NCBI GenBank assembly: GCA_030695565.1
Contig: JAUYRZ010000112.1
Span: 1,112 to 65,111, forward strand
From: Archangium sp.
GTDB taxonomy: Bacteria > Myxococcota > Myxococcia > Myxococcales > Myxococcaceae
Reading direction: 5' to 3'
Length of the DNA: 64,000 bases
The notes under the pieces were generated by a model. The model searched no databases and was not told the origin of the DNA. It saw only the letters and a list, made by a program, of their open reading frames with translations. Position numbers and translations under genes: made by a program. Shown here piece after piece: positions 1 through 64,000 of this stretch. The number at the start of each line of letters is the position of its first letter. Positions within the stretch are counted from its first letter, which is position 1.

Positions 1-96
1 CCTGGGGCTCCGCCGGTCCTCACCGGGGAGCTCGCCGTCTTCGAGAACGAGCCGGTGATGGTCAGCATCACGGTCGGCGTTGGCTTGTGTAGCGCT

Positions 97-1500
97 TCAG
101 TGTGCCAGAAGCGTGTTGCGCAGGATGAACGCGGCGACCGTGAAGTAGATCACGATGCCCGTGACGTCGACGATGGTGGCGACGAACGGCGCAGAGGCGG
201 CAGCGGGATCGAGGCCGAGGCGGCGCAACACGAAGGGCAACATCGAGCCGATCATCGCGCCGATCAGCACCACGCCGATGAGGCTCACCGAGACCGTCAA
301 CGCGACCTGCACGTAGTGCTCGCCGTAGCCGTGACTCAAGACGCCGTACCGATGCAGCCACTCCCACGCGACCACGCGGAGGAAACCGATCACGGCGAGC
401 CCGATGCCGAGCAGCGCGCCACTGCGCAGCTCACGCAACGCCACCTTCCACCAATCCGACAGCTCGATTTCCCGCAGGGCGAGCGCGCGAATGATGAGCG
501 AGGTGGCCTGGCTGCCCGAGTTGCCGCCCGAGGCGATGATCAAGGGGAGAAACAGCGCGAGCACCTCGGCGCGCAGCAGCTCGGCCTGAAAGCTCCCCAT
601 CGCGGTGGCGGTCAACATGCCGCCCAGGAGCAGGATCGCCAGCCACCCGCCGCGTTTGCGGAGCATCTCGAAGGTCGAGATCTCCATGTAGGGCGCCTCG
701 AGGGCTTCGAGACCACCGAGCTTCTGGATGTCTTCGGTGGCCTGCTCGGCCGCCACGTCGAGCACGTCGTCGGCGGTGATGATGCCCACCATCGCGCCGC
801 GCGAGTCGGTCACCGGCAAGGCCATCCGGTCGTACTTTTCGAACGTCGAGATGATCTCGTCTTTGGGCGCCGTGGCCGGAATCGCCACCAGCTGACGCGT
901 GGGCAGATCGCCGACCTTCGCCTCGGGCGCCGCCATCACCAGCTCGGCCAGGCGCAGATCCGCCATCAGCTCGCCGCGGTCATTGATGATGTACAGAATG
1001 TTGAGCGTCTCGCGGCCGCGCCCGTTCTTGCGGATCGCTTCGATGGCGTCGTGGGCGGTCATCGAGGGCCGCAGCGCCATGTACTCCGGCGTCATGTACC
1101 GGCCGGCCGTGTCTTCCGGATAGCCGAGCAGGGTGCGCGCGACCCGCAGCTCTTCGGCCGAGAGCTGTTCCAGCGCGCGTTTGGTCACCTCGGCCGGCAG
1201 CTCCTCGAACAGACGGGTGCGGTCGTCAGGGGCCATCTCGTTGAGCACGTTCTTGAGCTGGTCGCTGCCCAGCGTCTGAACGATCTCGGTCTGCTGATCG
1301 AGGGGGAGATACTCGAAGGCCACGCCTGCCACGTCGCGCGGCAGGATTCGAAAGATGAGCCCGGAGTCTTCCGCGGGGAGATCCTCCAGGATCTCCGCGA
1401 TGTCAGCGGGGTCGACCTCTTCGAATGCAATCCGCAAGGACTCCCAATCCTTCTTGCGGATCAGCTCCTCGTACTCGGGCTTGAGAAGATGACCGAGCAC
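97..1500 (-). CDS. mgtE: Magnesium transporter MgtE
   Basis: 467-aa ORF. N-terminal MgtE_N-like region, CBS-pair region (GIITADDVLDV), and a C-terminal 5-TM channel domain with ASGGNSGSQ and FVATIVDVTGIVIYF motifs typical of MgtE. Confidence 0.9.
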   Translation of the reverse strand: MLGHLLKPEYEELIRKKDWESLRIAFEEVDPADIAEILEDLPAEDSGLIFRILPRDVAGVAFEYLPLDQQTEIVQTLGSDQLKNVLNEMAPDDRTRLFEELPAEVTKRALEQLSAEELRVARTLLGYPEDTAGRYMTPEYMALRPSMTAHDAIEAIRKNGRGRETLNILYIINDRGELMADLRLAELVMAAPEAKVGDLPTRQLVAIPATAPKDEIISTFEKYDRMALPVTDSRGAMVGIITADDVLDVAAEQATEDIQKLGGLEALEAPYMEISTFEMLRKRGGWLAILLLGGMLTATAMGSFQAELLRAEVLALFLPLIIASGGNSGSQATSLIIRALALREIELSDWWKVALRELRSGALLGIGLAVIGFLRVVAWEWLHRYGVLSHGYGEHYVQVALTVSVSLIGVVLIGAMIGSMLPFVLRRLGLDPAAASAPFVATIVDVTGIVIYFTVAAFILRNTLLAH

Positions 1501-1517
1501 TCAGAGCTCCGAAGCGT

Positions 1518-1844
1518 TCAGAGGACCTTCTTGATGCTGTCCTCGAGCTTCGACTTGGGGGCCGCCCCGACGAGCTGCTCGACCACCTTGCCTCCCTTGA
1601 ACATCAAGAGGGTGGGGATGGAGCGGATGCCGAACTGCTCGGCGGTGGCCTGGTTCTCGTCGACATCGACCTTGGCGATCTTCAGCTGCCCTTTGTACTG
1701 GGTGGCCAGCTCCTCCAACGCGGGGGCGATGGCGCGGCAGGGCGCGCACCAGGTGGCCCAGAAATCCACCAACACCGGGGTCTGGGAATCGAGGACCTCG
1801 CTCTTGAAGGTCGCATCGAGGACAGTGACGGTGTCTTTGCTCAT
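1518..1844 (-). CDS. trxA: Thioredoxin
   Basis: 108 aa with thioredoxin fold signature [14 protein letters not shown]. The active site is WCAPC, a variant of the canonical WCGPC. It lies 17 nt upstream of mgtE on the same strand. Confidence 0.9.
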
Positions 1845-1949
1845 GGCTGGAATTTTCCTGAATGGGAAAGAAGTGACGCTTGGGGACGCTGTGGCTTTGG
1901 ACTTTGGACCGTCAGGGATTTAATACCCAAGTCCGCCGCATGCAGGGCA

Positions 1950-2342
1950 GTGAAAAAGAGGAACCACGTGAAGCTCTTTCTGCCGCACAAGACTCTCGAG
2001 GACTGGATGGTCTCCGAGAAGGCCGATCTTCAGGACGGCAAACTCTTCGTGACCGAGGGGAAAGCGAGCTTTCCGGTCGCGGCCGGCGTGCACTTCGCCA
2101 AGCTGGTCTCGGGTGAAGACACCCAGGGGCTGCTGGGGCGGGTGAAGACCTCTGCCCAGCTGTCCGCCCTCAACGCCGAACACTTTCAAGACTCCTGCAT
2201 CGTGGGCGAAGCGGCCTACGAGGTGGTCGAAGGCTACGTCACCGAGGTGGCGGCGGCTGCGACGGCCAGGAGCGACCCCAAGAAGAAGACGGGCTCGCCC
2301 GAGGCCGATCTCCTCGCGGCCTTCATTCTCGACAAGCTCTAG
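1950..2342 (+). CDS. Hypothetical protein
   Basis: 130-aa ORF with strong G/C third-position bias, divergent from trxA. An alternative GTG start at 1968 is preceded by AAGAGGA. No recognisable motif. Confidence 0.5.
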   Translation: MKKRNHVKLFLPHKTLEDWMVSEKADLQDGKLFVTEGKASFPVAAGVHFAKLVSGEDTQGLLGRVKTSAQLSALNAEHFQDSCIVGEAAYEVVEGYVTEVAAAATARSDPKKKTGSPEADLLAAFILDKL

Positions 2343-2351
2343 AGGCTGCCT

Positions 2352-3134
2352 TTGGCGCGCGTGCTCCTGCTGACGCCGCCTGAGCAGGCGGCCGACCTCG
2401 CATTTCTGCTCGAAGAAGAGGGCCACGAGCCCTGTTTCTGGCCCGTGCTGGGCGCTCCGGGTGAGCTGCCGCTGGGCTTGCGAGCGGTGGCCGAGCAGCT
2501 TCACCGGGTGACCTGGGTGGTGGCGATCGGCCGCGGCCCTCTCAGAGCGTTTCTGGAGTCGGTCAACCGCGCCGGGACCCGCCGGGCGCTCGACAAGGTG
2601 CAGTGGCTGGCCGCCGACGCGCCGACCGCCCGGGCGATCGCCCGTCAGGGTGGAACGGTGAGGGTGCCCGGCGACGGCAAGTGGACCTCGGCGGTCTCGG
2701 GGCTGCTCACCAGCGATGACGAAGTGCTGGTGCTCCACGAAGGCGAAGCCCCGGAGATCCTGCTCGACTCGCTCGACGCCGCGGGCGTGGGCTTCACCCA
2801 GGTGGCCGTGCCGCCGTCAGCAGGTTCAGGTCTGCTCTCGACCGATGCGCACCGGGTGGTGATCGTTCATTCGGCCGCTGCTGGAGAAGCCTTCGTCGAG
2901 CTGACCCAGGGCCTGCCGGTGTCCGCGCCTCACGCTGCGCAGTGCTGCGGGCCGGTGGTCGCTGAAGTGGTGCACGGCTCCCGGTCGGTGCTCAGTGAAG
3001 GCCTGCGCGTGGTGGCCACCACGGCCGCCGCTGCTGCTGCCCTCGAGTCGTTGGGTGTGGAGGTGTACGCCACCGCCGCGGCCGCCGCCGCCGACGCAGT
3101 GGTGGATGCCGCGCTCAAGGCGCTCTCGGAGTAG
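2352..3134 (+). CDS. Uroporphyrinogen-III synthase (HemD/HEM4)-like protein
   Basis: 260-aa ORF. Its two-lobed alpha/beta pattern (RVLLLTPPEQA..., later RVVIVHSAAAGEAF) resembles HemD-family proteins. This is weak, by-eye similarity only. Confidence 0.4.
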   Translation: MARVLLLTPPEQAADLAFLLEEEGHEPCFWPVLGAPGELPLGLRAVAEQLHRVTWVVAIGRGPLRAFLESVNRAGTRRALDKVQWLAADAPTARAIARQGGTVRVPGDGKWTSAVSGLLTSDDEVLVLHEGEAPEILLDSLDAAGVGFTQVAVPPSAGSGLLSTDAHRVVIVHSAAAGEAFVELTQGLPVSAPHAAQCCGPVVAEVVHGSRSVLSEGLRVVATTAAAAAALESLGVEVYATAAAAAADAVVDAALKALSE

Positions 3135-3147
3135 GCTCGCCGCCTTC

Positions 3148-3642
3148 ATGCGTCCACTTCCAATCCTGGCAGGCCTGCTGGCGCTGCCGACCCTCGCGCT
3201 GGCGACGACCCTCGTTCCTCACACGCTGGCCCAACGCGCCGAGCAGTCGGATCGGGTGGTGCTGGTGCAGGTCATCTCGCAGACGCTCGAGGAGACCCCC
3301 GGCGCCGCGATTCCGCTCAAGACGATCACCACCGTGGTGGTGGGCAAAGACCTTCGGGGGAGCGGACCTTCTCAGCTCAACGTGGTGCAGCTCGGCGGCA
3401 AACGCGGGCTCGAGTCGATGCAGGTGCCCGGTGACGCGAAGTTCAACGTGGGTGAGACGGCGGTGCTGTTCCTCCGCTGCCGCCTCGCCGTCGACCGGTG
3501 CCACCTGGTGGCCATGAGCGCGGGCAAGCTCGACGTCGCAGGTGAAGAGGTGTTCGTGAAGGATCTCTTCACCGGCAAGTGGGGCAAACGCACGCTGACC
3601 GAGCTCAGCGCCGAGCTCTCGCCTGGCCCGGTGAAGCGATGA
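3148..3642 (+). CDS. Secreted hypothetical protein
   Basis: Internal ATG at 3148 gives an N-terminal signal peptide, MRPLPILAGLLALPTLALA. The stop overlaps the next gene start (ATGA at 3639-3642). Confidence 0.55.
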   Translation: MRPLPILAGLLALPTLALATTLVPHTLAQRAEQSDRVVLVQVISQTLEETPGAAIPLKTITTVVVGKDLRGSGPSQLNVVQLGGKRGLESMQVPGDAKFNVGETAVLFLRCRLAVDRCHLVAMSAGKLDVAGEEVFVKDLFTGKWGKRTLTELSAELSPGPVKR

Positions 3643-5381
3643 AGCGCTTCGCACTGGTGGCCTTGCTCTGCGTCGCGAGCGCTGCGTCGGCGCAGGACTA
3701 CCTCGACTACAAGATGCTCAGCACCGCGCAGCAGAAGTTCCCGGTCTACGTCGACTCGAGAAGCCAGACGCCCGCGGGGCTGCAGTACACCCTGATGCAG
3801 AACGCCTCGAACCGCGCCTGGGACACCTGGAACGCGGTGCAGTGCGCGTACCCCAAGGTGCAGTACCTGGGGCCCTCGGTGGGCACGGTGCCCAACCCCA
3901 ATCAGAGCTTCGACAACTTCTCGGTCTCGCCCATCTGGATGCTGGTGGCCGACGCCGACGCGGCGCAGGTCTTCGGGAACTCCGGGTTGGTGGCGGCGAT
4001 CACCTTGCCGCGGGCGTATGCGGGCATCTTGCAGACGTGCGACACGTACTTCAACGCGCCGGGCTTCTCGTGGTCGGTCGACCCGGTGACGCCGGCCAAC
4101 TCGATGGACTTCGAGACCGTGGCGCTGCACGAGCAGGGTCACTGCTTCGGCCTGGGTCACTTCGGGCTGTTCGATGACGTGGTGATGGAAGAGCGCATCT
4201 CGCGCGGCGAGACGTTGCGCGTGCTGTCCCCGATGGACGTGCAGATGTTGTGCACCCGCTACCCGCTGGCCGGCGAGTCGGCGTCTCCCTGCTACGCGGA
4301 CGGCGGCTGTGCCCAGGTGGATCTCAAGTGTCTGGCCCAGCCGGTGACCAACGGGCTGACCGTCAGCCTGTGCACCCGCGGCTGCTCGGTGGGCGCGAAC
4401 GCGAACTGCGATCTCCCGCTCAACTGCCAGGCCTCCATGGCCTTCAATGGTTTCACGGGCGCCTGCGTGTTGCCCGGGAGCATCGTCACGCAGGTGGGCC
4501 GCAACTGCACCATGAACCCCGACTGCGGTAACTCGTTCGGCTACTGCCGCACCCCAGAGGCCGCTTCGGGGGGCAACTTCACGTGGATCGACGGGTACTG
4601 CACCCAGGCCTGTGAGCCCGGTCAGCCACCGTGCCCCGCAGGTTCGCTCTGCGTGCAGGCGGGCCCGGGTGATCGGTGCCTGCAGACCTGCCGCGTGGGG
4701 CTGGCCGATTGCCGGGTGAACTACGCGTGCGCCCAGGTCGACGCCATCGGCACCACGGGCGTGTGCATTCCGCGCTGCTTCTCGGATCAGGATTGCGTCG
4801 ACCCGACACGGTTCACCTGCCGCACCTGCGATGGCTTGTGCGTGGCGCGGCAGAACCCCGCGGGCCAGCTGGGCAACCCCTGCTTGCAAGACGCGGAGTG
4901 TGGCCCCGGTCAGGTCTGCCGGATCACCGATCTGCAGAGCACCCAGAAGCAGTGCGTGCAGCAGTGTTCACGCGGCTGCGGCATCTGCCCCACGGGGAGC
5001 ACGTGCACCCCTTCCGCGCGCGGCGAGCTGTTCTGTTTGAAGGACTGCACCGGGCCGGGCACCTGTGGCCCTGCGCTGCGCTGCGCCGACACGCAGGTGG
5101 GCAAGAGCTGTCTGCCTGGCTGCAGCGGCGACGCGAACTGCCCGGTGGGCCAGTTCTGCAGCATGGGCGAGTGCTACACGCCGATGGAAGGTGACGGGGG
5201 CTGTTCGGCGCTGCAGTGCCGCCCCGATGCCGGCCGGCCGATCGTGGTCACCCCCAAAGACGCGGGCACCGGCAATGGTGGCACGGGCGGCTGCGGCTGC
5301 ACCACGGTCCCTCCTTCGTTCGCCTTCGTGCTGCTCGGGCTGCTCACGCTCGTGTCTCGCCGTCGTTTCAAGGAGCCTTGA
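3639..5381 (+). CDS. Secreted metzincin-type zinc metalloprotease with Cys-rich repeats and MYXO-CTERM sorting tag
   Basis: ATG at 3639 gives signal peptide MKRFALVALLCVASAASA. Zinc motif HEQGHCFGLGH (HExxHxxGxxH). About 300 aa of Cys-rich repeats follow. The C-terminus GGCGCTTVPPSFAFVLLGLLTLVSRRRF matches the MYXO-CTERM pattern (GC, hydrophobic helix, RRR). Confidence 0.8.
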   Translation: MKRFALVALLCVASAASAQDYLDYKMLSTAQQKFPVYVDSRSQTPAGLQYTLMQNASNRAWDTWNAVQCAYPKVQYLGPSVGTVPNPNQSFDNFSVSPIWMLVADADAAQVFGNSGLVAAITLPRAYAGILQTCDTYFNAPGFSWSVDPVTPANSMDFETVALHEQGHCFGLGHFGLFDDVVMEERISRGETLRVLSPMDVQMLCTRYPLAGESASPCYADGGCAQVDLKCLAQPVTNGLTVSLCTRGCSVGANANCDLPLNCQASMAFNGFTGACVLPGSIVTQVGRNCTMNPDCGNSFGYCRTPEAASGGNFTWIDGYCTQACEPGQPPCPAGSLCVQAGPGDRCLQTCRVGLADCRVNYACAQVDAIGTTGVCIPRCFSDQDCVDPTRFTCRTCDGLCVARQNPAGQLGNPCLQDAECGPGQVCRITDLQSTQKQCVQQCSRGCGICPTGSTCTPSARGELFCLKDCTGPGTCGPALRCADTQVGKSCLPGCSGDANCPVGQFCSMGECYTPMEGDGGCSALQCRPDAGRPIVVTPKDAGTGNGGTGGCGCTTVPPSFAFVLLGLLTLVSRRRFKEP

Positions 5382-5383
5382 TC

Positions 5384-7204
5384 GTGGCGACCGCCGTCGT
5401 GCAGGAGCGCCGTCGCGCGCAAGACTTCACGCTGACCTGGTTGTTGGACGCGCTCGTCACGGCGGGCTCGTTGAGCAAGACCCAGGCCTCGGACATCGCG
5501 GCCAAGCAGGCCCAGGCCAGTGCGCGGGTGCTCAAGAGCATGGGCGCCGAGCGCTACGTGGTCTCGCCCATCGAGATCGTCGCGGCCTTTCAGATCCCCG
5601 TGGGCACGCGGGCGGGTGAAGTGCTCGATCAGGATCGGGTGTGCGAGGTGGCCGCGAAGGCGGCGGGCGTGACGTATCGGAAGATCGATCCACTCAAGCT
5701 CGACATGAACCTCGCCGCGAAGATGGTGAGCAAGCCCTACGCGCAGAAGCACTGCATCCTCGCGCTCGATGGCGGCACCGGCCCGGGCGTTCCGCTGGTG
5801 GTCGCGGTGGCCAACCCCTTCGATCACGAGCTGTTCGAGAACCTGGCGCGCCTATCGAACACCCAGATCGTGCCGGTGCTCTCGGCGAAGAACGACATCC
5901 TCAAGGGCATCGCCGACGTCTACGGTTTCAAGCGCACGCTCGCCGCGGCCGCCGTCGAACACGCCGAGGCGACGCAGGGCATCACCAACTTCGAGCAGCT
6001 GGTCTCGTTGTCCACGGGGCGCGAGCTCGATGCGGGTGACAAGCCGGTCATTCAGGCCGTCGACTACCTGCTGCGCTACGCCTTCGACAACCGCGCCAGT
6101 GACGTGCACGTCGAGCCCAAGCGCGATTCGTCGCTGGTGCGCCTGCGCATCGATGGCGTGTTGCACGGCGTGTACACGTTGCCAGGTCAGCTCCACCTGC
6201 CGATCGTCGCGCGCATCAAGACCATCTCGCGGCTCGACATCTCGGAGAAGCGCAAGCCGCAAGACGGCCGCATCAAGGTCGATCGCGATGGGCGCGAGGT
6301 CGAGATCCGCGTCAGCACGCTGCCCACGGCCTTCGGCGAGAAGGTGGTCATGCGCATCTTCGACCCCGAGACGCTCGCGGTCGACGTCACGCGGCTGGGC
6401 TTCGATGAGATGGAGCAGCGCATCTTCGAGGGGTGGATCGCCGAGCCCCACGGCCTCATCCTGGTCACCGGGCCGACCGGCAGCGGCAAGACCACCACGC
6501 TCTATTCAGCGCTCAAGGCCCTCGCCGGGCCCGACGTCAACGTCACGACCATCGAAGATCCCATCGAGATGGTGTGGGACGCGTTCAATCAGGTGCAGGT
6601 GCAGCCGAAGGTCGGCCTCGACTTCGCCAACGCGCTGCGCCACATCCTCCGGCAGGATCCCGACATCATCATGGTCGGGGAGATCCGCGACGCCGAGACC
6701 GCGGAGAACGCGGTGCAGTCGGCGCTCACCGGTCACCTGGTGCTCTCCACGCTGCACACCAACGACTCCTTCGGCGCAGTGAACCGGCTGATGGATCTCG
6801 AGGTGCCCCCGTTTCTCTTGAGCTCGGCGTTGCTGGGCGTGATGGCGCAGCGCCTGGTGCGCAAGGTGTGTGGCTCGTGCAGCCAGCCGGTGCAGTTGTC
6901 GCAGGAGCAGGTCGCGGCGCTGGGAGCTCCGATTCCCCTGCTGCCGGGCGGGCCGAAGTTCATGAAGGGCGCTGGCTGTGTGAAGTGCAGAGGCACGGGG
7001 TACCTGGGGCGCACGGCGGTGTTCGAGATCTTCACCGCGACGCAGGAGATCAAACAGATGATCGCGAAGAAGGCGCCTCCCGAGCAGCTGGTCGCCGCGG
7101 CGCGCGCCATGGGCCTGCGGACACTTCGAGAGGCTGCGGTGCGCAAACTGGCCGAGGGAGAAACCACCTTCGAAGAGGTGCTGCGCATGACCACGGTGGG
7201 GTAG
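5384..7204 (+). CDS. GspE/PilB-family secretion ATPase (orphan)
   Basis: GTG at 5384 lies 8 nt after AAGGAG. N-terminal T2SSE_N/MshEN-like region, Walker A GPTGSGKTT, Asp/His boxes, and a tetracysteine cluster CGSC...CVKCRGTGYLGR. No other T2SS or T4P genes are nearby. Confidence 0.85.
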   Translation: MATAVVQERRRAQDFTLTWLLDALVTAGSLSKTQASDIAAKQAQASARVLKSMGAERYVVSPIEIVAAFQIPVGTRAGEVLDQDRVCEVAAKAAGVTYRKIDPLKLDMNLAAKMVSKPYAQKHCILALDGGTGPGVPLVVAVANPFDHELFENLARLSNTQIVPVLSAKNDILKGIADVYGFKRTLAAAAVEHAEATQGITNFEQLVSLSTGRELDAGDKPVIQAVDYLLRYAFDNRASDVHVEPKRDSSLVRLRIDGVLHGVYTLPGQLHLPIVARIKTISRLDISEKRKPQDGRIKVDRDGREVEIRVSTLPTAFGEKVVMRIFDPETLAVDVTRLGFDEMEQRIFEGWIAEPHGLILVTGPTGSGKTTTLYSALKALAGPDVNVTTIEDPIEMVWDAFNQVQVQPKVGLDFANALRHILRQDPDIIMVGEIRDAETAENAVQSALTGHLVLSTLHTNDSFGAVNRLMDLEVPPFLLSSALLGVMAQRLVRKVCGSCSQPVQLSQEQVAALGAPIPLLPGGPKFMKGAGCVKCRGTGYLGRTAVFEIFTATQEIKQMIAKKAPPEQLVAAARAMGLRTLREAAVRKLAEGETTFEEVLRMTTVG

Positions 7205-7215
7205 ATGGTGGGCGT

Positions 7216-7238
7216 GAGGGCGGAAGGCAAACGCCCTC
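7216..7238 (+). other. Intercistronic hairpin (GAGGGCG-N9-CGCCCTC) after the ATPase stop
   Basis: Perfect 7-bp stem read directly from the sequence. No U-tract follows, so it is not a canonical terminator. Confidence 0.3.
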
Positions 7239-7291
7239 ATGGAAGAGTAGGTTGTCTGGCTGTCTTCAGCTCGCGCTCGAGGGGTCCATCG

Positions 7292-8662
7292 ATGAAGGTT
7301 CAAAGAGGCCAGGCCACACCCGTTCCTTCGACTGCACCCGGGGCGCCCGCGGCGGCTGCTCCGAAGACGGCTGAGGTCAACAAGGGGTGGGGCGCCAAGG
7401 CGGGGCAGGCTGGTGCTGCGCCTGTCTTGAAGCCGGTCAGCACGAACGCCGTGCCGAAGCCCGGCGTGCGCAGCGCGGTGTTCGAAGCGCAGCTCGATCG
7501 CGACACCCAGTCGCGCAGCCTCGCAGGCAACAAGGTCTCGATGCTGTTCGACGGCGTCAACTCGTTCGCCGAGCGCAACAAGATGATCGACGGCGCGAAG
7601 GAGTCGATCTGCTTTCAGACCTTCATCTTCAACTCCGATGAGACGGGCTGGGCGCTGGCGAAGAAGCTGGCCGCCAAGGCGCAGGAGGGCGTGCAGGTTC
7701 GCGTCATCTACGACGCGATGGGCAGCGGCCGGGCCGACCCCAAGATGTTCGAGCTGATGAAGAACGCCGGCGTCGACGTGAAGGCCTACGGCGAGAAGTA
7801 CAAGGTCTGGGACCTGAACGATCGTTGGCACGAGAAGCACCTGATCGTCGACGGCAAGGCGTCGGTGCAGGGCGGCATGAACATCGCCGACGAGTACGCG
7901 CTGGGCGGCTCGGGCAAGCAGATCTTCTCGCGCGGCGACGGCGTGGGCTCCGAGGCCTGGCGCGACGCCGACATGAAGCTCGAAGGGCCCGCGGTGGCCG
8001 ACACCATGAAGGCCTTCACGCGCAATTGGGACGAGCTGGGCGGCAAGCTGTCGGACGCCGATCGCCAGAAGCTGTTCCCGAAGTTGTCCGAGGTGAGCGG
8101 CGGCCCGTCGGTGCGCGTGGTGCAGAGCAACCCCGAGGTGAAGGGGCTGGTGGGCACCACCGACAAGCTCTACCTGCGTTCGATCGAGAACGCGCAGAAG
8201 AGCATCACCATCGAGAACGCGTACTTCCTGCCGCCCCCGGAGATCCGGAAAGCCCTCATCGACGCGGCCAAACGCGGCGTCGAAGTGAAGGTGATGAGCA
8301 ACAGCAAGGCCTCGAACGACATGGGCTTCGTGTCGGACGCCGCGCGGTATTTCTACGACGACATGCTCAAAGCCGGCGTGCAGATCTTCGAGAAGCACGG
8401 CGGCACGCTGCACTCGAAGACCGCCACCTTCGACGGCGAGTTCAGCGTGGTGGGCTCGGTCAACATGAACGGGCGCTCGAAGAACACCGACGCCGAGGTG
8501 GCGCTCGCCGTTCAGGATGACGCGACGGCCCGGCAGTTGGAAAACCGTTTCGCGGCGGGCCTCAAGGAGACCGTGAAGGTCACCCTGGCCGAGCTCAAGA
8601 AGGAGTCCTTCATGACGAACTTGAAGCAGTGGGCGCTCTCCACGATGGCGTGGACGTTCTGA
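7292..8662 (+). CDS. Phospholipase D / cardiolipin synthase-like protein (two HKD motifs)
   Basis: ATG at 7292 is preceded by GAGGGG. HKD motifs WHEKHLIVDGKASVQGGMNIADEY and LHSKTATFDGEFSVVGSVNMNGRS. About 60 aa of Pro/Ala-rich N-terminus with no obvious signal peptide. Confidence 0.8.
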   Translation: MKVQRGQATPVPSTAPGAPAAAAPKTAEVNKGWGAKAGQAGAAPVLKPVSTNAVPKPGVRSAVFEAQLDRDTQSRSLAGNKVSMLFDGVNSFAERNKMIDGAKESICFQTFIFNSDETGWALAKKLAAKAQEGVQVRVIYDAMGSGRADPKMFELMKNAGVDVKAYGEKYKVWDLNDRWHEKHLIVDGKASVQGGMNIADEYALGGSGKQIFSRGDGVGSEAWRDADMKLEGPAVADTMKAFTRNWDELGGKLSDADRQKLFPKLSEVSGGPSVRVVQSNPEVKGLVGTTDKLYLRSIENAQKSITIENAYFLPPPEIRKALIDAAKRGVEVKVMSNSKASNDMGFVSDAARYFYDDMLKAGVQIFEKHGGTLHSKTATFDGEFSVVGSVNMNGRSKNTDAEVALAVQDDATARQLENRFAAGLKETVKVTLAELKKESFMTNLKQWALSTMAWTF

Positions 8663-8664
8663 CC

Positions 8665-9249
8665 ATGTCGCTCGAGAACGCGCTGACCGTGGCCCGGCAG
8701 AAAGAACAGGCGGGCGATCTGCCGGGGGCCGTGTTGGCGCTCGAGTCGGCTCCCGAAAAGGAGCGCACCGGTGCGTGGCACTACGCGCGCGGGGCGATGG
8801 CGGTGCGGGCAGGCCAGCTCGACGAGGCGGTCGGGCAGCTCGAGCTGGCGGTGAAACGAGAGCCGGAGATCGCGGAGTACCGCTCGAACCTCGGCGCGGC
8901 GTTGCTGGAGAAGCTGAAGGCGGGCGACGCGGCGGCTGGGAAGGGCGCGTTGGAGCAGCTGGAGCTCGCGGTGCAGTGGGGCGCCACGTTGCCCGAGGTG
9001 TACGCGAATCTGTCGTTCGCCCGGTTGGCGGATGGCAACGCGCTGGGGGCGCTCGCGGCCGCCGACATCGGCCTCCGCATCGATGAGAAACACGTGCCTT
9101 CGTTGTTCAACCGCGCCGCCGCGCTCAACGCCCTCAAGCAGTACGGCACCTGCATCGACACGCTCGATGAGCTCTTGAAGCTGTCGCCGGGCTTTGCGCC
9201 GGCCGTGCAGAGCCGGGCCAACACCCTTGCGAGGATGAAGAACATTTGA
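8665..9249 (+). CDS. TPR repeat protein
   Basis: ATG at 8665 lies 3 nt after the PLD stop. Repeated A/L/Y-rich 34-aa helical repeats are visible. Confidence 0.65.
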   Translation: MSLENALTVARQKEQAGDLPGAVLALESAPEKERTGAWHYARGAMAVRAGQLDEAVGQLELAVKREPEIAEYRSNLGAALLEKLKAGDAAAGKGALEQLELAVQWGATLPEVYANLSFARLADGNALGALAAADIGLRIDEKHVPSLFNRAAALNALKQYGTCIDTLDELLKLSPGFAPAVQSRANTLARMKNI

Positions 9250-10373
9250 AGCGCGTCTCCCTGCTGGTGGTGTTGGCGCTGTGTGGTTGCCCCAAGCCCG
9301 GTGATGGGGTCGATCCCAAAGTGCGGGCTGACGGGCATTACCTCTCGGGCCAGGCGGCCTACCTCAAGGGTGATTTCGCCGAGGCGCACCAACAGTTCGC
9401 TGAGGTGCGCGCGCTCAACCCCACCGATCCCCGGCTGCCCGCCGCGGAGGGTGAGGTGTACCTGTCTGAGGTGAAGGTGCCTGAGGCCATCGAGGCCTTC
9501 GAGACCGCGGCGAAAGCCGACCCCAAACGCGGCACCACGTGGAGCCGGCTGGGCTACCTGTATTCGGTCAAGGGCGAGAAGGAGAAGGCGCGCGAGGCGT
9601 TGCAGAAGGCGCTCGCGGCGAACCCGAAAGACTTCAACGCGCTGGAGACGCTGGCGGACCTGCAGCTGGAAGAGGGCAAGGTCGACGAGGCGGTGAAGAA
9701 CCTGGTGCTGGCCAGTGACGCCGCTCCGGAGAGCACGCGGGGTGACCTGGTGCTGCGCGTCACCGCCGAGCTGCAGAAGGCGGGGCGCGCGAAGGAGGCG
9801 GTGGAGGTGCTGGAGAGCGCGGTCAAGAAGGGCATCAAGAGCGCGGGCGTGTTCAACGAGCTGGGTGACCGGCTGGTCGAGGCGACGCGGCTCGAAGACG
9901 CGGTGACCGCGTACACGCTCGCGGCGAAGGTCGACCCGAAGGATCCTTCGTTGTGGGAGCTGGTCGCGGAGGTGCAGCTCAAGCTGGGCAAGCTCACCGA
10001 GGCTGAAGCCGCGTTCCGCTCGTCGCTCGAGGTGAAGGATCGCGGCGTGGTGCACGTGGCGCTCGCGCGGCTGTGTCAGCAGAAGAAAGACGATGCCTGC
10101 GCCCAGGCGGAGCTGCAGAAGGCGCTCGACACGTCGACCGGTGAGGAGCTGCGGGAGACGCTGGAGCTGGCCGACCTGCTCGCGAGCTTCGGGCGGAAGA
10201 AGGATGGGCTCGCGCTGCTGCGGTCGGTCAGTGAAGAGAGCGAGCAGAAGAACAACATCGAGCTGCACCTGCGCACGGCCCGGCTCGCGAAGGAGCTGAA
10301 GGATGAAGTGACGGTGAAGGCGGCGTGCACCCGCGCGTTGGTGAGCGGGCAGGCCGGCTTGAAGTGTCCGTGA
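9246..10373 (+). CDS. TPR repeat lipoprotein
   Basis: Start overlaps the previous stop. Lipobox LVVLALCGC. Multiple TPR-like repeats (GDFAEAHQQFAEVRALNPTDP etc.). Confidence 0.7.
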   Translation: MKRVSLLVVLALCGCPKPGDGVDPKVRADGHYLSGQAAYLKGDFAEAHQQFAEVRALNPTDPRLPAAEGEVYLSEVKVPEAIEAFETAAKADPKRGTTWSRLGYLYSVKGEKEKAREALQKALAANPKDFNALETLADLQLEEGKVDEAVKNLVLASDAAPESTRGDLVLRVTAELQKAGRAKEAVEVLESAVKKGIKSAGVFNELGDRLVEATRLEDAVTAYTLAAKVDPKDPSLWELVAEVQLKLGKLTEAEAAFRSSLEVKDRGVVHVALARLCQQKKDDACAQAELQKALDTSTGEELRETLELADLLASFGRKKDGLALLRSVSEESEQKNNIELHLRTARLAKELKDEVTVKAACTRALVSGQAGLKCP

Positions 10374-10381
10374 GGTGACCG

Positions 10382-10413
10382 AAAAAAAACCTCTCCCTGC
10401 GCGCGGGGAGAGG
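10382..10413 (-). terminator. Intrinsic terminator for the minus-strand operon (possibly bidirectional)
   Basis: On the minus strand: CCTCTCCC-loop-GGGAGAGG hairpin (10413-10390) followed by T8 (10389-10382). It lies between convergent stops at 10373 and 10457. Confidence 0.65.
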
Positions 10414-10456
10414 TCGGTCTGCAGGACCGGGCGCGGGGCCCACCGACCTCGGTTCG

Positions 10457-11614
10457 TCATCCTGCGACGAGGATGATCTTCACGACCTCGGGCGGCGCGG
10501 CGACGCGCATCGGAGGCCCCACGAAGCCACACCCGCGACTCGTGTACAGCTGCGTGCCGTCGTGCACCGACAGCCCCTGATTGCGATCGCCCCAGATGCC
10601 CCGGCCGATCAAATTCGCGGGAAACAGCTGCCCGCCGTGCGTGTGGCCACTCAACTGCAGCCCCACCTTCTTCGCCGCGGCCAGCTCGAGCCCATTGGGC
10701 TGATGGCACAACAGCACCGACGCCCGCTCCAGATCACGGCCCTTCACCGCGGCCTCCAGATCGTACCCATTGGGCTGCCAGCGCGAACCCCAGTCATCCA
10801 CCCCGATGAGATCGAACGACGCGCTCGGATCCCCGATGGTCACCGTGCGATTGCGCAGCACCTCGAAGTCGATGCCCTCGAGCTCGCGCGACCACTCTTC
10901 CCACCCCGCGTAATAATCGTGGTTGCCCGAGACGAAGTACGTGCCGAAACGCGACTGCAGGTTCCGCAACCGCGCGACGTACCGGCCCACCGCGTCGGGC
11001 GAACCGTCGACCAGATCGCCGGTGATCGCCAGCAGGTCTGGCTTGGCGGAGTTCGCCGTGGCCACCAGCTGATCCAGGAAGCGCTCCTGAATGATCGCCC
11101 CCACGTGAATGTCGCTGAGCTGCACGATGGTGAAGCCATCGAGCGCCCTGGGCAGGCCGAGCAGCTTGATGGGCACCTCGGTAATCTCCGGCGGGGTGAA
11201 GGCGCGCCAGGTGCCGTAACTCGCGATGCCACCACCCACGGCCAACGCACCGGTGGCGGCGACGCGGGAGAGGAAGAGCCGCCGTTCGGGGTTCTCGGGC
11301 ACCGCTTCAGGCTTCTTGCGCCGGCGCACGAGCCACTTCACGCACTCGACGATGACCAGGGCCATCAGCGTGTACATGAACACGCCCCAGCCGATCAGCA
11401 CGACCGTGGTGATGCCCGGCGGGGGCATCTGCCCGCGCCAGGCGAAACGCACCACGGGCACGGCGAGAAAGAGCATCGCCAACAGCACGGCCATCACCCG
11501 GCGCACCACCGCCGACTGGATCGTGTCGGCCACCGTGCGGCGGTAGACGAAGTAGTTGGCGCCCGCGAAGACCGCGAGGGTCAAAATTCCGAAGAGGATC
11601 CGGGGCCACAGCAT
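10457..11614 (-). CDS. Membrane-anchored metallophosphoesterase (YkuE-like)
   Basis: N-terminal TM helices followed by calcineurin-like phosphoesterase motifs: SDIHVG, GDLVDG, GNHDYY, GHTHGGQ. Confidence 0.85.
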   Translation of the reverse strand: MLWPRILFGILTLAVFAGANYFVYRRTVADTIQSAVVRRVMAVLLAMLFLAVPVVRFAWRGQMPPPGITTVVLIGWGVFMYTLMALVIVECVKWLVRRRKKPEAVPENPERRLFLSRVAATGALAVGGGIASYGTWRAFTPPEITEVPIKLLGLPRALDGFTIVQLSDIHVGAIIQERFLDQLVATANSAKPDLLAITGDLVDGSPDAVGRYVARLRNLQSRFGTYFVSGNHDYYAGWEEWSRELEGIDFEVLRNRTVTIGDPSASFDLIGVDDWGSRWQPNGYDLEAAVKGRDLERASVLLCHQPNGLELAAAKKVGLQLSGHTHGGQLFPANLIGRGIWGDRNQGLSVHDGTQLYTSRGCGFVGPPMRVAAPPEVVKIILVAG

Positions 11615-11627
11615 GGGGAGAGCCTAC

Positions 11628-13316
11628 CTAACGGCCGGGTGGCCCAGACTCTTCCCGAAGTGCGCTTCCACCGGGGCGGCCGCGGGCGGCCATGCCTGCG
11701 GCGACCGCGAGCCCGGCCATCAACCCGAAGATGAGGGCTGAGGCGATGTCCACGCCGTCTGTCCACGACTGCGGCAAGAGCACCGCTTTCAACCCCGCGG
11801 GGAAGTCGAACACCCGGGTCGGGAGCGGCGCCGCGCGCCAGGCCTTGATGGTCGACATGAGCGCTGAGGCAGCCAACGAGGTGGCGGTGAAGCCGAACGC
11901 CGCAAGAGATCCCCAGCCCCACAGGGCGCGCGCCCCCCACGGTGCGCCCTGCGGCAAGGGCTCCACCTCTTCGCCGGAGACCTCCTTCGGCTCGGAGCCC
12001 CAGGGCACGAAGCGCCGCAGCATCAGCATGCCGGGAATGCCGAAGACCATGGTGAGCAGGAAGAAGTCTCTCCAGCCCAGCGCGTCGGCCATCACGCCCG
12101 CGGGCGGCCCCACGAACGTGCGCGCCAGCCCCACCAGGCTCGAGAAGAACGCGTACTGCGTGGCCGAGAACCTCTTGTCCGTCAGCCGGAGCAGCAGCAC
12201 GCCGAACGCGCCCCAGCCCATGCCGCCGGTCATCGTCTCCACGAAGATGGCGGACTGGAGCGGCAGGTTCACGCTCGCGTCGAGAAACGGCAGCGCGACG
12301 GCGCCCGTGCTGGGGCTGATCATCGCCACCACCGCGTAGCCACTGTTCGAGACGATCTGCAGCACGCCGCAGATCCACAACGCGCGGCCCAGCCCCCAGC
12401 GCCCGGCCATCATGCCGCCCAGGATGGTGCCGATGAGCGTGCCCGCGATGCCCACACCGCCGCGCACCACGCCCACGTCGAAGGCCGAGAAGCCCTGCTT
12501 GAGCAGGAAGGGGCTGACCAACGCGCCGGCGATGGAGTCGGCCAGGCGGTAGAGCAGCACGAACGCGGTGATCTCCAGCGCGCGCGGGCGGCCGAGGAAC
12601 CCGACGAAGGGCAACCAGAGCGCTTCCTTGAGCGTCTGCGGCCGGGCGATGGTGCCCTGGGGTTCGGGCGCAAAGACGGTCACCGGCAGCAACGCGAGGT
12701 AGACCACCGCCTGGGCGAGCAGCGTCCAGCTCCAGCCCCAGACGGGCGCCAGCGAGATGGCGATGTTGCCCGACATCCACAGGCCCACCCGGTAGAGCGC
12801 GCTGCGGGCTCCCACGGCGGCGCCGTGTTCGTGTTTCTCCAGCACCTCGACCGCGTACGCGTCGTAGACGATGTCTTGCGAGGCCGAAGCGAAGGCGATC
12901 AGGAACGAGAGCCCGGCCACGGCGCTGACGAGCAGGGGATCGATCGGGGGCAACGTGGCGCAGGCCGCGCTGCCGGGCTCGCAGGTGGGCATGGAGGCCG
13001 CGAGGAAACCCAGCGCGGCGACCACCGCTCCGAGCGCGAGCTGACAGATGAGAATCCACCCGCGGCGCGAGCCCATGAACGGGGGGCGCAGCCGATCCAT
13101 CAAGGGTGACCAGACGAACTTGAAGCCGTACGGCAGCTGCACCAGCGTGATGAGGCCGATGGTCTTGATGTCCACCCGGGCCATCGCCAACCACGCGGGC
13201 ACGGCGGTGATCACCAGCCCGAGCGGGAGCCCAGACGAGAGCGAGAGCAGGGTGACGGCGCCCAGCCGCCGGCTGGTGAACGCCGAGAAGAAGCTGGCCT
13301 TCGCGGGCGCAGTCAC
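11628..13316 (-). CDS. ampG: AmpG-family MFS muropeptide permease with C-terminal extension
   Basis: LSLSSGLPLGLV and LPYGFKFVWSPLMDR motifs typical of AmpG, with more than 12 TM segments. An extra tail of about 120 aa is present. Confidence 0.75.
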   Translation of the reverse strand: MTAPAKASFFSAFTSRRLGAVTLLSLSSGLPLGLVITAVPAWLAMARVDIKTIGLITLVQLPYGFKFVWSPLMDRLRPPFMGSRRGWILICQLALGAVVAALGFLAASMPTCEPGSAACATLPPIDPLLVSAVAGLSFLIAFASASQDIVYDAYAVEVLEKHEHGAAVGARSALYRVGLWMSGNIAISLAPVWGWSWTLLAQAVVYLALLPVTVFAPEPQGTIARPQTLKEALWLPFVGFLGRPRALEITAFVLLYRLADSIAGALVSPFLLKQGFSAFDVGVVRGGVGIAGTLIGTILGGMMAGRWGLGRALWICGVLQIVSNSGYAVVAMISPSTGAVALPFLDASVNLPLQSAIFVETMTGGMGWGAFGVLLLRLTDKRFSATQYAFFSSLVGLARTFVGPPAGVMADALGWRDFFLLTMVFGIPGMLMLRRFVPWGSEPKEVSGEEVEPLPQGAPWGARALWGWGSLAAFGFTATSLAASALMSTIKAWRAAPLPTRVFDFPAGLKAVLLPQSWTDGVDIASALIFGLMAGLAVAAGMAARGRPGGSALREESGPPGR

Positions 13317-13374
13317 CTGATCAACCGTTCTTGCCGAGCAGCAGACCCCTCGACTCGGCTCGGGGTGATCGGTG

Positions 13375-14088
13375 TCACGGCTTGGCGAACTTCACGACCT
13401 CGACCAACGGAGGCCGCTTGGCCAACGCTGCGCCGCCCGCCGTGATGCGGGTGTGCGCTTCTTTGTGCACGTGATCCGGAGGCGCCGAGCTGCCGCGCTT
13501 GTACCAGGGATCAGACGGGTGGCTGACCGCCGGGCCCTTGAGCAGCTTGGGGATGTCGTAGACGAAGCCCTGGCGGTTGTACTCGCTGGGAACGTGCGTG
13601 TACGTGTCCATGCGGATCGCGTCTTTGGGGCACGCGTCGACGCAGAGCCCGCACACGATGCAGCGCAGCTCGTCGATCACGAACTGCTTGGGGTACTTCT
13701 CGATCACCCGCGACTCGGCGTGCTCGTCATCGCCGCCGTACTCGCCGGCCTCGATGTAGATGCACTGCGCCGGGCAGATGGTCGCGCACATGTAACAAGC
13801 CACGCAGCGCGGCTTGCCGTCTTCACGCGGAACCAGGCGGTGCAGGCCGCGGTACCCGGGCGGGTAGTCGACCTTCTCTTCGGGGTAGTTGACCGTGGTG
13901 ATGGTCGCCAGGCCCTTGCGGTCGACGACATCGGGGTTCGGGTCGCGCTCGCCAAAGAGGTTGCGCAGGAAGTGTTTCGTGGTGAGCGCGATCCCCTTGA
14001 GGATCTCGGGCACGTACGTGCGCTCGCGAATGTCGGCCTCGACCAGTTCGCGCTTCTCGAGGGGATCGTGGTGAGAGTGGGAGGACAT
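13375..14088 (-). CDS. nuoI: NADH-quinone oxidoreductase subunit I
   Basis: Two 4Fe-4S ferredoxin motifs, [12 protein letters not shown] and [12 protein letters not shown]. Adjacent to nuoH. Confidence 0.9.
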
Positions 14089-14096
14089 GTGGGTTC

Positions 14097-15506
14097 TCAG
14101 TGCGTGCTGGCAGGCAGCGCCGCGTGATCATCGTGAGGAGCAGGCGCCGCGTGACCGTGGCCGCCGTGGTGATCGTCAGCCGCTTCCTGCTCCTGGCGCA
14201 CCTGCTTAGGGGGCGTCAGGGTGAGGAAGGCGAACACGCCGATCACGAAGAACCCGAAGAGGGCCAGCGCGCGCAGCGAGGGATCCCACAGGATGAGGGC
14301 GCCCGAGACGAACAGGTTCGCGAGGCCCACCGGCAGGAGAATCTGCCAACCGAGCTTCTGAATCTGGTCGTAGCGGAAGCGGGGCATCGTCCAGCGGATG
14401 ACCATCTGCAGGTACACCAGCAGGAGCGTCTTGCCCCAGAACACGGTGCCGTAAATTGCGCCCAGCAAGATGGGGTACTGCTTCATCACGGCCAGGTTCA
14501 TCAGCCACTCATTGCCGAAGGGCAATGACCAGCCGCCGAAGAAGATGGCGACGATGACCCCGCCCAGCACGACCACTTCGACGAACTCGGCGATCATGAA
14601 CATGCCGAACTGCATGCCGGAGTACTCGAGGAAGTAGCCGACGATCTCCGACTCACCTTCGGGCGAGTCGAACGGCGCGCGCTTGGTCTCGGCGAAGGCA
14701 GCCGCGAAGAAGAGCAGGAAGCCCAGGGGCTGAATGAAGATGCCCCACGCCGGCAGGCCCAGGTCGAAGGACCCGACGCGCGTCGACCAGAGGTACTGCA
14801 TCTGCATCTCCGACATGCCGTCGGGGCCGGCGAGCTTCACCGTGGAGAACGCGATCATCATGCCCACCAGCGACAGGCCGAGGGCGACCTCGTAGCTGAT
14901 CATCTGCGAGCTGGCGCGAACGCCACCGAGCAGCGCGAACTTGTTGTTCGACGCCCAGCCGGCCAACGACGTGCCGTACACAGCGAGCGAGGCGATGGCG
15001 AAGAGGTAGAGCAACCCGAAGTCGAGGTTGGTCGAGACCATCATCACCGGGTGATCGAAGATCTTCAGGGTCGGGCCCGCGGGCACCACCGCGAAGAGCG
15101 CGAACACCGGAGCGAAGGCCAACATGGGCCCGAGCGCGAAGAGCACCTTGCTGGCGTTCTTGGGCCGGAAGGCCTCCTTGGTGAGCATCTTGAAGACGTC
15201 GGTGACGATGTGCGGGATGCCGGCCAGTGAGGCATTGGGCAGGCCGGGGAAGCGGGCGCGGTTGGGGCCGACACGATCCTGCATGAAGGCCGACCACTTG
15301 CGCTCGGCCAGCGTGAGCAGGGTGGCGAACACCATCACGATCATCAGCATCAGGATGAGGATGTTGGTCAGCGAGGCCAACCCGCTGACGCCGTGGGTGC
15401 GGCCAAAATCCTCCACCACGCCGCCGAGGGCGTACGCGCCCCCCATGAGGGCAAAGAAGCCGCCGAAGATCAGACCCAGAGAAACGAAGACGACGCCAAG
15501 ACGCAT
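14097..15506 (-). CDS. nuoH: NADH-quinone oxidoreductase subunit H
   Basis: Polytopic membrane protein with [16 protein letters not shown] and EFVEYSG-like (FLEYSGMQF) NuoH/ND1 signatures. His-rich C-terminal tail. Confidence 0.9.
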
Positions 15507-15508
15507 GG

Positions 15509-17248
15509 TCAGGTACCCGGGGGAAGCGAGAGACCGCGGAGGTTGGGAACGCCCTGTTCACGCCAACCCGGCGGGCGGCCATCCGCCGAGGCCGCCATGG
15601 TGCTGATGCCCGGGCGCTTCTGGTTCATCGGAGCCTTCTTGTCCCACTCGAAGGTGGCCAGCTCAGGCACCTGCGGCGCGAGCTGCTTGAAGATCTCGCG
15701 CGACGAGGTGGCCTTCATCTCGAGACCGAGTTGACGGGCCAGATCGACCGCCCACTTCCAGTGTGGTTGCGAGTCACCCTTGGGCGGGTACGCGCGGCGG
15801 AAGCGCTGGATGATGCCGTCGCCCTGCATGAACGTGCCTTCGTCTTCCACGTGAACGGAGGCCGCGAGCACCACATGCGCCGCTTCGACGACCTTCGACT
15901 CGTTGGTGGCCGAGACCACGAACAGCTCGAGCTTCTGCGCGCGGGCGGCGAACACTTCGTCTTCTTCAGGCACTTCGTGACCCAGGCCGAAGAGCGCCTT
16001 CACGGTGCCCGTGTCGATCGCCCTGGTCAGCTCGGTGAACGGCTTGAGCTCGAGGCCGTAGGCCTTCGCGATGACCTCGAGGCCCTTGCGGTTGGGGTTC
16101 TTGTCGGCCGTGAGGAGGAAGTTGTCAGCCTCGCCCTGGGGGCGGCCCGACACGTAGACCGACTTGACCTTGAGCACGTCGCGCGCGAACGCGAGGCCGG
16201 CGAGCAGGTCTTCGATCGACGCCACGGGGGAGGCCATGAAGGCCACCTTGCCGGAATGAGCCTTGAGCTTCTCCACCGCCACCCGCAGCGCTTCGATCGG
16301 CGTGACGTCTTTCACCTCGGCGCCCCGGCCCAGGCCGTTCTGCTGCACGCGGTGCTTGTTGAGCCCCTTGTACGAGAGGCGGCCCTTGTCACACATCCAG
16401 CTCTTGTTGATCTGCTCGTTCTCACGCGGCCGGAAGCGGTACGTGTCCTGGCCCATGAAGTCGGCGTAGATCGAACAGCCACGCGAGCAGCCCGTGCACA
16501 CCGAGGGCGCCGCCGAGAGAAACCACGCCCGCGCGCGGAAGCGGAAGTCGGTGTTGAGCAGCGCGCCGACGGGGCAGATGTCGACGATGTTGCCCGAGTA
16601 GTTCGAGTCGAGCTTGCCGTAGGCGGGCGAGATGTCGACCACCTCGTGCGAGCCGCGGCCGAAGATGCCCAGCTGCGGCGCCTTGGCCACTTCGTCCATG
16701 AAGCGCACGCAGCGGGTGCAGAGCACGCAGCGCTCCTGGTCGAGCACCACCAGATCGCTGAGCTTCTTGCGCTTGTTGCGCAGCACCTTGGCGCCCTCGA
16801 GCCGCGAGGGCTCGAAGTCGTAGCGCATGTAGTAGTCCTGCAGCTTGCACTCACCGGCCTGGTCGCAGATCGAGCAGTCGACGGGGTGGTTGAGGAGCAG
16901 GAACTCCATCACCATCTTCTGCTGAGCGCGCACCTTCTCGGTGTCGGTCTTGATGACCGCGCCTTCGGAGATGCCGGTCTGGCAGGCGGGCACCAGCTTG
17001 CCCGGGGGCGCCGCCGACGACTCGACCATGCACATGCGGCAGTTGGCCGCGATGGAGAGGCGAGGGTGGTAGCAGTAGTACGGAATGTCGACGCCCACCG
17101 ACTTCGCGGCCTCGATCATGTTGGTGCCCGGCTTGGCCACGACTTCCTTACCGTCAATCACCAGCGTCACCATGCCGGGGTTCTTCGGCGGCGGCGGCCC
17201 GGGGGGCGGCGCAGGCTTCGGGGCTTCAATCTTCTTCTCGTCGCTCAC
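15509..17248 (-). CDS. nuoG: NADH-quinone oxidoreductase subunit G (short form)
   Basis: 2Fe-2S and 4Fe-4S cysteine clusters: CYHPRLSIAANCRMC, HPVDCSICDQAGECKLQ, CVLCTRCVRF, DICPVGAL. The GTG start overlaps the nuoD TGA. A Pro-rich N-terminal extension is present, with an alternative ATG at 17173. Confidence 0.85.
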   Translation of the reverse strand: MSDEKKIEAPKPAPPPGPPPPKNPGMVTLVIDGKEVVAKPGTNMIEAAKSVGVDIPYYCYHPRLSIAANCRMCMVESSAAPPGKLVPACQTGISEGAVIKTDTEKVRAQQKMVMEFLLLNHPVDCSICDQAGECKLQDYYMRYDFEPSRLEGAKVLRNKRKKLSDLVVLDQERCVLCTRCVRFMDEVAKAPQLGIFGRGSHEVVDISPAYGKLDSNYSGNIVDICPVGALLNTDFRFRARAWFLSAAPSVCTGCSRGCSIYADFMGQDTYRFRPRENEQINKSWMCDKGRLSYKGLNKHRVQQNGLGRGAEVKDVTPIEALRVAVEKLKAHSGKVAFMASPVASIEDLLAGLAFARDVLKVKSVYVSGRPQGEADNFLLTADKNPNRKGLEVIAKAYGLELKPFTELTRAIDTGTVKALFGLGHEVPEEDEVFAARAQKLELFVVSATNESKVVEAAHVVLAASVHVEDEGTFMQGDGIIQRFRRAYPPKGDSQPHWKWAVDLARQLGLEMKATSSREIFKQLAPQVPELATFEWDKKAPMNQKRPGISTMAASADGRPPGWREQGVPNLRGLSLPPGT

Positions 17249-18474
17249 TGCTCGACCTCTCCGCCGATCATGTTGATCGTGTCAAAGGTGGGAACCAGAT
17301 CCGCCAGCATGCGGCCTTCGCACAGGCGGCCCAGACCCGAGAGGATCTGGTAGCCGGGCGCGCGCACGTGGCACTTGTAGGGGCGGCCTGAACCATCGCT
17401 GCGCAGGTACCAGCCGAGCTCGCCGTTGGGCGACTCGGTGCAGTGGTAGACCTCGCCGTCCGGCACCGGCACGCCTTCCATCACCAGCTTGAAGTGCGCG
17501 ATCACGCCTTCGATCGAGTTGTAGACGTTCTCTTTGGGGGGCAGGGCGATGCGCCAGTCGTCGATCATCACGGGGCCTTCGGGCATCTGCGCGAAGCACT
17601 GTTTGATCATCTTGAGCGACTCGGGGATCTCCAACATGCGCATGTAGTAGCGGTCGAAGTTGTCGCCGTTGTTGCCCGTGGGCACCGTGAAATCGAGCTT
17701 GTCGTAGGCCCAGTACGGCTGCGCCTTGCGCACGTCGTAGCTCACGCCGCACGCCCGCAGCGCAGGCCCGGTGAAGCCGAAGTCGAGCGCGTCATCGGCG
17801 GTGATGACGCCGGTGCCCTTGGTGCGGTCGGTGAAGATGCGGTTGCGCGAGAGGAGCGTGTCCATCTCGGCGGCGACCTCTTCGATCTTCACGATGCTCT
17901 TCATCACCTTCTCTTTCCAGCCGTCGGGCAGGTCGCGGTTCAACCCGCCGATGCGCCCGTAGCTGGTGGTCAGGCGCGCGCCCGTCAGCTCGGTGACCCG
18001 ATCGGTGATGAGCTCACGCGCTTCCATCGCGTAGAGGAACGCCGAGAAGCCGCCCAGCTCGAGGGCGAGGGCGCCGGCGGTGGTGAGGTGGCTGGCGATG
18101 CGGTGCAGCTCGGCGCCGATCACGCGGATGTACTTGGCGCGCTCGGGGATATCGATGCCCATCAGGGTCTCGACGGCCGACAGGTAACCAAAGTTGTTCT
18201 GCAGCGCGGCGACGTAGTCGAGGCGATCGGTGTACGGCAGCACCTGCGTCCAGGTGACGCTCTCGCAGCTCTTCTGGAAGCCGCGGTGGAGGAAGCCGAT
18301 CTCGGTGTCCATCTTCACGATGGTCTCGCCGTCGAGCTCGATGCGCAGGCGAACGGTGCCGTGCGTCGCCGGGTGCGAAGGCCCCAGGTTCACCACCATG
18401 TTGCGCGTCTGAAGATGCGCCTCGAGCTCGTGTTCACTCGGAGTCGGATCGTATTCGTCACCGGCAGCTGCCAT
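17245..18474 (-). CDS. nuoD: NADH-quinone oxidoreductase subunit D
   Basis: Start moved to the ATG at 18474 (MAAAGDEY...). NLGPSHPATHG motif and the conserved 49-kDa subunit C-terminus (RAPGYQILSGL...IGGEVEQ). Confidence 0.9.
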   Translation of the reverse strand: MAAAGDEYDPTPSEHELEAHLQTRNMVVNLGPSHPATHGTVRLRIELDGETIVKMDTEIGFLHRGFQKSCESVTWTQVLPYTDRLDYVAALQNNFGYLSAVETLMGIDIPERAKYIRVIGAELHRIASHLTTAGALALELGGFSAFLYAMEARELITDRVTELTGARLTTSYGRIGGLNRDLPDGWKEKVMKSIVKIEEVAAEMDTLLSRNRIFTDRTKGTGVITADDALDFGFTGPALRACGVSYDVRKAQPYWAYDKLDFTVPTGNNGDNFDRYYMRMLEIPESLKMIKQCFAQMPEGPVMIDDWRIALPPKENVYNSIEGVIAHFKLVMEGVPVPDGEVYHCTESPNGELGWYLRSDGSGRPYKCHVRAPGYQILSGLGRLCEGRMLADLVPTFDTINMIGGEVEQ

Positions 18475-18500
18475 GTGCGTACCTCGTGTGATGCGAAAAG

Positions 18501-19031
18501 TTAGTCCTGCACGCCGTTGGTGCCGGGGCCGCGGAAGATGTCCTGGATGGGGCGCTCGGGGATCAGGTTCTGCCGGCCGCGCAACGGGTAGTCCTTGCGC
18601 AGCGGGTGACCCACGAACTCTTCGTACATGAGGATGCGGCGCTTGTTGCCGCCGGCGAAGACCACGCCGTAAAAATCCCACACGAAGCGCTCGCCCCAGT
18701 CGGCACCCTGAAAGACCTTGTTGATGCTGGGGATGTCCTGGTCTTCGTTCACCCGCACCTTGAGGCGCGCGTGCTCGTTCCGCTCGATGTTCTTGAGGAA
18801 GTAGAGCACCTCGAAACGAGGGTCTTGCTCCTCGGGCGGGAGGTGGAGGCGATCGACCGCGTCCATCGAGATGAAGAGCCTGAAGCCGAGCTTCACCTTG
18901 AGGAGCTTCACGACCTCAACGATGTGCTCACGGGCGATGACTCCCCAGGTTTCGCCGGTCCGGTCTTTGTACCGTTCCACGAGAGCCTGGGGGAGCTGGG
19001 CCTGAATCTGGTCGAGCGCGAAGGTGCTCAA
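18501..19031 (-). CDS. nuoC: NADH-quinone oxidoreductase subunit C
   Basis: 176 aa with 30-kDa subunit signature (ERFVWDFYGVVFAGGNKRRILMYEEFVGHPLRKDYPL). Confidence 0.9.
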   Translation of the reverse strand: MSTFALDQIQAQLPQALVERYKDRTGETWGVIAREHIVEVVKLLKVKLGFRLFISMDAVDRLHLPPEEQDPRFEVLYFLKNIERNEHARLKVRVNEDQDIPSINKVFQGADWGERFVWDFYGVVFAGGNKRRILMYEEFVGHPLRKDYPLRGRQNLIPERPIQDIFRGPGTNGVQD

Positions 19032-19069
19032 ATTGCGTCCCTCTTCAGAAGAAATGAGGCGCCGTTCTT

Positions 19070-20614
19070 CTAGGGAGCGCTCCGCACAGAGTCAACGGGA
19101 TTATCCGAGAGCTTTTGCAGGCTTAGCGCTTCGACCTGGCTTCGGTAGTAGCGCTTATCGAGCGCCTCCCAGTCGATCACCACCTCGCCGCCCTTCGCGC
19201 GGTACTGCTCGGCCCAGCTCTGGAGCAGCTCGAGGATGGAGTGGTCGAGCGTCTCGAGCTTCTCGAAGCGCACGTGGATCTCTCTGTTTTCAGGGAGTTG
19301 TTCGAGCTGGTCGGACAGATCCGACAGGCGCAGGAAGGTCGCTGAGCCTTCGAGGTGGAGCGCGGTGCGGCGGCTGTGGGGATCGGCGTCGGCCCACACT
19401 TCGAGCTTCGACATGCGCAGCAGCAGCCGGATGACCGCCACGCTCAAGCCGAGGATGACGCCCTTCAAGAGATCGGTGGCGACGATCGCGGCCATCGTGA
19501 GCAGGTAGGTGGCCAGCTCTGCGTTGCCGTAGCGCTTGAGCTCTTTGACGCGCGCGGGGTTGATGAGCTTGTAGCCGGTGAACACGAGGATCGCGGCGAG
19601 GCTGCTGACGGGAATGAGTCGCAGCAGGCCGGGGAAGACGACGACCAGCAGGAGAATCCACGCGCCGTGCAGGATGGCGGCACGCCGGGTCTTCGCGCCC
19701 GCTTCGACGTTCGCCGTGGAGCGAACGATCACGCCGGTCATCGGCAGCGCGCCGAGCAGACCGCACACCATGTTGCCCACGCCCTGGGCGAGCAGCTCGC
19801 GGTTGTAGTTGGTGCGGGGGCCCTGGTGCATGCGGTCGACCGCGGTGGAGCACAAGAGCGTCTCTGCGCTGGCCACCACGGCGACACCGACGGCCGCGGC
19901 CCAGATGCCCGGCTGCAAAAGAAGACGCCAGATCTCGGTGGTGGGCAACGTGGCAGAGCCGATCAAGCTGTCGGGCACCTGCACGTAGCCGATGGGGAGC
20001 TTCAGCAGGTTCGCGAGCACCGAGGCCACGAGCACGCCGACGAGCGCGCTGGGCACGGCCTTCACCTTCTTCGGCGCAAACTTCATCCACAACACCACGA
20101 TGAGAATGGTGAGCACGCCGGTGAGCGCGGCTTCTCCGTGACCGTGACTGGCGTTGGGCACCACGGCCTTGGCGATCGCTTCGGGGATGCTGATCAAGTT
20201 CTGCCAGCCTGCGCCGCGCGGCTTGTCGTCGATCATCACGTGAAACTGGCTGGAGAAGATCAGCACCCCGATGCCGCCGAGCATGCCGTGGATCACCGAA
20301 GGAGGAACGGCGCGGAACCAGCGGCCGCCTTTCGCCAGACCAGCGACGATCTGCACGAAGCCGGCGACGAGCACGATGACGCCCAGCGTGGCCAGGCCGT
20401 GTTTCTGCACCAGCTCCCAGATGATCACCGAGAGGCCGGCGGCAGGCCCGCTCACCTGGAGCGGTGAGCCCTGGAGGAAGCCCACCACCAGGCCGCCGAT
20501 GATGCCGGTGATCAGGCCCGCGGCGGGCGGAAGGCCCGAGGCGATCGCCACCCCCATGCACAAGGGCAGGGCGACGAGGAACACCACGATCGACGCGAGG
20601 AAGTCAGCTCGCAC
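19070..20614 (-). CDS. SulP-family anion transporter with C-terminal STAS domain
   Basis: DFLASIVVFLVALPLCMGVAIASGLPP N-terminal SulP signature, about 11 TM segments, and a C-terminal STAS-like region. Confidence 0.85.
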   Translation of the reverse strand: MRADFLASIVVFLVALPLCMGVAIASGLPPAAGLITGIIGGLVVGFLQGSPLQVSGPAAGLSVIIWELVQKHGLATLGVIVLVAGFVQIVAGLAKGGRWFRAVPPSVIHGMLGGIGVLIFSSQFHVMIDDKPRGAGWQNLISIPEAIAKAVVPNASHGHGEAALTGVLTILIVVLWMKFAPKKVKAVPSALVGVLVASVLANLLKLPIGYVQVPDSLIGSATLPTTEIWRLLLQPGIWAAAVGVAVVASAETLLCSTAVDRMHQGPRTNYNRELLAQGVGNMVCGLLGALPMTGVIVRSTANVEAGAKTRRAAILHGAWILLLVVVFPGLLRLIPVSSLAAILVFTGYKLINPARVKELKRYGNAELATYLLTMAAIVATDLLKGVILGLSVAVIRLLLRMSKLEVWADADPHSRRTALHLEGSATFLRLSDLSDQLEQLPENREIHVRFEKLETLDHSILELLQSWAEQYRAKGGEVVIDWEALDKRYYRSQVEALSLQKLSDNPVDSVRSAP

Positions 20615-20771
20615 GGCGCACGCTCCGGGGCTGGAGCTGAATGATGTCGCCCGCGTTGCGCACGATGTCGAGATCGGCGGGGCGCTGCTCCAGCGCGAGG
20701 TGCTCGAAAAATTCGCGGCGTTCGGCGAACACGTGCGCTTGAAAGTCGTGGAGGCCGCGGCGCTTTTGCAT
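20604..20771 (-). CDS. Candidate 55-aa small protein overlapping the sulP start
   Basis: Not in the supplied track (under 60 aa). My own translation is MQKRRGLHDFQAHVFAERREFFEHLALEQRPADLDIVRNAGDIIQLQPRSVRRAS. G/C third-position bias is strong. Its TGA lies 11 nt inside sulP. Confidence 0.3.
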   Translation of the reverse strand: MQKRRGLHDFQAHVFAERREFFEHLALEQRPADLDIVRNAGDIIQLQPRSVRRAS

Positions 20772-20848
20772 CTCCTTTCGGTAAGGGCGTTTCGCCCGTC
20801 GGTCTGCTCGATGTTTCGCGGCGCCCGGCTGAAATCATGGGGTGCCTG

Positions 20849-22456
20849 TCAGTGAACGCCGACAACTTCTCCGGCTTCAGTCAGATCGAGCCCATGAGCG
20901 GCGGGTAGCTTGGGCAGGCCGGGCATGGTGAGGATCTCCCCGGTGAGCGCGAGCAGGAAACCGGCCCCCGCCGAGACGCGCACCTGCCTGACGGTGACCA
21001 CGAAGTCGGTGGGCGCGCCTGGCTTCGAGGGGTCGTCGCTCAGGGAGAGATGGGTCTTGGCCAGGCACACCGGGAGATCGCCGAAGCCCCACTTGCGCAG
21101 CCGCTCGATGTCCTTCTGCGCTTCGGCGGAGAGCTCCGCGCCTTTCGCGCCGTAGACCTTCTTGGCGACCTCGTTGACCTTCTGCTCGAAGGGCTCGTGC
21201 AGCTCGTAGCTGTAACGGGGCGAGGTGGCGGGCTGCGCGATCACCTTCTGCACCGCCGCGGCGATGGCCTCACTGCCAGCGCCGCCCTTCAGGTAGCCGT
21301 TGTTGCGCGCGATGGTCACGTCGTCGGCGTGCGCGAGGCGCTCCACCAGGGCGAGCTCTTCTTCGGAGTCCTGGGCGAAGACGTTGAGCGAGAGGATGGG
21401 CTCGATGCCGAAGCCACGGATCGAGTGGAGGTGGCGCTTCACGTTCGCGTAGCCGCGTTCGATCGAAGCGAGCCCGGCTTCGTCGCCGCCGTGAGCGCGC
21501 ATGGCCCGCGCGGTGACCACCAGCACGACCGCGGACGGCCACAAGCCCGACATGCGGCACTTGAGGTCGAGGAACTTTTCTCCACCGAGATCGAAGGCGA
21601 ACCCGGCTTCTGTGACCACCACGTCGGCGAGGGCCAGCGCGGCGCGGGTGGCCATCACGGAGTTGCAGCCGTGGGCGATGTTGGCGAACGGGCCGCCGTG
21701 CACCAGCGCAGGCACGCCTTCGGTGGTCTGGGCGAGGTTGGGCAACAGCGCGTCGCCCAGCAGCGCGGCCATGGCGCCGACCGCGTTCAAGTCGGCGGCG
21801 GTGACGGGCTTGTTGTCTTTGTCGATGCCGACGATGAGGCGGCCGAGGCGGTGCTTGAGATCCTTCACGCCGTCGGCGAGGCAGAGGGTGGCCATGATCT
21901 CGGAGGCGGCGGTGATGTCGAAGCCGTCTTCACGGGGAACGCCGTGCGCCGAGCCGCCGAGGCCGATGACGGTGTTGCGAAGGAAGCGATCGTTCATGTC
22001 GATGCAGCGCTTCCAGGTGACCTGCTTGAAGCGGCGCTGGTCGAAGTTGATCGCGTTGTCGACGAGGGCGGCGAGCAGGTTGTTGGCGGCGGTGATCGCG
22101 TGCAGGTCGCCGGTGCAGTGGAGGTTGATGCGGGCGCTCGGCTCGAGCGTCGCCTGGCCACCGCCGGTGCCGCCGCCTTTGGCTCCGAAGACCGGGCCCA
22201 GTGAGGGTTCACGCAGCGCGGCCATGGTCTTCACGCCGCGGCGGGCGAGGCCCTGCACGAGGCCGATGGAGGTGGTGGTCTTCCCCTCGCCGTATTTGGT
22301 CGGGGTCATCGCGCTGACGAGCACGAGCTTGCCCTTCGTTCCCTGTTCGCGGAGGCGGTTGAGCGTGGGCCAGGAGAGCTTGGCGAGCGGGCCGTACAGC
22401 TCGAGATCTTCAGCGGTGAGGCCGACCTTCTTCGCCACGTCGAGGATGGGGAGCAT
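20849..22456 (-). CDS. fhs: Formate-tetrahydrofolate ligase
   Basis: Start moved to the ATG at 22456 (MLPILDVAKKVGL...). FTHFS signatures PTKYGEGKTTTSIGL and VHGGPFANIAHGCNS. Confidence 0.9.
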   Translation of the reverse strand: MLPILDVAKKVGLTAEDLELYGPLAKLSWPTLNRLREQGTKGKLVLVSAMTPTKYGEGKTTTSIGLVQGLARRGVKTMAALREPSLGPVFGAKGGGTGGGQATLEPSARINLHCTGDLHAITAANNLLAALVDNAINFDQRRFKQVTWKRCIDMNDRFLRNTVIGLGGSAHGVPREDGFDITAASEIMATLCLADGVKDLKHRLGRLIVGIDKDNKPVTAADLNAVGAMAALLGDALLPNLAQTTEGVPALVHGGPFANIAHGCNSVMATRAALALADVVVTEAGFAFDLGGEKFLDLKCRMSGLWPSAVVLVVTARAMRAHGGDEAGLASIERGYANVKRHLHSIRGFGIEPILSLNVFAQDSEEELALVERLAHADDVTIARNNGYLKGGAGSEAIAAAVQKVIAQPATSPRYSYELHEPFEQKVNEVAKKVYGAKGAELSAEAQKDIERLRKWGFGDLPVCLAKTHLSLSDDPSKPGAPTDFVVTVRQVRVSAGAGFLLALTGEILTMPGLPKLPAAHGLDLTEAGEVVGVH

Positions 22457-22586
22457 TGGGGCCCTTGAGATAGTCCCGCGGCGGGCGTGGGTCCATGGCC
22501 CCTGCGGCTCGAGGGGTGGGTGGTTTTGTGTGGGCTTCGGCTTCGTGCGCCGCGTACGTGCGGAGTTGCGCAGGGGGTCACAAACC

Positions 22587-23141
22587 TCAATCCACCTTGA
22601 GGTCACCGGAAATCATGTCCATCGCGCAGGCGAAGTGAACCTTCCCGGGCTGCTTCGGGACGAAGGTCACTTCCACCGGCTTGGCGAGGGGCAGCGGGAC
22701 GGAGAGGCCGAACTCTTTCAGCACGATGTCGGTCGCACAGGTTCCTTCGACAGTGCGCGTGACGACCAGCGTTACCGGAGTGCCCGCTTTCAAGGAGGGA
22801 ACTTTCCCCACCACGAACCCCTCGTCGGTGACTGCGACTTCGACACGCACGGGGGCGGGCGCAGAGAACTTCACCAACGCTGCCGTGGGCGTCTTCGCAC
22901 CCGCCCTGAGGTGAACGACGACTCGAAGTCCGGGGGCGAGATCCGATGCAGTCGCTCCCTTGCCGCCATTCTCGAAGCGCGTCTCTTTGTCGAAGCTGAC
23001 CACCTCAGGCTCCTTCTTTTCGGTCGTGACTGCCACCTGCGTGCCGTCAGCACTCGCGACGACGCCCTTGAGGTGGCCTGCGCCGTGCGCGAAGCCGACG
23101 GTGGAAAGGAGGACGCTGAGGGTGATGAGAGTTCTATTCAT
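22587..23141 (-). CDS. Periplasmic cupredoxin-like (Cupredoxin_1-type) metal-binding protein
   Basis: ATG at 23141 gives signal peptide MNRTLITLSVLLSTVGFAHG. The C-terminal domain ends KPGKVHFACAMDMISGDLKV, as in cupredoxin-like domains found in copper loci. Confidence 0.6.
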   Translation of the reverse strand: MNRTLITLSVLLSTVGFAHGAGHLKGVVASADGTQVAVTTEKKEPEVVSFDKETRFENGGKGATASDLAPGLRVVVHLRAGAKTPTAALVKFSAPAPVRVEVAVTDEGFVVGKVPSLKAGTPVTLVVTRTVEGTCATDIVLKEFGLSVPLPLAKPVEVTFVPKQPGKVHFACAMDMISGDLKVD

Positions 23142-23784
23142 GACGATGCTCCGGAGGATTGGTGATGGGTGAGGGGGATGAAGGTGACGGGGGTTCGCCG
23201 CGGAGGAACTCGTCCTCTTCCAGCTCTTCGCGCAGCTCATGGGGTGTGCGAGGCAGATGGGCGCGGATCTCCGCGAGCTCGCTCTCGGTCAAATCCGGCA
23301 GGGTGCGGATGAATGCGACGAGTCCCCAACTCTCGAGATCGTCGTCGCCCGGTTCTCCCCAGGCAGGCATGCCCGTCAGCCGGATTCCATTCTTGATGGC
23401 TGAGTAGAGTTCACCGTCGCTCTGCCGCTGCGTCGAGGTTGCCCGCATGTCGGGTGCTCGGGGGTAGAGCCGCTGACCCATCGCCGTATCGCCCGCCCCC
23501 CCCACCCCATGACAGGTGGCGCAGTGTGAGGCCCAGTGCATGCGCGCTTCCTGAAGCAATTCAGGAGATATCGGAGGGGCTCGCAGCTTCTTCGCCTCAC
23601 TCGTCACTGCCATTCTTCGAGCGGTCTGGGCGGCGAAGGCTTCAATCCAGCTGGGCTCGTCCCGCGTGGAGAAGCCACCTCGAATCATCAACAGGGCAGC
23701 CCCGGCTCCGCCGATGGCCAGCACAACGCTGGCGGCACCGATGAACGCGAGGACGCGCTGGCTCCTGGGGTTTTCCATGCTCAC
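23134..23784 (-). CDS. Membrane-anchored class I c-type cytochrome
   Basis: N-terminal TM helix, a single heme motif CATCHG, and downstream MPAWG (Met ligand context). The stop overlaps the next start by 8 nt. Confidence 0.75.
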   Translation of the reverse strand: MSMENPRSQRVLAFIGAASVVLAIGGAGAALLMIRGGFSTRDEPSWIEAFAAQTARRMAVTSEAKKLRAPPISPELLQEARMHWASHCATCHGVGGAGDTAMGQRLYPRAPDMRATSTQRQSDGELYSAIKNGIRLTGMPAWGEPGDDDLESWGLVAFIRTLPDLTESELAEIRAHLPRTPHELREELEEDEFLRGEPPSPSSPSPITNPPEHRHE

Positions 23785-23845
23785 CTCTCTGCGCGAGACC
23801 GTTCCTGCGTGACACCCTCGACGTATCGCTTCGCGATGGGCCTCG

Positions 23846-24238
23846 TCACGAGCCGGCCGCCTGGTACGAGGAGAAGTTCGCTTCGTTCTCGAAGTAGACC
23901 ACCGCGCCCGCCTGATCCTGCGCGATGACGGCGCTCGACTTGTCCACCTCGCGGCCCGAGAAAGGGTCGATGGCCATGCGAGCTGCTCGATCTTGCGCGA
24001 GGCGCGACTTGCACATCGCGCAGCACCCGAAATAGGTGCGCCCCTCGACCTCGACGGGGATCTGCGGGCGGCCCATGAACTGATTGTTCACCATGCAGAC
24101 CTGATCCGCCTTGTCGACCAGCCTGAGCTGACGGGTCTTCGAAGACGAGACCACCGGGGGCGGCGCCGGTGTTCGCTCACAGGCGACCGCGAGCGAGGCG
24201 AAGAGAAAGAGACTGACGGCGGCGCGCTGAACGTTCAT
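23846..24238 (-). CDS. TRASH/YHS-like metal-binding lipoprotein
   Basis: ATG at 24238. Lipobox LFASLAVAC. Cys pattern C-x22-CC-x2-C (DQVCMVNN...YFGCCAMCKSRL), typical of TRASH/YHS metal-binding domains. Confidence 0.65.
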   Translation of the reverse strand: MNVQRAAVSLFLFASLAVACERTPAPPPVVSSSKTRQLRLVDKADQVCMVNNQFMGRPQIPVEVEGRTYFGCCAMCKSRLAQDRAARMAIDPFSGREVDKSSAVIAQDQAGAVVYFENEANFSSYQAAGS

Positions 24239-24245
24239 GCCGCTG

Positions 24246-24272
24246 ATAGCCGCGGCACCGCTGAGGCGTGAC
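24246..24272 (-). promoter_or_regulatory. Near-consensus second-ECF-type promoter (GTCACG-N16-GCTAT, one mismatch) 7 nt upstream of the TRASH lipoprotein ATG
   Basis: Minus strand reads GTCAC gcctcagcggtgccgcg GCTAT cagcggc ATG. It differs from the six exact sites only at the first base of the -10-like box. Confidence 0.35.
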
Positions 24273-24331
24273 TCACTTTCGGGGCTTACTCGGAACATGG
24301 CGGAACTCGTCGGAAGGGGTGATGCCCCCAA

Positions 24332-24357
24332 GACGCAGCGCCGCAGGGCCGCTTACA
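24332..24357 (-). promoter_or_regulatory. CorE-type ECF promoter candidate (TGTAAG-N16-CGTC) for the TRASH-cytochrome c-cupredoxin operon
   Basis: Minus strand reads cggTGTAAGcggccctgcggcgctgCGTCttgg. One of five sites sharing the same boxes and an identical 16-nt spacer. Confidence 0.55.
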
Positions 24358-24366
24358 CCGAAGTGT

Positions 24367-24963
24367 TCAGGCGCAGCCCCCGCCGGGCTGACCGCAGGTG
24401 CAGTCGAGACAGCCGTGACTCGCGCACGTGCCGCAACTCCGCTCGAGGCGCTGCTTGAGCGCCTGGCGAGCGCGGTGCAGCCGAACCGTTGCGTTGTTCG
24501 GGGTAATCGACAGAGAAGACGCCACCTCCGACAACGGGGTCTCCTGAAGATCGACCCTGACGATCATCTCGGCGTACTCAGGCTTCAACGTTGGCAGCAG
24601 GCGGGTCATGCAGGCGCACACGGCGTCTTTGAGCTCGAGCTCGAAACCTTCGAAAGTTTCCCGGGCATGGGCCTCGACGGCGCGGGCCTCGGTGGCGCCT
24701 CGGCGGTAGTGGTCGATCAGCGCGTTGCGCAGCAGCCGGTAGAACCAGGCCACCGCACTCTCATCGGCCTCGATGGTGGCGCTCTTCTCGACCGCGCGAA
24801 CGAACGCCGTCTGCAGCAGCTCCTCGGCGACCGCGCGGCTCGAGACGCGGGCCTCGAGAAACGACAGAAACTGGCGGTGATTGGAGACCAGCCGCTCGAC
24901 CACACCTTCCGTCATCGGCAGGAGCGCATCGTTCGTGGTTGCCATGAGCGAGTTGAGTAGCAC
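24367..24963 (-). CDS. corE: CorE-like ECF sigma factor with C-terminal Cys-rich domain
   Basis: Sigma-70 region 2 (AWFYRLLRNALIDHYRR) and region 4 (LSEVASSLSITPNNATVRLHRARQALK). A CxC (AVCAC) sits in the linker. The C-terminal tail CGTCASHGCLDCTCGQPGGGCA has 7 Cys. No adjacent anti-sigma gene. The gene lies inside a copper locus, as described for Myxococcus xanthus CorE. Confidence 0.75.
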   Translation of the reverse strand: MLLNSLMATTNDALLPMTEGVVERLVSNHRQFLSFLEARVSSRAVAEELLQTAFVRAVEKSATIEADESAVAWFYRLLRNALIDHYRRGATEARAVEAHARETFEGFELELKDAVCACMTRLLPTLKPEYAEMIVRVDLQETPLSEVASSLSITPNNATVRLHRARQALKQRLERSCGTCASHGCLDCTCGQPGGGCA

Positions 24964-24967
24964 GGGC

Positions 24968-25606
24968 TCACCCCTTGATCGAGGTGAGGAGGCTCACGCC
25001 ACCCTCAACGATGAACTGAAGGGACATCGCGCCGAGCACCAGCCCCAGGACGCGCTGAACCGCCGCCATCACCGAGGGGCCGACAGCGCCCGAAATCGCC
25101 GAAGCGCTGCGGAGCACCACGAAGGAGACGACGAAGGTGATCGCGACCGCGACGAGGACGGCACAGACCTGGCTCGGGCCCGTCGCGCGCGACATCAGCA
25201 TCATCACCGCGGCCATCGCCCCGGGACCGGAGAGCAGCGGAATCGCCAGCGGCACCACGGCGATGTCGTCTTTCGCCTTCGCATCGTCGAGCTCTTCCTT
25301 GCTGCAACGGCAGGCCGCCTGCTTCGCCCTGAGCATGTCGAGCGCGGTGAGGAGCAGCAGGAGCCCGCCCGCCATCCGGAAGGCGTCGATGCTGATCCCG
25401 AGCAGGTCCAGGAGGAACCTGCCTCCGATGGCGAAGAGAAAAAGGACCGCGGCGCCCACCACGCTGGCTCGGAGTGCGATGCGCCGCATCTCTGCTGCCG
25501 TGCGCCCGGCCGTCATCGACGCAAAGGCGGGCACCACGCCCAGGGGCTCGACGATGACGAAGATCGTCGAGAGGGCCGCTACGAAGAAGCTCCAGGTTTC
25601 ACTCAT
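24968..25606 (-). CDS. MarC-family (UPF0056) integral membrane protein
   Basis: 212 aa, 6 TM segments, N-terminal FVIVEPLGVVPAF motif typical of the MarC family. It lies 4 nt upstream of the sigma gene. Confidence 0.75.
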   Translation of the reverse strand: MSETWSFFVAALSTIFVIVEPLGVVPAFASMTAGRTAAEMRRIALRASVVGAAVLFLFAIGGRFLLDLLGISIDAFRMAGGLLLLLTALDMLRAKQAACRCSKEELDDAKAKDDIAVVPLAIPLLSGPGAMAAVMMLMSRATGPSQVCAVLVAVAITFVVSFVVLRSASAISGAVGPSVMAAVQRVLGLVLGAMSLQFIVEGGVSLLTSIKG

Positions 25607-25640
25607 GTCTCGTCTCCCGATGGTGTCGAACGGACACGCT

Positions 25641-25666
25641 GACGGGGGGCGAGCTGGAGCCTTACA
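25641..25666 (-). promoter_or_regulatory. CorE-type ECF promoter candidate (TGTAAG-N16-CGTC) upstream of marC-corE
   Basis: Minus strand reads cgcTGTAAGgctccagctcgcccccCGTCagcg. It lies about 35 nt upstream of the marC ATG, the position expected for autoregulation of the sigma gene. Confidence 0.55.
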
Positions 25667-25690
25667 GCGCGAGGGCGCCGCTTCCTGGGG

Positions 25691-26974
25691 TCAGCTCTGT
25701 CTCTCGGGATCGATGCCGTCGGCAGTCAGCCGCTCCTGAGAGGCGGGCTCGGCCACCGTGCCCTTCGGATGCTGGTACCAGCCCGTGCCGTCTTCCTGGT
25801 CGGGGCGCGCGCGCACCTTGAGCACCGTGAACATGCCGCCCATGTCGATGGACGCGAACGGCCCCTTGCCGCCCATCATGGGGATCGAGTTCGTCGGCAT
25901 CTTCATTTCCATCTGGGACATGGCGCCCATGCCGTCGTGGCCCATCGTCATGTAGCTGGGCACCAGCGCTTGAACGCGACGGTCGATTCGACGTGCGTCT
26001 GCGCCGATCATCACGGGGAAGCCGTGGCCCATCTGGTTCATCACGTGGTGGGTCATGTGGCAGTGCATCGCCCAGTCGCCAGCCTCTCTGGGAACGAACT
26101 CGAACACGCGAACAGCGCCCACCGGCACGAGGAAGGTGGTCTCGGGGTGGCGAGCCGACTGCGGCACTTCGCCTCCGTCAGTCCAGGTCAGCTCGGCGCT
26201 GAGGCCGTGGAGATGAATCGGGTGGTGATCCATCGGCGAGAGGTTCCCGATGCGGATCCGCACGCGCTCTCCGACCCCCATCACCAACGGTGCGGTCGCC
26301 GGAAATGCCTTCGAGTTGAAGGTGAGGACGTTGAAGTCCTGCATTGCGTTCGGGTCAGGCCGGGCCGCGCCCGGGTGAATGAGCCACTCGTGCGCCATCA
26401 AGGCGAAGTCGCGATCGACGCGGGGCCCGCGGGGCACTTTGGGGTGCACCACGATCATCCCGTTCATGCCCAGGGCCATCTGGGTCATCTCGTCGAAGTG
26501 CGGGTGGTACATGAACGTGCCCGCGTCTTTGAACGTGAACTCGTAGAGGAACGTCTCCCCCGGCTCGATCGGCTTCTGGGTGAGGCCCGAGACACCATCC
26601 ATCCCGTTGGGAAGAATGACGCCGTGCCAGTGCATCGTGGTCGCTTCGGGAAGGCGGTTCGTGACGTAGAGCCGCACCCGATCGCCCTGCGTCACTTCGA
26701 TGGTCGGGCCCGGCGTCGAGCCGTTGTACCCCCACGCTTTGATCTTCAACCCTGGCGCGAGCTCATGATCGAACTCGTGAGCCACCAGTTGGCCCACCTT
26801 GACTCCGCCTACCAACTTGAGGGGAAGCGTCGAGCCGTTGGGGGTGATCACTCCCTTTTGGCCACCGGGAGCCACCACCACTGAAGGCGCCGCAACGGTC
26901 TTGGCGAACACATCCTTCGCTCCCAACGCACCGCCTGCGACCATGCCCAGCTGCAACAATTCACGACGGTTCAT
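25691..26974 (-). CDS. Tat-exported three-domain multicopper oxidase with Met-rich region
   Basis: ATG at 26974 gives a Tat-like signal, MNRRELLQLGMVAGGALGA. Copper ligand motifs HWHG, YHPH, HPIHLHG, HCHMTHH. Met-rich segment MTMGHDGMGAMSQMEMKMP...MMGG. Confidence 0.85.
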   Translation of the reverse strand: MNRRELLQLGMVAGGALGAKDVFAKTVAAPSVVVAPGGQKGVITPNGSTLPLKLVGGVKVGQLVAHEFDHELAPGLKIKAWGYNGSTPGPTIEVTQGDRVRLYVTNRLPEATTMHWHGVILPNGMDGVSGLTQKPIEPGETFLYEFTFKDAGTFMYHPHFDEMTQMALGMNGMIVVHPKVPRGPRVDRDFALMAHEWLIHPGAARPDPNAMQDFNVLTFNSKAFPATAPLVMGVGERVRIRIGNLSPMDHHPIHLHGLSAELTWTDGGEVPQSARHPETTFLVPVGAVRVFEFVPREAGDWAMHCHMTHHVMNQMGHGFPVMIGADARRIDRRVQALVPSYMTMGHDGMGAMSQMEMKMPTNSIPMMGGKGPFASIDMGGMFTVLKVRARPDQEDGTGWYQHPKGTVAEPASQERLTADGIDPERQS

Positions 26975-26975
26975 T

Positions 26976-28376
26976 TCAATGTCCTCCTGAAGAGTCGACA
27001 GCCATGGAGTTGCTGCCTGGCACTGCGCCCAGCACCAGCGGGGTCGAGCGACCGGCAAGCAGCAGCTCCAGAGCCGCACGTGCCTTCCACGCATCGAGCG
27101 TCGCGTCGACCTGCGAGATGGCCGCCTCCGTCACTTCGCGCTGCGCGGAGAGCACCTGAAACACGCCCACCTGCATGGCGTTGTACTGCAGCACCGTCTG
27201 CTCCAACTGTTGTTGGCGGGCGGGTACCAGGCGCTCTGCGTAGTGGCGCGCGCGGCGGCCTGCCGACTCCACCCGGTTGAGCGTCATGCGTACGGCGGAG
27301 CGCACCTGCAGCGCTTGCCCTTCTGCCCGCGCCCTGAGCCCGTCGTACTCGCTGCGCGCCGACAACTGCCGTCCCTGAGCGCGATCGAAGATGGGCAAAC
27401 CAACGGTGACGTGGCCGCCGAGCTCCCAGAGGTTCGCGTCGCGTTCACCGTGAAAGCCCGCGGAGAGGTGCGGTAGCCAGGCTTCGGTCTTCGCCATGCC
27501 GACCTTGCGGCTCGCCGCTTCGGCGCGGCTGAACAGCTCTGCGAGCTCCAGACTGGCCTCGATGGCCTTCGCTTCGACCGCGTCGCCGGTGGGGACCTCT
27601 TTGGGCACCGGCAACTGATCCGCGAAGGTCCACCGGGTGCGCGAGCCGGTGAGGCCCAACTTTCGGGTGAGGGCTTCGCGCCCATCGAGCAGCGCGTTCT
27701 CTGCCTCGGCGACTTGAACGCGCGACAGCTCGACTGCCGCCAGCTCATTTGCCAGTGCAAGCGCAGGCAGGTTTCCGACCCGGGAGAGCTCGAGCGCCGT
27801 CTCGTAGGAGGCCTGCTGCGAGGCGAAGGCCCGCAGTCGCAGGTCGAGCTTCTGCTGGAGCGCTTGCGCCTCGTAATAGGCAACGCGAGTCGACCAGGTG
27901 AGGTCGAGCAGGGCGCCCGCTGCTTTCCAGCGCTCCGCATCGAGCGCGGCCGAGGCAACCCCCGCGCGCAGCGGCGCAAGGAAGGTCGCGGTGAGGTTGA
28001 GCTCGAGACCAATGTCGATCTGAATCGGTTGTTGGTCCCCACCGGGGTCTCTCAGCTCGAACTCCACTTCGGGGTTGGGCACGAGGCCCGCCTGCATGAA
28101 CTGACCGCGGGCGATGCCGATCTCCGCAAGCGAGGCTCTGGCCTCACGGTTGTTGATCAGCGCCAGGCGCACTGCTGCATCGGCGGTGAGCGGCTGCTCG
28201 AGAAGTCGGTCGACCTCTTCGGGTACTGCCTCGGGGGTCTCGAGGCGAGGAAGGTCGAACTCAGCGACGGCGGCCCTTGCGGTGACCGTGCGACGAATCG
28301 AGGCCAGGTCTTCGTTCAGGCCAGTGGTGGCGCAGCCCGCCGCCAGGAGCGCAATGAGGATCGTGGGCTTCATCAT
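26976..28376 (-). CDS. TolC-family outer-membrane efflux lipoprotein (orphan OMF)
   Basis: ATG at 28376/28373. Lipobox LLAAGC. Two OEP-type helical repeat halves. No RND or MFP gene in the same operon. Confidence 0.8.
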   Translation of the reverse strand: MMKPTILIALLAAGCATTGLNEDLASIRRTVTARAAVAEFDLPRLETPEAVPEEVDRLLEQPLTADAAVRLALINNREARASLAEIGIARGQFMQAGLVPNPEVEFELRDPGGDQQPIQIDIGLELNLTATFLAPLRAGVASAALDAERWKAAGALLDLTWSTRVAYYEAQALQQKLDLRLRAFASQQASYETALELSRVGNLPALALANELAAVELSRVQVAEAENALLDGREALTRKLGLTGSRTRWTFADQLPVPKEVPTGDAVEAKAIEASLELAELFSRAEAASRKVGMAKTEAWLPHLSAGFHGERDANLWELGGHVTVGLPIFDRAQGRQLSARSEYDGLRARAEGQALQVRSAVRMTLNRVESAGRRARHYAERLVPARQQQLEQTVLQYNAMQVGVFQVLSAQREVTEAAISQVDATLDAWKARAALELLLAGRSTPLVLGAVPGSNSMAVDSSGGH

Positions 28377-28855
28377 TTCGCCCCCGGGTTCTGGCTGAGG
28401 AAGCTGCGCCGACAAGAGGACGAGCAGAACCAGTACTGCGTTCCGTTGACCTTCAGGGTGCCGCCCTTCGCGGTCTTCGGGTCGATCTTCATCTTGCACA
28501 CGGGGTCGGTCACCATGGCCTCTGGCGCTGCTGCGGGCTGCTGCGTCGCTGAACCGCCATGCTGATGATGCTGATGACCCTCGTCCTTCTTCTGCTCGGG
28601 TTGGGGCGCGGGAGCAGGTTCTGGCATCGGCGCTCCGCCATGCTGATGCCCTCCTTCGGTGGTGACCTCGGCGCACGGTGAGCCTGATGCGGTCGGCAGC
28701 CCGCAGTTCGGCGCAGCCAGCGGGTCTTCGGGCGCCAGGGTGCTGGCGACCGCGAGGCGCACGGTTTCCGGCTCGGGGGCAGCCCGAGTCTGGTGAGCAG
28801 AGGGACCTGCGCAAGCGGCAAGAAGCAGGAGAGAAAGAGGGACTCGAGGTGACAT
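28373..28855 (-). CDS. His-rich YHS-domain lipoprotein
   Basis: ATG at 28855. Lipobox LLLAAC. His-rich stretches GGHQHGG and EGHQHHQHGG. C-terminal YHS motif DPVCKMKIDPKTA...YWFCSSSC. Confidence 0.75.
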   Translation of the reverse strand: MSPRVPLSLLLLAACAGPSAHQTRAAPEPETVRLAVASTLAPEDPLAAPNCGLPTASGSPCAEVTTEGGHQHGGAPMPEPAPAPQPEQKKDEGHQHHQHGGSATQQPAAAPEAMVTDPVCKMKIDPKTAKGGTLKVNGTQYWFCSSSCRRSFLSQNPGAK

Positions 28856-28876
28856 GACGGCTCCGAGACGGTGGAA

Positions 28877-28902
28877 GACGCGACTACCAGCTGCGAATGA
28901 CA
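28877..28902 (-). promoter_or_regulatory. CorE-type ECF promoter variant (TGTCAT-N16-CGTC) for the YHS-OMF-MCO operon
   Basis: Minus strand reads acgTGTCATtcgcagctggtagtcgCGTCttcc. Same 16-nt spacer and same -10 box as the other four sites. The -35 box differs at one position. Confidence 0.45.
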
Positions 28903-28903
28903 C

Positions 28904-28930
28904 GTAGGCCACAGGTGCTTTTTCGTGACA
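28904..28930 (-). promoter_or_regulatory. Second-ECF-type promoter candidate (TGTCACG-N16-CCTAC), immediately upstream of the CorE-type box
   Basis: Minus strand reads acgTGTCACgaaaaagcacctgtggCCTACg. Its -10-like box ends 1 nt before the TGTCAT box. Confidence 0.5.
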
Positions 28931-28951
28931 CGTGCCGTGATTCTTCAGGGC

Positions 28952-30163
28952 CTAACGCGCCTCGACCGGCTTCGCCTCGCCGAGAATCTCGAAGGCCCGC
29001 GCCATGGTTTGGCCCAGGCAGGCCTTCAGCACTCCGAAGGTGTGTGGTTGGCCAAGTGTCACGCGCCCAACCAGCAGACCCCCACGACCCAGCAGCGCAA
29101 CGAACCGGCCGCGCGCGGGCTCACCCATCAGATGGCAGGTCTCATCGCCCTGGTGCTCGCCACTGAACTGCAGCCTCTTGCCGAAGAGTTCGGTGCTCCC
29201 CGATGGATTCGGGAAAGTGGCTTCCATCGCACCCACGGCATTCTGGCCCACGGAAAAGCCGTGCTGAGCAGCAAAGCCGTAGCTTTCCACGCGCAGGCGG
29301 CGGCCCAGCGATGGGCTCCAGGGTGAGGCCACGTCACCGGCGGCGAAGACGCCTGGCGCTGAGGTGCGGCCGAACTCGTCCACGACCACGCCGTCGCCGA
29401 GCGTGAGGCCGCTTCCTGCGAGCCACCCGATGGCAGGCTCGGCTCCGAGCGCGACGACCACAAGATCAGCCGCATGGACCTCTCCGAAGGTCGACAGCAC
29501 ACCTTCGACGCGCGTCGCTCCGAGCACTCGTTCGACCTGCGTACGAAGACGCACCATGACGCCCATCGCTTCGATGAACGGAGTCAGTGCCGCGCCGGCC
29601 AGAGCTCCGAGCGAACGAGAAAGCAGCGCGCTTCCCCTCTCGAGAACTGTTGCGTGCGCACCGCGTTCCTTCGCGGCGCTGGCGACTTCGAGACCGAGCA
29701 ACCCACCACCGATCACCACGATGCGCGACCCGGGCCGCAAGTCTTCGCGCAGCGCGACCGCATCTTCCCAGGTGCGCACGGAGCGCACTCCGGGCAGATG
29801 CGCGCCGGGCACCGCGAGGCGTCGTGGTGAACTGCCTGTGGCGATGATCAGACGGTCCCACGAGACCGCTTCACCCGAGGAGAGCGCGACGTGCTGCTTC
29901 TCGAGCGAGAGAGCCGTTGCGATGACTCCACGGCGCACTTCGATTCGCTGCTCACTGTAGAAACGTTCGGGCTGCAGCCAGAGCGAGGGGAGGGTGACGC
30001 GCTCGTCTCTGAGGACCTCCTTTGAAAGCGCCGGCCGCTGGTAGGGCCACGCTTGCTCGGCGCCCAACATCAGCACCGGGCCTGCGTGGCCGTACTCACG
30101 GATCGCCTCCGCTGCGCGACTTCCGGCCAGGCCTGCGCCCACGATGACGATCGAGCCTGACAT
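28952..30163 (-). CDS. FAD/NAD(P)H-dependent oxidoreductase (ferredoxin/rubredoxin reductase-like, AIF family)
   Basis: ATG at 30163. Dinucleotide motifs IVIVGAGLAG and IVVIGGGLLGLE, plus AAGDVA. No N-terminal CxxxxC redox disulfide. Confidence 0.8.
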   Translation of the reverse strand: MSGSIVIVGAGLAGSRAAEAIREYGHAGPVLMLGAEQAWPYQRPALSKEVLRDERVTLPSLWLQPERFYSEQRIEVRRGVIATALSLEKQHVALSSGEAVSWDRLIIATGSSPRRLAVPGAHLPGVRSVRTWEDAVALREDLRPGSRIVVIGGGLLGLEVASAAKERGAHATVLERGSALLSRSLGALAGAALTPFIEAMGVMVRLRTQVERVLGATRVEGVLSTFGEVHAADLVVVALGAEPAIGWLAGSGLTLGDGVVVDEFGRTSAPGVFAAGDVASPWSPSLGRRLRVESYGFAAQHGFSVGQNAVGAMEATFPNPSGSTELFGKRLQFSGEHQGDETCHLMGEPARGRFVALLGRGGLLVGRVTLGQPHTFGVLKACLGQTMARAFEILGEAKPVEAR

Positions 30164-30165
30164 CT

Positions 30166-30381
30166 TCAGGCCGCCCGCGACTCGTAGCCTGCATCGCGCA
30201 GCGCGCTCACGAGGCTGACGATCTTCACCCCCGCGACGTGCTTCACCACCACCTTGCCTTCGCGCAGCTTCACCTCGACCTGATCGACTCCGTCCACGTC
30301 TTTGAGGGCGGTGCTGATGTGGTGAATGCAGCTGGGGCAAGTCATGCCGTCGACGCTCAACAGGGTATCCGTGGTGTCCAT
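30166..30381 (-). CDS. copZ: CopZ-like heavy-metal-associated (HMA) metallochaperone
   Basis: 71 aa from the ATG at 30381. GMTCPSC metal-binding motif. AGGAG ribosome-binding site. The stop lies 2 nt before the oxidoreductase start. Confidence 0.85.
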   Translation of the reverse strand: MDTTDTLLSVDGMTCPSCIHHISTALKDVDGVDQVEVKLREGKVVVKHVAGVKIVSLVSALRDAGYESRAA

Positions 30382-30431
30382 GTGCTTCTCCTGGTGTGAC
30401 GCGCGGACGAAGTGTTCGCGGTCGAGAAGGA

Positions 30432-30457
30432 GACGCCTTCGGTTTTTGGGCATTACA
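30432..30457 (-). promoter_or_regulatory. CorE-type ECF promoter candidate (TGTAAT-N16-CGTC) for copZ-oxidoreductase
   Basis: Minus strand reads aggTGTAATgcccaaaaaccgaaggCGTCtcct. Confidence 0.55.
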
Positions 30458-30490
30458 CCTCGCCCCGAAAGTGACGGTCGCGCAGTCACC

Positions 30491-30516
30491 TGTAATGCCG
30501 CGCAGCGAGCCGCGTC
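30491..30516 (+). promoter_or_regulatory. CorE-type ECF promoter candidate (TGTAAT-N16-CGTC) for copA
   Basis: Plus strand reads caccTGTAATgccgcgcagcgagccgCGTCcccc, 22 nt upstream of the copA ATG with CAGGAGGG in between. Confidence 0.55.
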
Positions 30517-30537
30517 CCCCGCTTCAGGAGGGACACC

Positions 30538-32814
30538 ATGTCCACGAACTCGCAGACGCAGGGCCAGGAAGAAGTGCTTCAGGTGATGGGGATGACGTGC
30601 GCGGCGTGCGTGCGGCGCATTGAAGGAGCGCTCAGCAAGGTCACCGGGGTTCAGGCGGCTTCAGTGAACTTGATCACCGAGAAGGCGACCGTCCGCTTCG
30701 ATCGTTCGCTCACCAGCATGGCCGCGCTCGAGCAGGCCATCGTGAAGGCAGGCTACGGCGTCGCGCCGCAGGCACCTGCCGAAAAGGAAGTGCCGGCAAA
30801 TCAACTGAGCCAACTGGAGGCCACTGAGCGCACCGAGCACGAGCAGCTCAAACGAGACACCATCGTGGCTGCGCTGCTGGCCGTGCCGCTGTTGGTGCTG
30901 GGCATGTCTCACGGCGCGATCCCGGGCGCCGACGGCCCGGTCGGTCGGGTGGTGCAGCTGCTCCTCGCCACGCCGCTGGTCTTCGGTCCGGGGCGTCGAT
31001 TCCTGGCGCTCGCCTGGAAGGTCACGCTTCACGGTGCAGCCGACATGAACACCCTCGTCGCCCTGGGCGCGCTCTCCGCGTGGGGCTGGTCGACGGTTGC
31101 CGTGTTGCTCCCTCAACTGTTTCCGCACGCGGAGCATGGTCACCGGCCGCACATTTTCTTCGAGGCGGTCGTCGTGATCGCCTTCGTGCTCGCCGGCAAG
31201 ATGCTCGAAGCGCGCGCCCGCCGCCGCCTTTCAGATGCAGTGCGTGGGTTGCTCTCCAGGCTGCCACCTGAAGCCACGCGGTTGGTCGACGGCATCGAGT
31301 CGAAGGTGAAGGTCTCCTCGCTGCAAGCGGGTGACGTGGTGCTCGTGCGGCCGGGCGAGAGCGTGCCCGCAGACGGCGACGTGCTGCAGGGCAGCTCCGC
31401 GGTCGATGAGGCGATGTTGACGGGGGAAGGTCTGCCCGTCGAGAAGCGGCCTGGCGACCAGGTCTTCGGCGGCACCGTGAACGCGCACGGTGCGCTGACC
31501 GTGAAGCTGATTCGCACCGGCGCCCACACCGCGCTCAGCCGGATCGTGCAGGCCGTCGAATCAGCGCAAGGCAGCCGCGCGCCCATCTCGCGCCTCGCGG
31601 ATCGGGTCAGCGCCATCTTCGTGCCGGTGGTGCTGGGCATCGCCCTGGTCACCTTCGGCGTGTGGTGGGCCCTCGACCCGACAGCGGCGGGGCTCGCGAC
31701 GGCCATGCAGCACCTGGTGGCGGTGTTGGTCATCGCCTGTCCTTGCGCGCTGGGCCTTGCGACTCCCGCGGCTGTCGCGGTGGGCACGGGCCGCGGCGCC
31801 GAGTTGGGTGTGCTGGTGAAAGGCGGAGAGGTGCTCGAGTCGCTGAGCCGCGTGCAGACGGTGCTGCTCGACAAGACCGGCACGGTCACCTCCGGGAAGC
31901 CGACGCTCACCGACGTGGTGGCGCTGGGTGATGAGGCTGCACTGCTCCGAAGGGTCGTCGCGGTGGAGAAGCTCAGTGAGCACCCTGTCGCGAAGGCGGT
32001 GGTCGAGGGCGCCGAAGCGCGGCTCAAGGAGCGCGTGCCTGCCGCTCAGGGGGATTTCTTCAACGAGCCCGGCGCGGGCGTGGAGGCGGCTGGCATTCGC
32101 ATCGGCACGAGGGGCTGGCTCGAGCTCGCCGGCATCGATCCGACTCCGCTCGAGGCCCAGGCCGAGGAACTCGCCTCACGAGGCCGCACGCCTTCCTTCG
32201 TCGGTGACGTGCCCTCCAGGACGCTGCTCGGGCTGGTGGCCGTGATGGATTCGCCTGTGCCTGAGGCCAGGGCGGTGATCGACGCACTGAAGACGCTTGG
32301 ACTCGAGGTGGCGCTGGTGACCGGTGATCGACGACGCACCGCACAGGCCGTCGCGAAAGAGCTGGGCATCTCCCGGGTGGAAGCGGAGGTGAAGCCAGAG
32401 GGGAAGGCGGCCGTGGTCGCGAAGGTGAAGGCGCAGGGGCGGGTGGTCGCCATGGTCGGTGACGGGATCAACGACGCTCCGGCCCTCGCCGCCTCTGATG
32501 TCGGCATCGCCATTGGTACCGGTACGGACGTCGCCGCAGCAACCGCTGACGTGGTGTTGCTGCGTGGAGGCATCTCGGCGCTGCCCCGCGCCATTGGCCT
32601 GGCGCGCGCGACGCTGCGCAACATCCGCCAGAACCTGTTCTGGGCCTTCGTCTACAACGTCGCGGGCATTCCCCTGGCGGCGGGTGCGTTGGTGCCGCTC
32701 TTCGGCCTCGAGCTCTCGCCCGTCTTCGCCAGCGCCGCGATGTCGCTCTCGAGCTTGTCGGTGCTGACGAACGCGCTGCGGCTTCGCCGCTTCGCTGCTG
32801 TTCAGTCGAAGTAG
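30538..32814 (+). CDS. copA: Copper-translocating P1B-type ATPase
   Basis: N-terminal [16 protein letters not shown] motif [11 protein letters not shown]. Phosphorylation site [15 protein letters not shown] hinge. Confidence 0.92.
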
Positions 32815-32906
32815 AGCGTCGTAATCGCGGCGTGTCGTCGCCCCTGGGTTGCCCGAAGCGTCGAGCCTGGTCTAAGGGCCATGACTCAATCCAGCCCGGA
32901 GCAATC

Positions 32907-34187
32907 ATGCGTTCGTTCGTCGTTGCCTCAACGTTCCTCGTTCTCCTCCTGGGTTGCTCGACGACGCCTGCTCCCTGTGGCCCTGAGATGTGTTCGGGCT
33001 GCTGTGACTCCAACGGCATCTGCCAGGCGGGTGACGTCATCGACGGCTGCGGCACCGGCGGGCTGGCTTGCAACGTCTGCGTCGCGGCGGTCGGCCAGGT
33101 CTGCTCCAACATGACCTGCGTTATCCCCGAGCAGGATGCCGGCACCAGGCTCGGGGTGGAGGTCGGTACTGGCGACCACACCGCGTCGTCAGTGACGCTG
33201 ACGCAGATTGCTGTCGCGGCCGCCGGGCTGAACAAGCCCACAGACCTCGGCTTCAATCCGCTTCGGCCCGATGAACTGTGGGTGGTCAACGCGGGCGACG
33301 ACAGTGTCCTCATCATCACCAACGCAAGCGCATCCTCACGGACGAGCGAACGACGAAAGGACGGCTACGCGGTGCACTTCATGTCGACGCCGTCTTCGAT
33401 CGCTTTCGGCGGTTCCCCGACCACGTTCGGCCGACAGGGAACGTTCGCGACCTGCCAGGAGTCGCGGAACAGCTACGGTGGCGCTGCGGCTCCGAACGAT
33501 TTCATGGGCCCGAGCTTGTGGTCTTCGGATCTGACTATTTTTGCGAAGCTGAACCCGAACGGGCTGGGCTCGCATTTGGACATGCTCCACGCCAGCCCTC
33601 TGTGCATGGGCATCGCTCACGAAGCCAACAATTCATATTGGGCCTTCGGCGGTCTCTCGAACGCCATCTTGAAGTACGACTTCGGTGTCGATGACGGCAT
33701 TGGAAATGATGAACACGGCGACGGAGAGGCGTACCAGTACATCACCGGCCAGTTGAAGTACGCGCCCGGCATTCCCAGTCATCTTGCGTTCAGGCAGGCC
33801 GACCAAAGCCTGTTCATCGCAGATACAGGCAATGGCCGAATCGTGAAGATGGACACGACAACGGGCACGCGGGGGCCGCGGCTCCAGTCGTTCGAACCGA
33901 TGGCCGCGCACTATCGAATGGAGAACGCAGTCGCAGCTGACGTGGTCAGCAAACTGAGCGCACTCGTTGAGGCCCCGTCTGGTCTCGAGCTCAAGAACGA
34001 CCTGCTCTACGTTTCCGACAATGGAAACAGTCGCATCTCGGTCTTCACTCTGAGCGGCGAAAGAGTGAACTACCTCGACACTGGGTTGCCGCCGGGCTCG
34101 CTGGCCGGAATGGCGTTTGGCCCGGATGAGAAGCTCTACATCGTAGACATGGTGGGCAATCGCGTCTTGCGCATCGATCCCCCATAA
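32907..34187 (+). CDS. NHL-repeat beta-propeller lipoprotein with Cys-rich N-terminal module
   Basis: ATG at 32907. Lipobox LLLGCS. Cys-rich segment CGPEMCSGCCDSNGICQAG...CNVC. NHL-like repeats LFIADTGNGRIVKMD, LYVSDNGNSRISVF, LYIVDMVGNRVLRID. Confidence 0.7.
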   Translation: MRSFVVASTFLVLLLGCSTTPAPCGPEMCSGCCDSNGICQAGDVIDGCGTGGLACNVCVAAVGQVCSNMTCVIPEQDAGTRLGVEVGTGDHTASSVTLTQIAVAAAGLNKPTDLGFNPLRPDELWVVNAGDDSVLIITNASASSRTSERRKDGYAVHFMSTPSSIAFGGSPTTFGRQGTFATCQESRNSYGGAAAPNDFMGPSLWSSDLTIFAKLNPNGLGSHLDMLHASPLCMGIAHEANNSYWAFGGLSNAILKYDFGVDDGIGNDEHGDGEAYQYITGQLKYAPGIPSHLAFRQADQSLFIADTGNGRIVKMDTTTGTRGPRLQSFEPMAAHYRMENAVAADVVSKLSALVEAPSGLELKNDLLYVSDNGNSRISVFTLSGERVNYLDTGLPPGSLAGMAFGPDEKLYIVDMVGNRVLRIDPP

Positions 34188-34297
34188 CCCGGGGGGCGGT
34201 GGCCCACCCTTGGCTTGCCCTGCTTACTATCCGGCGAAACCTGGCGAGTCAGCAGCTCGCCGTCCTCGCGGTCGAAGTCATCCAGCTCACCAGGGCC

Positions 34298-34827
34298 TCA
34301 GCGAACGTAGTCGTAGTGCCAGAACTCGGCCGGGTAGTTCTTGAAGCCGAACTTGGCGGCGTTGGCGCGCAGCCAGCTGTCGGCGCGGGTTCCTCGACCC
34401 CTACGCCGCTGATGTCCATCGCGATCCCGTTCTGATGGTTGGAGGTGCCCGGCCGAGCGACTCGGACTGGGTTGCGCCCGAACTGATTCCACAGGCTCGT
34501 CTGCTCGGCCATGGTCCGAAACCCGCTGGTCGCGCCAAGGTTGATGCCTGCGCGCCTCGCGGCTGAGGTCATCTCGCCGAAGGACTTCGCAGCGTCCGCT
34601 CTCATGTACTGGCCGTTGCCGACCGGAACGACCTTGATGGTCCTCGGCCGACCGTTCACGTAGGCAGTGACAGCCTTGCCCGGGCCGGACTCAAACGAGT
34701 CGCCAGGGCCCCGCACCGTCGGCTTTCCAGGCGTCTTGCTCGACACCGGATGGGAATGGCCTCCGGCCACAACCGCTGTACCGCCGGAACCTCTGGCACC
34801 GCCAGGCCCTTTCGCACCGGACAACAT
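34298..34827 (-). pseudogene. Frameshifted VanY/M15B-type D,D-carboxypeptidase paralog
   Basis: Frame A carries SGFRTMAEQ...ARPGTSNHQNGIAMDISGVGVEE. The conserved C-terminus SWLRANAAKFGFKNYPAEFWHYDYVR continues in another frame (track ORF 34298..34492). The frame switch lies within about 34380-34400. The intact paralog is at 39315..39980. Confidence 0.6.
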
Positions 34828-34932
34828 GTCGCTTCCGGGGCGATAGCTCTTTCCAACGAAGCTGCCCCAGGTCTGCTGCGCAATCGCGTTACGGTCGCCT
34901 CAGGTGGTCGCGTCAACCACTCATTCACCACG

Positions 34933-35607
34933 TCACATGCATTGTGGATTGGTCGTCGAACTGCCGGGGATACAGGGGCAGCCTTGAGGGTTGGGCTCAC
35001 CGTGCGAGACGAAGGAGAGGCGAACGGAAAACGCGCCATCGGTCACCGGGAGGCTCGCTCCGCTCGTTCGATCGACCAGAAGGGCCGAGAATGTCCCCGA
35101 GATCCGATCGCCAGGACACCTGGGCACCCGATCGAGCGCGATCGTGCAGGACGCATTCCTCGAGACCACATCGAAGTTGCCAAGCCTGACGGATGACGGG
35201 TAAGCGAACTGGTCACATGCGCGAGCGCCCCCATCCTGGACCTCGACTGTGAGCGAGAGTGGGCCGAGGCCACCGACGCTGAACTGATCGAACGTACTGT
35301 TGTGCACGAACGCAGACCGAAACGTCTGGCTCGCCCGATACTCGTGGACTCCTCCGTCGATCCTCTCCCGCTCGAACCCTCCATCCTCGAGGGGAATGTA
35401 AACGGTGGTGGGGATCTGGTCGCCGTGCAAGGTGAACCGAATCCACTCGCCAGCATCCGCGTCCTCAGCATCGATCGCCGCATCTGGCCCTCCGGCGTCC
35501 GGAACCGCTGCATCGAGTTGCGGTGTGGCGTCTGGAGGCCCCGAACATCGCGCGAGGAGCGTGAAAAGGAGAAGGCCGACGACCACCGCCCACGGCCTCA
35601 CACTCAA
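34933..35607 (-). CDS. Hypothetical lipoprotein
   Basis: Signal plus lipobox LFTLLARCS, then an Asp/Ala-rich linker. No recognisable domain. The start overlaps the stop of the ATP-grasp gene. Confidence 0.55.
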   Translation of the reverse strand: MSVRPWAVVVGLLLFTLLARCSGPPDATPQLDAAVPDAGGPDAAIDAEDADAGEWIRFTLHGDQIPTTVYIPLEDGGFERERIDGGVHEYRASQTFRSAFVHNSTFDQFSVGGLGPLSLTVEVQDGGARACDQFAYPSSVRLGNFDVVSRNASCTIALDRVPRCPGDRISGTFSALLVDRTSGASLPVTDGAFSVRLSFVSHGEPNPQGCPCIPGSSTTNPQCM

Positions 35608-36563
35608 GCCTGCTGCTTCTCTGTTCGTTGAAGCTCGCGCAGCAGATAGTCCACCACGCGCTCGAACGGATCGAAGCCGAACGCACGGGCGATCGGTGGT
35701 CTCAGATTCGAGTTGGCGTTCACGTCGTAGAAGATGTGGCGACCATCACTTGCCTCGAGATACTCGATGCCGGCCACGTGGAGTCCTCCTTCCGTCACGA
35801 TTCGACGGCCCTTCTCGACCGCGTCTTTGGGCACGTCCGGGTACGGGAAGAACTCGACTGGCTTCTGCGGCGTCTTGGACGGAAGTGCGCAAGCAGCGAC
35901 TGCACCGTCTTCAGGGTGGCACACCTCGGAAGGGCACAAATTGAACGACCCCTGCGAAACGACGCGCATCGCGTAGAGCAGCTCGCCACCGAGGAATTCC
36001 ATGCGCACGATGCCGCGCGCGGGGTCCACCGGGAAGTATTCCTGGAGGAGGAGAAGATTGTCCGGAAGCCAAAGGTCCGGGTTCTCGGCAAGCGTTCGCT
36101 CGAGCTCTTTGAGCGACTGCAGAAGGTACATTCGAGCGCCGCTCCCTCCTTGCTCGGGCTTCAGCAGGGCTGGCCATTGTGTCCAGCGCTCACCGACGGC
36201 CTGCACATCGTTGAACGCCATTGACCGCGGGTGATCGATTCCGAGCCTCTTGAGGAGACTGCCTTGTGCGCTCTTGCTCAGCTCAAGCAAGAACGCGCGC
36301 GAGCCGTTGATGACCCGGGCGCCTGCGGTTTCCAGCGAGCGAATGAGCGAGAGCGCGAGTGGAACGGCGCGGGTGTGGCCGCGCACATAGGCACTCGGGC
36401 TGGCCTGGTTGAAGTAGAGCCTCGCTGCTGGAACGAGATCGACGTCGAAGGCCGCCTTCTTGAGGTCGAGTGGAAGGAACGACACTCCCCGCGCTTCGAG
36501 GGCGTTGAAAAGAGGTCTTTGCCAGTCGGGGTGTTCGTAGAGGACGACGAGATCAGCGACCAT
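35604..36563 (-). CDS. ATP-grasp (RimK-like) ligase family protein
   Basis: 319 aa with ATP-grasp pattern: WPALLKPEQGGSGARMYLL, LLLQEYFP, and AGIEYLEASDGRHIFYDVNANSN (Mg/ATP site). Confidence 0.7.
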   Translation of the reverse strand: MVADLVVLYEHPDWQRPLFNALEARGVSFLPLDLKKAAFDVDLVPAARLYFNQASPSAYVRGHTRAVPLALSLIRSLETAGARVINGSRAFLLELSKSAQGSLLKRLGIDHPRSMAFNDVQAVGERWTQWPALLKPEQGGSGARMYLLQSLKELERTLAENPDLWLPDNLLLLQEYFPVDPARGIVRMEFLGGELLYAMRVVSQGSFNLCPSEVCHPEDGAVAACALPSKTPQKPVEFFPYPDVPKDAVEKGRRIVTEGGLHVAGIEYLEASDGRHIFYDVNANSNLRPPIARAFGFDPFERVVDYLLRELQRTEKQQA

Positions 36564-36817
36564 GTGTTCTTGGCTTTGCCCGCCAGCGGCTGACGCGTCA
36601 AGAGGCCGGCGTCATCGTGGCGGAGTCGCGTCGTCAGGGGGCATGCCGAAGTTGCTGCATCGCAGCTTTACCAGCCCTTCGGGCCAGTTCCTGAATCGCG
36701 TCATGCTTTCGGGCGTTTGACCGCTTGGGTTCATTCGTGGGGTCTCACAATTCTGCGCTCGAGCGGGACGACAAGATCCATGAATCGAGCCCCCGCAGGA
36801 ATTCAGGAGCCGAACCC

Positions 36818-37765
36818 ATGAGCATCTACAGCGTGCAGTCGGGCGATACGTTGAGCGGGATTGCAGCACGGTATCGGACCACAGCCGCCGCGCTTGCCTC
36901 CCGAAACGGGATCAAGAATCCGAACCTGATCAAGACGGGGCAGCGGCTTCAGGTCGCCGACTCGTTCTCTGCCGCTCATGCCGCTCAATCCCGCGGTGCG
37001 GTGCCTTCGACTGATTTGGGCCGCGGGGCTACGGGCGCCGACGTGCGGAAGTTGCAGTCCGCGCTCGTTCGGCTGGGGCACCTGACCAAGGCACAAATGA
37101 ACACGGGCCCCGGCATCTTCGGGCCGCTCACCCAGGGGGCCGTCAAGGCATTCCAGCAGGCCCATCAAGTGCCCGCGACTGGCTTCTTCGGAGCGCTGAC
37201 TCGCGCGGCGTTGACGAAGGCCCTTGGGCAGACCAGCGGCCCCTCGCCTGCTCCCTTTCCTTCACCTGGCGGAAAGACATTTCAGAAGCCGCCGGTGATC
37301 AGCGCCCCTTCTGCGAACTTCAACAGCCGCAACGGCATGGACATCGACGCGATCGTGCTGCACCACACCGCGTCCAACAATGGCGCGGCGGACCTCGCAT
37401 TCATGCGGAGCAAGTCCAGCCAGGTGTCAGCGCACTACATGCTCGACCGTGACGGGAAGATCTACCAACTGGTCGGTGACGAGAAGCGCGCGTGGCACGC
37501 GGGGGTGAGCGCCCTCAACGGCGTCCCGACCGACGTCAACGGACGCTCGATCGGCATCGAGATCGTGAACGACGGCAGTGGCAACACCCCCTTCACCGAG
37601 GCTCAGTACAAGTCGCTGACCCAGCTCGTCGGCCATCTGAAGCAGCGCTACGACGTCCCGATGAAGAACATCGTCGGCCACAAAGAAGTCGCCCTCCCGA
37701 GGGGGCGAAAGACGGACCCTGCACCGAACTTCGATTGGAATCGGATCCGCAACGCGATCGACTGA
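36818..37765 (+). CDS. LysM + PG_binding_1 + N-acetylmuramoyl-L-alanine amidase (Amidase_2)
   Basis: ATG at 36818 after AGGAG. LysM ([16 protein letters not shown]...TGQRLQV). PG-binding repeat ([17 protein letters not shown]...[12 protein letters not shown]). Amidase_2 motifs ([25 protein letters not shown]). Confidence 0.85.
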
Positions 37766-37806
37766 AGGGCGCCTCAGCCTCTCGTGGTCTGTCGACCCGC
37801 CAAGCT

Positions 37807-37823
37807 CGTCGTCACCGACGACG
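37807..37823 (+). other. Short perfect hairpin CGTCGTC-acc-GACGACG downstream of the amidase gene
   Basis: 7-bp stem with a 3-nt loop and no U-tract. At best a weak terminator or processing site. Confidence 0.25.
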
Positions 37824-37904
37824 GATGCTGGTGTTGGGCCCGCCAGCGGGTTGCGAGACTGAGCACACGGAAATGGGCCGAGGGCGGGGCTGGCCGTGTG
37901 CCCC

Positions 37905-37932
37905 TGTCACGCCCCGGGCGGGTCGCGCCTAC
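37905..37932 (+). promoter_or_regulatory. Second-ECF-type promoter candidate (TGTCACG-N17-CCTAC)
   Basis: cccTGTCACgccccgggcgggtcgcgCCTACccgcgcATG. The -10-like box ends 6 nt before the ATG at 37939. Confidence 0.5.
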
Positions 37933-37938
37933 CCGCGC

Positions 37939-38379
37939 ATGAGATCATTCTTTTTCGCAGCGGTGTTCGTCCTGACCGCGGGTTGTGGCGCTTCAATGCC
38001 CGGCAACGCCGCGGATTCAGGAGCGAACGTCGATGATGCGGGCACAGCCGAAGGAATGGATGCAGGGCGTGACGCGGGGGCCGGCGCTGTCGACGCGGGC
38101 CCGGTGATGCCCGGAGCCCCTGTCCTGACCTCCGTCTCGGTGGTGACTCACGGCACGATGGCCATCAACTGGCAGCTCCCCGCTTCGGGGTGCTCGACGT
38201 TGGCGTTGCGAATGAAGGTGGGCGCCGGTGCCTACTCGACGGTTCGCTCCCTGACGGGGGTCGCGACCTCGACGCAGTACAGCCCGGGTCACGCCAACGG
38301 CACGTACTGCTACCAGCTCACCTGCACCCTGCAGGGGCTGGAGTCGGCTGCCTCGAACGAGCGGTGCGCGACCCAATGA
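37939..38379 (+). CDS. Small FN3-like lipoprotein
   Basis: ATG at 37939. Lipobox VLTAGC, Asp/Ala-rich linker, then an FN3-like beta domain (PVLTSVSVVTHGTMAINWQLP...YCYQLTC). The stop overlaps the next start (ATGA). Confidence 0.6.
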   Translation: MRSFFFAAVFVLTAGCGASMPGNAADSGANVDDAGTAEGMDAGRDAGAGAVDAGPVMPGAPVLTSVSVVTHGTMAINWQLPASGCSTLALRMKVGAGAYSTVRSLTGVATSTQYSPGHANGTYCYQLTCTLQGLESAASNERCATQ

Positions 38380-39257
38380 GAATCGCGCTGCTGATTCTCG
38401 CCCTGGCTGGTTGCGGGCAAGGCAAGACGGAGCCCCGAAAGTATCCGCCGACAGGGCAGACGAAGACCTTCAACCTCACCGCCCGTGACGTGGAGTGGAC
38501 GGTGGGGCCCGGCGCCGTCTACCTGGCCTGGACCTACGATGGAACGGTGCCCGGGCCGCAGCTCGACGTCACGGCAGGCGACACCGTGGTGATCAACCTG
38601 AGCAACGAGAGCAATCACCCCGTCTCGATCCACACGCACCTCGTCGAGTTCGAGCAGGCGCAAGACGGCGTCGAGCCTTCGTCGTGGGCGCAGCCGGGGC
38701 AGACCGTCACGGTGACCTGGAAGACGAGCTACGCGGGGGCGGTGCCCTACCACGACCACGCCGATGAGGGCCTCGGTGTGGGGCGAGGGCTGATCGGTGC
38801 GCTGGTGATTCACGCGCCCGACGAAGTGAAGGCGAATGAGCACGTGGTCGTGCTCACGGACCTTCTCCCGGAGTACTTCAAGACGCTCCCGGGCGTGGCC
38901 GACCCCATCACGGGCGAGTTTCCTGACGCCGGCACCTATCGAGGGGCGCACCAGTACCTGCACACCATCAACGGCAAGGCGTACGAAGAGTCGGTGCCTC
39001 ACTTCACCGGCACTGTGGGCGAGCTGAGCCGCTGGCGCATCCTCAGCATCGGGCAGGAGGTCCACACCTGGCACCTGCATGGGCACCGCTGGGTCGACGG
39101 AGATGGGCAGCTGACTGACAACATCCAGCTGGCGCCCGGCATGTACCGCACCTTCGAGTTCACCGAAGACGCGGTGGGTGACTGGCTGGTGCATTGCCAC
39201 GTGCCGAACCACATGGAGGGCGGAATGATGGCCCGCTACCGGGTGGTGCCGCGCTGA
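38376..39257 (+). CDS. Two-domain (small laccase-like) multicopper oxidase lipoprotein
   Basis: 293 aa. Lipobox LALAGC. All four copper-ligand motifs are present in only two cupredoxin domains: SIHTHL, YHDHAD, HTWHLHGHRW, HCHVPNHMEGGM. Confidence 0.8.
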   Translation: MRIALLILALAGCGQGKTEPRKYPPTGQTKTFNLTARDVEWTVGPGAVYLAWTYDGTVPGPQLDVTAGDTVVINLSNESNHPVSIHTHLVEFEQAQDGVEPSSWAQPGQTVTVTWKTSYAGAVPYHDHADEGLGVGRGLIGALVIHAPDEVKANEHVVVLTDLLPEYFKTLPGVADPITGEFPDAGTYRGAHQYLHTINGKAYEESVPHFTGTVGELSRWRILSIGQEVHTWHLHGHRWVDGDGQLTDNIQLAPGMYRTFEFTEDAVGDWLVHCHVPNHMEGGMMARYRVVPR

Positions 39258-39314
39258 CCGACGCAACTCAGGACAACGGAACCGCGACAACCACACACAC
39301 ACTCAGGAGCACCC

Positions 39315-39980
39315 ATGCCCTCAACCGTGTCCATCCGTCGTGGCGATACCCTCACTGCCATCGCCCAGCGCAACCGTGTTTCCCTCTCGAGCCTTCGCAG
39401 CGCAAACCCCGGCGTCAAAGCGCGCGAGCTGCAGGTCGGCCAGAAGCTCAAGCTTCCCCACCATCACCACGACGGGTTCGACGCGGGCCCCGCGCGGCGA
39501 GGGACGACGACGCCCGCCCGCCCCGCCGCTCGAACGCCGGGCACCACGCGAACGACGCCGGGTGCTTCGAGCCGAGCCGCAGACCGGGTGCCGTATCGCA
39601 ACGGCCGCATTCCGAGCGGCGCGCTGACCGACGTCGGTGGTGGCCACAAGATGTACGGCAACGCCGCGCGCGCCTACACCGACATGCGAGCTGCCGCTCG
39701 CCGTGACGGGGTCACCATTCGCCTCACTGACAGCTACCGCACGTACGCGGCGCAGGTCGACGTGGCTCGCCGCAAGGGCATCTACGGCGTGCGCCAGCCC
39801 AACGGCCGGCTCGGGCTCGCCGCGCGCCCCGGCACCAGCAATCACGGGCTGGGCAAGGCGGTCGACGTGAACCTCGAAGCGAGCCCGGGCGCGAGTGCGT
39901 GGCTCAGGGCGAACGCGTCGCGCTACGGCTTCAAGACCATTCCGCGCGAGCCGTGGCACTGGGAGTTCAGCGGCCGCTGA
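39315..39980 (+). CDS. LysM-domain VanY/M15B-type D,D-carboxypeptidase
   Basis: LysM (VSIRRGDTLTAIAQRNRVSLSSL...VGQKLKLP), His/Pro/Thr-rich linker, and M15B motifs DSYRTYAAQ, ARPGTSNHGLGKAVDV, WLRANASRYGF, PWHWEF. Confidence 0.85.
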   Translation: MPSTVSIRRGDTLTAIAQRNRVSLSSLRSANPGVKARELQVGQKLKLPHHHHDGFDAGPARRGTTTPARPAARTPGTTRTTPGASSRAADRVPYRNGRIPSGALTDVGGGHKMYGNAARAYTDMRAAARRDGVTIRLTDSYRTYAAQVDVARRKGIYGVRQPNGRLGLAARPGTSNHGLGKAVDVNLEASPGASAWLRANASRYGFKTIPREPWHWEFSGR

Positions 39981-40115
39981 TGTCGGTGCCGTAGAAGACA
40001 TGGTCGGGGCGGTTTACCTTCGGGCCGTTGTGGGCTGCGTACGTCGGGCCCTTGGTGAAAGCGCGCGTCTCAGTGACGCTGAGTGGTCTGCTCAGGTCGC
40101 GTTGACCTGCTTCGG

Positions 40116-41531
40116 TCAGGGCATCACCATCAGGTCGCCCATCATGCCGCCCTCGGCGTGCTCGAGGATGTGGCAGTGGAACATCCACATTCCCAGCGGC
40201 TCGTAGCGCACTGCGAAGCGCAAGATTCCCGGCGTCGTGCCTCGGGCCTGCGGCACGTTGGCGGTGTCCTTCCAGCCGCGCCGGGTCTCCGGCACGCCGT
40301 TGACTTCGAGCACCTCGAAGAACATTCCGTGAAGGTGAAACGGGTGGTCCATCTCTGCTTCGTTTCTGACCTCCCAGATCTCCACGTCGCCCTGCTTGAC
40401 CATCACCGGAGTGTTGAAGGGCCAGACCTCGTCGTTGATCGAGAAGACCACGCCGCTGGGCGTCTCGAGTTCCTTGAGTACGAAGCGCCGGACTGCAGTG
40501 GCAGCGGTGGTGGGCGCGAGCACCGGCAGGTCTCGCCAGACAGTGGGCAGCGCGAGAGGCGGTGACTTTCGTGCTGCTCCGAGCACCACGTTCATCAGCG
40601 GCTTGACGCCCGGGTCGGGCACGTTGTGCCCCCGATCGTAGTGGCTGGTTTGAAGCGCGAGGCGGTCACCCGCCTTGCCGTCGAAAGTCACCAGCAGCTC
40701 GTAACGCTCGCCGGGAGCGATCAGCAACGAGTCGACTTTGTAGGGTTCAGGGATCAACCCGCCATCCCAGCCCACCACCAGGAGCTGCGCGCCCGGCAGT
40801 GACAGCTTGAAGTAGCGGCCATTGGCGCTGTTCACCAACCGCCAACGCTCTCGCGAACCAGAGGCCACCTCGAGCGACGGCAACTTGCGGCCATTGACGA
40901 GCAAGACGTTGCCCTGGCGGCCGAGCATCACGTCGAGGTTGTCGGTCTGCGTGGAGAGTTTCCCGTCGGCGCTGAGCTTGACGTCATCGAGCACCAGATA
41001 CCGATCCGCCGCGACGTCGACGGCCGTGCCGCCTTCGACGATGAAGGGCGCGTAGAGACCTCGCTCAACCTGCGTGTCGCCGCGAACGTGCGGGTGGTAC
41101 CAAAAGCTCCCTGGGTCGCCGACCGTGAACGTGTAGTCGTAGCTCGCGCCTGGCTCGATCTTCGACTGCGAGGAACTCGAGCCGTCAGCGGCGTTGGGCA
41201 GGCGCAGCCCGTGCCAGTGAACGGTCGTCGGCTCTGCGAGCTCGTTGATGAAGTGGACGATCACCGTGTTGCCCACCTTCGCGCGAAGGGTGGGGCCGGG
41301 AATGGTGCCCTTGCTGCCGGCCACTGATGCGTCTCGAAACGCCCAGACGTCAGCCGGTTTGCCCGGCAGGTATTCGGCCGTCGAGACCGACGCCGCGAGC
41401 CGCACCTCGACGATGTTCGGATCCGGGTTCAGATCGGCGAGCTCGACGGGGGCCGGGAGGGCATTCTCGAGAGGCGCCGCCGGTTCGCAGCCCACGCAGA
41501 ATCCAATGAGTGCCGCGCTGAGAGCTCTCAT
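40116..41531 (-). CDS. Three-domain multicopper oxidase lipoprotein
   Basis: Lipobox IGFCVGC. Copper ligand motifs HWHGLRLP, WYHPH, HPFHLHG, HCHILEHAEGGMM. Confidence 0.85.
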   Translation of the reverse strand: MRALSAALIGFCVGCEPAAPLENALPAPVELADLNPDPNIVEVRLAASVSTAEYLPGKPADVWAFRDASVAGSKGTIPGPTLRAKVGNTVIVHFINELAEPTTVHWHGLRLPNAADGSSSSQSKIEPGASYDYTFTVGDPGSFWYHPHVRGDTQVERGLYAPFIVEGGTAVDVAADRYLVLDDVKLSADGKLSTQTDNLDVMLGRQGNVLLVNGRKLPSLEVASGSRERWRLVNSANGRYFKLSLPGAQLLVVGWDGGLIPEPYKVDSLLIAPGERYELLVTFDGKAGDRLALQTSHYDRGHNVPDPGVKPLMNVVLGAARKSPPLALPTVWRDLPVLAPTTAATAVRRFVLKELETPSGVVFSINDEVWPFNTPVMVKQGDVEIWEVRNEAEMDHPFHLHGMFFEVLEVNGVPETRRGWKDTANVPQARGTTPGILRFAVRYEPLGMWMFHCHILEHAEGGMMGDLMVMP

Positions 41532-41532
41532 T

Positions 41533-42486
41533 TCAGTTGTTTGGAGCGCCCTGCAGGATCCACGTCGCGATCTTGTTCTTCTCCGCGGTCGTCAGCTCAG
41601 GTGCAGGCGAAGGCGGCATGCGGCCAAGGGCCACCCCGGGCATCTTGTTGCAAGTGCCGCCGCCTCCCGGGTCTCCCGCTACCGCCTGGTAGAGCTGGCT
41701 CTGCGTGAGCGACCCGCCCGTGACGTACTTCTTTCGGGTCGGCTCGCACATCCAGGAGTCGAGCTCCGTCAGGCGCTCCCAGAGCGACCGATCGGGGCAC
41801 CCCGTGTTCGCGTTGTTGGTGGGGTTCTTCGAGCCGAGAGGAACGTTCTCGAGCGCCAGCCAGCCGCGGCAGCCTCCGGAGGGGCTGGGCCCGTACGCAA
41901 TGCGGGAGTGGCAGCTGTTCGAGCCAGCACCGCATGAAGCGTTCAGGATCGGGACGATGTGTTGCTGAAGCGAATACCCGCCGTCCGGCAGCGACGTTGC
42001 GGTCCCGCCGCCCCCTCCGGCTCCGCCGCCTGTCGCAGTGCCGCCACCCGTTGCGGTGCCGCCGCCGGTTGCCGTTCCTCCGCCTGCTGCGCCACCCGAT
42101 CCGCCGCCGGCAGCGCCGCCTCCGGTTCCTCCGCCTCCACCCGATCCCGTGCTGGGAGCGGTCGCAGTCACTTCGCTGCTGTACGCCGAGAAGGTGCCCG
42201 CCTTCATGGCTCGCACCCGGTACACGTAGACGACGCCTGGGGTCAGGGGCTCATCATGGAACTGCACGGTGTCGAACACGACGGAGCCGATCACTCCGAA
42301 CGTGCCGCTCGACCTGCGCTCGATCGCAAACTCGTCCTCGTCACTCGAGTTGTCCTTCCAGGTGACGTGCAGCCCTCCTCCCAATGGGGTCACGGTGAGC
42401 TCTGAAGGCGCGGGCAGCGAGCCTTCGATGGAACCAGTGCCGCAGGCGGCAAGTGCGAACAGCGATGACAGGGCAAGACGCTTCAT
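41533..42486 (-). CDS. Lipoprotein: FN3 module + Gly-rich linker + Cys-containing cytochrome-c-like (PSCyt-like) C-terminal domain
   Basis: ATG at 42486. Lipobox LFALAAC. The FN3 module is paralogous to the next gene. Linker contains (GGTAT)3. The C-terminal domain starts HIVPILNASCGAGSNSCHS and ends KIATWILQGAPNN. Confidence 0.6.
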   Translation of the reverse strand: MKRLALSSLFALAACGTGSIEGSLPAPSELTVTPLGGGLHVTWKDNSSDEDEFAIERRSSGTFGVIGSVVFDTVQFHDEPLTPGVVYVYRVRAMKAGTFSAYSSEVTATAPSTGSGGGGGTGGGAAGGGSGGAAGGGTATGGGTATGGGTATGGGAGGGGGTATSLPDGGYSLQQHIVPILNASCGAGSNSCHSRIAYGPSPSGGCRGWLALENVPLGSKNPTNNANTGCPDRSLWERLTELDSWMCEPTRKKYVTGGSLTQSQLYQAVAGDPGGGGTCNKMPGVALGRMPPSPAPELTTAEKNKIATWILQGAPNN

Positions 42487-42533
42487 GGGTCGTCCTTCGG
42501 GTGTGCGTTGGAGGAAGGTGTGCCGGAGACCGC

Positions 42534-43487
42534 TCAAGGCGTGATCGTGAGCGAGATCGATTGCGCTCCGGTTCCGCCATCAGAATTCGTGACGGTGAGC
42601 GTGATGATGTTGGTCCCTGCCGACAGCTGGCGGCTGAAGGTGCGCCCGGTGCCGATGACTCCGTCGAGGTTGCTCGTCCAGACCAGACCCGCATCGGGCA
42701 AGGCGCCATCTTCGAAGTCGCGCCCGTCACCGGCGAAGGGGACCATGTTCGCAGCGGCCCGCGTCTCGCCGTCGCTCGGGTGATTGATTCGCGCGAGGGG
42801 CGAGATCGCCGTGACCGTGACGCTGCTGCTGCCGGAGAGGCCTTGTGAGTCGGTTGCTCTGCACGTGACCGTGTGGACACCAGGGACTGGGAGCGTTCGG
42901 TTGAGTGTCAAACCCGAGCCCAGCGGTGGAGTCGCCAGGTTGGTGGTCCACACGACGCTGGCGCCGCTCAAAGCGCCATCCTCCGGATCCGATGCGCTTG
43001 CCGTGAACGTGACCGCTTGATCGTACGGAACGGCGCTTCCAACGGGAGCGCTGATCATGCACGTGGGAGGCAGGTTGCTGGCACCACCACCACCGCCGCC
43101 GCCAATGCCCGCGTCGTTGGAGCCACCACCGCCACCAGACCCCGCCAGAGCCATCGCAGTCGCAGTTGCGGCATTGCTGTAGGCCGACGGCACGTTCCCC
43201 TTCATCGCGCGAACCCGGTACGTGTACGCGGTATCGAAGGTCACCGGCTCATCATGGAACTGCGCGATGTCGAACACCACGCTGCCGATCGTCGCGAACC
43301 CACCGTTGGACTTGCGCTCGATCTGAAACTCATCTTCGTCCAGCGAGTTGTCCCTCCACGTGAGGTGGAGCCCGATACCGAGCTGGTAGACCATCAACTC
43401 GGTCGGAGCGGGGAAGGGTGGCGGATCAATCGTTGCGCTGCCGCAAGCGGTGAAAGCGAGCAGAGATGAAAGAGCGAGACGGTTCAT
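42534..43487 (-). CDS. Lipoprotein: FN3 module + Gly-rich linker + two PKD/Ig-like domains
   Basis: Lipobox LLAFTAC. The N-terminal roughly 110 aa is paralogous to the protein at 41533..42486. Two repeats follow, of the type DPEDGALSG...VWTTNL and DFEDGALPD...VWTSNL. Confidence 0.6.
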   Translation of the reverse strand: MNRLALSSLLAFTACGSATIDPPPFPAPTELMVYQLGIGLHLTWRDNSLDEDEFQIERKSNGGFATIGSVVFDIAQFHDEPVTFDTAYTYRVRAMKGNVPSAYSNAATATAMALAGSGGGGGSNDAGIGGGGGGGASNLPPTCMISAPVGSAVPYDQAVTFTASASDPEDGALSGASVVWTTNLATPPLGSGLTLNRTLPVPGVHTVTCRATDSQGLSGSSSVTVTAISPLARINHPSDGETRAAANMVPFAGDGRDFEDGALPDAGLVWTSNLDGVIGTGRTFSRQLSAGTNIITLTVTNSDGGTGAQSISLTITP

Positions 43488-43501
43488 GGTTCTCCGGGGT
43501 C

Positions 43502-43519
43502 AACGTCAGGGCTGACGTT
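43502..43519. promoter_or_regulatory. Perfect palindrome AACGTCAG-gg-CTGACGTT, 15 nt upstream of the lipoprotein ATG (43487)
   Basis: 8-bp arms read directly from the sequence. It sits just upstream of the GGAGA ribosome-binding site of the minus-strand operon. Confidence 0.3.
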
Positions 43520-43700
43520 CGAGGTACCCGCAGCCGTGGCCGAGGCGGTGGTCTCGAGAGAGGGTGAGCGGCACCGCAGGCGTGCCCGTCGATGCAGGGT
43601 ACCCGTTCACGGGGGCTCGACACAAATCGGAGGATGTGATCTCTGCCGATGGCAGTGACCCTTCATTTGTTGCCCAGCCCGCGTCAGCCATCAGAGACCC

Positions 43701-43728
43701 GGTCACGGCTTTGACCGCTCGCGCCTAT
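43701..43728 (+). promoter_or_regulatory. Second-ECF-type promoter candidate (GGTCACG-N17-CCTAT) directly upstream of its presumed sigma gene
   Basis: cccGGTCACggctttgaccgctcgcgCCTATcccggagcacacATG. The box ends 12 nt before the ATG at 43741. Confidence 0.55.
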
Positions 43729-43740
43729 CCCGGAGCACAC

Positions 43741-44265
43741 ATGGCTCAGGGATCAGAATTGGACCTGCTGATGGGCCGGCTGGCCGATGGGGATCGCCAT
43801 GCCTTTTCCCCCCTGTTCAAGGCGCTCTGGTCACCCGCGCTCCGAGTGTGCAGCCGGATGATGGAACGAGAAGCGGACGCGGCCGATGCCGCCCAGGCGG
43901 CCATGATGAAGATCCTCGAGCGCGCTGCCGAATACGACAAGAAGCGCCCCGCCTTGCCCTGGGCGCTGGGGATCGCTGCGTGGGAGTGCAAGACCCTGCT
44001 CAAGCGGCAGCAACGCCACAAAGAGAGCTCGGCCGAGGTTTCGCTCAGCGACGGAGGGGCGGCCACAGAGGAAGTCGAGCAGCGCCTCCTGGTCGAAGCG
44101 GCGATGCACGCGATGGGCACGCTGTCAGAGGCGGACCAACAGACGCTGGTTTCGACCTACTGGGAGACCGCTTCTGCTGAAAAGGGAGCGACGTTCCGCA
44201 AGCGGAGAGAGAGGGCCCTGACCCGGCTGCGCGATACCTTCAGGAGGATTTATGGACTCGATTGA
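43741..44265 (+). CDS. ECF (sigma-70 family group 4) sigma factor
   Basis: 174 aa from the ATG at 43741. Region 2 (DAADAAQAAMMKILERA...) and region 4 (LSEADQQTLVSTYW...TFRKRRERALTRLR). Confidence 0.8.
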   Translation: MAQGSELDLLMGRLADGDRHAFSPLFKALWSPALRVCSRMMEREADAADAAQAAMMKILERAAEYDKKRPALPWALGIAAWECKTLLKRQQRHKESSAEVSLSDGGAATEEVEQRLLVEAAMHAMGTLSEADQQTLVSTYWETASAEKGATFRKRRERALTRLRDTFRRIYGLD

Positions 44266-44797
44266 CCTCGACGGCTTGGAGCGAAAGGCCCGCCTCCGCT
44301 ACGAGTTGGTGCGCGCCGGCCGGAGCCTGCTGGCCTTTGCGCCCGCGCTTCTTCTGGTCGGGGTCGCCGCGGCACTGGGGCGCAGACCGAGCTCTGCGAT
44401 CTTCTTCGGCACGCTGCTCTTCCTCTCCGGGGCCTTCTTGCTTTGGCGCGGTCGCACCGTGCATCGGGCGGTGCTGCCAGGGCTCTTGGCTGGAATGATC
44501 CCCCTCGCGTGCGCACTGATGGCCAATCGAGGCCACGCCTGCTCGGGAGGACATTGCTCCACCTGGTGCCTGCCGGCCTGCATCACCGGCGGCATCGTCG
44601 CTGGCCTGGTGGTGTCGTGGATCGCTACGCGGCGCGGCCTGGACTGGCGCTTCTGGGCTGGCGCCTCCGCCATCTCGCTCCTCACGGGCGCGATGGGGTG
44701 CTCGTGCATCGGCTACTCGGGGGTCATCGGTCTTGGGGCCGGCTTCATCGGAGGTGCGCTCCCGCTGATCGTCCGCCGGCTCTTTACCCGCGCGTGA
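44252..44797 (+). CDS. Cys/His-rich 6-TM membrane protein, candidate non-canonical anti-sigma/sensor
   Basis: Overlaps the sigma gene by 14 nt and has CAGGAGGA upstream. Six predicted TM helices, only about 24 cytoplasmic N-terminal residues, and 7 Cys in total. These form the cluster C-x9-C-x4-C-x3-C-x3-C (PLACALMANRGHACSGGHCSTWCLPAC) plus GCSC. Confidence 0.6.
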   Translation: MDSIDLDGLERKARLRYELVRAGRSLLAFAPALLLVGVAAALGRRPSSAIFFGTLLFLSGAFLLWRGRTVHRAVLPGLLAGMIPLACALMANRGHACSGGHCSTWCLPACITGGIVAGLVVSWIATRRGLDWRFWAGASAISLLTGAMGCSCIGYSGVIGLGAGFIGGALPLIVRRLFTRA

Positions 44798-44805
44798 TGG
44801 AAGAT

Positions 44806-47800
44806 TCAGTGCGATGCGCTGGCTTCCTTCACGACGGGGGAGAGTTGGCCAACGCGAAGCTGCCGACGCCGCCACAGCGTGTACGCGGCGGGTAACACGA
44901 GCAACGTGAGCAGCATGCACGACCACAACCCACCCACCACCGGCGCGGCCGTGCGGGCCGAGATGTCGGCGCCCACGCCGCTTTCCCAGAGAAGGGGCAT
45001 CAAGCCGAGCACGGTGGTGGCCACCGTCATGAGCAACGGCCGCAGTCGCTGCGAGGCACCCTCGATCACCGCCGCGTCCACGTCTTCGGGCCTCAGCAGG
45101 CGCCCCTCGCTGCGATACCGCTCGAAGGATAGATCGAGGTAGACGATCATCACGATGCCGGTCTCGGCGGCGACGCCGGCGACGGCGATGAGCCCGACCC
45201 ACACCGCGGTGGACAGGTTGTAGGACATGGCGGCGAGCAGCCACACGCTGCCCGCCAGCGCGAACGGGAGACTGAGCAGCACCAGCGCCGTCTGCTGCCA
45301 GCCCCTCAACGAGAGGTAGAGCAGGACGATCACCAGCGCGAGCGTGAGCGGGAGGACGACGCGCATCCGCGCTTCCATCTGGGCCATGAACTCGTACTGG
45401 CCCGTCCATTGGAGCCGGTAGCCGGAGGGAAGGGTGAGGCGGCTGGCCACCAGCGCCTTCGCGTCTTTGACCCAGCCACCCAGGTCGCGCTTCGACGAGT
45501 CGATGTCCGCAAAGACGTAGCCGACCAGCACGCCGTTCTCGTCCTTGATCATCGGAGGGCCTGTCACCACGCGTACGTCGGCGAGGGTCCCCAGCGGTAC
45601 GGCTGCTCCGGGTTGACGCCATCGCTCGGCCGCGTCGGTCAATCCACCCGCCATTCCAGGAACGGCAGCGGGCGCGCCCATACCGCCTGCCGACCTGTCC
45701 GCAGCACCACCTCCCATTGCGCCCATGTTGGTGGCCCCGCTTCCTCCCGCCGCGCTCGAGGGCGGCATTGCAGACACGCCCGCGCCACCGCTGGTCTCGA
45801 GGCTCAGCGCTGACTCGCTGGTCTGCACCGGAATGAGGATCGTCCGCAGCGCCTCCGGGTCTGCGCGATAGCCGGCGCCGTAGCGCACGTTGACCGAGAA
45901 GCGCGAACGCCCAGCGATCACCGTCGAGACCGTCATGCCCCCGATGGCCGCCTCCACCACGTCGTTGACGTCACGAACGGTCAGCCCGTAGCGGGCGATC
46001 ACGTCGCGATCCGGCACGATGTCGATGTACTCGCGGCCGGTCTGCCGCTCCGCGAAGGTGCTCCTCGTGCCGGGCACGTCCCGCAGCATGCCCTCCAACT
46101 CGAGACTGACCCGCTCGATCTCTTGCAGGCTCTCGCCAAACACCTTGATGCCGACGGGCGTGCGCACCCCCGTGGTCAACATGTCGATGCGCGTGCGAAT
46201 GGGAGGCGCGATGGCCATCTGGAAGCCCGGCATCTGCAGGGCGGTGTCGAGATCACGCGAGAGCTCCGTGAGCGTTCGGCGCTTCTGCTCGGGCCAGAGC
46301 AGTCGCAGCGGCGGCTTGAGCCACTGAGGCCCACCACTGAACCAGCGCTCGCGCTCGAGCAGGGGCCATTGATCCTTCGGCTTGAGCGCGACCACTGTCT
46401 CGATCATGTCGAGCTGCGCTGGATCCGTCGGAGTCTCGGCGCGGCCCGCCTTGCCGTGCACCGAGGCTACCTCCTCGAAGCCCATGATGATTCGGTCCTG
46501 GGCGATCAACGCGCGCCTTGCTTCCTCGATGGAGATGCCGGGGAACGTGGTGGGCATGATCAACAGCGACCCCTCATCCAGCGGCGGCATGAACTCAGAG
46601 CCGAGCCGCAAGAAGAACGGCACCGTACCGGCCATGATCAGCGCCGCCGCCGCCACCACCCAGATCCGCCGCCGCACCACGAAGGTGACGATCGGCCGGT
46701 AGACCTTTCCCAACACTCTGTTGACGGGGTTCTCGGACTCCTTCCGAAAGCGCCCCTTGAGCAGAAGCACCATCAGAGGTGGCGCGAGCGTGATGGAGAG
46801 GATCGCCGCGGCGAACATCGCGAAGGTCTTCGTGTACGCCAGCGGGCGGAAGAGGCGGCCCGCCTGCCCCGCGAGCGTGAAGATGGGCAGGAAGCTGACG
46901 GTGATCAGCAGCAGCGAGAAGAAGATGGGCCGGCCCACCTCCTTGCAGGAGTCGATGATCACCCGCGCCCGATCTTCGCCGGGCTTCATGGCTGCGAGCC
47001 GCACGTGCGCGTTCTCGATCAGCACGATGGCCGCATCGGACAGCTCGCCCACCGCGATGGCGATGCCGCCCAGCGACATGATGTTCGAGGAGAGCCCCAG
47101 GTAGCGAATTGCGATGAACGAGAGCAGCACCGAGACCGGCAGGATGATCATCGCGATCAGCGCCGAGCGCGCGTGGAACAGGAAGATGAGCGAGATGAGC
47201 GCGACGATGAAGCCCTGCTGCAGGAGTGTCTTGGTCAGGGTGTTCACCGAGCCGACGATCAGCTCGGAGCGATCGTAGGTCGCGATCAGCTCGACCCCCT
47301 CAGGCAACCCGAGCTCGGCGACCTGCGCCTCGACGCCCTTGATGACCTCGAGGGCGTTCGAGCCGATGCGCATCACCACGATGCCTCCGACGGTCTCGCC
47401 CTTCGCGTTCCAGTCGGCTGCGCCGCGGCGAAGCTCGGGTCCAAACTGCAGCCGGGCGACGTCGCGCACGCGGATCGGCGTGCCCCCCGGGCCGAGCGAG
47501 ACCACGCTCTTCTCCAGGTCCTCCAGGGTCTTCACGTAGCCGCGCCCCCGCAGCACGTACTCGCGGCCTGCGAGCTCGAGCACCCGGGCTCCAACCTCTG
47601 AGTTGGAGTCACGCACTGCGCGCGTGACGTCGCCGAGCGTCAGGCCGTACGCGGTGAGCCGCGAGGGATCGAGGATGATCTGAAACTGGCGCTCGAAGCC
47701 TCCGAGCGACGCGACCTCGGCCACGCCGGGCACAGCCTGGAGCGCAGGGCGAACAGTAAAGTCTTGCAGCTCGCGCAGTTGCGCCAGGTCGAGCTTCCCC

Positions 47801-48243
47801 GAGGTGTCCTGGAGAACGTACTGGTACACCCAGCCGATGCCGCTCGCGTCGGGCCCGAGGATGGGCGTGGCGTCAACGGGGAGCGACGCTTGCACGCGGC
47901 CAAGCTGCTCCAGCACCCGCGTGCGCGCCCAGTAGATATCGGTGCCGTCTTCGAAGATGGCGTAGACGAAGCTCATGCCGAACATCGAGTAGCCGCGCAC
48001 GGTGAGCGCTTTGGGAGTGCTCTGGAGAGCGCGCACCAGGGGGTAGGTGATCTGATCTTCGACCAGGTCGGGGCTGCGTCCCATCCACTCGGTGAAGACG
48101 ATCACCTGCGGATCCGAGAGATCGGGGAGCGCGTCGAGTGGCGTCTTGCGGATCGAATCGATCGCCCAGCCGACGAGCAGCAGTGCGATGGCGAAGACCG
48201 CCAGACGGTGTTTGGCCGACCACTCGATGACGCGCTCGACCAT
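44806..48243 (-). CDS. cusA: CusA-family (HME-RND) heavy-metal efflux pump with a Met/Gly-rich periplasmic insertion
   Basis: CusA-like N-terminus (DALPDLSDPQVIVFTEWMGRSP...FGMSFVYAIFEDGTDIYWARTRVLEQL). 12 TM segments. 1145 aa, about 70 aa of it absent from the paralog at 55186..58464. Confidence 0.88.
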   Translation of the reverse strand: MVERVIEWSAKHRLAVFAIALLLVGWAIDSIRKTPLDALPDLSDPQVIVFTEWMGRSPDLVEDQITYPLVRALQSTPKALTVRGYSMFGMSFVYAIFEDGTDIYWARTRVLEQLGRVQASLPVDATPILGPDASGIGWVYQYVLQDTSGKLDLAQLRELQDFTVRPALQAVPGVAEVASLGGFERQFQIILDPSRLTAYGLTLGDVTRAVRDSNSEVGARVLELAGREYVLRGRGYVKTLEDLEKSVVSLGPGGTPIRVRDVARLQFGPELRRGAADWNAKGETVGGIVVMRIGSNALEVIKGVEAQVAELGLPEGVELIATYDRSELIVGSVNTLTKTLLQQGFIVALISLIFLFHARSALIAMIILPVSVLLSFIAIRYLGLSSNIMSLGGIAIAVGELSDAAIVLIENAHVRLAAMKPGEDRARVIIDSCKEVGRPIFFSLLLITVSFLPIFTLAGQAGRLFRPLAYTKTFAMFAAAILSITLAPPLMVLLLKGRFRKESENPVNRVLGKVYRPIVTFVVRRRIWVVAAAALIMAGTVPFFLRLGSEFMPPLDEGSLLIMPTTFPGISIEEARRALIAQDRIIMGFEEVASVHGKAGRAETPTDPAQLDMIETVVALKPKDQWPLLERERWFSGGPQWLKPPLRLLWPEQKRRTLTELSRDLDTALQMPGFQMAIAPPIRTRIDMLTTGVRTPVGIKVFGESLQEIERVSLELEGMLRDVPGTRSTFAERQTGREYIDIVPDRDVIARYGLTVRDVNDVVEAAIGGMTVSTVIAGRSRFSVNVRYGAGYRADPEALRTILIPVQTSESALSLETSGGAGVSAMPPSSAAGGSGATNMGAMGGGAADRSAGGMGAPAAVPGMAGGLTDAAERWRQPGAAVPLGTLADVRVVTGPPMIKDENGVLVGYVFADIDSSKRDLGGWVKDAKALVASRLTLPSGYRLQWTGQYEFMAQMEARMRVVLPLTLALVIVLLYLSLRGWQQTALVLLSLPFALAGSVWLLAAMSYNLSTAVWVGLIAVAGVAAETGIVMIVYLDLSFERYRSEGRLLRPEDVDAAVIEGASQRLRPLLMTVATTVLGLMPLLWESGVGADISARTAAPVVGGLWSCMLLTLLVLPAAYTLWRRRQLRVGQLSPVVKEASASH

Positions 48244-48246
48244 GGC

Positions 48247-49518
48247 CTACTCCCCGTGTCCCTGGTGGGGATTGGGCGCGGTGACCCCTGCATCAGCTGC
48301 GTCTTGAGTGGGCACTGCGGGCCTGGCCCCGCCACCGTGTCCAGAGTGACCTGTGCCTCCGCTCGACGCGCGCAGCCGGCTCTCTGAGTCGATGAGGAAG
48401 ACGCCGGAGGCCACCACCTGCTCGCCGCCCTCCAGCCCCTCGAGGATCTCCACGCGATCCGTGAGGCGGGCTCCGAGCCGAACGATGCGCGGCTCGAACT
48501 GCCCTTCGCCGGTCATCACGAAGACGTGCTGTTGGGCCCCGGTGTCCACTACCGCGTCCCGCGAGACCGTGAGCCGCTGCTGGGGATCGAGCTGAAAGTC
48601 TGCCGTCCCATAGAGGCCTGGTCGCAGCGAGCCGTCGGGGTTGGGCACCGAGAAGCGAACGCGCAGGGTGCGGGTCCGGTCGGTGAGGGTCGGGTAGATG
48701 AACTCGACCTTCGCGTCGATCGGCTGCCGGCCCGACGCGGAGAACTCCAACCGCGCCGAAGAGCCCGGGCGGATCGCGCTCGCGTCACTCTCAGCGACTT
48801 CGGCGAGTACCCAGACCTGGCTGAGATCGGCGACGGTGACGATCTCGGTCGAGGGATCCACCGCGGTTCCCACCGCCACGCCCCGGCGGAGAACGATGCC
48901 GGTGCGGGGGGCGACCAGCGTCACCAATCGTTGGGGCGTGCCTCGCCGCTCCAGCGCCTGGATCTGGGCTTCCGACATGCCCAGGACGATCAGCCTCGTC
49001 CTGGCGCTGGCACCGACGAGGCTCGCAGGGCCGGCCTGCGCGGCCTTCAGGGCCGAGAGGTACTCCACCTGCGAGGCGAACAGCTCTTGCGAGAAGATGC
49101 CCGCGAGCGGCGCGCCTGCCTTGACGCTCTGCCCGGTGGTGTTGACGAAGAGCTTCTCCAGCCAGCCGGAGACCCGGGTGTGCACGTGCGAGACGCGCGA
49201 CTCGTCGGGGACCACCGTCGCCACTGCGCGCACGGCGCTGTTGACGACACCCACCGTGGCTTGCTCCACCCTGATGTCGAACGACGCGAGCCTCGAGGGC
49301 TCGAGCTGCACGGGCGCACGCTTCGCGGTCCCGGGTACGGACGCATCGGGAGCGCTGCGCTTCGCTTCGATGCCGCCGACGCCGACCCCGTGGTGCAGCG
49401 AGAACGGCCAGCCGTGCCGGAAGTGCTGAATGACGAAGAACCCGCTGACCAGGACGACCGCGATCACCGCCGGGGCCGCGCGTCGAAGGAAGGTCTTGAG
49501 CCGCTCAGTGCGCGCCAT
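48247..49518 (-). CDS. cusB: RND periplasmic adaptor (CusB-like) with His-rich C-terminal tail
   Basis: ATG at 49518. TM anchor and HlyD/MFP barrel-sandwich pattern. Tail GGTGHSGHGG...HQGHGE. Confidence 0.8.
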   Translation of the reverse strand: MARTERLKTFLRRAAPAVIAVVLVSGFFVIQHFRHGWPFSLHHGVGVGGIEAKRSAPDASVPGTAKRAPVQLEPSRLASFDIRVEQATVGVVNSAVRAVATVVPDESRVSHVHTRVSGWLEKLFVNTTGQSVKAGAPLAGIFSQELFASQVEYLSALKAAQAGPASLVGASARTRLIVLGMSEAQIQALERRGTPQRLVTLVAPRTGIVLRRGVAVGTAVDPSTEIVTVADLSQVWVLAEVAESDASAIRPGSSARLEFSASGRQPIDAKVEFIYPTLTDRTRTLRVRFSVPNPDGSLRPGLYGTADFQLDPQQRLTVSRDAVVDTGAQQHVFVMTGEGQFEPRIVRLGARLTDRVEILEGLEGGEQVVASGVFLIDSESRLRASSGGTGHSGHGGGARPAVPTQDAADAGVTAPNPHQGHGE

Positions 49519-50776
49519 GGAACATTCCTTCCAGATCGCCGGTCGCCCGACCGAGCCGAGCCCAGGCTGCGCCCAGTGAGACCTCTGCTCCGAGCAGCTC
49601 TGCTTGCGTGGCCCAAAGTGTGCGCGCTGCATCGAGCACTGACACCAGGGGCAGCTGGCCCGAGGAATACCCCGCGAGCGAGGGCTCGATCGCCTGCCTG
49701 GCCCGCGGCATCACGTCGTCATGAAGTGAGGTGAACTGCACGCGCGCCGCGACCACCTCTTCGCGCGCCGAAGCGGCCTGACCTTCCGTCATCCGCTGCA
49801 TCGCCTCGAGGTCGGCCTTCGCCATCCGCGCCATCGCCTCGGCTTCGGAGACGCCCGCGCCCAGCTTTTCGCGCCACAGGGGGATGCTGACGCCCACCAT
49901 CAGCATCGCGCCGAAGCCGTCGGTCATGGTGTACGCGGGGCCCGTTCGCACCATGGCCATGGGGAAGTACATCGACTTCATCACGTCGACCTCTGCCTCA
50001 GCGCGAGCGATCTCTGACTTCCCGGCGCTCAGCTCGGGCCGCCCCGCAAGCGCAGCGTTCACGGTAGCTGCGCCATCAGGTGGACCGCTGACGCCCGACG
50101 AGAGACTGAGCTCGGGTATCGGCAGACCGGTGGCGCGCCCGAGGCTCGCGTTCAACATCGCCTCGGAGGCCTTGATCTGCGCCGCCATGGTCTTGAGACC
50201 CGCTTCGATGCGAGCGACCTCGATCTCTGCGCGAATGACGTCGGCCTGCGCCCCCGTCGCGCTGCCGTAGCGGGCGTTGGTGGCGCTGACGAATTGCTTC
50301 GCGAGCAGTCGCTGCTCCTCGAGGATCCGGAGCATTCCACGCCGCTCATAGAGCATGAGAAAGGCAGTCACCGCGTCGAGCTGAACGTCGAGCTTGGTGC
50401 GCTGCTCGTCTGAGCGCAGCCGCTTGGCTTCGGCCTCGGCCACTCGCCGTCGGTCACCGCGGATGCCCGAGAGCGGAAAACGCTGCTCGATGGTGAGGCT
50501 CACGTCGGCCGCAGCCATGCCGAAAGGCCAGTGATCGACCGAGGGCGAGATCATCGGGTCATCGAGCGCGGAGACGATGGCGGGTCGCTGCTCTGCGGCG
50601 AGCGCGCGCTCCCGGGCCGCGGTCACCTCAGCTCGTCGCTCCCGCGCCAGCGCGGGCACGTCTTCGAAACGGAGTGGGCTGGGGAGCTCGGCTGAAGGCT
50701 GGGCTCCTGCCAGCCCGGCGAAGGAGCCGAGCACGAGGGCGGTGAGTCTCAATGTGGAAATGCGAATGACGCACAC
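49505..50776 (-). CDS. cusC: TolC-family outer-membrane factor (CusC-like)
   Basis: GTG at 50776 lies 5 nt after GGAGG. Signal peptide RISTLRLTALVLGSFAGLAGA. Two OEP repeats. Overlaps the cusB start by 14 nt. Confidence 0.8.
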   Translation of the reverse strand: MCVIRISTLRLTALVLGSFAGLAGAQPSAELPSPLRFEDVPALARERRAEVTAARERALAAEQRPAIVSALDDPMISPSVDHWPFGMAAADVSLTIEQRFPLSGIRGDRRRVAEAEAKRLRSDEQRTKLDVQLDAVTAFLMLYERRGMLRILEEQRLLAKQFVSATNARYGSATGAQADVIRAEIEVARIEAGLKTMAAQIKASEAMLNASLGRATGLPIPELSLSSGVSGPPDGAATVNAALAGRPELSAGKSEIARAEAEVDVMKSMYFPMAMVRTGPAYTMTDGFGAMLMVGVSIPLWREKLGAGVSEAEAMARMAKADLEAMQRMTEGQAASAREEVVAARVQFTSLHDDVMPRARQAIEPSLAGYSSGQLPLVSVLDAARTLWATQAELLGAEVSLGAAWARLGRATGDLEGMFHGAH

Positions 50777-50814
50777 GTGAACCCTCCGGTCGTTTTCGGC
50801 GGCCCTCGTTGTCG

Positions 50815-50841
50815 ATAGGCGCGCGAGCCCGGCACCGTGAC
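50815..50841 (-). promoter_or_regulatory. Second-ECF-type promoter candidate (AGTCACG-N17-CCTAT) for cusCBA-1
   Basis: Minus strand reads ccaAGTCACggtgccgggctcgcgcgCCTATcgac, 38 nt upstream of the GTG at 50776. Confidence 0.5.
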
Positions 50842-51015
50842 TTGGTCGGTGTGCACGTTTGCGGCCGTTGAGTTCGCCCGGGACGTGGCGCAACCGCCGC
50901 AACAAACAGACTGCCGAGCGCACCAGTCGGCGCACACTTTGCGCTGGCTCTCGCGGCGCCCTCTTCGGCCGCATGAGTTGAACTCCTGCGCTTGCCAGCG
51001 AGCCGCAGATGCCGC

Positions 51016-51042
51016 GTCACGCCCGCCGGAACCCACGCCTAT
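51016..51042 (+). promoter_or_regulatory. Second-ECF-type promoter candidate (CGTCACG-N17-CCTAT) for mini-ORF/GMC oxidoreductase
   Basis: ccgCGTCACgcccgccggaacccacgCCTATcgc, 41 nt upstream of the mini-ORF ATG. Confidence 0.5.
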
Positions 51043-51083
51043 CGCAGCAGCCCTTTGTCGCGGGGCGCGAGGAGGTGTTCGAC

Positions 51084-51122
51084 ATGAAGAAGAAGCTCAA
51101 GATTCGTCACTGCGGCATCTGA
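51084..51122 (+). CDS. Candidate 12-codon leader ORF (MKKKLKIRHCGI)
   Basis: GAGGAGG lies 8-9 nt upstream of the ATG. The stretch is locally AT-richer than its surroundings. The ORF is followed by a hairpin and a T-rich tract before the GMC gene. It is too short to judge by codon bias. Confidence 0.2.
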   Translation: MKKKLKIRHCGI

Positions 51123-51137
51123 CCGGTTTCGTTTTCT

Positions 51138-51170
51138 CGGCGGCTGGGTGAACTCAGCCGCCGTTCTTTC
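51138..51170 (+). terminator. Leader hairpin CGGCGGCTG-N8-CAGCCGCCG followed by TTCTTTC
   Basis: Perfect 9-bp GC-rich stem with a T-rich tail, between the mini-ORF and the GMC start (51192). Possible attenuator. Confidence 0.3.
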
Positions 51171-51191
51171 TCCTCCTCATCAGGATGCTCT

Positions 51192-52514
51192 ATGCGCTTC
51201 GAGTCTCTCGTCGTCGGCGGTGGTCTGTGTGGAACTCTTGCTGCGCAGCATCTGGCCGAGGCGGGCCGCTCCGTCTTGCTGCTGGAAGCGGGCCCCACGG
51301 CGAAGCGCGCGCTTCCCATTGACGTCGCCGGCTTTCAGCGCATCACCCGCCCGCTCACCAAGCTCGACGCGCAGCGGTGGGCCTTCGCAGGGCCCAAAGG
51401 CTACGACTGGCATCGAGTGCGCGCGCTGGGCGGCCGTACGCTGCTCTGGGGCGGGTGGATGATGCGCCCCACCGCCGACTACTTTCGAGCGCGCAAGGAG
51501 CTGAACGCGGCCTGGCCCGTGGAGCTCGAGAAGCTCGGTCATTGGCTCAAGCTCGCGGAGCGCCGACTCGAGGTGAAGAAGGGTACCCGCGGCGTTCTCC
51601 ATCGCCGGCTCGCTCAGCTGGGACTGAACACGCTGGTCAAACATGAGGCGGTGAAGCCCGGCAGCCGCAGGATGCTCACCGCGCTCGACCTGCGCCCCCA
51701 ACACGTGCGCGAGGCGGCGGTGCTGTCCTTCGAGACAGGAGCCAAAGGCGTGGTGGTGCATCTCGAGGGCGGCCGTTCGATCGAGGGCCAGCGGCTCATC
51801 CTCGCCGCTTCACCGATCGAGACCGCTCGCATCGTCGCCGCCAGCTGTGGCAACGGAAGGCGTACGCGGATCAATTATGCAGACCATCTCATCGCGGGTG
51901 TCATCGGCATCACCGAGCGCCGGCCTGCAGCGGGCCATCCGCTCAACGGCGCTGATCCATCGGCGGTCATCGCTCCGGCCTCTGACGCCAATCATCGATT
52001 CACCACTGAAGTCCGGGGGCCCACTCCGCTGGAGCAGCTCGATCCCGATGACGTGAAGGCCCTTGGCTTCACTCCAGAGGAAGCCAGACAGCACTCGTTC
52101 TACGTGGTGTTCGCCATGGGAGAGACCGACCCCCGCGTGCCTCGCCAGTGCGTGCTCGACCCCACCTCGAAGGACGGCCTGGGCCGCCCGCAGCCGCGCT
52201 TCGTGAAGCGGCGCCACACGGACTGGGAGCGCTCCCTGGGCGAGGCGATGAACGGCACCTGCGTCCGCATCGGGGAGGCTCTGGTGGGAAAGCACGGCAA
52301 GTGGTTTCAGATCTACGACGCGCTCGAGTACGGCTCAGGCGGCCACGAGACTGGCACCTGCATGGACCAGGTGCTTCCGGACGGCGCCCTCCTCGGTTCG
52401 CCCGGAGTCTTCCTCGCCGATGGCTCAGGCGTTCCTGCCGCCACTGATCGCCACCCCAGCCTGACGCTGGCGGCCAATGCGCTGCGCGTTGCGGAGGCTG
52501 CCCTTCAGAAGTGA
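51192..52514 (+). CDS. GMC-family FAD-dependent oxidoreductase
   Basis: N-terminal FAD motif VVGGGLCGTLAAQHLAEAGRSVLLLEAG. C-terminal GMC-type region (GSGGHETGTCMD...FLADGSGVP). Confidence 0.7.
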   Translation: MRFESLVVGGGLCGTLAAQHLAEAGRSVLLLEAGPTAKRALPIDVAGFQRITRPLTKLDAQRWAFAGPKGYDWHRVRALGGRTLLWGGWMMRPTADYFRARKELNAAWPVELEKLGHWLKLAERRLEVKKGTRGVLHRRLAQLGLNTLVKHEAVKPGSRRMLTALDLRPQHVREAAVLSFETGAKGVVVHLEGGRSIEGQRLILAASPIETARIVAASCGNGRRTRINYADHLIAGVIGITERRPAAGHPLNGADPSAVIAPASDANHRFTTEVRGPTPLEQLDPDDVKALGFTPEEARQHSFYVVFAMGETDPRVPRQCVLDPTSKDGLGRPQPRFVKRRHTDWERSLGEAMNGTCVRIGEALVGKHGKWFQIYDALEYGSGGHETGTCMDQVLPDGALLGSPGVFLADGSGVPAATDRHPSLTLAANALRVAEAALQK

Positions 52515-52521
52515 CAGGGCG

Positions 52522-52549
52522 TGTCACGGCGCAGAGGCCCCGCGCCTAG
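52522..52549 (+). promoter_or_regulatory. Second-ECF-type promoter candidate (TGTCACG-N17-CCTAG) for cusCBA-2
   Basis: gcgTGTCACggcgcagaggccccgcgCCTAGcacagctggATG. The box ends 9 nt before the ATG at 52559. Confidence 0.45.
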
Positions 52550-52558
52550 CACAGCTGG

Positions 52559-53896
52559 ATGAGTCAGCCCCTGAGCCAACGCCTCTTCGCTTCGATCACC
52601 CTGGCGCTGATCTCTGTCGGATTCCCCTCCTTCGCGGAAGCGGGTGATGACGTTTCTGGCGACGCGGCGTTGCGGGAACTCGTTCAAGAGGCCCTTCAAG
52701 CAAGATCAGAGCTGGCCCAGCTCACCGCGCAGGCCCGGGCCGCCCAGGCGCGGGTGCCGCAAGCTGAAGCCTGGCCCGAACCGATGCTCCAGGTGGGCGT
52801 GCAGAACGACAGCTTCAAGCGCTGGCAGGTGGGGACCATGGAGACCAGCTGGGTCTCCTTCATGGCCTCCCAGACCTTCCCCTTTCCCGGGAAGCTCGGC
52901 CTGCGCGGAGAGATCGCCCAGAGCGAGGTGCGCACGAGCGAGCTGGCCGTGGAGCGAGTCAGGCTCTCCACCATCGCCGAGGTGAGGCGCGGCTACCTCT
53001 CGCTGCAGCTGATCCGGGAACGCAGCGTGCTGCTCGAGCGGCTGATCAAGCTCAGCGGTCGCGTCGTCGAAGTCGCGCGCCTTCGCTCCTTGTCGGGCAT
53101 GGGCTCGCAGTCCGAGGTGCTCAGGGCGCAAGTCGAGCTCAGCCGGGTCACCCAGCGCGGCCATCTGCTGGCTGCCGATGAAGCGCTCCAGGTGCAGCGC
53201 CTCAACCAGCTGCGGCGCAAGCCGCTCGACACCGCGATCGAGACCGGCTCGCCCTTGAGCTCGCTGTCGATGCCTGAGCTGCTGTCAGAGGAGCGCGCTC
53301 TGGAGCTCGGCCGCCAGCGCAGCCCGGAGTTGCTGCGCGCCCAGGTGGGATCGACTCGCGCTCAGAGCTCGGCTGCACTGGCTCGCCGCTCCTACTTCCC
53401 CGATGTCTCGGTCTCTGCGGGCGTGATGCTGCGAGGGCGCCTCGAGCCGATGTGGGCGCTCAACGTGGGCGTGCCGCTCCCGGTCTTCGCGGGCATCCGG
53501 CAAGCGCGCGCCGTGGAAGAGGCCTCGGCTCAGGGCGAGGCGGCGCTGCGTGACACCGAGGCGGTCGAGCAGCAGCTGGTGCTCCGAGCACATCAGCGCG
53601 CAGCGTCGATGAAGGCCCTGCGCGCGGTGTGGCGCAGCTACCAGGACGGTCTCCTGGTTCAGGCGGCAGCCGCGGCGGAGAGCACCATGTCTCAGTACGC
53701 AGCGGGCCAGGCGCAGTTTGCCGCGGTGTTGGAGGCCAACGCCCTCTCCATCGCGGAGACGGAGGCCTCTCTCGAGGTGCTGGCCAGCGCCTGGCGCCTG
53801 GTGATCGCGCAGGACGAGCTATCACCGGGCGCAGCCGACGACAGCAGGCGCGTCGGCGCGAGCACCCCTTCACCTTCACCTTCGCCGGGGATGTGA
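52559..53896 (+). CDS. cusC: TolC-family outer-membrane factor (CusC-like)
   Basis: Signal peptide ...LALISVGFPSFAEA and two OEP repeats. Followed 3 nt later by the adaptor gene. Confidence 0.8.
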   Translation: MSQPLSQRLFASITLALISVGFPSFAEAGDDVSGDAALRELVQEALQARSELAQLTAQARAAQARVPQAEAWPEPMLQVGVQNDSFKRWQVGTMETSWVSFMASQTFPFPGKLGLRGEIAQSEVRTSELAVERVRLSTIAEVRRGYLSLQLIRERSVLLERLIKLSGRVVEVARLRSLSGMGSQSEVLRAQVELSRVTQRGHLLAADEALQVQRLNQLRRKPLDTAIETGSPLSSLSMPELLSEERALELGRQRSPELLRAQVGSTRAQSSAALARRSYFPDVSVSAGVMLRGRLEPMWALNVGVPLPVFAGIRQARAVEEASAQGEAALRDTEAVEQQLVLRAHQRAASMKALRAVWRSYQDGLLVQAAAAAESTMSQYAAGQAQFAAVLEANALSIAETEASLEVLASAWRLVIAQDELSPGAADDSRRVGASTPSPSPSPGM

Positions 53897-53899
53897 GCC

Positions 53900-55189
53900 A
53901 TGACTCGATGGGGTCTCTTTCTGGTGGTGGCGGCGACCCTGGCCGGAGGCGTCACCGCTGGCGTTCTGGTGGGCCGTCACGTTCCCGAAGCGCACGCCGG
54001 GACGGAGGTCGAGGCTGCGTCGGAGAAGTACCAGTGCCCGATGCACCCGGCGGTGATCCAGGATCACCCCGGGAGCTGCCCCATCTGCGGAATGAAACTG
54101 GTGAAGATGGCCAGCAACCCCGCCAAGCCCGTCGACGAAAAAGAGAGGGCAAGCGGGTCGGAGGTCGACGGCCTGGGCGCGGTGGAGATCGACGGCGCCC
54201 GGCAGCAGCTGATCGGCCTGAAGACCGCGCTGGTGGACCGCGGAGTCGTGGGGGGCAACCTGCGCACCGTGGCGCGCGTGAGCATCGATGAGACGCGGGT
54301 GCGCCGGATCAACCTCAAGGTGGCGGGCTTCGTGGAGCGCATCTTCGTCGACTACGTGGGCAAGCCCATTCGCAAGGGCCAGCCGCTCTTCTCGCTCTAC
54401 AGCCCGGAGATCCTCGCCGCGGAGAACGAGCTGCTCCTCGCCCAGAGGACTGCGGTGCCTCAGCCGGATGGTGGAGTCGATCCACTCCTCGACGCTGCGC
54501 GACAGAAGCTCGAGCTGTGGGGCGTGCCCGCGGCGGAGCTCACTCGCCTCGAGCGAGAGGGGCAGGCCTCGGGCGTGGTCACCTTCGTCTCCACCGCATC
54601 AGGGGTCGTGACCAGGAAGGAGATCGTCGAGGGCTCGCGGGTGGAGATGGGCGCCATGCCCTACGAGGTGGTCGACCTCTCGACCGTCTGGGTGCTCGCT
54701 GACGTCTACGAAACGGAGCTGCGCTTCATCGCCCCGGGCATGACCGCTTCGCTCCGCCTCGACGCCTGGCCCGGCCGCTCGTGGGAGGGGAAGGTGCTCT
54801 TCATCGATCCCCTCCTCGACGCGAAGACGCGCACCGCCAAAGTGCGCCTCGCCTTCGCGAATGCCATGGGCGAGCTGCGCCCCGAGATGTTTGGCGAGCT
54901 CACGCTTGACCGGGAAGGGCGGCAGACGATTCGCCTGCCCACCGACGCCGTCGTGCAGAGCGGCACCCGGCAGGTGGTCTTCGTGGCGCTGGGTGAAGGG
55001 CGCTTCGAGCCGCGCCGAATCGAGACCGGCGAAGTGGGGAGGGACTTCACCGAGGTGCTCTCCGGACTGGTGCCTGGCGAGGCGGTGATCACCCGCGCCA
55101 ACTTCCTCATCGACTCGGAGTCGCGACTGCGCGCCTCGCTGACGCGCATCGGCAGCAGCGACGCTTCCGTGCCCGAGAGCCAGCGATGA
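53900..55189 (+). CDS. cusB: RND periplasmic adaptor (CusB-like) with N-terminal heavy-metal-binding domain
   Basis: TM anchor, HMBD motif YQCPMHPAVIQDHPGSCPICGMKLV, and an MFP barrel-sandwich/beta-barrel pattern. Confidence 0.85.
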   Translation: MTRWGLFLVVAATLAGGVTAGVLVGRHVPEAHAGTEVEAASEKYQCPMHPAVIQDHPGSCPICGMKLVKMASNPAKPVDEKERASGSEVDGLGAVEIDGARQQLIGLKTALVDRGVVGGNLRTVARVSIDETRVRRINLKVAGFVERIFVDYVGKPIRKGQPLFSLYSPEILAAENELLLAQRTAVPQPDGGVDPLLDAARQKLELWGVPAAELTRLEREGQASGVVTFVSTASGVVTRKEIVEGSRVEMGAMPYEVVDLSTVWVLADVYETELRFIAPGMTASLRLDAWPGRSWEGKVLFIDPLLDAKTRTAKVRLAFANAMGELRPEMFGELTLDREGRQTIRLPTDAVVQSGTRQVVFVALGEGRFEPRRIETGEVGRDFTEVLSGLVPGEAVITRANFLIDSESRLRASLTRIGSSDASVPESQR

Positions 55190-58100
55190 TCCGCGCCGTC
55201 ATTCGCTTCTCCGCGGAGCACCGTTACCTGGTGATCGCGCTGGCGATCGGGGCCCTGGCCTTCAGTTGGTACTCGATGCGGACCATCCCGCTCGACGCCT
55301 TGCCCGACCTCTCGGACACCCAGGTGATCGTCTATTCCCGCTGGGACCGCAGCCCCGACATCATCGAGGACCAGGTGACCTACCCCCTGATCACCTCGCT
55401 GCTCGGTGCCCCGCGCGTGAAAGCCATTCGGGGCTTCTCCGACTTCGGCTTCAGCTTCGTCTACGTGATCTTCGAGGACGGCACGGATCCGTATTGGGCC
55501 CGCACCCGCGTGCTCGAATATCTCTCGAAGATCACGCCGCAGCTGCCAGCGGGGGTGCGCACGGAGCTCGGGCCCGACGCGAGCAGCGTGGGCTGGGTCT
55601 TCCAGTACGCGCTGGTGGACAAGAGCGGGAAGCACTCCTCTGACGAGCTGCGCTCCTTTCAAGACTGGTTCTTGCGCTACTCGCTGCAGGCGGTGCCAGG
55701 GGTGGCTGAGGTCGCGACCGTCGGCGGCCAGGTGCGGCAATACCAGGTGAGCGTCGACCCGACGAAGCTCGCGGCCTACGGACTGTCGATCGGCGCAGTG
55801 GTCACCGCGGTGAGGGCGGGCAACAACGACGTCGGTGGGCGTCTCGTCGAGTTCTCCGGTCGCGAGTACATGGTGCGCGGCCGCGGCTACGTGAAGAAGC
55901 TCGAGGATCTCGAGCAGCTGGTGCTCAAGGTGGAGGAGGGCACGCCGGTGCTGGTGAAGGACGTGGCGACGGTCGCCCTCGGCCCGGAGATGCGCCGCGG
56001 CATCGCCGACTTCGACGGTGAGGGCGACGTGGTGGGTGGGATCGTGGTGATGCGCCAGGGAGAGAACGCGCTCAACGTGATCAACCGGGTGAAGCAGAAG
56101 TTCGAGGAGCTCCGCCCCTCACTGCCCGAAGGCGTCGAGGTGGTCACCACTTACGATCGTTCGGAGCTGATCCTCTCTGCCATCGACACGGTCCGCGACA
56201 AGTTGATCGAAGAGATGATCGTCGTCTCGCTGATCATCCTCCTCTTCCTCTGGCACTTCCCGTCCTCCATCGTCCCCATCATCACCATCCCGGTGTCGGT
56301 GGCGCTGGCCTTCATCCCGATGAAGTTGATGGGCCTCAACGCCAACTTGATGTCGCTTGCGGGCATCGCCATCTCCATCGGAGTGCTGGTCGACGGCGCC
56401 ATCGTCGAGGTGGAGAACGCCTACAACCGCATCCACCACTGGGTCGCCGACGGCAAGAAGGGCGACTTTTACCAGGTCAGGCTGAACGCCCTGATGGAGG
56501 TGGGCCCGGGCGTCTTCTTCTCGCTCCTGGTGATCGCCGTGGCCTTCGTGCCTGTCTTCACCCTGGTGGATCAGGAGGGTCGGCTCTTTCGACCGCTGGC
56601 CATCTCCAAGACCCTGGCGATGGGCATCGCCGCCTTCCTCGCCATCACGCTGGATCCAGCGATGCGCATGCTCTTCGCGCGCATCGACCCGTTCACCTTC
56701 CGCCCCCGGTGGTTGGCGACGGTGGCCACCGCGTTGCTCGTGGGCACGTACCGAGCAGAAGAGAAGCACCCCATCAGCCGGTTGCTCCATTGGCTCTACG
56801 AGGGTCCTTGCCGGTTCGTCTTGCGGCACCCGAAAGCCGTGCTGGTGGTGGCGGGGTTGATGGTGGCCACCACGGTGCCGCTGTACTTGAGCCTCGGCTC
56901 CGAGTTCATGCCGCCCCTTCGCGAGGGCACGTTGCTCTACATGCCCTCTTCGGTTTCTCCCGGCATGTCGGTGGCGGAAGCCCAGCAGGCGTTGCAGACC
57001 CAGGACCGGGTCCTGAAGACCTTCCCCGAAGTCGATCGCGTCTTTGGAAAAGCGGGCCGAGCCAACACCTCCACCGACCCCGCGCCCTTCACCATGATGG
57101 AGACGACGGTGACGCTCAAGCCGGAGCTGGCGTGGCGCGAACGCCCCCGGTGGTATTCGACCTGGGCGCCCGAGTGGCTCAAGCGGCCACTGCGCCCCTT
57201 CTGGCGCGACCGGATCACCGAGGCGGAGTTGGAAGAGGAGATGAACACCGCGCTCCAGCTTCCCGGGATTTCGAATGCGTGGACCATGCCCATCAAGGGG
57301 CGCCTCGACATGTTGTCCACGGGCATTCGCACCCCGGTGGGGATCAAGATCATGGGGGCAGACCTCGCCGTCATCGAGGCCGTCGCGCTGCAGACCGAGG
57401 CCGCGGTGGCGAAAGTGCCCGGTACCCGCAGCGCGTTCGCCGAGCGGGTGGCGGGCGGCTACTTCGTCGACTTCGAGCTCAAGCGCGATCAGCTGGCTCG
57501 CTACGGTCTCTCGGTCGACGACGCCAACATGATGGTGATGACCGCGGTGGGCGGCGACGTTCAGAGCATCACGGTCGAGGGCCGGGCCCGGTATGGGATC
57601 ACCGTTCGCTACGCGCGCGACTTCCGCGACGACCTCCCGGCGCTGAGGCGGGTGTTGGTGCCCTTGCCTGAGGGGCGAGGTCAGATTCCCTTCGAGGCCA
57701 TCGCCGACATCAAGCTCACCACCGGTCCCTCGATGATCCGCGACGAGAACGGGTTGCTCGCGGGCTACGTGTACGTCGACTTCGACACCTCGAAGGTCGA
57801 CATCGGCAGCTACGTGGCAGAAGCGAAGAAGGCGGTGGCCAGCCAGGTGAAAGTCCCCACCGGCTACTCCCTGACCTGGAGCGGGCAGTTCGAGAACATG
57901 CTGCGCGTTCGAGAGCGCCTCACCCTGATCTTGCCACTCACGCTGGTGCTGATCTTCGGGCTGCTCTACCTGAATACGAAGTCGGCCTTCAAAGCGGGGC
58001 TGGTGATGCTGGCGGTGCCGTTCTCTGCGGTGGGAGCGCTGCTGCTGCTGTCGCTGCTCGGCTACAACCTGTCCATCGCGGTGTGGGTGGGGCTGATCGC

Positions 58101-58464
58101 GCTGATGGGCCTCGATGCCGAGACGGGGGTGTTCATGCTGCTGTTCCTCGATCTCTCCATCGAAGACGCGCGCCGTCGAGGGGCCCTGGGGACGGATGCG
58201 GAGCTCATCGAGGCCATCGTGCACGGGGCGGTGAAGCGGGTGCGCCCCAAGGCGATGACGGTGTTGGCCGCAATGCTGGGGCTGCTTCCCATCATGTGGT
58301 CGACCGGCACCGGCGCCGACCTCATGAAGCGCATCGCCGCTCCCATGGTGGGCGGGCTGTTCACCAGCTTCGCCCTGGAGTTGCTCGTCTATCCCGTCGT
58401 GTATCTGCTCTGGCAGCGGCGGCAGCTCCGGCTGGCCCTCCTCATCAGCGAGACCGCCGCGTAG
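55186..58464 (+). CDS. cusA: CusA-family (HME-RND) heavy-metal efflux pump
   Basis: ATGA overlap with cusB. CusA-like N-terminus (DALPDLSDTQVIVYSRWDRSP...FGFSFVYVIFEDGTDPYWARTRVLEYL). 12 TM segments, 1092 aa. Confidence 0.9.
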   Translation: MIRAVIRFSAEHRYLVIALAIGALAFSWYSMRTIPLDALPDLSDTQVIVYSRWDRSPDIIEDQVTYPLITSLLGAPRVKAIRGFSDFGFSFVYVIFEDGTDPYWARTRVLEYLSKITPQLPAGVRTELGPDASSVGWVFQYALVDKSGKHSSDELRSFQDWFLRYSLQAVPGVAEVATVGGQVRQYQVSVDPTKLAAYGLSIGAVVTAVRAGNNDVGGRLVEFSGREYMVRGRGYVKKLEDLEQLVLKVEEGTPVLVKDVATVALGPEMRRGIADFDGEGDVVGGIVVMRQGENALNVINRVKQKFEELRPSLPEGVEVVTTYDRSELILSAIDTVRDKLIEEMIVVSLIILLFLWHFPSSIVPIITIPVSVALAFIPMKLMGLNANLMSLAGIAISIGVLVDGAIVEVENAYNRIHHWVADGKKGDFYQVRLNALMEVGPGVFFSLLVIAVAFVPVFTLVDQEGRLFRPLAISKTLAMGIAAFLAITLDPAMRMLFARIDPFTFRPRWLATVATALLVGTYRAEEKHPISRLLHWLYEGPCRFVLRHPKAVLVVAGLMVATTVPLYLSLGSEFMPPLREGTLLYMPSSVSPGMSVAEAQQALQTQDRVLKTFPEVDRVFGKAGRANTSTDPAPFTMMETTVTLKPELAWRERPRWYSTWAPEWLKRPLRPFWRDRITEAELEEEMNTALQLPGISNAWTMPIKGRLDMLSTGIRTPVGIKIMGADLAVIEAVALQTEAAVAKVPGTRSAFAERVAGGYFVDFELKRDQLARYGLSVDDANMMVMTAVGGDVQSITVEGRARYGITVRYARDFRDDLPALRRVLVPLPEGRGQIPFEAIADIKLTTGPSMIRDENGLLAGYVYVDFDTSKVDIGSYVAEAKKAVASQVKVPTGYSLTWSGQFENMLRVRERLTLILPLTLVLIFGLLYLNTKSAFKAGLVMLAVPFSAVGALLLLSLLGYNLSIAVWVGLIALMGLDAETGVFMLLFLDLSIEDARRRGALGTDAELIEAIVHGAVKRVRPKAMTVLAAMLGLLPIMWSTGTGADLMKRIAAPMVGGLFTSFALELLVYPVVYLLWQRRQLRLALLISETAA

Positions 58465-59022
58465 TCAGCGCGACCGAAGCAGCGCCTGCAGCTCCGGAAA
58501 CTTACGGAGCGGAATCCACTGTTCGCTGCCGCTGTCCCACAGAGAAGCCGTGGCCTTGAAGTGCTTTCCGACGACATCTTTGCGAATCTGATCGGGCGTC
58601 AGCAGCCCGGAGACATGGTTGTTTCCAAAGAACTGATACTGCACCCGCCAGCTGCGCGAATCGAAAGCGGGCGTCGGCGCGGCTTTCTTCTCGGCCTTGA
58701 TGACCGCCTCGAGCTTCTTGGTGGCCGCCTTGTACGCAGCCTTCTCAGCCGCCGAAGGCTCAGGAGGCTTGGGCCACTTCTCAGCGAACACCCGGCCCGC
58801 CGCGTCGGCGTTCGGCCGGCTCTGCGAGAGCCCCGAATCCCAGCTGTAGTTGTCGAGCGCGGCCTTCTGATTTTGCCAGGTGTTCCACGCGTCCATTCGG
58901 GCGATCGCGGCCGCGGGAAGGTACTTCAGCAACCGGGCCGATGACTTGAACGCGGGAACTTCGGGCACCGTCGGCCCGGTGGGCCGCGTCGACTGGCGAA
59001 TGCTGGCTGAGGAAATGGGCAC
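58465..59022 (-). CDS. Hypothetical protein with C-terminal GYF_2-like domain
   Basis: GTG at 59022 lies 6 nt after AGGAGA. The C-terminus WRVQYQFFGNNHVSGLLTPDQIRKDVV...SLWDSGSEQWIPLRKFPELQALL resembles GYF_2 (DUF4339). Confidence 0.5.
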   Translation of the reverse strand: MPISSASIRQSTRPTGPTVPEVPAFKSSARLLKYLPAAAIARMDAWNTWQNQKAALDNYSWDSGLSQSRPNADAAGRVFAEKWPKPPEPSAAEKAAYKAATKKLEAVIKAEKKAAPTPAFDSRSWRVQYQFFGNNHVSGLLTPDQIRKDVVGKHFKATASLWDSGSEQWIPLRKFPELQALLRSR

Positions 59023-59093
59023 GGCTCGTCTCCTGAAAAAAGTGAGTCCTCAAAATAGAAGCGGCCCGCAGGTGGGGTCAAGCCCTCTGGGGC

Positions 59094-60170
59094 TCACTCG
59101 AACGCCAACGCCCGCTCGAAGTCGCTCGGGTTCGACGCCGCTTCCTTCGCCACCTCGACGGTGATCTGCCCCGCGCGGAGCAACTGCACCAGGTGCTGGT
59201 CGAAGCTCTGCGTGCCCAGAATGTCGTGGCTGCGCTCGCAGAAATCTTTGATCTCATGGGTACGCGCCGGGTCCTTGATGAACTCGGTCACCGAGATGTT
59301 CGCCACCATGATCTCCGCCGCCACCACGCGGCCCTTGCCCGACGCATGCGGCAACAGGCGCTGCGAGATGCTGCCCTTCAGGTTCTCTGCCAACCGGTTG
59401 CGCACGCCCGTCTGCGCCTCATGCGGGAACACGCCGATGATGCGGTTGATGGTGCGGTAGGCGTCTTGCGTGTGCACGGTGGAGAGCACCAGGTGGCCCG
59501 TCTCCGCCGCCTTGATGGCGATCTCGATGGTCTCCGCGTCGCGCATCTCACCGACCAGGATCACGTCGGGGTCTTGCCGCATCGCCGCGCGCAACGCCTT
59601 GCCGAAGTCGGGCGTGTCGGGGCCGATCTCCCGCTGCATCATTCGCGAGAACTTGTCTTCGTGAACGAACTCGATCGGGTCTTCGATCGTCACGATGTGC
59701 TTGCGGTAGTGCTGGTTGATGTAATTCACCATCGCCGCCAGCGTCGACGACTTGCCCGAGCCGGTGACGCCGGTCACCAGGATGAGCCCGCGATCTTCCT
59801 GGCTCATTTTCTCCAGCACCTTGGGCAGGCCCAGCTTCGCGAAGTCGGGGATCACCAGGGGGATCGAGCGCATCACCGCGCCCAGGTTCCCCTTGTTGCG
59901 GAAGATGTTCGCGCGGAACCGGCCCACGCCTTCGAGCGGATAGCTGGTGTCCCAGTCCTGCAGATCTTCCAGCGAGCCCTTGTACCGGCTCTGGGTCAGC
60001 AGGTGTTTGGCGATGCGGGCCGTGTCTTCGGGCTGCAGCGCCGGCACCTTCACCGGCAGCAGCTGCCCGTTGACCCGCAACGAAGGCGAGGCCCCCACCT
60101 TGAAGTGCACGTCTGAAGCACCGTTCTTCACGGCCGCGGCGAGGAACTGATTGAAGGTCGCGAGTTCCAT
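59094..60170 (-). CDS. pilT: PilT-family type IV pilus retraction ATPase paralog
   Basis: 358 aa. ASDVHFKVGASPSLRVNG, Walker A GVTGSGKSS, Walker B/Asp box ILVGEMRD, His box LVLSTVHT. Confidence 0.85.
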   Translation of the reverse strand: MELATFNQFLAAAVKNGASDVHFKVGASPSLRVNGQLLPVKVPALQPEDTARIAKHLLTQSRYKGSLEDLQDWDTSYPLEGVGRFRANIFRNKGNLGAVMRSIPLVIPDFAKLGLPKVLEKMSQEDRGLILVTGVTGSGKSSTLAAMVNYINQHYRKHIVTIEDPIEFVHEDKFSRMMQREIGPDTPDFGKALRAAMRQDPDVILVGEMRDAETIEIAIKAAETGHLVLSTVHTQDAYRTINRIIGVFPHEAQTGVRNRLAENLKGSISQRLLPHASGKGRVVAAEIMVANISVTEFIKDPARTHEIKDFCERSHDILGTQSFDQHLVQLLRAGQITVEVAKEAASNPSDFERALAFE

Positions 60171-60182
60171 GGGTCCCTGGAA

Positions 60183-60683
60183 TTACTTCTGAAAGACAGT
60201 GGCCTTCGAGAGCTGCTGGTTCGCCCGGCGCAACCGATCAGACATCGTGCGAATGAACGAGCGGTAGACCTTCACCGCCAATTTATCGTCCGCTGCCAGC
60301 ATCGACTCGAACGCGGAGCGCGGCATCTTGAGCAGCCGGCACGGCGTGGCGGTGGTCACCCGCGCCGAGGTGAGCACGTCGTCGATGAGCGACATCTCGC
60401 CGAACAGCTCGGCTTCACCCAGCTTGCCGATCACCTCGTTCGTCTCGTGCTTGCCGTCTTCATCGGCGTCGCGGCTGATGTGCACTTCGCCTTTGGCGAT
60501 CACGTACAGGGCGTCGCCCAGCGCGTTCTGTTCGATGACCACCGTGCCGGCGGGCACATCGAGATACTGAATGATGCTCCCGAGCCGCGAGGTCTCGTCG
60601 AAGGTGAGCTTCTGAAAGAGGTGGAGCTTCTGCAGCAGCTCCACACCCTCGAATTCACCGAATCCCGTCAGTTCGAGTTCCAC
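60183..60683 (-). CDS. Cyclic-nucleotide-binding (cNMP) domain protein
   Basis: 166 aa. CAP-effector beta-roll with FGEMSLIDDVLTSARV, corresponding to the FGE...R(S/T)A phosphate-binding cassette. Confidence 0.8.
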   Translation of the reverse strand: MELELTGFGEFEGVELLQKLHLFQKLTFDETSRLGSIIQYLDVPAGTVVIEQNALGDALYVIAKGEVHISRDADEDGKHETNEVIGKLGEAELFGEMSLIDDVLTSARVTTATPCRLLKMPRSAFESMLAADDKLAVKVYRSFIRTMSDRLRRANQQLSKATVFQK

Positions 60684-60726
60684 GGTGAAGAAACCTTATG
60701 CCAAGTCTTTCCGATACACCCCGTTG

Positions 60727-61065
60727 ATGAGTTCGGGGAGCGAGCGGCGGACAGACCCAAGGTACACGGCCCACTTCGACGTCCGGTTCACCCGGGCGAT
60801 CGATGCAGCAAAGGCCCTCAACGCCTTTTCCATCAACTTCTCTTCGGGTGGGTTGTGCCTGCGCAGCAAGACGCCCTACGCGTTGGGTGAAGTGCTTTCG
60901 CTTTCGCTGACCGTGGAGGGCGACATCTTCGAGCTGGAAGGCGTGGTCTCGTGGGTGCGCGGAGAAGCGGTGGGGGTGCGTTTCACCAACGTCAAGCCGG
61001 CGGTGCGCGCGCGCCTCGAGAAGGTGGCCCGCGAGCTCTCCAGCCGGGGCCCTGCGATTACTTGA
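60727..61065 (+). CDS. PilZ domain protein
   Basis: RRTDPR (RxxxR) followed by NFSSGG (D/NxSxxG), the PilZ c-di-GMP binding signature. An alternative GTG start at 60685 is possible. Confidence 0.7.
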   Translation: MSSGSERRTDPRYTAHFDVRFTRAIDAAKALNAFSINFSSGGLCLRSKTPYALGEVLSLSLTVEGDIFELEGVVSWVRGEAVGVRFTNVKPAVRARLEKVARELSSRGPAIT

Positions 61066-61507
61066 GGCGGAACACGCCGACTTCGGCTGCGTCGAAGCCG
61101 CAGGCCGCGAAGAACGCGCGCAGCTCAGCGGTCACCGGGCCGTAGGTCTCGACCTCCAGCCGCTTCACCGAGAGCACCTTCGCGCGCTCGACCACCCGGC
61201 GCAGCAGCTCGCGGCCCACGCCCCGGCGCTGCCAGGCCTTCGCCACGTTGAGCTCGTCGATGGTGCCCGCGCGGCCGCCGGTCTTCAGCACCGGGCGATG
61301 CGAGAGGGTGATGAAGCCCACGACCTTGTCGAGCGCGTCGGCGGCGACCATCAGCTCCATCTCGGGGTGGCTGATGATCCACGTCACCGTGTTCGGATCA
61401 GCTGCGAGGCCCACCTCACCCAGCAGCGAAACGATCGGCCCCGCATCACCGCGTCGGGCGGGGCGGACTCTGAAGCCAGTCGGCGGTGGTGTTGGTGAGT
61501 GAGCCAC
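61058..61507 (-). CDS. GNAT-family N-acetyltransferase
   Basis: 149 aa. Acetyl-CoA motif A WQRRGVGRELLRRVVERA. Confidence 0.8.
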   Translation of the reverse strand: MAHSPTPPPTGFRVRPARRGDAGPIVSLLGEVGLAADPNTVTWIISHPEMELMVAADALDKVVGFITLSHRPVLKTGGRAGTIDELNVAKAWQRRGVGRELLRRVVERAKVLSVKRLEVETYGPVTAELRAFFAACGFDAAEVGVFRLK

Positions 61508-61600
61508 GGATCAAAGCCCCCTGGGGCGTGCGCGTTTGAGTAGGTGAGCGGAGTCTAGGCCTCTCATCCCTCAGGTCCAGAAAGCGGGTGAGGGCCTCGC

Positions 61601-62962
61601 CTACACGTCGACCAGGAAGACCTCGACCGCGAGGTCGAGCAGCTCCCTCGAAAGGGCAGGCGGCTGGCCCCGATAGCGCGCTGCGTCTTTGACCAACTGC
61701 ACCAGATCGCGCGGGTGGCAGCTGCGCAGCTGCAGGCTTCGTTCTTTGTAGGTGTGCTCGAGCAGGTAGCTGACCGCCTGTTCGACGTAGGGAATTCCCG
61801 AGGCCTCGCAGACCCGCTTGAAGATGGTGCGGTACTGCTTCTCGTCGGGGTTACCGACCTCGATCTTGTACTTGATGCGCCGGAGGAAGGCCTCGTCGAC
61901 CAGCTCCTTGGGATCGAGGTTGGTCGAGAAGACGATGAGCTGATCGAACGGAATCTCGAACTTCTTGCCGGTGTGCAGGGTGAGGAAGTCGACGCGCTTT
62001 TCCAGCGGCACGATCCACCGGTTGAGCAGATCGGTGGGGTGCACCTTCTGCCGGCCGAAGTCGTCGATGAGCAACATGCCGCCGTTGGCCTTCACTTGAA
62101 ACGGCGCTTCGTAGAACCGCGCGGTGTCGGAGTAGATGAGATCGAGCGTCTCGAGCGTGAGCTCTCCGCCGACGATCACCGACGGGCGTTTGCAGACCTG
62201 CCAGCGGTTATCCATCTCGAAGGTCTGCCGGCGGCCGCCCGCATCGCGGTCGAGCTCGAGCGAGACGGGGTGGTGCACCAGCTTGTCGAAGACCTTGACG
62301 ATCTGCCCATCGATCTCCAGGCAGTGGGGGATGAAGGCTTCTCCGCCGAACATCGCGCTGATCGCCTCGGCCAGTGAGGTCTTGCCGTTGCCGGGAGGGC
62401 CGAAGAGGAACAACGAGCGGCCCGAGTTCACCGCGGGGCCCAGCTTGTCGACGATGTTCTCGGGGACGACCAGGTGAGAGAGCGCCAGCTCGAGCTGCTT
62501 CTTGCTGATGGTGGGTGACTCGCGCGTCTGCTGCTGAATGAGCGCGTTGTACTGCTCGATGGGCACCGGCGCGGGGCCCACGTAGGTGGTGCGTTGCAGC
62601 GCGTCGCGCGCGTACTCGCGGCCCTTGTCGATCAGCTGGAAGTCGACCGAGACGCGGCCGAAGCCCTTGCCGCCGCGCATGTCGACCAGCTTCTCGGTGG
62701 TGAGGAAGTCGATCACGTGCTCGATGACGCCGGTCCACGGCAGGCGGAGCTGCTCGGCCACCTCGGCCCCGGTGGCCTGGCCCTGGTAGTAGAAGAACTT
62801 GAGCGCGAGATCGGAGAGCAGCCCCATCTTGAGGCCGGTCTCTTCGATGGTGCGCGGCTGCTGCGGCGCCAGCTCGAGGATCCGCGGATTCTCGAGGCTG
62901 AACGGGTTCGGCGTTTCCTGCGTGGGGCCGGTTTCGTGAACGCTGGTGCGCCGGTTGTTCAT
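61601..62962 (-). CDS. AAA+ ATPase with N-terminal winged-helix-like domain
   Basis: ATG at 62962. Walker A LFGPPGNGKTS, Walker B MLLIDDFG, sensor-1 VFSTN, and Arg-finger region AFLRRIKYKIEVGNP. Confidence 0.75.
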   Translation of the reverse strand: MNNRRTSVHETGPTQETPNPFSLENPRILELAPQQPRTIEETGLKMGLLSDLALKFFYYQGQATGAEVAEQLRLPWTGVIEHVIDFLTTEKLVDMRGGKGFGRVSVDFQLIDKGREYARDALQRTTYVGPAPVPIEQYNALIQQQTRESPTISKKQLELALSHLVVPENIVDKLGPAVNSGRSLFLFGPPGNGKTSLAEAISAMFGGEAFIPHCLEIDGQIVKVFDKLVHHPVSLELDRDAGGRRQTFEMDNRWQVCKRPSVIVGGELTLETLDLIYSDTARFYEAPFQVKANGGMLLIDDFGRQKVHPTDLLNRWIVPLEKRVDFLTLHTGKKFEIPFDQLIVFSTNLDPKELVDEAFLRRIKYKIEVGNPDEKQYRTIFKRVCEASGIPYVEQAVSYLLEHTYKERSLQLRSCHPRDLVQLVKDAARYRGQPPALSRELLDLAVEVFLVDV

Positions 62963-62979
62963 GAGCCCACGACTGTACT

Positions 62980-63013
62980 CCCTCTCCCTTCGGGAGAGGG
63001 TCGGGGTGCGGGC
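62980..63013 (+). repeat. REP-like palindromic element, copy 1 (CCCTCTCCCTTCGGGAGAGGGTCGGGGTGCGGGC)
   Basis: Internal hairpin CCCTCTCCC-ttcg-GGAGAGGG. It matches copy 2 at all but 2 of 34 positions, in the inverted orientation. Confidence 0.7.
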
Positions 63014-63207
63014 ATAGCAGCGGAGGGGCCGAGTACGCCCGCACCTGCAGCCGAGGCCGGGGTGGAGACGTGCTTCGTCGCCTTCCTTCCCAAGCCCGAC
63101 GCGCTCATCGATGACGTCCGCGTGGCCGACTGGCGGCTCACGCAGCTGCATCCTTCAGAGTGCCGCGGCCGGAGCGCTTTGCTTCCGAGTTGGTGAGTTT
63201 TTTCGAC

Positions 63208-63242
63208 GCCCTCACCCTGACCCTCTCCCGAAGGGAGAGGGG
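63208..63242 (-). repeat. REP-like palindromic element, copy 2 (inverted)
   Basis: Minus strand reads CCCCTCTCCCTTCGGGAGAGGGTCAGGGTGAGGGC. It lies 18 nt downstream of the ilvE stop. Confidence 0.7.
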
Positions 63243-63259
63243 ACTTCATTTCGTATCAG

Positions 63260-64000
63260 TTACACGTAGGTCAGCCAGTGCTCGTACCGAGGCTCATGCC
63301 CGCGCACGACGCGGAAGTAGAGCTCCTGGATCGACTTGGTGATCTCGCCCGGCTTGCCTTCACCGACCTGCCGGTTGTCGACCTCGCGCACCGGAGTCAC
63401 CTCCGCGGCCGTGCCCGTGAAGAACACCTCGCCTGCGATGTACAGCGCGTCGCGGGTGAACGAGACCTCCTCCACCTTGCGGCCCGCATCCTTCAGCAGA
63501 TCGATCACCGTGTCGCGCGTGATGCCCCGCAGAATCGGCGAGCTGAGCGAAGGCGTCCGCACCACCCCGTGCCGGCCCACGCAGAAGATGTTCTCACCCG
63601 ACGCCTCAGCCACGAAGCCGGAGATGTCGAGCAGAATGGCCTCGTCATACCCGCCCATCACGGCCTCCCGCTTGGCGAGGATCGAGTTCACGTACTGGCC
63701 CGAGATCTTCCCGCGCACCATGTTCACGTTCACGTGCATGCGGGTGAAGCTGGAGACCTTCGCGCGGATGCCTTCCTTGATGCCCTTGTCGCCCAGGTAG
63801 CTGCCCCACTCCCACGCCGTGATCGCCACGCGGGTGTCGTTCTGCGCGCCCAGGCCCATCGCGCCGTCGCCCATGAAGGCCACCGGCCGCAGGTACGCGC
63901 CGTTGGGAAACTTCGCGTCCTGCACGCGGAGCACGTCCATGCAGGCGTCGACCAGCTGGTCCTCGGTGTACGGCATCTTGAGGAGAATGATGTGCGCCGA
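63260..64000 (-). CDS. ilvE: Branched-chain amino acid aminotransferase (partial; N-terminus beyond window)
   Basis: Class IV aminotransferase pattern (GSYLGDKGIKEGI, NIFCV, TPSLSSPILRGITR, EVFFTGTAAEVTPV). The reading frame stays open to the window edge upstream of the listed ATG. Confidence 0.85.
   Translation of the reverse strand, partial: SAHIILLKMPYTEDQLVDACMDVLRVQDAKFPNGAYLRPVAFMGDGAMGLGAQNDTRVAITAWEWGSYLGDKGIKEGIRAKVSSFTRMHVNVNMVRGKISGQYVNSILAKREAVMGGYDEAILLDISGFVAEASGENIFCVGRHGVVRTPSLSSPILRGITRDTVIDLLKDAGRKVEEVSFTRDALYIAGEVFFTGTAAEVTPVREVDNRQVGEGKPGEITKSIQELYFRVVRGHEPRYEHWLTYV

Follow-up and report, generated by a model that had tools for sequence, protein, structure and literature searches.

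The sigma-2 gene and its membrane partner

The window, by which we mean the whole 64,000-nt stretch of DNA analyzed, contains a gene (43741-44265, plus strand) for a divergent ECF-type sigma factor of 174 aa, here called sigma-2; its sigma2 domain is normal and its sigma4 shortened. The only Pfam match to sigma-2 was Sigma70_r2, with none to its region 4 at threshold, and the protein fell below every NCBIfam cut-off. The top Foldseek matches to its AF2 model (pLDDT 83) were sigmaE, SigW, SigK, sigmaL, AlgU and CnrH, and according to this model sigma-2 has an ECF fold; in a profile alignment with SigK its region 4 has gaps of 6 and 2 residues. Judged by its sequence, sigma-2 is a member of an uncharacterized ECF-type family that occurs mainly in Myxococcota and, because region 4 was missed at the Pfam threshold, we treat the reading of a -35 box by that region as putative.

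The sigma-2 stop is overlapped by 14 nt by the gene for a six-helix membrane protein of 181 aa (44252-44797, plus strand), which we refer to as the partner. It belongs to no Pfam or NCBIfam family, every homolog of it is annotated as "hypothetical", and its AF2 model (pTM 0.74; helices at residues 4-28, 31-42, 46-66, 71-94, 106-127, 132-153 and 155-179) had no match in the PDB. Seven of its residues are invariant: H95, C97, C102, C106, C110, C150 and C152. The partner has no likeness to any known anti-sigma family, so that an anti-sigma role is proposed by analogy; it is probably both an anti-sigma factor and a metal sensor.

Six box pairs upstream of metal-resistance operons

The original prediction was that six exact copies of a box pair, all of them intergenic, lie in this region. 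We found every copy at its position upstream of a gene, and all are intergenic once the starts of cusC-1 (GTG 50776) and the YHS lipoprotein gene (28855-28373) are corrected. The first, P1 (28905-28930, minus strand, box pair 28929-28905; TGTCACGA-N11-TGGCCTA), has a spacer one base shorter than those of the other window sites and lies upstream of the YHS lipoprotein gene, with a leader of 49 nt between them. That gene is the first of a putative operon (24367-28855, minus strand) that continues with genes for an outer-membrane factor (28376-26976), a multicopper oxidase (26974-25691), MarC (25606-24968) and a CorE-like sigma factor, sigma-1 (24963-24367), which has a Cys-rich C-terminus and a SigZ-like best match in NCBIfam. 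Co-transcription of these genes is suggested by their tight or overlapping junctions only. P2 (37905-37931, plus strand, box pair 37906-37931; TGTCACGC-N12-GCGCCTA) lies 7 nt before ATG 37939, the start of a putative operon (37939-39980, plus strand) for a 146-aa lipoprotein (37939-38379), a two-domain multicopper oxidase (38376-39257) and a LysM-VanY peptidase (39315-39980). The genes of both operons were assigned from Pfam and gene starts.

The third site, P-sig (43701-43727, plus strand, box pair 43702-43727; GGTCACGG-N12-GCGCCTA), is 13 nt before the sigma-2 ATG. P4 (50816-50842, minus strand, box pair 50841-50816; AGTCACGG-N12-GCGCCTA) would drive cusCBA-1 (44806-50776, minus strand) through a 39-nt leader that carries a GGAGGG ribosome-binding site before the GTG at 50776. 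In cusCBA-1 the outer-membrane factor (50776-49505) and membrane-fusion protein (49518-48247) were assigned by Pfam, and the putative RND pump of 1145 aa (48243-44806) by its size, its place in the operon and the genes of RND size that it matched by tblastn in 35 related loci. P5 (51015-51041, plus strand, box pair 51016-51041; CGTCACGC-N12-CACGCCTA) has a 42-nt leader with a GAGGAGG ribosome-binding site before a mini-ORF of 12 codons (51084-51122, plus strand; peptide MKKKLKIRHCGI), after which comes a gene for an FAD/GMC-like oxidoreductase (51192-52514, plus strand; Pfam and NCBIfam). The mini-ORF peptide is kept in the window and six other loci, and the P5/mini-ORF arrangement is repeated in five loci. 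Finally, P6 (52522-52548, plus strand, box pair 52523-52548; TGTCACGG-N12-GCGCCTA) is 10 nt before ATG 52559 and would drive cusCBA-2 (52559-58464, plus strand), comprising an outer-membrane factor (52559-53896) and a membrane-fusion protein with a heavy-metal-binding domain (53900-55189), both recognized by Pfam, and an ORF of 1092 aa (55186-58464) which, from its size and position, is a putative RND pump.

In a GC-rich genome, could these copies have arisen by chance, or be what is left of a repeat element or of a duplication? The boxes are short, and from base composition one would expect about 1.5 copies with a single mismatch per window. However, the pattern GTCACG-N15-17-CCTA has six exact matches in the window against a mean of 0.12 and a maximum of 2 in 100 dinucleotide shuffles, in agreement with the earlier claim that chance was an unlikely origin, and no extra matches appeared in the window when the G after GTCAC was omitted from the pattern. 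The spacers and flanks of the six copies are unrelated to one another, and the copies are therefore not duplications. With the conservation of the motif across 80 genomes, more than 10-fold over matched controls (below), the enrichment rules out chance for the six exact copies, and we give this whole explanation a negligible probability.

A position weight matrix (PWM) built from 130 orthologous sites had exactly these six as its top matches in the window (18.6-26.1 bits, with P2 the best at 26.1 bits). A one-mismatch copy that had been proposed as a seventh site (24247-24273, minus strand; AGTCACGC-N12-GCGGCTA), 8 nt before ATG 24238 of a TRASH lipoprotein gene (23846-24238, minus strand), came next at 13.8 bits, which is inside the shuffle range. 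In the 1.24 Mb of orthologous loci there is a single GGCTA variant compared with 132 exact copies, and only two of 14 loci with TRASH orthologs have the exact motif there. This copy is within what chance provides and is likely a chance match.

Conservation of the motif with sigma-2 and its partner

Our comparison set consisted of 80 other genomes with a sigma-2 ortholog, the loci of which total 1.24 Mb. The box pair occurs 141 times in these loci, compared with 1-12 times for matched controls in which the boxes were reversed, permuted, swapped or mis-spaced. At least one copy is present in 77 of the 80 loci, and the box pair thus accompanies sigma-2 orthologs across Myxococcota, which supports the candidate regulon first proposed for the sigma at 43741 for the six exact sites, albeit not for the seventh. 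As in the window, the orthologous box lies directly upstream of sigma-2 orthologs: a same-strand copy is found no more than 700 nt upstream of the sigma gene in 68/80 loci, which supports the autoregulation of sigma-2 that had been predicted, and 34 further copies are located just downstream of the sigma/partner pair. The genes that follow the motif encode sigma (29), CusC-like factors (17, the commonest non-sigma gene in other genomes), partner paralogs (8), FAD oxidoreductase, oxidases, a TRASH protein and a P1B ATPase. Even in Sorangium, where sigma identity has fallen to 47%, the motif is the same. When metagenomes were scanned by motif first, 14 of 120 matches were on contigs that also encode a sigma or partner homolog, each time with the motif upstream on the same strand; the approximately 100 matches that had no linked island gene are probably due to chance.

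The motif is rigid. Its consensus is T-GTCACG-C-N12-GC-GCCTA, and the core GTCACG-N15-GCCTA is present in 132 exact copies in the 1.24 Mb of loci, whereas each single-base variant is present in at most four. Spacers of 15 (132 copies) are followed by those of 14 (8 copies), with 0-1 for other off-spacings; the spacer-14 form, as in site 1, is thus a minority form, yet enriched. Although outside the search pattern, a G precedes CCTA in 128/130 sites and a T precedes GTCACG in 83/130. The base following CCTA is not conserved, and the -10 box, originally given as CCTAY, has to be redefined as GCCTA.

Sigma-54 promoters have the consensus TGGCACG-N4-TTGCW, and TGTCACG, with one mismatch to its -24 element, might be a variant of that element; in addition, the spacer of site 3, GCTTTGAC, is loosely like a -12 box. 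Nevertheless, the essential GG is invariably GT, spacer positions are unconserved over 130 sites, the conserved second box is 15 nt away rather than 4-5 nt, and a start codon 7 nt past that second box is at odds with sigma-54 geometry. We regard the likelihood of a sigma-54 promoter as vanishingly small.

Which of the two sigma factors would read the motif? From the window alone they are indistinguishable, because the CorE-like sigma-1 also lies downstream of a copy: its gene is the last of the operon headed by site 1, so that sigma-1 might likewise be autoregulated, and CorE of Myxococcus xanthus governs copper oxidase and ATPase genes (PMC3107203). Of the 80 orthologous loci, however, only two have a CorE-like sigma within 10 kb, whereas the partner gene follows the sigma gene in 76/80 and the motif abuts the sigma-2/partner pair. 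Moreover, the published in silico CorE motif is centered on an AAC in the -35 region (PMC3107203), and the boxes have no AAC. That sigma-1 reads the motif is decidedly improbable; by these sequence comparisons it is a target of the motif.

Distance to start codons

The distance from CCTA to the start codon is 7 nt (37939), 8 nt (24238), 10 nt (52559) or 13 nt (43741). Among the 37 identifiable non-sigma targets, 26 have a start codon 6-8 nt past the box, a distance characteristic of leaderless mRNAs and consistent with the leaderless or near-leaderless transcripts that had been anticipated. The P2 ortholog of one locus has an identical 7-nt geometry, and cusC orthologs in three loci have a 7-nt distance as opposed to the 10 nt at P6. 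The P2 transcript is predicted to be leaderless and the P6 transcript near-leaderless.

Such distances also argue against the idea that the boxes are not promoter elements but an operator to which a regulator binds, for instance a response regulator or a metal sensor of the MerR/ArsR type. Regulators of these kinds often control metal-resistance operons, but boxes 6-8 nt before a start codon leave no space for a separate promoter. The two boxes are also unlike each other, forming neither a dyad nor a direct repeat, they have one fixed spacing, a free spacer sequence and a single orientation relative to the gene, and only the sigma/partner pair, and no other regulator gene, is conserved beside them. 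An operator is consequently improbable.

Proposed regulation by sigma-2

The motif exists, it is rigid in sequence, orientation and position, and it is linked across genomes to the sigma-2/partner pair. We infer that sigma-2 itself reads the box pair and that the boxes are very probably its cognate promoters; the evidence is comparative, and this assignment rests on co-occurrence. Copper/silver-resistance operons thus appear to be switched on by sigma-2, and a metal response of its regulon is suggested by gene content only.

In the mechanism we propose, sigma-2 would be made together with its six-helix membrane partner, the invariant His/Cys cluster of which is predicted to face the periplasm. 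The partner would probably keep sigma-2 inactive until a metal, most likely Cu(I) or Ag(I), modifies this cluster, and released sigma-2 would then bring RNA polymerase to the six island promoters. Its targets would be its own operon, providing feedback, the two cusCBA efflux operons, the mini-ORF and FAD oxidoreductase, the lipoprotein/two-domain oxidase/LysM-peptidase operon, as a leaderless mRNA, and the YHS-lipoprotein/outer-membrane-factor/multicopper-oxidase/MarC operon, which with its CorE-like second sigma might form a cascade. The cusC-2 and sigma-2 transcripts would have leaders of a few bases and the remaining three operons ordinary leaders with ribosome-binding sites. Transcription starting 7-8 nt past the A of GCCTA would put the core at about -33/-28 and -12/-8.

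Comparison with known systems

In ECF16 (SigF-NrsF of Caulobacter crescentus and EcfF-OsrA of Bradyrhizobium), as for sigma-2, an ECF gene is paired with that of a six-helix membrane protein. The ECF16 anti-sigma is co-transcribed and has essential periplasm-facing cysteines, the system is autoregulated, with heavy-metal or oxidative stress as the trigger, and GTAACC, its -35 box, is similar to GTCACG (supplementary text, bioRxiv 10.1101/2019.12.11.873521). However, DUF1109/NrsF did not match any of 73 partner homologs, the invariant residues of the partner are one His and six Cys versus two Cys in the ECF16 anti-sigma, and the -10 box is GCCTA rather than CGTA. ECF16 is alphaproteobacterial whereas sigma-2 is from Myxococcota, and, unlike ECF16, sigma-2 has a shortened sigma4 and a putative regulon centered on cusCBA and copper oxidases.

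CorE and CorE2 of M. xanthus (ECF44, now ECF238) are likewise myxobacterial ECF sigmas, and are metal-responsive regulators of multicopper oxidase and P1B-ATPase genes (PMC3107203, PMC4937300). CorE-type sigmas work without an anti-sigma, their own Cys-rich C-terminus being the metal sensor; in contrast, the sigma-2 C-terminus (...FRRIYGLD) has no cysteines and sigma-2 has a membrane partner, while the window's own CorE-like sigma is encoded downstream in a motif-headed operon. The sigma-2 boxes also lack the AAC (-35) and CGT (-10) hallmarks (AAc/cGT) treated as general for M. xanthus ECF promoters (PMC6061681; PMC3107203). In CnrH-CnrY-CnrX of Cupriavidus metallidurans, the ECF sigma autoregulates its operon and activates an adjacent CBA-type efflux pump (PMC6851896; supplementary text, bioRxiv 10.1101/2019.12.11.873521). 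CnrH is among the structural neighbors of sigma-2, but Cnr, which has Ni and Co as its signals and uses a different promoter, relays through three proteins: besides the sigma there are a single-pass anti-sigma and, as a separate sensor in the periplasm, CnrX.

CarR of M. xanthus, the anti-sigma of the ECF sigma CarQ, has six membrane helices. This inner-membrane protein is thought to be directly inactivated by copper (PMC6851896). CarQ-CarR controls carotenoid genes, unlike the targets of sigma-2, and no relation of the partner to any annotated family was detectable from sequence. The promoters of ECF41, TGTCACA-N16-CGTC, have a near-identical -35 box and similar spacing (supplementary text, bioRxiv 10.1101/2019.12.11.873521). 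Their -10 box is CGTC as opposed to GCCTA, and ECF41 sigmas have a SnoaL-like C-terminal extension of approximately 100 aa and no anti-sigma, whereas sigma-2 is 174 aa long and has no extension. The sigma-2 family and its promoter have not been described before; the regulatory logic that they suggest is familiar from these systems.

Boxes of the metal island

The metal island spans ~22.6-58.5 kb of the window (66% G+C) and is bounded at both ends by housekeeping genes: formate-tetrahydrofolate ligase and nuo genes mark one boundary, a T2SSE ATPase the opposite one. It contains two cusCBA sets, three multicopper oxidases, a P1B ATPase with an HMA chaperone, YHS and TRASH lipoproteins, a MarC protein, several peptidoglycan hydrolases and two sigma genes. 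The closest public match to the window is an Archangium MAG, whose sigma-2 is 98% identical.

A pattern search for GTCACG-N15-17-CCTA returned six exact matches in the 64-kb window, where dinucleotide shuffles average 0.12 and never exceed 2, and all six lie where the original prediction had placed them. Relaxing the pattern by omitting the G after GTCAC gave zero extra window matches. Comparison of the six copies showed that they are alike only in the two boxes, while their spacers and flanks are unrelated, and consequently they are not duplicated DNA. The claim that all six are intergenic and that each is aimed at a gene is true once gene starts are corrected for cusC-1 (GTG at 50776(-)), the YHS lipoprotein gene (28855-28373(-)), the outer-membrane factor that follows it (start 28376(-)), the multicopper oxidase after that (start 26974(-)) and the two-domain oxidase (start 38376(+)).

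Relaxed patterns and a position weight matrix (PWM) applied to the entire window found no site before the P1B ATPase/HMA pair, the PKD/fn3/oxidase operon or the flanking housekeeping genes. The divergent HMA chaperone/P1B ATPase pair and the operon of PKD, fn3 and three-domain oxidase genes (30166-32814 and 40116-43487), the latter divergent from the sigma-2 gene, stayed motif-free even at low PWM thresholds. Since these two units have no copy, some of the metal island must answer to a different regulator. A terminator scan of 23.5-29.1 kb was uninformative. Three peptidoglycan-hydrolase genes lie within the island, encoding a VanY-type enzyme (34249-34827(-)), an Amidase_2 hydrolase with LysM and PG_binding_1 domains (36725-37765(+)) and a LysM-VanY-type enzyme (39315-39980(+)), the last in a motif-driven operon shared with the two-domain multicopper oxidase.

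Which sigma factor reads the motif?

Both sigma genes are downstream of a copy, sigma-2 (43741-44265(+)) behind site 3 and the CorE-like sigma-1 (24367-24963(-)) as the fifth and last-but-one gene of the operon behind site 1, so the window alone leaves the choice between them undecided. We therefore gathered 80 genomic loci encoding sigma-2 relatives at 46-98% identity (1.24 Mb in total), from Archangium, Myxococcaceae, Polyangiaceae, Sorangium, Sandaracinus, Haliangiales and a few MAGs labelled otherwise. In the ~25 closest loci the box pair stands directly before the sigma gene although the surrounding sequence has diverged. Across all 80, GTCACG-N15-17-CCTA occurs 141 times versus 1-12 times for reversed, permuted, swapped and mis-spaced controls. 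At least one copy is present in 77/80 loci, a same-strand copy lies no more than 700 nt upstream of the sigma gene in 68/80, and a further 34 copies are found just beyond the sigma gene and that of its partner, a six-helix membrane protein (44252-44797(+)).

A CorE-like sigma is present in only 2/80 loci, whereas the partner follows sigma-2 in 76/80. In addition, the CorE motif defined in silico is centred on AAC in the -35 region (PMC3107203), and the island boxes are without AAC. From these observations we conclude that the motif belongs with sigma-2, and the co-occurrence data lead us to reject sigma-1 as its reader.

A motif-first scan of metagenomes used a 15-base form of the consensus and gave 120 loci, ~100 of which are probable chance matches on unrelated, often low-GC contigs; the scan is informative only for the sigma-carrying subset. 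A sigma-2 or partner homolog was found on 14 of the contigs, including relatives at just 35-47% identity adjoining P1B ATPases, and in 14/14 the motif is upstream on the same strand. The analysis establishes the cis-element and ties it to the pair formed by the sigma and its partner. The co-occurrence of motif, sigma-2 and partner across the 80 loci also supports, at the level of sequence, the original proposal that the boxes are promoters of the sigma at 43741. Autoregulation of sigma-2, likewise proposed, gains computational support from the upstream motif, and co-transcription with a regulator gains it from a partner gene that overlaps or follows the sigma gene.

Motif anatomy and the seventh site

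Alignment of 130 distinct sites gave the consensus T-GTCACG-C-N12-(G)(C)-GCCTA. Outside the search pattern, conservation extends to the G before CCTA (128/130), the T before GTCACG (83/130) and the C after it (96/130). The -10 box had been described as CCTAY, but the base following CCTA is unconstrained in the alignment and so the box should read GCCTA. The motif is rigid: GTCACG-N15-GCCTA has 132 exact sites in the loci and each single-base variant occurs at most four times, while a spacer of 14, the form seen at window site 1, has eight sites and every other off-spacing has 0-1.

Could the boxes be something other than an ECF promoter? For a sigma-54 promoter we used the criterion of GG at -24 and GC at -12, 10 nt apart; the GG of -24 is invariantly GT in the 130 sites and the conserved box 4-5 nt downstream is absent. 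On motif anatomy we reject the sigma-54 reading, as well as a reading of the boxes as the operator of a regulator.

A seventh, one-mismatch copy (GGCTA, 24247-24273(-)) had been noted before the TRASH lipoprotein gene. Its PWM score of 13.8 bits is within the range of shuffled sequence, the GGCTA variant occurs once in the loci, and the exact motif precedes TRASH orthologs elsewhere in only 2/14 cases. On these grounds we do not accept it as a reliable promoter; it is probably a chance match, at best a weak site.

Sigma-2 and its membrane partner

Sigma-2 matches Pfam Sigma70_r2 alone (38.3 bits, cut-off 24), a domain found in 81/81 members of its family. Pfam sigma4 reached threshold in none of the 81 and was weakly detected in 10 (best E = 0.0026), the generic ECF model TIGR02937 of NCBIfam scored 39.2, below its cut-off of 42.9, and neither NCBIfam nor Pfam gave an above-threshold subgroup. 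The AlphaFold (AF2) model has a confident sigma2 domain, which superposes on region 2 of sigmaE at 1.2-1.3 A, and C-terminal helices at 107-125, 130-140 and 150-171, the last two joined by a loop of low confidence. The best Foldseek matches in the PDB are all ECF sigmas (sigmaE/RseA, SigW, SigK, sigmaL, AlgU and CnrH), with full-length alignments to sigmaE, SigW and SigK, and the family profile also aligns with SigK from end to end, apart from gaps of 6 and 2 residues across the helix-turn-helix. Given these fold matches and gaps, the lack of a Pfam sigma4 match and the NCBIfam score, we conclude that sigma-2 is an ECF-type sigma with a shortened region 4. Regions 1.1 and 3 are absent from this small protein, which has 174 aa and a linker of ~10 residues between its two domains. 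The recognition helix is very basic (GATxRKRRERAL), and the C-terminus has no cysteines and no extension past this helix. There is no detectable similarity between sigma-1 and sigma-2.

Region 4 (44140-44265(+), residues ~134-174) is ~8 residues shorter than that of SigK across the helix-turn-helix and is unrecognised by Pfam in 71/81 members, yet its presumed -35 target is almost invariant. If the proposed mechanism is correct, the shortened helix-turn-helix would not prevent this sigma4 from reading the -35 box.

The partner gene has 181 codons and overlaps the sigma-2 stop. Its product is predicted to have an N-terminal helix with conserved R14, Y17, E18 and R21, followed by six membrane helices. 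H95, C97, C102, C106, P108, C110, C150 and C152 are invariant, and the positive-inside rule would place the His and Cys residues on the periplasmic face, in the helix 3-4 loop and at adjoining helix ends. Neither Pfam nor NCBIfam has a family for the partner or for the island lipoproteins, DUF1109/NrsF was detected in 0/73 partner homologs even at E <= 1, a Foldseek search of the PDB with the partner model found no structural neighbour (best E = 1.9), and the homologs are named "hypothetical" in every source. If the proposed mechanism is correct, the partner would represent a new family of membrane metal sensors with no Pfam model and no solved relative.

Predicted leaderless transcripts

Measured across the loci, the interval between CCTA and the first ORF-opening start codon has a sharp peak at 7-8 nt (36/143). 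When the count was limited to downstream ORFs with recognisable homologs among the non-sigma proteins of the island, the start codon was 6-8 nt past the box in 26/37, including 10/11 CusC-1-like, 5/6 CusC-2-like and 8/8 partner-paralog genes; for the sigma gene itself the usual distance is 13-17 nt. At ECF promoters transcription normally begins ~6-8 nt after the -10 box, and therefore a spacing of 6-8 nt predicts that transcription starts at the initial base of the start codon. Counted from such a start, the boxes fall at about -33/-28 and -12/-8, as is normal for ECF promoters. In the window, the lipoprotein operon at 37939 (7 nt) is predicted to give a leaderless mRNA. The leaders of cusC-2 (10 nt) and of the sigma gene (13 nt) would be only a few bases long, and those of the YHS gene (49 nt), cusC-1 (39 nt) and the mini-ORF (42 nt) would be of the ordinary kind that includes a ribosome-binding site. 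The leaderless or near-leaderless transcripts envisaged in the original prediction are, to this extent, supported by the 26/37 start codons.

Paralogs of the six-helix partner, or sole copies of it, also carry an exact motif of their own, 7-8 nt ahead of the start codon (loci L005:10603, L007:12524, L010:6769, L015:11074, L016:11077, L017:11199, L018:6215, L019:12600 and L023:5937), by which the anti-sigma-like gene would be a leaderless target in many genomes.

Side genes and related loci

The mini-ORF (51084-51122(+)) has 12 codons, MKKK[LI]K[IV]RHCG[INL]*, and a strong ribosome-binding site. With its relatives at L003:11214, L004:4001, L018:1909, L019:11129, L021:5530 and L023:4464, its length and sequence are kept in seven genomes, the changes being synonymous or conservative, and its place between a motif promoter and a FAD/GMC-like oxidoreductase is constant. 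The best NCBIfam matches of the oxidoreductase, all weak, are to mycofactocin MftG. The mini-ORF could encode a leader peptide or a small Cys/His peptide substrate of the oxidoreductase.

Sorangium and some Polyangiales have a secreted peptide of 43-48 codons with a CPC-rich end (for example MRRWLKVTLIAAVLGIPTAAYAGTQLASGCPCADCPCPDCPCG) between the motif promoter and the sigma gene (L068, L075 and L076 at ~9800-9990, also L033 and L074), and other Polyangiaceae loci have a secreted protein of 138-142 aa in place of this peptide. A second conserved stretch, GGAGGTAACGTTCCGACTCCCGGGTTCATGACGG, lies ~40-60 nt before the sigma gene, between it and the upstream secreted-protein gene, in L031, L034-L039 and L043-L045. 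It starts with GTAACG, resembling the -35 box of the motif, and may be an internal promoter of other specificity.

Four metagenome contigs (L149, L151, L155 and L192; 69-75% G+C) have the exact motif 8-11 nt before a gene for a small secreted protein (MKLVRALLVGLAIF...). The first three encode distant sigma-2 relatives (35-41% identity) adjoining P1B ATPases, and in L192 the ATPase was detected and the sigma was not. This suggests that the sigma-2 family and its promoter may extend past the sampled loci. Among cultured strains, Myxococcus sp. CA023 (L025) and M. xanthus AM003 (L026) carry the sigma/partner pair at 57% identity (9756-13229), with one motif ~200 nt upstream of the sigma gene and another heading an outer-membrane-factor/RND operon that follows a TRASH lipoprotein gene; the two strains would open the system to genetic testing.

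Proposed mechanism and significance

The model follows known ECF systems with a membrane anti-sigma: the partner would sequester sigma-2 until metal alters the thiol/imidazole cluster of the partner. The signal would most plausibly be Cu(I) or Ag(I), judging from the cus, oxidase, YHS/TRASH and P1B genes in the regulon, in the window and elsewhere. Freed sigma-2 would then transcribe its own operon and five others, and motif-driven leaderless partner paralogs would provide negative feedback in several genomes. Because the operon behind site 1 carries sigma-1, there may also be a cascade between the two sigmas.

The complete picture is one we hold tentatively, as a serious possibility that falls somewhat short of being probable. 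It comprises an ECF-like family left unclassified because its region 4 is too short for standard models, with near-absolute specificity for an 11-base bipartite promoter without AAC/CGT; a new kind of six-helix sensor of Cu(I)/Ag(I), with an invariant His-Cys6 cluster on the periplasmic side; and a largely leaderless regulon that includes a CorE-type sigma and a 12-residue Cys/His peptide with a FAD oxidoreductase. If the mechanism proposed above is correct, a regulon has been defined for a widespread, unannotated regulator of copper/silver resistance in myxobacteria. This regulator would form a third route beside the copper regulation already known in these bacteria, which works through the two-component system CorSR and through CorE and CarQ, and it would be wired in series to a CorE-like sigma. 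Orthogonal ECF sigma/promoter pairs serve as synthetic-biology parts, and this one would be a very stringent, ready-made pair with 11 near-invariant bases and six native promoters of differing leader types. With start codons at the predicted transcription starts of many targets, the regulon would also be a natural setting in which to study how a Gram-negative bacterium translates leaderless mRNAs.

Comparison with known systems

The closest functional analogue is ECF16 (SigF-NrsF), which has a six-helix anti-sigma with periplasmic cysteines, autoregulation, a heavy-metal response and the promoter GTAACC...CGTA (bioRxiv 10.1101/2019.12.11.873521 supplement), but the window partner does not belong to DUF1109 and the -10 box is a different one. 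Unlike ECF238/CorE-like sigmas, sigma-2 is without a Cys-rich C-terminal extension and has a partner; it is sigma-1, a SigZ/CorE-like protein with the Cys-rich tail ...CGTCASHGCLDCTCGQPGGGCA, that shows the CorE-like feature. The -35 box is held in common with ECF41 promoters (TGTCACA), although ECF41 sigmas bear a SnoaL extension and sigma-2 has no such Pfam match. Described ECF promoters of M. xanthus have AAc/cGT motifs in common (PMC6061681), which the island boxes are without.

A 2019 review of metal-responsive ECF sigmas, covering FecI, FpvI, PvdS, CnrH, CarQ, CorE and CorE2, describes no pair resembling sigma-2 and its partner (PMC6851896). In the searched parts of the supplementary text and tables of ECF classification 2.0 (Casas-Pastor et al. 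2021), "GTCACG" and "CCTA" have 0 occurrences; GTCAC motifs are listed there for ECF41, ECF103, ECF250 and ECF288 (bioRxiv 10.1101/2019.12.11.873521). The same source reports the deltaproteobacterial group ECF210, from Sorangium, Sandaracinus and Chondromyces, with no motif or regulator found, and this group might be the home of the sigma-2 family. Literature searches on the motif, on myxobacterial copper ECF sigmas with a six-helix anti-sigma and on leaderless or transcription-start data from Myxococcus turned up no account of the system. In kind, then, the system is familiar, an autoregulated ECF sigma and a membrane partner running a resistance island. The sigma family, the sensor and the promoter appear to be undescribed, and the rigidity of the promoter, the shortened region 4 and the leaderless targets are its unusual features.

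Follow-up and report, generated by a model that had tools for sequence, protein, structure and literature searches.

A copper cluster of Archangium sp. carries candidate promoters of a CorE-type regulon

Which factor would read the pair of short sequence boxes, TGTAAK and CGTC with 16 nt between them, that recurs in front of copper-related genes in Archangium sp.? We analysed a window of 64,000 nt (contig JAUYRZ010000112.1), for which a preliminary description had listed five such sites. Re-scanning the window returned all five with the coordinates and sequences claimed: sites 1-4 match the pattern exactly and site 5 carries the variant TGTCAT, while a further exact match at 59720-59745 on the plus strand was absent from the earlier list. 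The five listed boxes are intergenic and co-oriented with copper-related operons, and their CGTC lies 21-50 nt 5' of the start codons. No sigma-70-like promoter was found across 22400-33000, and Rfam gave no match in the window. We consider it very probable, on sequence grounds, that the neighbouring CorE-type, copper-sensing sigma factor encoded at 24367-24963 reads these five boxes as promoters. They are a new example of the already known CorE system and not a new kind of element.

The product of 24367..24963 (minus strand) is a CorE orthologue of the ECF sigma factors (ECF44/ECF238), with Sigma70_r2 (residues 27-89) and Sigma70_r4_2 (residues 118-169) as its only Pfam domains; its best NCBIfam match, SigZ, was below cutoff. 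It is 56% identical to Myxococcus xanthus CorE over the full length. The CxC of the linker (C116-A-C118) aligns with C120-Q-C122 of CorE, and the C-terminal Cys-rich domain holds C177, C180, C185, C188, C190 and C197, with a tail core, SCGTCASHGCLDCTC, identical to that of CorE. Cysteines 181, 184, 192 and 194 of the CorE tail are invariant (PMC3107203), and their equivalents here are C177, C180, C188 and C190; C185 is the equivalent of the activating Cys189. The position that sets metal specificity is Ala in the copper-type CorE and Cys in the Cd/Zn-type CorE2 (PMC6851896). The Archangium protein reads C180-A181-S-H-G-C185, with Ala at the equivalent of CorE residue 185, and is by this residue predicted to be of the copper type rather than the Cd/Zn type. 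The identity, the linker CxC, the six-Cys tail and this Ala all bear out the earlier view of a CorE-like sigma factor. In Pfam and NCBIfam its two neighbours, MarC and a TRASH-like protein of 150 aa, showed no anti-sigma domain.

The boxes would accordingly be placed as ECF-type promoters, with TGTAAK as the -35 and CGTC as the -10 element, 16 nt apart, and RNA polymerase carrying the sigma would read all five. By analogy with M. xanthus CorE, this sigma would need no anti-sigma factor; its linker CxC and C-terminal Cys-rich domain would bind copper, with Cu(II) activating and Cu(I) inactivating it. Transcription would start about 6-8 nt downstream of each CGTC. For Archangium we infer these start sites, the copper response and the dependence on the sigma at 24367-24963.

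Five transcription units are predicted. Their gene content was confirmed by Pfam as first described, except that copZ was corrected to 30166-30381 on the minus strand (71 aa). The first unit would be copA (30538..32814, plus strand), encoding a cytoplasmic, Cu(I)-exporting P1B-type ATPase of 758 aa with an N-terminal HMA domain (Pfam E1-E2_ATPase, Hydrolase and HMA; NCBIfam ATPase-IB1_Cu, 552.8 bits against a cutoff of 397). Its box, an exact TGTAAT-N16-CGTC at 30491..30516 (plus strand), scored 22.0 with a weight matrix that had been trained solely on sites from other genomes, and its CGTC ends 21 nt 5' of the copA ATG at 30538. The second unit, divergent from copA, would be copZ with a flavoprotein oxidoreductase. 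Its exact box (TGTAAT-N16-CGTC, 30432..30457, minus strand, score 19.9) has a CGTC that ends 50 nt 5' of the copZ ATG at 30381. The copZ-like HMA metallochaperone (Pfam HMA, E=1.8e-14) has a GMTCPSC motif and shares 57% identity with the M. xanthus protein encoded where the CorE-dependent HMA gene MXAN_3427 lies. Starting 2 nt past the copZ stop, the second gene (28952..30163, minus strand) encodes a 403-aa FAD/NAD(P)-dependent oxidoreductase of the ferredoxin/rubredoxin-reductase family (Pfam Pyr_redox_2, E=1e-60), with 6tuk and TodA (3ef6) as best PDB matches; the same gene pair also lies behind box variants in L062 and L078. Neither box is altered in a sister strain (L085), where four spacer bases of the copZ promoter have changed while TGTAAT and CGTC are retained.

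The third unit would comprise genes for a YHS lipoprotein, an outer-membrane efflux protein and a multicopper oxidase, all on the minus strand. The lipoprotein (28373..28855, 160 aa) is His-rich and has a lipobox LAAC; at its C-terminus lies a Cys motif of the YHS/TRASH type (Pfam YHS, E=4e-6, short of the curated cutoff). The efflux protein (26976..28376; Pfam OEP, E=1.7e-23) was given its start at about 28376 from gene calls on identical contigs (L084). The oxidase (25691..27094; Pfam Cu-oxidase_3 and Cu-oxidase_2) is a CuoB/CopA(Pco)-like counterpart that matched NCBIfam copper_res_A with E=2e-49, below cutoff, and its true start probably lies downstream of 27094. The box of this unit, site 5 (28877..28902, minus strand), reads TGTCAT-N16-CGTC, a -35 element that would be weakened in this strain; its CGTC ends 21 nt 5' of the ATG at 28855. 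Its score of 12.1 makes it the top-scoring one-mismatch site of the window; the orthologous position in L085 has the canonical TGTAAT and scores 21.7, and the placement is the counterpart of the M. xanthus box 5' of the efflux-protein gene/cuoB operon. Taken by itself, site 5 has a score at the top end of what the null windows give.

The fourth unit, marC with the sigma gene, would give positive autoregulation. marC (24968..25606, minus strand) encodes a 212-aa integral membrane protein of the MarC family (Pfam MarC, E=1.7e-54) and ends 4 nt before the sigma ORF. The box at 25641..25666 (minus strand), TGTAAG-N16-CGTC followed by AGC, scored 25.9, the maximum of the window, and is identical in L001; its CGTC ends 34 nt 5' of the marC ATG at 25606. 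This position agrees with the earlier proposal that the sigma is autoregulated, and we regard the box as a candidate autoregulatory promoter. In other taxa, boxes stand directly 5' of the sigma gene, or of a cupredoxin gene paired with it. The fifth unit would run, also on the minus strand, through the TRASH-like protein (23846-24298, 150 aa, motif C-x(n)-CC-x2-C, weak TRASH hit), a cytochrome c (23134-23784, Pfam) and a cupredoxin (22587-23240, Pfam). Its exact box (TGTAAG-N16-CGTC, 24332..24357, minus strand, score 16.5, identical in L001) begins 10 nt past the stop codon of the sigma gene, and its CGTC ends 33 nt 5' of the ATG at 24298. In other taxa this is where a box is most often placed, directly 3' of the sigma gene.

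The sixth site, an exact TGTAAT-N16-CGTC at 59720..59745 on the plus strand, lies antisense within a PilT-like ATPase gene and was left outside the regulon count. It scored 12.7, has at -1 an A that is found in 1% of reference sites, and has no plausible gene downstream; it is probably a chance match. The next-ranked hit in the window scored 6.7.

The pattern was then surveyed in 1.29 Mb of sequence, made up of 80 loci that surround CorE-like sigma genes of several phyla. TGTAAK-N16-CGTC gave 83 matches, against 0-5 at each other spacer tested (10 to 23) and 1-5 for scrambled -35 or -10 words in the same loci. At least one exact box was present in 59 of the 80 loci; in the 44 loci whose flanks were complete, 30 of the 51 sites fell between -1 and +2 kb relative to the sigma gene, and the far flanks were nearly empty. 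The exact box was absent from the other 21 loci, several of which had variants such as CGTT or GGTAAT, and the consensus therefore looks looser than written. Positions outside the search pattern were conserved as well: G/C at -1 (97%), a GC following the hexamer and, three bases past CGTC, a C (88%), giving an extended box (G/C)TGTAAKGC ... CGTC-W-G-C. The base after the AA of the -35 element was T or G in Myxococcota and C in Planctomycetota. A lack of enrichment in intergenic DNA had been named beforehand as speaking against the promoter reading; 73% of the survey sites were intergenic compared with 18% of random positions, and a co-oriented gene start lay within 150 nt of 56% compared with 7%. 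The distance from CGTC to the start codon was usually 20-50 nt. Most of the boxes stood in front of copper genes: the 64 ORFs downstream of survey boxes included 22 P1B-ATPases, 16 HMA domains, 15 YHS, 10 MauE, 7 cupredoxin, 5 cases of the sigma gene itself and 4 outer-membrane efflux proteins.

M. xanthus itself is among these loci: the sigma of L027 is CorE, with Cys 181/184/189/192/194/206 and Ala185. A comparison with its CorE targets had been suggested as a check, and the corE locus has exact TGTAAG-N16-CGTC at four places, 5' of copB, of a cupredoxin gene, of the HMA gene and of the operon in which a 139-aa ORF is joined by the efflux-protein gene, cuoB and corE. Deletion of corE abolishes copper induction of copB, cuoB and MXAN_3427, and a 265-bp fragment of the copB promoter is shifted by CorE (Gomez-Santos et al. 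2011, PMC3107203). The Archangium boxes share hexamer, spacer and -10 element with boxes at genetically defined CorE targets. The published CorE motif (Fig. S3 of PMC3107203) was itself derived in silico; the text of that paper gives it seven invariant residues, with a -35 of the AAC type and, at 16-18 nt, a conserved G in the -10. The Archangium and M. xanthus boxes have AAG or AAT as against the AAC of that search, and the description in the text may be compatible with TGTAAG and the G of CGTC. In M. xanthus, copA is CorE-dependent in part and corE is autoregulated in part (PMC3107203); other regulators may therefore also act at these promoters.

Could the boxes be ECF promoters read by a different sigma factor? 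A second ECF-type sigma (43741-44262), followed by a Cys-rich membrane protein, is encoded 13 kb off in the same metal island, surrounded by genes for multicopper oxidases and Cus-type efflux systems, and TGTAAC-type -35 elements also serve other ECF groups, among them ECF16 with RpoE7. However, the weight-matrix scan of the window found no box 5' of this second sigma gene or of the adjacent efflux and oxidase genes, whereas the box co-localises with CorE-like sigma genes in many taxa, with a peak within 1-2 kb, and marks the genetically defined CorE regulon of M. xanthus. We consider this assignment very unlikely.

A further alternative concerns the copA/copZ intergenic region, where GGCATTACA (30449-30457) and TGTAATGCC (30491-30499) form a perfect 9-bp inverted repeat whose arms are 33 nt apart. 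Such a repeat could be an operator for a dimeric or tetrameric copper regulator (CsoR, CopY, CueR-like or similar), with CGTC incidental; M. xanthus copA does have a second copper-dependent regulator besides CorE (PMC3107203), and a small palindrome, GTGAC-N9-GTCAC, whose arms are unchanged in L085, lies between the boxes. The latter is not significant, with 0.15 expected and occurrence in 14% of shuffles. Against an operator, CGTC follows exactly 16 nt after each arm and on the arm's own strand, the partner arm is missing at three of the five window sites, and TGTAATGCC occurs single and unpaired 5' of one-directional genes (e.g. L034, L049, L061, L071 and L072). The gap between back-to-back -35 boxes, 33 bp here, is 2, 12, 12, 12, 38 and 42 bp in other genomes while the -35/-10 spacing stays constant, which misfits an operator of fixed geometry and favours two divergent promoters, as the preliminary description had proposed. 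Read from its letters, the repeat is two copies of a putative extended -35, TGTAAKGCC, facing apart, and we hold an operator to be highly improbable. Coincidental matching of a short, degenerate pattern in GC-rich DNA can practically be dismissed as an explanation, and is effectively refuted for sites 1-4: the 59720 site and site 5 do score inside the weight-matrix null range (scores of at least 12 are expected about 0.26 times per window), but the window has five exact matches on both strands where 0.05 are expected, none of 100 dinucleotide-preserving shuffles had more than one, the four intergenic exact sites (16.5-25.9) outscore the best of 50 simulated windows (14.7), the five regulon sites share their placement before copper genes, and boxes are conserved in sister strains.

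Beyond the reading of the boxes as CorE-type promoters, a wider one would join two proposals, and we regard the combination as rather doubtful. The CorE box, roughly nGTAAK-N16-CGTY and always with a spacer of 16 nt, would serve as a signature across phyla, and copZ with its flavoprotein a conserved, unstudied regulon module. If so, the box would read off CorE-like regulons in Myxococcota, Planctomycetota, Acidobacteriota, Gemmatimonadota and others. The flavoprotein would either act in the cytoplasm as a cupric reductase or serve CopZ as a redox partner; reducing Cu(II) to Cu(I), it would supply CopZ and CopA and, since CorE is inactivated by Cu(I), would also turn CorE off. The regulon itself would then have the transient, 2-hour pulse in CorE activity built in.

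The Archangium set resembles the M. xanthus CorE regulon in its target classes: a P1B-ATPase, an HMA chaperone, an efflux/multicopper oxidase operon, a cupredoxin and the sigma gene. The gene order differs. The Archangium sigma gene stands with marC behind its own strong box, whereas corE of M. xanthus sits after cuoB; copA and copZ are divergent and back to back, unlike in M. xanthus. Archangium also adds the flavoprotein oxidoreductase behind copZ, and the TRASH-like, cytochrome c and cupredoxin genes directly 3' of the sigma gene. Within the boxes, the sixth base of the -35 is T at copA and copZ, compared with TGTAAG in M. xanthus, and the efflux/oxidase operon has the weakened TGTCAT. CorE2 and the ECF44/ECF238 group, ECF44 now being merged into ECF238, are ECF factors without an anti-sigma that are controlled through a C-terminal Cys-rich extension and a linker CxC (Marcos-Torres et al. 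2016, PMC4937300; Casas-Pastor et al. 2021, PMC7826278), and the Archangium sigma would be of this type. It differs from the Cd- and Zn-responsive CorE2, in which a Cys takes the place of the Ala shared by CorE and the Archangium protein (PMC6851896). The boxes are, like canonical ECF promoters, two-part and directional, with AA in the -35, a 16-nt spacer and a CGTC-type -10. The canonical -35 usually has AAC, while the Myxococcota boxes have T or G after AA. In Bacillus subtilis, sigma-W recognises TGAAAC-N16-CGTA and sigma-X TGTAAC-N17-CGAC. The promoter of Sinorhizobium meliloti RpoE7 (ECF16), TGTAAC-N16-CGAA, has the same spacer as the Archangium boxes.

Searches against Pfam and NCBIfam upheld the gene assignments made in the preliminary description. 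On the minus strand, the window (G+C about 66%) carries genes for a cupredoxin (22587-23240), a cytochrome c (23134-23784), a 150-aa protein with a TRASH-like Cys motif (23846-24298), an ECF sigma factor (24367-24963), MarC (24968-25606), a multicopper oxidase (25691-27094), an outer-membrane efflux protein (about 26976-28376), a His-rich YHS lipoprotein (28373-28855), a ferredoxin-reductase-like flavoprotein (28952-30163) and CopZ (30166-30381), with CopA (30538-32814) on the plus strand. The closest relatives of this stretch are metagenome-assembled Archangium genomes, and in one of them (L001) the sigma gene is 97% identical. A scan of 22400-33000 gave no match to the sigma-70 consensus and terminator-like hairpins at chance level (5 against 5.4 expected); no matches were returned by the Rfam and tRNA scans.

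The sigma factor (24367-24963, minus strand) had been taken to be of the type of CorE, the copper-sensing ECF sigma factor of M. xanthus, and this assignment holds. It is 56% identical over its whole length to the sigma factor encoded at the M. xanthus corE locus (L027), in which the cysteines (120/122, 181, 184, 189, 192, 194 and 206) and Ala185 are numbered exactly as published for CorE (PMC3107203, PMC6851896). The window protein has a CxC motif at C116/C118 that matches CorE, six tail cysteines, a core, SCGTCASHGCLDCTC, that is the same as in CorE, and an Ala where the copper-specific CorE and the Cd/Zn-specific CorE2 differ. It therefore possesses every sequence-level hallmark of a CorE-like (ECF44/ECF238) sigma factor. 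No anti-sigma domain was detected by Pfam or NCBIfam in the genes adjoining it.

The box TGTAAK-N16-CGTC (predicted -35 and -10 elements, respectively) matches the 64-kb window exactly at five places, where 0.05 would be expected, and none of 100 dinucleotide-preserving shuffles contained more than one. Four of them are the sites listed in the preliminary description, all exact when checked against the sequence. They precede copA (30491-30516, +; CGTC 21 nt before the start codon), copZ (30432-30457, -; 50 nt before the start codon), the TRASH-like operon (24332-24357, -; 33 nt before the start codon) and marC-corE (25641-25666, -; 34 nt before the marC start). Scored with a weight matrix built from 77 sites, the window and its near-identical relatives being left out, they reach 22.0, 19.9, 16.5 and 25.9, respectively. 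The variant box TGTCAT described in front of the YHS operon is also present (28877-28902, -; CGTC 21 nt before the start) and scores 12.1. Apart from these sites and the remaining exact match (59720-59745, score 12.7), the best match in the window scores 6.7; across 50 simulated windows the top score was 14.7, with 0.26 matches per window expected at 12 or above.

The remaining exact match, TGTAAT-N16-CGTC at 59720-59745 (+), had not been listed before, and we rejected it as a member of the regulon. It falls within a gene for a PilT-like ATPase (59094-60182, -), in antisense orientation and without a downstream gene, its score of 12.7 falls in the null range, and at position -1 it carries an A, a base found in 1% of the reference sites. 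It is probably a chance match, or possibly a candidate antisense promoter. A generic ECF-like motif, TGAAC-N17-CGTC, was found four times in the window (8489, 26530, 52661 and 58947) against 0.64 expected, mostly within genes or antisense to them.

Comparison with the corE locus of M. xanthus supports the proposed connection, with four exact TGTAAG-N16-CGTC boxes found there. These are located 5' of a copB-type ATPase gene, of a cupredoxin gene, of an operon comprising a 139-aa ORF, an efflux-protein gene, cuoB and corE, and of a 74-aa HMA gene convergent with corE. Deletion of corE abolishes the copper induction of copB, cuoB and the HMA gene MXAN_3427, and a 265-bp copB promoter fragment is shifted by CorE with Cu plus BCS (PMC3107203). 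The 139-aa ORF was considered as a homologue of the YHS lipoprotein or of the 150-aa protein of the window and discarded, the similarity being not significant and just a common His-rich patch.

We then turned to 80 loci (1.29 Mb) in which relatives of the sigma factor are encoded, from Myxococcota, Planctomycetota, Acidobacteriota, Gemmatimonadota and other phyla. In this set TGTAAN-N16-CGTC was counted 83 times, against 0-5 times for each other spacer from 10 to 23 nt and 1-5 times for scrambled -35 or -10 words, and at least one exact site is present in 59 of the 80. Where full 10-kb flanks were available (44 loci), 30 of 51 sites fall at -1 to +2 kb relative to the sigma gene, with hardly any in the outer parts of the flanks. 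The sites are intergenic in 73% of cases (18% of random positions), and in 56% a gene in the same orientation starts within 150 nt (7% of random positions). Beyond the imposed positions, G/C is conserved at -1 (97%) and C at the third base past CGTC (88%), as are the G and C that follow the -35 hexamer and the TG that precedes CGTC. Among the 64 downstream ORFs are 22 P1B-ATPases, 16 proteins with HMA domains, 15 YHS, 10 MauE and 7 cupredoxin proteins, as well as the sigma gene itself (5) and outer-membrane efflux proteins (4). The sixth base of the -35 element differs by lineage, being C in Planctomycetota and T or G elsewhere, and variants with a -10 CGTT or a -35 GGTAAT occur in some of the loci that lack an exact match.

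Two arrangements recur in these loci. In Planctomycetota and related loci (L025, L029-L031, L033, L035, L038, L054 and L057; about 10600-11500), the gene immediately following that of the CorE-like sigma factor has a TGTAAC-N16-CGTC box in front of it and encodes an HMA-MauE fusion or a MauE-domain protein. At a paralogous CorE-like locus of Archangium and Vitiosangium, the box in front of a gene for a P1B-ATPase with YHS and HMBD domains reads TGTAAG-N16-CGTT (L008 11501, L010 11894, L012 10642), so the last base of the -10 element is not invariant.

The 9-bp inverted repeat reported between copZ and copA is present (30449-30457 and 30491-30499, arms 33 nt apart) and could be read either as an operator palindrome or, as initially proposed, as the -35 elements of two divergent promoters. 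Each arm has a CGTC on its own strand 16 nt further on, and the arm sequence, TGTAATGCC, fits the extended -35 consensus and is found in other genomes as a single, unpaired box. Back-to-back pairs are found in Minicystis (L052), Nannocystis (L061) and three more places, often between ATPase and HMA genes. The paired -35 boxes are separated by 2, 12, 12, 12, 33, 38 and 42 bp at constant -35 to -10 spacing, and on account of this variable gap we rejected the operator reading. Together with the CGTC of each arm and the unpaired boxes, it favours two divergent promoters.

The copZ/copA intergenic region (156 bp) of the sister strain GCA_031412555 (L085) differs from that of the window at about 11 places, none of them in the 20 box positions, where about 1.4 would be expected. 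Four changes lie in the copZ promoter spacer and three between the boxes, and there is an insertion downstream of the copA -10. These differences agree with conservation of the boxes, though alone they are not significant. Metagenome contigs scanned with the oxidoreductase yielded just relatives of 31-33% identity, too distant for footprinting of this region. A palindrome, GTGAC-N9-GTCAC (30471-30489), lies between the copZ and copA -35 boxes; it is unique in the window and not significant (0.15 expected), and L085 keeps both of its arms, with three differences in the loop. A second regulator at copA is possible in the window, since M. xanthus copA has one (PMC3107203).

On score alone, the box of the YHS operon is marginal. 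Its position corresponds to that of the M. xanthus box of the operon with the efflux-protein gene and cuoB, and its L085 counterpart is a canonical TGTAAT with a score of 21.7. Given this canonical counterpart, the location 21 nt 5' of the YHS operon and the equivalent in M. xanthus, we regard it as a real predicted box, which in the window strain is weakened by a single A-to-C change. L085 departs from the window in two further respects: an insertion of 27 nt separates the -10 box from the ribosome-binding region of the gene for the YHS lipoprotein (L085 about 4505-4531), and the gene itself has an additional His-rich repeat (about 4800-4900; compare window 28373-28876).

On the minus strand from 28.9 to 22.6 kb, no terminator-like site separates the three co-directional units, and on this basis transcription of the YHS operon is likely to run on into marC-corE, and that of corE into the TRASH-like operon. 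A formate-tetrahydrofolate ligase ORF (20849-22606, -) shares 20 nt with the end of the co-oriented cupredoxin gene; because of this overlap, it may be read through from the TRASH-like operon, itself predicted to be CorE-dependent. Alternatively, the GTG annotated as its start may lie upstream of the true one. The arrangement of copZ followed by a ferredoxin/rubredoxin-NAD(+) reductase-like flavoprotein gene (28952-30381, -) is found in two other taxa (L062 5484-6976; L078 5185-6673) at 43-44% identity, with CorE-type boxes upstream that vary in their first base (GGTAAT, CGTAAT). The flavoprotein may reduce Cu(II), or else work with CopZ as its redox partner.

The copper island goes on from 38190 to 58461, where two further multicopper oxidases (38190-39254, +; 40119-41531, -) are encoded along with a pair of efflux systems of the Cus type (44809-50974, -; 52559-58461, +); an HMBD domain is present in one membrane-fusion protein. 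No CorE box was found at these oxidase and efflux genes, which are therefore presumably under other regulators. A second ECF-type sigma gene (43741-44262, +) is followed by one for a 181-aa Cys-rich membrane protein (44252-44794, +; HACSGGHCSTWCLPAC) without a Pfam or NCBIfam match. The two are a candidate metal-sensing sigma/anti-sigma pair, and a weight-matrix scan found no CorE box near them.

If the sigma factor works as CorE does in M. xanthus, Cu(II) on the CxC motif and the Cys-rich domain would permit promoter binding and Cu(I) would reverse it. Transcription would start a few bases downstream of CGTC, and the marC-corE box would provide positive feedback on the sigma factor. With its boxes and their statistics, the family features of the sigma factor and the identity of the boxes with those of a genetically defined M. 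xanthus regulon, the window holds a predicted CorE regulon in another myxobacterial genus, extended in Archangium by MarC, the TRASH-like/cytochrome c/cupredoxin unit and the CopZ-linked flavoprotein. The boxes reveal no new kind of regulatory element. They do supply a clean definition, open to experimental test, of the promoters of CorE, a sigma factor that senses copper and needs no anti-sigma partner; useful features are the strict 16-nt spacer, the conserved positions outside the cores and the recurrence, across several phyla, near genes for CorE-like sigma factors. The natural A-to-C -35 variant separating two sister strains is a ready-made experiment.

The motif published for CorE binding goes back to four M. 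xanthus sequences that were compared in silico and by hand, and is described in the text as seven invariant residues with a conserved -10 G, 16-18 nt from the -35 triplet (PMC3107203). This description, compared by itself, would be compatible with TGTAAG and the G of CGTC. The motif itself is given as a figure only, and full-text searches on ECF sigma factors and Myxococcus yielded no paper in which it is spelled out; the sole related match was TGTAAC-N16-CGAA of the ECF16 sigma factor RpoE7. The ECF Hub may already record the motif for ECF238. Relative to the published text description, the present analysis adds an explicit consensus, in which the spacer is strictly 16 nt, its occurrence in several phyla, a natural -35 variant and predicted extra targets.

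Follow-up and report, generated by a model that had tools for sequence, protein, structure and literature searches.

A 64,000-nucleotide stretch of DNA from Archangium sp. (contig JAUYRZ010000112.1, referred to below as the window) carries an ECF sigma gene that overlaps the start of a gene for a Cys- and His-rich membrane protein. This arrangement raises the question of what the second protein does: whether it holds the sigma factor in check and, if so, which signal it responds to. An earlier, sequence-only reading of the locus had suggested a non-canonical thiol-based anti-sigma factor or metal sensor. In this study we examine the two proteins, their relatives and the genes around them. The coordinates of the features discussed are collected in Table 1.

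Table 1. Features of the sigma/membrane-protein locus and of the promoter motif in the window (positions are those of the window)
Feature	Position	Strand	Remarks
ECF sigma gene	43741..44265	+	174 aa, ATG 43741, TGA 44263-44265; sigma2 and sigma4 domains, no Cys-rich C-terminal extension
Membrane-protein gene	44252..44797	+	181 aa, ATG 44252, six TM; candidate anti-sigma factor/sensor
Shine-Dalgarno sequence AGGAGGA	44242..44248	+	Serves the membrane-protein gene; inside the 3' end of the sigma gene
N-terminal amphipathic helix, residues 1-24	44252..44323	+	Cytoplasmic; R14/Y17/E18/R21 stripe, candidate sigma-binding element
H-x-C-x4-C-x3-C-x-P-x-C, residues 95-110	44534..44581	+	Periplasmic TM3/TM4 loop and first turn of TM4; boundaries from the model, side from the positive-inside count
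C-S-C, residues 150-152	44699..44707	+	Periplasmic end of TM5
ECF-type promoter GTCACG-N16-CCTAT	43702..43728	+	Autoregulatory; ends 12 nt ahead of the sigma ATG
Same motif	50815..50841	-	Fronts cusC1-cusB1-cusA1; operon runs convergently towards the membrane-protein gene, to 44806
Same motif	51016..51042	+	Fronts a 12-codon ORF (51084-51122), a terminator-like hairpin (51138-51163) and an FAD-oxidoreductase gene
Promoter core GTCACG-N16-CCTA	52523..52548	+	Ends 10 nt before cusC2 (cusC2-cusB2-cusA2)
Same motif	37906..37932	+	Upstream of a multicopper-oxidase gene (38190-39257)
Motif variant with 15-nt spacer	28904..28929	-	Upstream of an operon for a YHS-domain lipoprotein, an outer-membrane factor and a multicopper oxidase

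The overlap of 14 nt between the two genes (44252-44265), on which the sequence-only reading had built its proposal, was confirmed from the ORF coordinates. The membrane-protein ORF has a GC3 of 0.85, and its product has 168 close homologues and belongs to a family of at least 813 clusters at 50% identity (E ≤ 1e-3, about 180 aa each); on this evidence it is a real gene. The family lies largely within the Myxococcota, and reaches Polyangiales, Kofleriaceae and others.

The upstream protein matches Sigma70_r2 of Pfam at 1e-9. In NCBIfam ECF models match, all of them under their cut-offs, the best (Sig-70_gvs1, SigK and SigM) being far below. With a probability of 1.00, its AF2 model (pLDDT 82) can be aligned over about 170-184 columns to full-length sigmaE, SigW, SigK, AlgU and CnrH. 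Judged by profile matches and model together, the partner is a genuine two-domain (sigma2/sigma4) ECF sigma factor. A longer, GTG-initiated ORF (43564) was considered as the sigma gene and rejected, because the conserved promoter falls inside it and the homologues begin at the ATG.

The sigma factor ends in ...RLRDTFRRIYGLD and its Cys residues are limited to C37 and C83. The CorE and CorE2 proteins of Myxococcus xanthus (ECF238) are comparable to the present system as myxobacterial ECF sigma factors for copper or cadmium/zinc resistance with cysteine-based metal sensing, but CorE senses metal in the cytoplasm through a C-terminal Cys-rich domain of its own and has no anti-sigma factor, whereas the conserved Cys residues of the present system lie in the partner membrane protein and would face the periplasm. 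With no Cys-rich tail and with only the two Cys residues given above, a CorE-like (ECF238) assignment was rejected. As it has neither this tail nor any other sensing extension of its own, the sigma factor would therefore need an external regulator.

The genomic context points to the membrane protein for this role. A comparison of related loci, suggested by the earlier reading, found the pair strictly conserved and translationally coupled: an orthologous sigma gene lies directly upstream in all 64 loci in which both genes are complete, with an identical 14-nt overlap in 58 of them. Among distant members, which share 26-39% identity with the window protein, an overlapping upstream gene is present in four of the five with a readable upstream flank; three of these genes match Sigma70_r2, and the contig end truncates the fourth. 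In P0176, also a distant member, no sigma gene lies directly upstream. The related loci contain no other universally conserved neighbour and no other conserved candidate regulator beside the sigma gene. An HMM scan of all of them for other ECF genes returned a single weak match, and a tblastn search of the sigma factor against plasmids gave no match.

The AlphaFold2 model of the 181-aa protein (pLDDT 87, pTM 0.78) bears out the six membrane helices that had been predicted from the sequence. The modelled helices span residues 6-28, 31-42, 46-66, 71-94, 106-128, 132-153 and 155-180, and are read as an N-terminal helix continuing into TM1, followed by five further TM helices. Model and sequence agree that only 24 residues precede TM1, as stated earlier. 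The model is least confident in the Cys loop (pLDDT 71-80 over residues 91-110), where the C97-x4-C102 hairpin has 98 and 101 as bridge residues. TM5 and TM6 are glycine-rich. In 251 family sequences, the predicted inside segments contain on average 13.1 Lys and Arg residues, against 1.7 for the outside segments, which together with the model indicates an N-in topology. From this topology and the six-TM model, all the conserved Cys residues would therefore be at the periplasmic face.

The protein contains the seven Cys residues listed in the sequence-only reading (C87, C97, C102, C106, C110, C150 and C152), C87 to C110 being encoded at 44510-44581 as had been stated; H95 and H101 sit in GHACSGGHCSTWCLPAC, and a GCSC stretch occupies residues 149-152. 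The proposed Cys/His pattern survives in part when residue conservation is scored over 250 full-length relatives, split into a close subfamily and distant members. C97, C102, C106, C110 and C150 are 93-100% conserved (C150 in 100% of close and 95% of distant members), and H95 (99% and 79%) and C152 (100% and 63%) are kept as well. C87 (10% and 9%) and H101 (60% and 3%) are not conserved and drop out of the pattern. On the cytoplasmic side, Y17, E18 and R21 are 94-100% conserved family-wide and, with R14, follow an i, i+3, i+4, i+7 spacing, forming a near-invariant stripe on one face of the N-terminal helix, a segment with 6.2 Lys and Arg residues on average. At the inner face, W65 and G67 are conserved too.

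This anatomy does not fit the usual anti-sigma domains. The ZAS proteins RsrA, ChrR and RsiW are likewise thiol-based and paired with ECF sigma factors, but they possess a cytoplasmic four-helix anti-sigma domain in which HxxxCxxC binds zinc. The HxxxCxxC motif is absent from the present sequence, as the earlier reading had noted, and the cytoplasmic part is 24 residues long, and a ZAS assignment was rejected. A class I anti-sigma domain (RseA/RsiW/RskA) was also rejected: such a domain consists of about 80 residues placed between sigma2 and sigma4 and is followed by a single TM helix, versus one cytoplasmic helix of about 24 residues and six TM helices here. Moreover, neither the membrane protein nor 30 family members matched RskA, zf-HC2 or RseA in Pfam.

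Homology and structure searches gave no assignment to any known family; the sequence-only reading had likewise recognised no described anti-sigma family. The window protein had no match in Pfam (E ≤ 1) or NCBIfam. Neither PF06532 nor DsbD, DsbB, VKOR or Mer was among the matches listed for 30 diverse members (four Pfam families, E ≤ 0.1) or among the 25 most-matched of the 77 Pfam families weakly matching 132 members (E ≤ 10). In Foldseek, the best match of the model against the PDB reached only E = 0.84, a profile search of PDB sequences with the family returned solely chance matches to xylose transporters (E = 0.05 or weaker), and a literature search found no account of this six-helix family.

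The promoter motif connects the pair to copper. The window contains five matches against 0.17 expected, plus a sixth site matching the core (Table 1). The motif fronts both cusCBA operons and two multicopper-oxidase operons, in line with the regulon of two Cus pumps and multicopper-oxidase operons that had been claimed. Over 697 kb of related loci 109 matches were counted, against 0-3 in simulations, and 104 of the 109 have a 16-nt spacer. In these loci the motif typically flanks the pair, with one copy ahead of the sigma gene and another immediately behind the membrane-protein gene. The motif upstream of the sigma gene recurs in most orthologous loci, and is about 13 nt before the ATG in Archangium-like loci; with the motif of the window ending 12 nt from the sigma ATG, the mRNA would be near-leaderless. 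The window is a copper island. Furthermore, 50 of the 64 loci have Cus, multicopper-oxidase or CopA-type genes no more than 6 kb away, and the adjoining or motif-driven genes in the clade are overwhelmingly Cus, multicopper oxidase, CopA, YHS and HMA, not Msr, Trx or Dsb. Taken at sequence level, these data suggest that the pair probably switches on copper-resistance genes.

In several lineages the pair comes with secreted Cys-rich, metallothionein-like peptides, whose genes lie upstream of the sigma gene. Neither these peptides nor a 138-aa secreted protein gave anything significant in Pfam or NCBIfam.

The sequence-only reading had regarded the architecture of the membrane protein as undescribed. 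This is not the case, since six-TM anti-sigma factors with about 25 cytoplasmic residues and functional Cys residues are already known in NrsF, OsrA, AbcS and CarR, and a reclassification of ECF sigma factors includes five ECF groups with six-TM anti-sigma factors. NrsF, which acts as anti-sigma factor to Caulobacter sigmaF (ECF16), is a DUF1109/PF06532 protein with homologues in Bradyrhizobium (OsrA) and Brucella (AbcS); the protein comprises six TM helices behind an N-terminus of 25 aa, and sigmaF is released when the two periplasmic Cys residues of NrsF are substituted (PMC3511200). OsrA, also DUF1109/PF06532, binds EcfF in a two-hybrid assay and requires C129 and C179 (PMC3420878), and the class also includes AbcS (PMC8315932). 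SigF and NrsF control bufferins, which are secreted, Cys-containing, copper-chelating peptides.

The present protein is very similar to this class in build: about 180-210 aa, six TM helices, short loops and about 25 cytoplasmic N-terminal residues (for NrsF by its published description), encoded right behind an ECF sigma gene under autoregulation. In both, conserved Cys residues occur at a comparable spacing of about 50 residues. In NrsF and OsrA one Cys is exposed to the periplasm, the other is modelled as periplasmic (NrsF) or intramembrane (OsrA), and both are needed; the class responds to metals or oxidants. Unlike it, the present family has no detectable PF06532 sequence match, shows an HxC-x4-C-x3-CxPxC ... 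GC(x)C signature with five to six invariant Cys residues and a His instead of the two Cys of NrsF, is largely confined to Myxococcota, and has a regulon of CusCBA, multicopper oxidases and CopA-type ATPases behind GTCACG-N16-CCTA promoters. The analogy is therefore one of architecture, because neither DUF1109/NrsF nor any anti-sigma model was matched. What is new here is a family without a DUF1109 match, set apart from DUF1109 by profile searches, with its Cys5-6/His signature and its copper regulon.

Our preferred explanation, to which we give a probability of about 55%, is that the 181-aa protein serves the upstream ECF sigma factor as its cognate anti-sigma factor in the membrane, is NrsF/OsrA/CarR-like in build, and would release this sigma factor upon copper-type thiophilic stress; we infer the binding of sigma, the sensing of metal or thiol and the release from the anatomy, conservation, topology, pairing, motif and copper context described above. 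A near-leaderless operon that activates itself would yield the sigma factor and the membrane protein in fixed proportion. At rest, the R14/Y17/E18/R21 face of the N-terminal helix would keep the sigma factor at the membrane, probably assisted by short cytoplasmic loops (W65-x-G67 and R72). A thiol/thiolate cluster could arise at the membrane's periplasmic surface, with H95, C97 and C102 contributed by the loop on that side, C106 and C110 by the top of TM4, and C150 and C152 by the top of TM5. Copper-type thiophilic stress, either by binding of Cu(I)/Ag(I) or by copper-driven thiol chemistry, would alter this cluster and repack the helix bundle, and the freed sigma factor would then transcribe the GTCACG-N16-CCTA promoters of its own operon, the two CusCBA pumps and the multicopper-oxidase operons. 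It counts against a copper-thiolate site that periplasmic copper sites usually consist of Met and His, exposed Cys being oxidised in this compartment.

It is possible, if doubtful, that the protein is instead a very divergent member of NrsF/DUF1109, its Cys residues in the TM4 and TM5 regions being the counterparts of NrsF C131 and C181, with nothing beyond the known family. The equal layout, with six TM helices and an N-terminal segment of 24 versus 25 residues directly after an ECF sigma gene, is compatible with this, as is the distance of 50 residues from C102 to C152, the same as from C131 to C181 in NrsF and from C129 to C179 in OsrA. A separate family is favoured by five to six invariant Cys residues plus His versus two Cys in DUF1109, by a length about 30 residues shorter, by the negative NCBIfam result and by PF06532 not being among the Pfam matches listed in the searches above (window protein, 30 members, and the top 25 families for 132 members).

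Rather unlikely, in our view, is an identically built anti-sigma factor whose Cys cluster would sense thiol oxidation rather than metal, be it disulfide stress, H2O2, HOCl or copper-catalysed mis-oxidation, the making or breaking of a disulfide freeing the sigma factor. The C97-x4-C102 hairpin and C106-x3-C110 have typical disulfide-forming spacings, Cys residues exposed to the periplasm are normally oxidised, and a distant member adjoins cysteine and sulfate-assimilation genes. Precedents exist in OsrA, whose C179 is needed to respond to H2O2 (PMC3420878), and in AbcS/BcrS, which react to HOCl (PMC8315932). Against these stand the Caulobacter sigmaF-dependent genes, which respond to metals and not to ROS-generating agents (PMC3511200), the neighbouring and motif-driven genes of the clade, which overwhelmingly serve copper efflux and oxidation and not Msr, Trx or Dsb functions, and the metallothionein-like peptides that several lineages encode with the pair.

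A regulatory role could also be denied altogether, the protein being a co-transcribed metal-handling protein whose intramembrane CxxxC/CxC would bind or pass on metal, for example Cu(I) or another soft metal, or a thiol-disulfide oxidoreductase for Cus or multicopper oxidase, with the sigma factor controlled otherwise. C-L-P-A-C in a TM helix and CxC recall the metal sites of P1B-ATPases and Mer transporters, and the glycine-rich TM5/TM6 would permit tight helix packing. In eleven related loci a sigma-less paralogue stands first in the cusCBA operon, behind the same promoter; with these paralogues and P0176, which has no adjacent sigma gene, the fold could have a metal-handling role of its own. 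We nevertheless consider this quite improbable for the window protein: its 14-nt coupling to the sigma gene is near-universal, a role in transport is not obvious for the charged cytoplasmic stripe R14/Y17/E18/R21, which even the sigma-less paralogues retain, DsbD, DsbB, VKOR and Mer were not among the Pfam matches listed for the 30 members or the top 25 of 77 families for the 132, no other conserved candidate regulator adjoins the sigma gene, and the sigma factor has no sensing extension.

Two further systems invite comparison with the proposed anti-sigma factor. CarR of M. xanthus is a myxobacterial six-TM anti-sigma factor that sequesters the ECF sigma factor CarQ stoichiometrically, and copper induces the CarQ regulon (PMC9304148, PMC8156234). 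CarR is classified as DUF1109, its carQRS operon has carS downstream, and the module serves carotenogenesis, responds to singlet oxygen through plasmalogens and is restricted to Cystobacterineae. Unlike carQRS, the present pair, with CarR compared by description, lies in copper islands without carS or a DUF1109 match; as the downstream gene is a convergent cusA, assignment to a CarQ/CarR/CarS module was rejected. The second system is CnrYXH of Cupriavidus metallidurans, in which an ECF sigma factor likewise drives a heavy-metal RND efflux operon and a periplasmic signal is relayed over the inner membrane, and the present sigma model resembles CnrH. CnrY is a single-pass anti-sigma factor with a class II cytoplasmic peptide, and sensing of the metal is left to CnrX, a separate protein in the periplasm. 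In the present system, by contrast, one six-TM protein would serve as both anti-sigma factor and sensor.

A more far-reaching proposal can be put forward tentatively, and we regard it as doubtful in its full extent: a large, mainly myxobacterial family of six-helix anti-sigma factors might sense Cu/Ag directly, by a periplasmic thiolate/His cluster (HxC-x4-C-x3-CxPxC plus GCxC) and without a separate sensor. Some lineages might add a sigma-induced paralogue leading the cus operon, with an altered Cys set, as feedback or second sensor, and a periplasmic metal sink or co-sensor in the form of secreted Cys-rich mini-proteins whose genes precede the sigma gene. Relative to NrsF/bufferin, such a family would be a counterpart that either evolved independently or diverged to an extreme degree.

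If the anti-sigma reading is true, at least 800 protein clusters now labelled hypothetical would receive a name and a testable function. It would also define a compact copper-resistance circuit made of a sigma factor, a sensor, the GTCACG-N16-CCTA promoter and, as its regulon, Cus pumps, multicopper oxidases and CopA-type ATPases, in a phylum whose copper response is otherwise credited to CorE, CorSR and CarR. A second six-TM family, with a richer invariant Cys/His site and a confident model, would offer a better handle on how a signal from periplasm or membrane is relayed to the 25-residue cytoplasmic tail in proteins of the NrsF/CarR type, and the motif would let regulons be predicted in metagenome-assembled genomes. 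Some distant members adjoin sulfate-assimilation genes and not copper genes, and the signal common to the whole family may therefore be thiol stress in general.

The membrane protein is a member of a real, large and unannotated family. A word-indexed search returned 168 homologues of about 180 residues, every one labelled hypothetical or unnamed; those with a source organism given come from Myxococcota (e.g. Archangium, Myxococcaceae, Pendulispora). An exhaustive profile search yielded 813 clusters (50% identity) at E ≤ 1e-3 and 540 at E ≤ 1e-10. The contig of one related locus, L001 (an Archangium sp. metagenome-assembled genome), is near-identical to the window and encodes a 100% identical membrane protein. 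No Pfam relative was found for the window protein at E ≤ 1 or for 30 diverse members at E ≤ 0.1, while 132 members searched at E ≤ 10 gave scattered chance matches with no recurrent family among the best 25 of 77 families. NCBIfam, a profile search of PDB sequences with the family and a Foldseek search of the PDB with the confident model (best match E = 0.84) returned no relative either, and none of these searches assigns the protein to a family with an unrelated known function.

The gene is tightly coupled to the ECF sigma gene before it. Re-reading confirmed all the coordinates of the sequence-only reading, including the 14 nt shared by the two ORFs, and the third-position GC of the membrane-protein gene (0.85) is that of other genes in the window (66% GC). 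An orthologous sigma gene lies directly upstream in 65 of 68 related loci from species-representative genomes, the exceptions being a contig end (L004), a partial gene where the contig begins (L060) and a rearranged fragment (L061). Of the 64 pairs with both genes complete, 58 share exactly 14 nt, two others overlap by 11 or 17 nt, and four are separated by an 11-nt gap. Among five distant members with a readable upstream flank (26-39% identity to the window protein), four show the same picture: an overlapping upstream gene, with a Sigma70_r2 match in three and cut by the contig end in the fourth. The fifth, P0176 (1.4-kb contig), has no sigma gene directly upstream. No other universally conserved neighbour of the sigma gene was found in the related loci. 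The sigma factor is a genuine two-domain ECF protein, of which Pfam detects region 2 only; its structure model aligns over both domains with sigmaE, SigW, SigK, AlgU and CnrH, and its sequence carries no Cys-rich C-terminal tail.

The membrane protein contains seven cysteines (C87, C97, C102, C106, C110, C150 and C152), with H95 and H101 within GHACSGGHCSTWCLPAC and GCSC at residues 149-152; as previously stated of the ZAS motif, HxxxCxxC is absent. In 250 full-length relatives, split into a close subfamily and distant members, five cysteines are conserved at 93-100% (C97 and C110, 100% close and 93% distant; C102, C106 and C150, 100% and 95%), followed by H95 (99% and 79%), P108 (100% and 65%) and C152 (100% and 63%). 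The family signature is therefore H-x-C-x4-C-x3-C-x-P-x-C ... G-C-x-C. The Cys/His cluster first proposed thus holds for C97, C102, C106, C110 and H95, whereas C87 (10% and 9%) and H101 (60% and 3%) fall outside the signature. In the N-terminus, Y17, E18 and R21 (94-100%) and R14 (99% close, 69% distant) share one helix face with spacing i, i+3, i+4, i+7, and this short segment is no mere spacer. Further conserved positions are W65, G67 and R72, located where TM2 ends on the inner side and in the next loop.

An AlphaFold2 model built with 28 sequences (pLDDT 87, pTM 0.78) shows the six TM helices that had been predicted. Its helices span residues 6-28, 31-42, 46-66, 71-94, 106-128, 132-153 and 155-180; the N-terminal helix runs into TM1 via a kink at P31, and five further TM helices follow. 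Lys+Arg counts, averaged over the family, reach 13.1 for the two termini together with loops 2 and 4, versus 1.7 for loops 1, 3 and 5; the positive-inside rule therefore puts both termini in the cytoplasm. In this arrangement the periplasmic loop between TM3 and TM4 contains H95, C97 and C102, TM4 has C106 and C110 in its first turn, and TM5 has C150 and C152 at its last turn. Thus the conserved Cys and His residues all lie at the periplasmic membrane surface, in a model whose least confident part is the Cys loop (pLDDT 71-80).

This architecture, which the sequence-only reading had wrongly taken as undescribed, is already known from NrsF, OsrA, AbcS and CarR. Caulobacter NrsF has six TM segments, linkers of 6-19 residues, a 25-residue N-terminus and two conserved cysteines on the periplasmic side (C131 and C181); substituting these frees sigmaF, and the protein reacts to chromate and cadmium (PMC3511200). 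OsrA binds EcfF in two-hybrid assays and requires C129 and C179 (PMC3420878), AbcS is a further example of the class (PMC8315932), and Myxococcus xanthus CarR is a six-TM anti-sigma factor of the DUF1109 class, with copper inducing the CarQ regulon (PMC9304148, PMC8156234). The ECF reclassification contains five groups with six-TM anti-sigma factors. By analogy, the pair would work like the NrsF class, a principle already established for NrsF-type proteins in 2012. The window family nevertheless differs from that class in its Cys5-6/His signature (two Cys in the NrsF class), its mainly myxobacterial distribution, its distinct promoter and its regulon of Cus pumps, multicopper oxidases and CopA-type ATPases.

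The window has five copies of the motif GTCACG-N(14-19)-CCTAY versus 0.17 expected, and a sixth exact core lies in front of cusC2B2A2. Across 697 kb of related loci there are 109 copies of the core (0-3 in Markov simulations), 104 of them with a 16-nt spacer, and a typical locus has one copy before the sigma gene and another immediately after the membrane-protein gene. Such a pattern is the hallmark of autoregulation by an ECF promoter. In 50 of 64 loci the pair has Cus, multicopper-oxidase or CopA-type ATPase genes no more than 6 kb away. The window itself is a dense copper island, which also comprises three outer-membrane factors, a His-rich YHS lipoprotein and two CusBA pairs, one CusB having an HMBD domain. 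Divergent from the sigma gene and upstream of a multicopper-oxidase gene are two paralogous lipoprotein-like genes with FN3 and PKD/Ig domains and long Gly-rich linkers; no sigma-type motif was found upstream of them.

Features of the window and of related loci in other genomes (L numbers)
Feature	Position	Strand	Remarks
ECF sigma ORF, 174 aa	ATG 43741 to TGA 44263-44265	+	
Membrane-protein ORF, 181 aa	ATG 44252 to 44797	+	
Ribosome-binding site AGGAGGA	44242-44248		within sigma 3' end
Motif copy	43702-43728	+	12 nt before sigma ATG; near-leaderless
Motif copy	50815-50841	-	before cusC1B1A1
Motif copy	51016-51042	+	before 12-codon ORF and FAD-oxidoreductase gene
Motif copy	52523-52548	+	before cusC2B2A2; core at 52523
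Motif copy	37906-37932	+	before multicopper-oxidase gene
Motif copy	28904-28929	-	before operon of YHS lipoprotein, outer-membrane factor, multicopper oxidase
Copper island	25691-32814, 38190-58464		
CopA-type P1B-ATPase	30538-32814		
Divergent CopZ-like HMA protein	30166-30489		
Multicopper oxidases (3)	25691-27094, 38190-39257, 40116-41531		
Lipoprotein-like gene pair	41533-43487	-	upstream of oxidase gene 40116-41531
12-codon ORF	51084-51122	+	hairpin 51138-51163; also L006, L009, L014, L016, L023, L030
Sigma-less six-TM paralogue	L014:8123-8668		also L008, L009, L010, L013, L016, L017, L021, L023, L024, L030
Small secreted Cys-rich proteins	L028:5217-5423, L058:5270-5449, L066:1844-1984, L063:5114-5413, L069:5223-5360, L073:5195-5419		
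Secreted ~138-aa protein	L019:4849-5424, L022:94-522, L029:5005-5421, L038:5016-5432, L050:5005-5421, L055:4993-5412, L042:4887-5294		

The analysis shows how the pair is built, conserved, oriented in the membrane and coupled, as well as its promoter motif and copper-related surroundings. From these and from the NrsF class we propose, with a probability of roughly 0.55, a mechanism in which the conserved N-terminal stripe and inner loops would hold the sigma factor at the membrane; under copper-type thiophilic stress the Cys/His cluster facing the periplasm would change, the helix bundle would repack, and the freed sigma factor would drive transcription of the Cus pumps, the oxidases and its own operon. 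An anti-sigma role is somewhat more likely than this mechanism as a whole, and direct Cu(I) binding by the membrane protein somewhat less so. The original interpretation finds partial support: its anti-sigma, thiol and copper elements make up the best, still putative, reading, and the pair constitutes a well-defined, easily testable circuit backed by a large unannotated family.

The same build could also serve as a thiol-oxidation sensor: the stimulus is H2O2 for OsrA and HOCl for AbcS, and periplasmic cysteines are readily oxidised. P0268, a distant member with 26% identity to the window protein, and its sigma factor adjoin sulfate-assimilation genes rather than copper genes (L069, L070 and L071, around 6001-6537), encoding a PAPS reductase-type protein, a CysN-like GTPase, a sulfite reductase and a CysG-like methylase, a hint that thiol or sulfur stress may be the signal for the family as a whole. 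Alternatively, the protein could handle metal without regulating, as 11 loci contain a sigma-less paralogue under the same promoter, usually in first position ahead of cusCBA; however, these paralogues retain the ARRAYExxRLRRALLG stripe, and a second sigma binder acting as feedback fits at least equally well. The protein could also be a very divergent DUF1109 member: sequence-profile searches lend such membership no support, and remote homology is less likely than not.

The sigma-less paralogue, of which the window has none, is preceded by a GTCACG-N16-CCTA promoter and keeps H95, C97, C102 and C106; it has Ser or Ala in place of C110 and GSTC in place of GCSC, and in L008 its ORF continues into a cusC-like gene. 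The 12-codon ORF encodes a conserved MKKK(L/I)K(I/V)RHCG(I/N/L) behind a strong Shine-Dalgarno sequence, with a sigma-type promoter directly before it and a terminator-like hairpin, then the FAD-dependent oxidoreductase gene, after it. Synonymous differences between loci point to selection on the peptide, which could be an attenuation leader or a tiny Cys/His peptide.

Several distant lineages encode, immediately before the sigma gene, small secreted Cys-rich proteins (45-99 aa) with a signal peptide followed by CxC/CxxC repeats (e.g. ...ACPCGTTCPCEPSSCACAQCPHCAH) and no significant family in Pfam or NCBIfam. They resemble metallothionein-like peptides of the periplasm and are reminiscent of the bufferins, secreted Cys-containing copper-chelating peptides under SigF/NrsF control. 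The sequence upstream of sigma is near-identical in L034 (Gemmatimonadaceae bin), L035 (Phycisphaerales bin), L022, L041, L052 and L054 despite different assigned phyla, and the non-myxobacterial assignments are probably binning errors, not horizontal transfer. In Polyangiales-type loci the promoter motif is followed, ahead of the sigma gene, by a gene for a conserved secreted protein (about 138 aa, two conserved cysteines, no family in Pfam or NCBIfam); this gene is therefore apparently the first of the operon.
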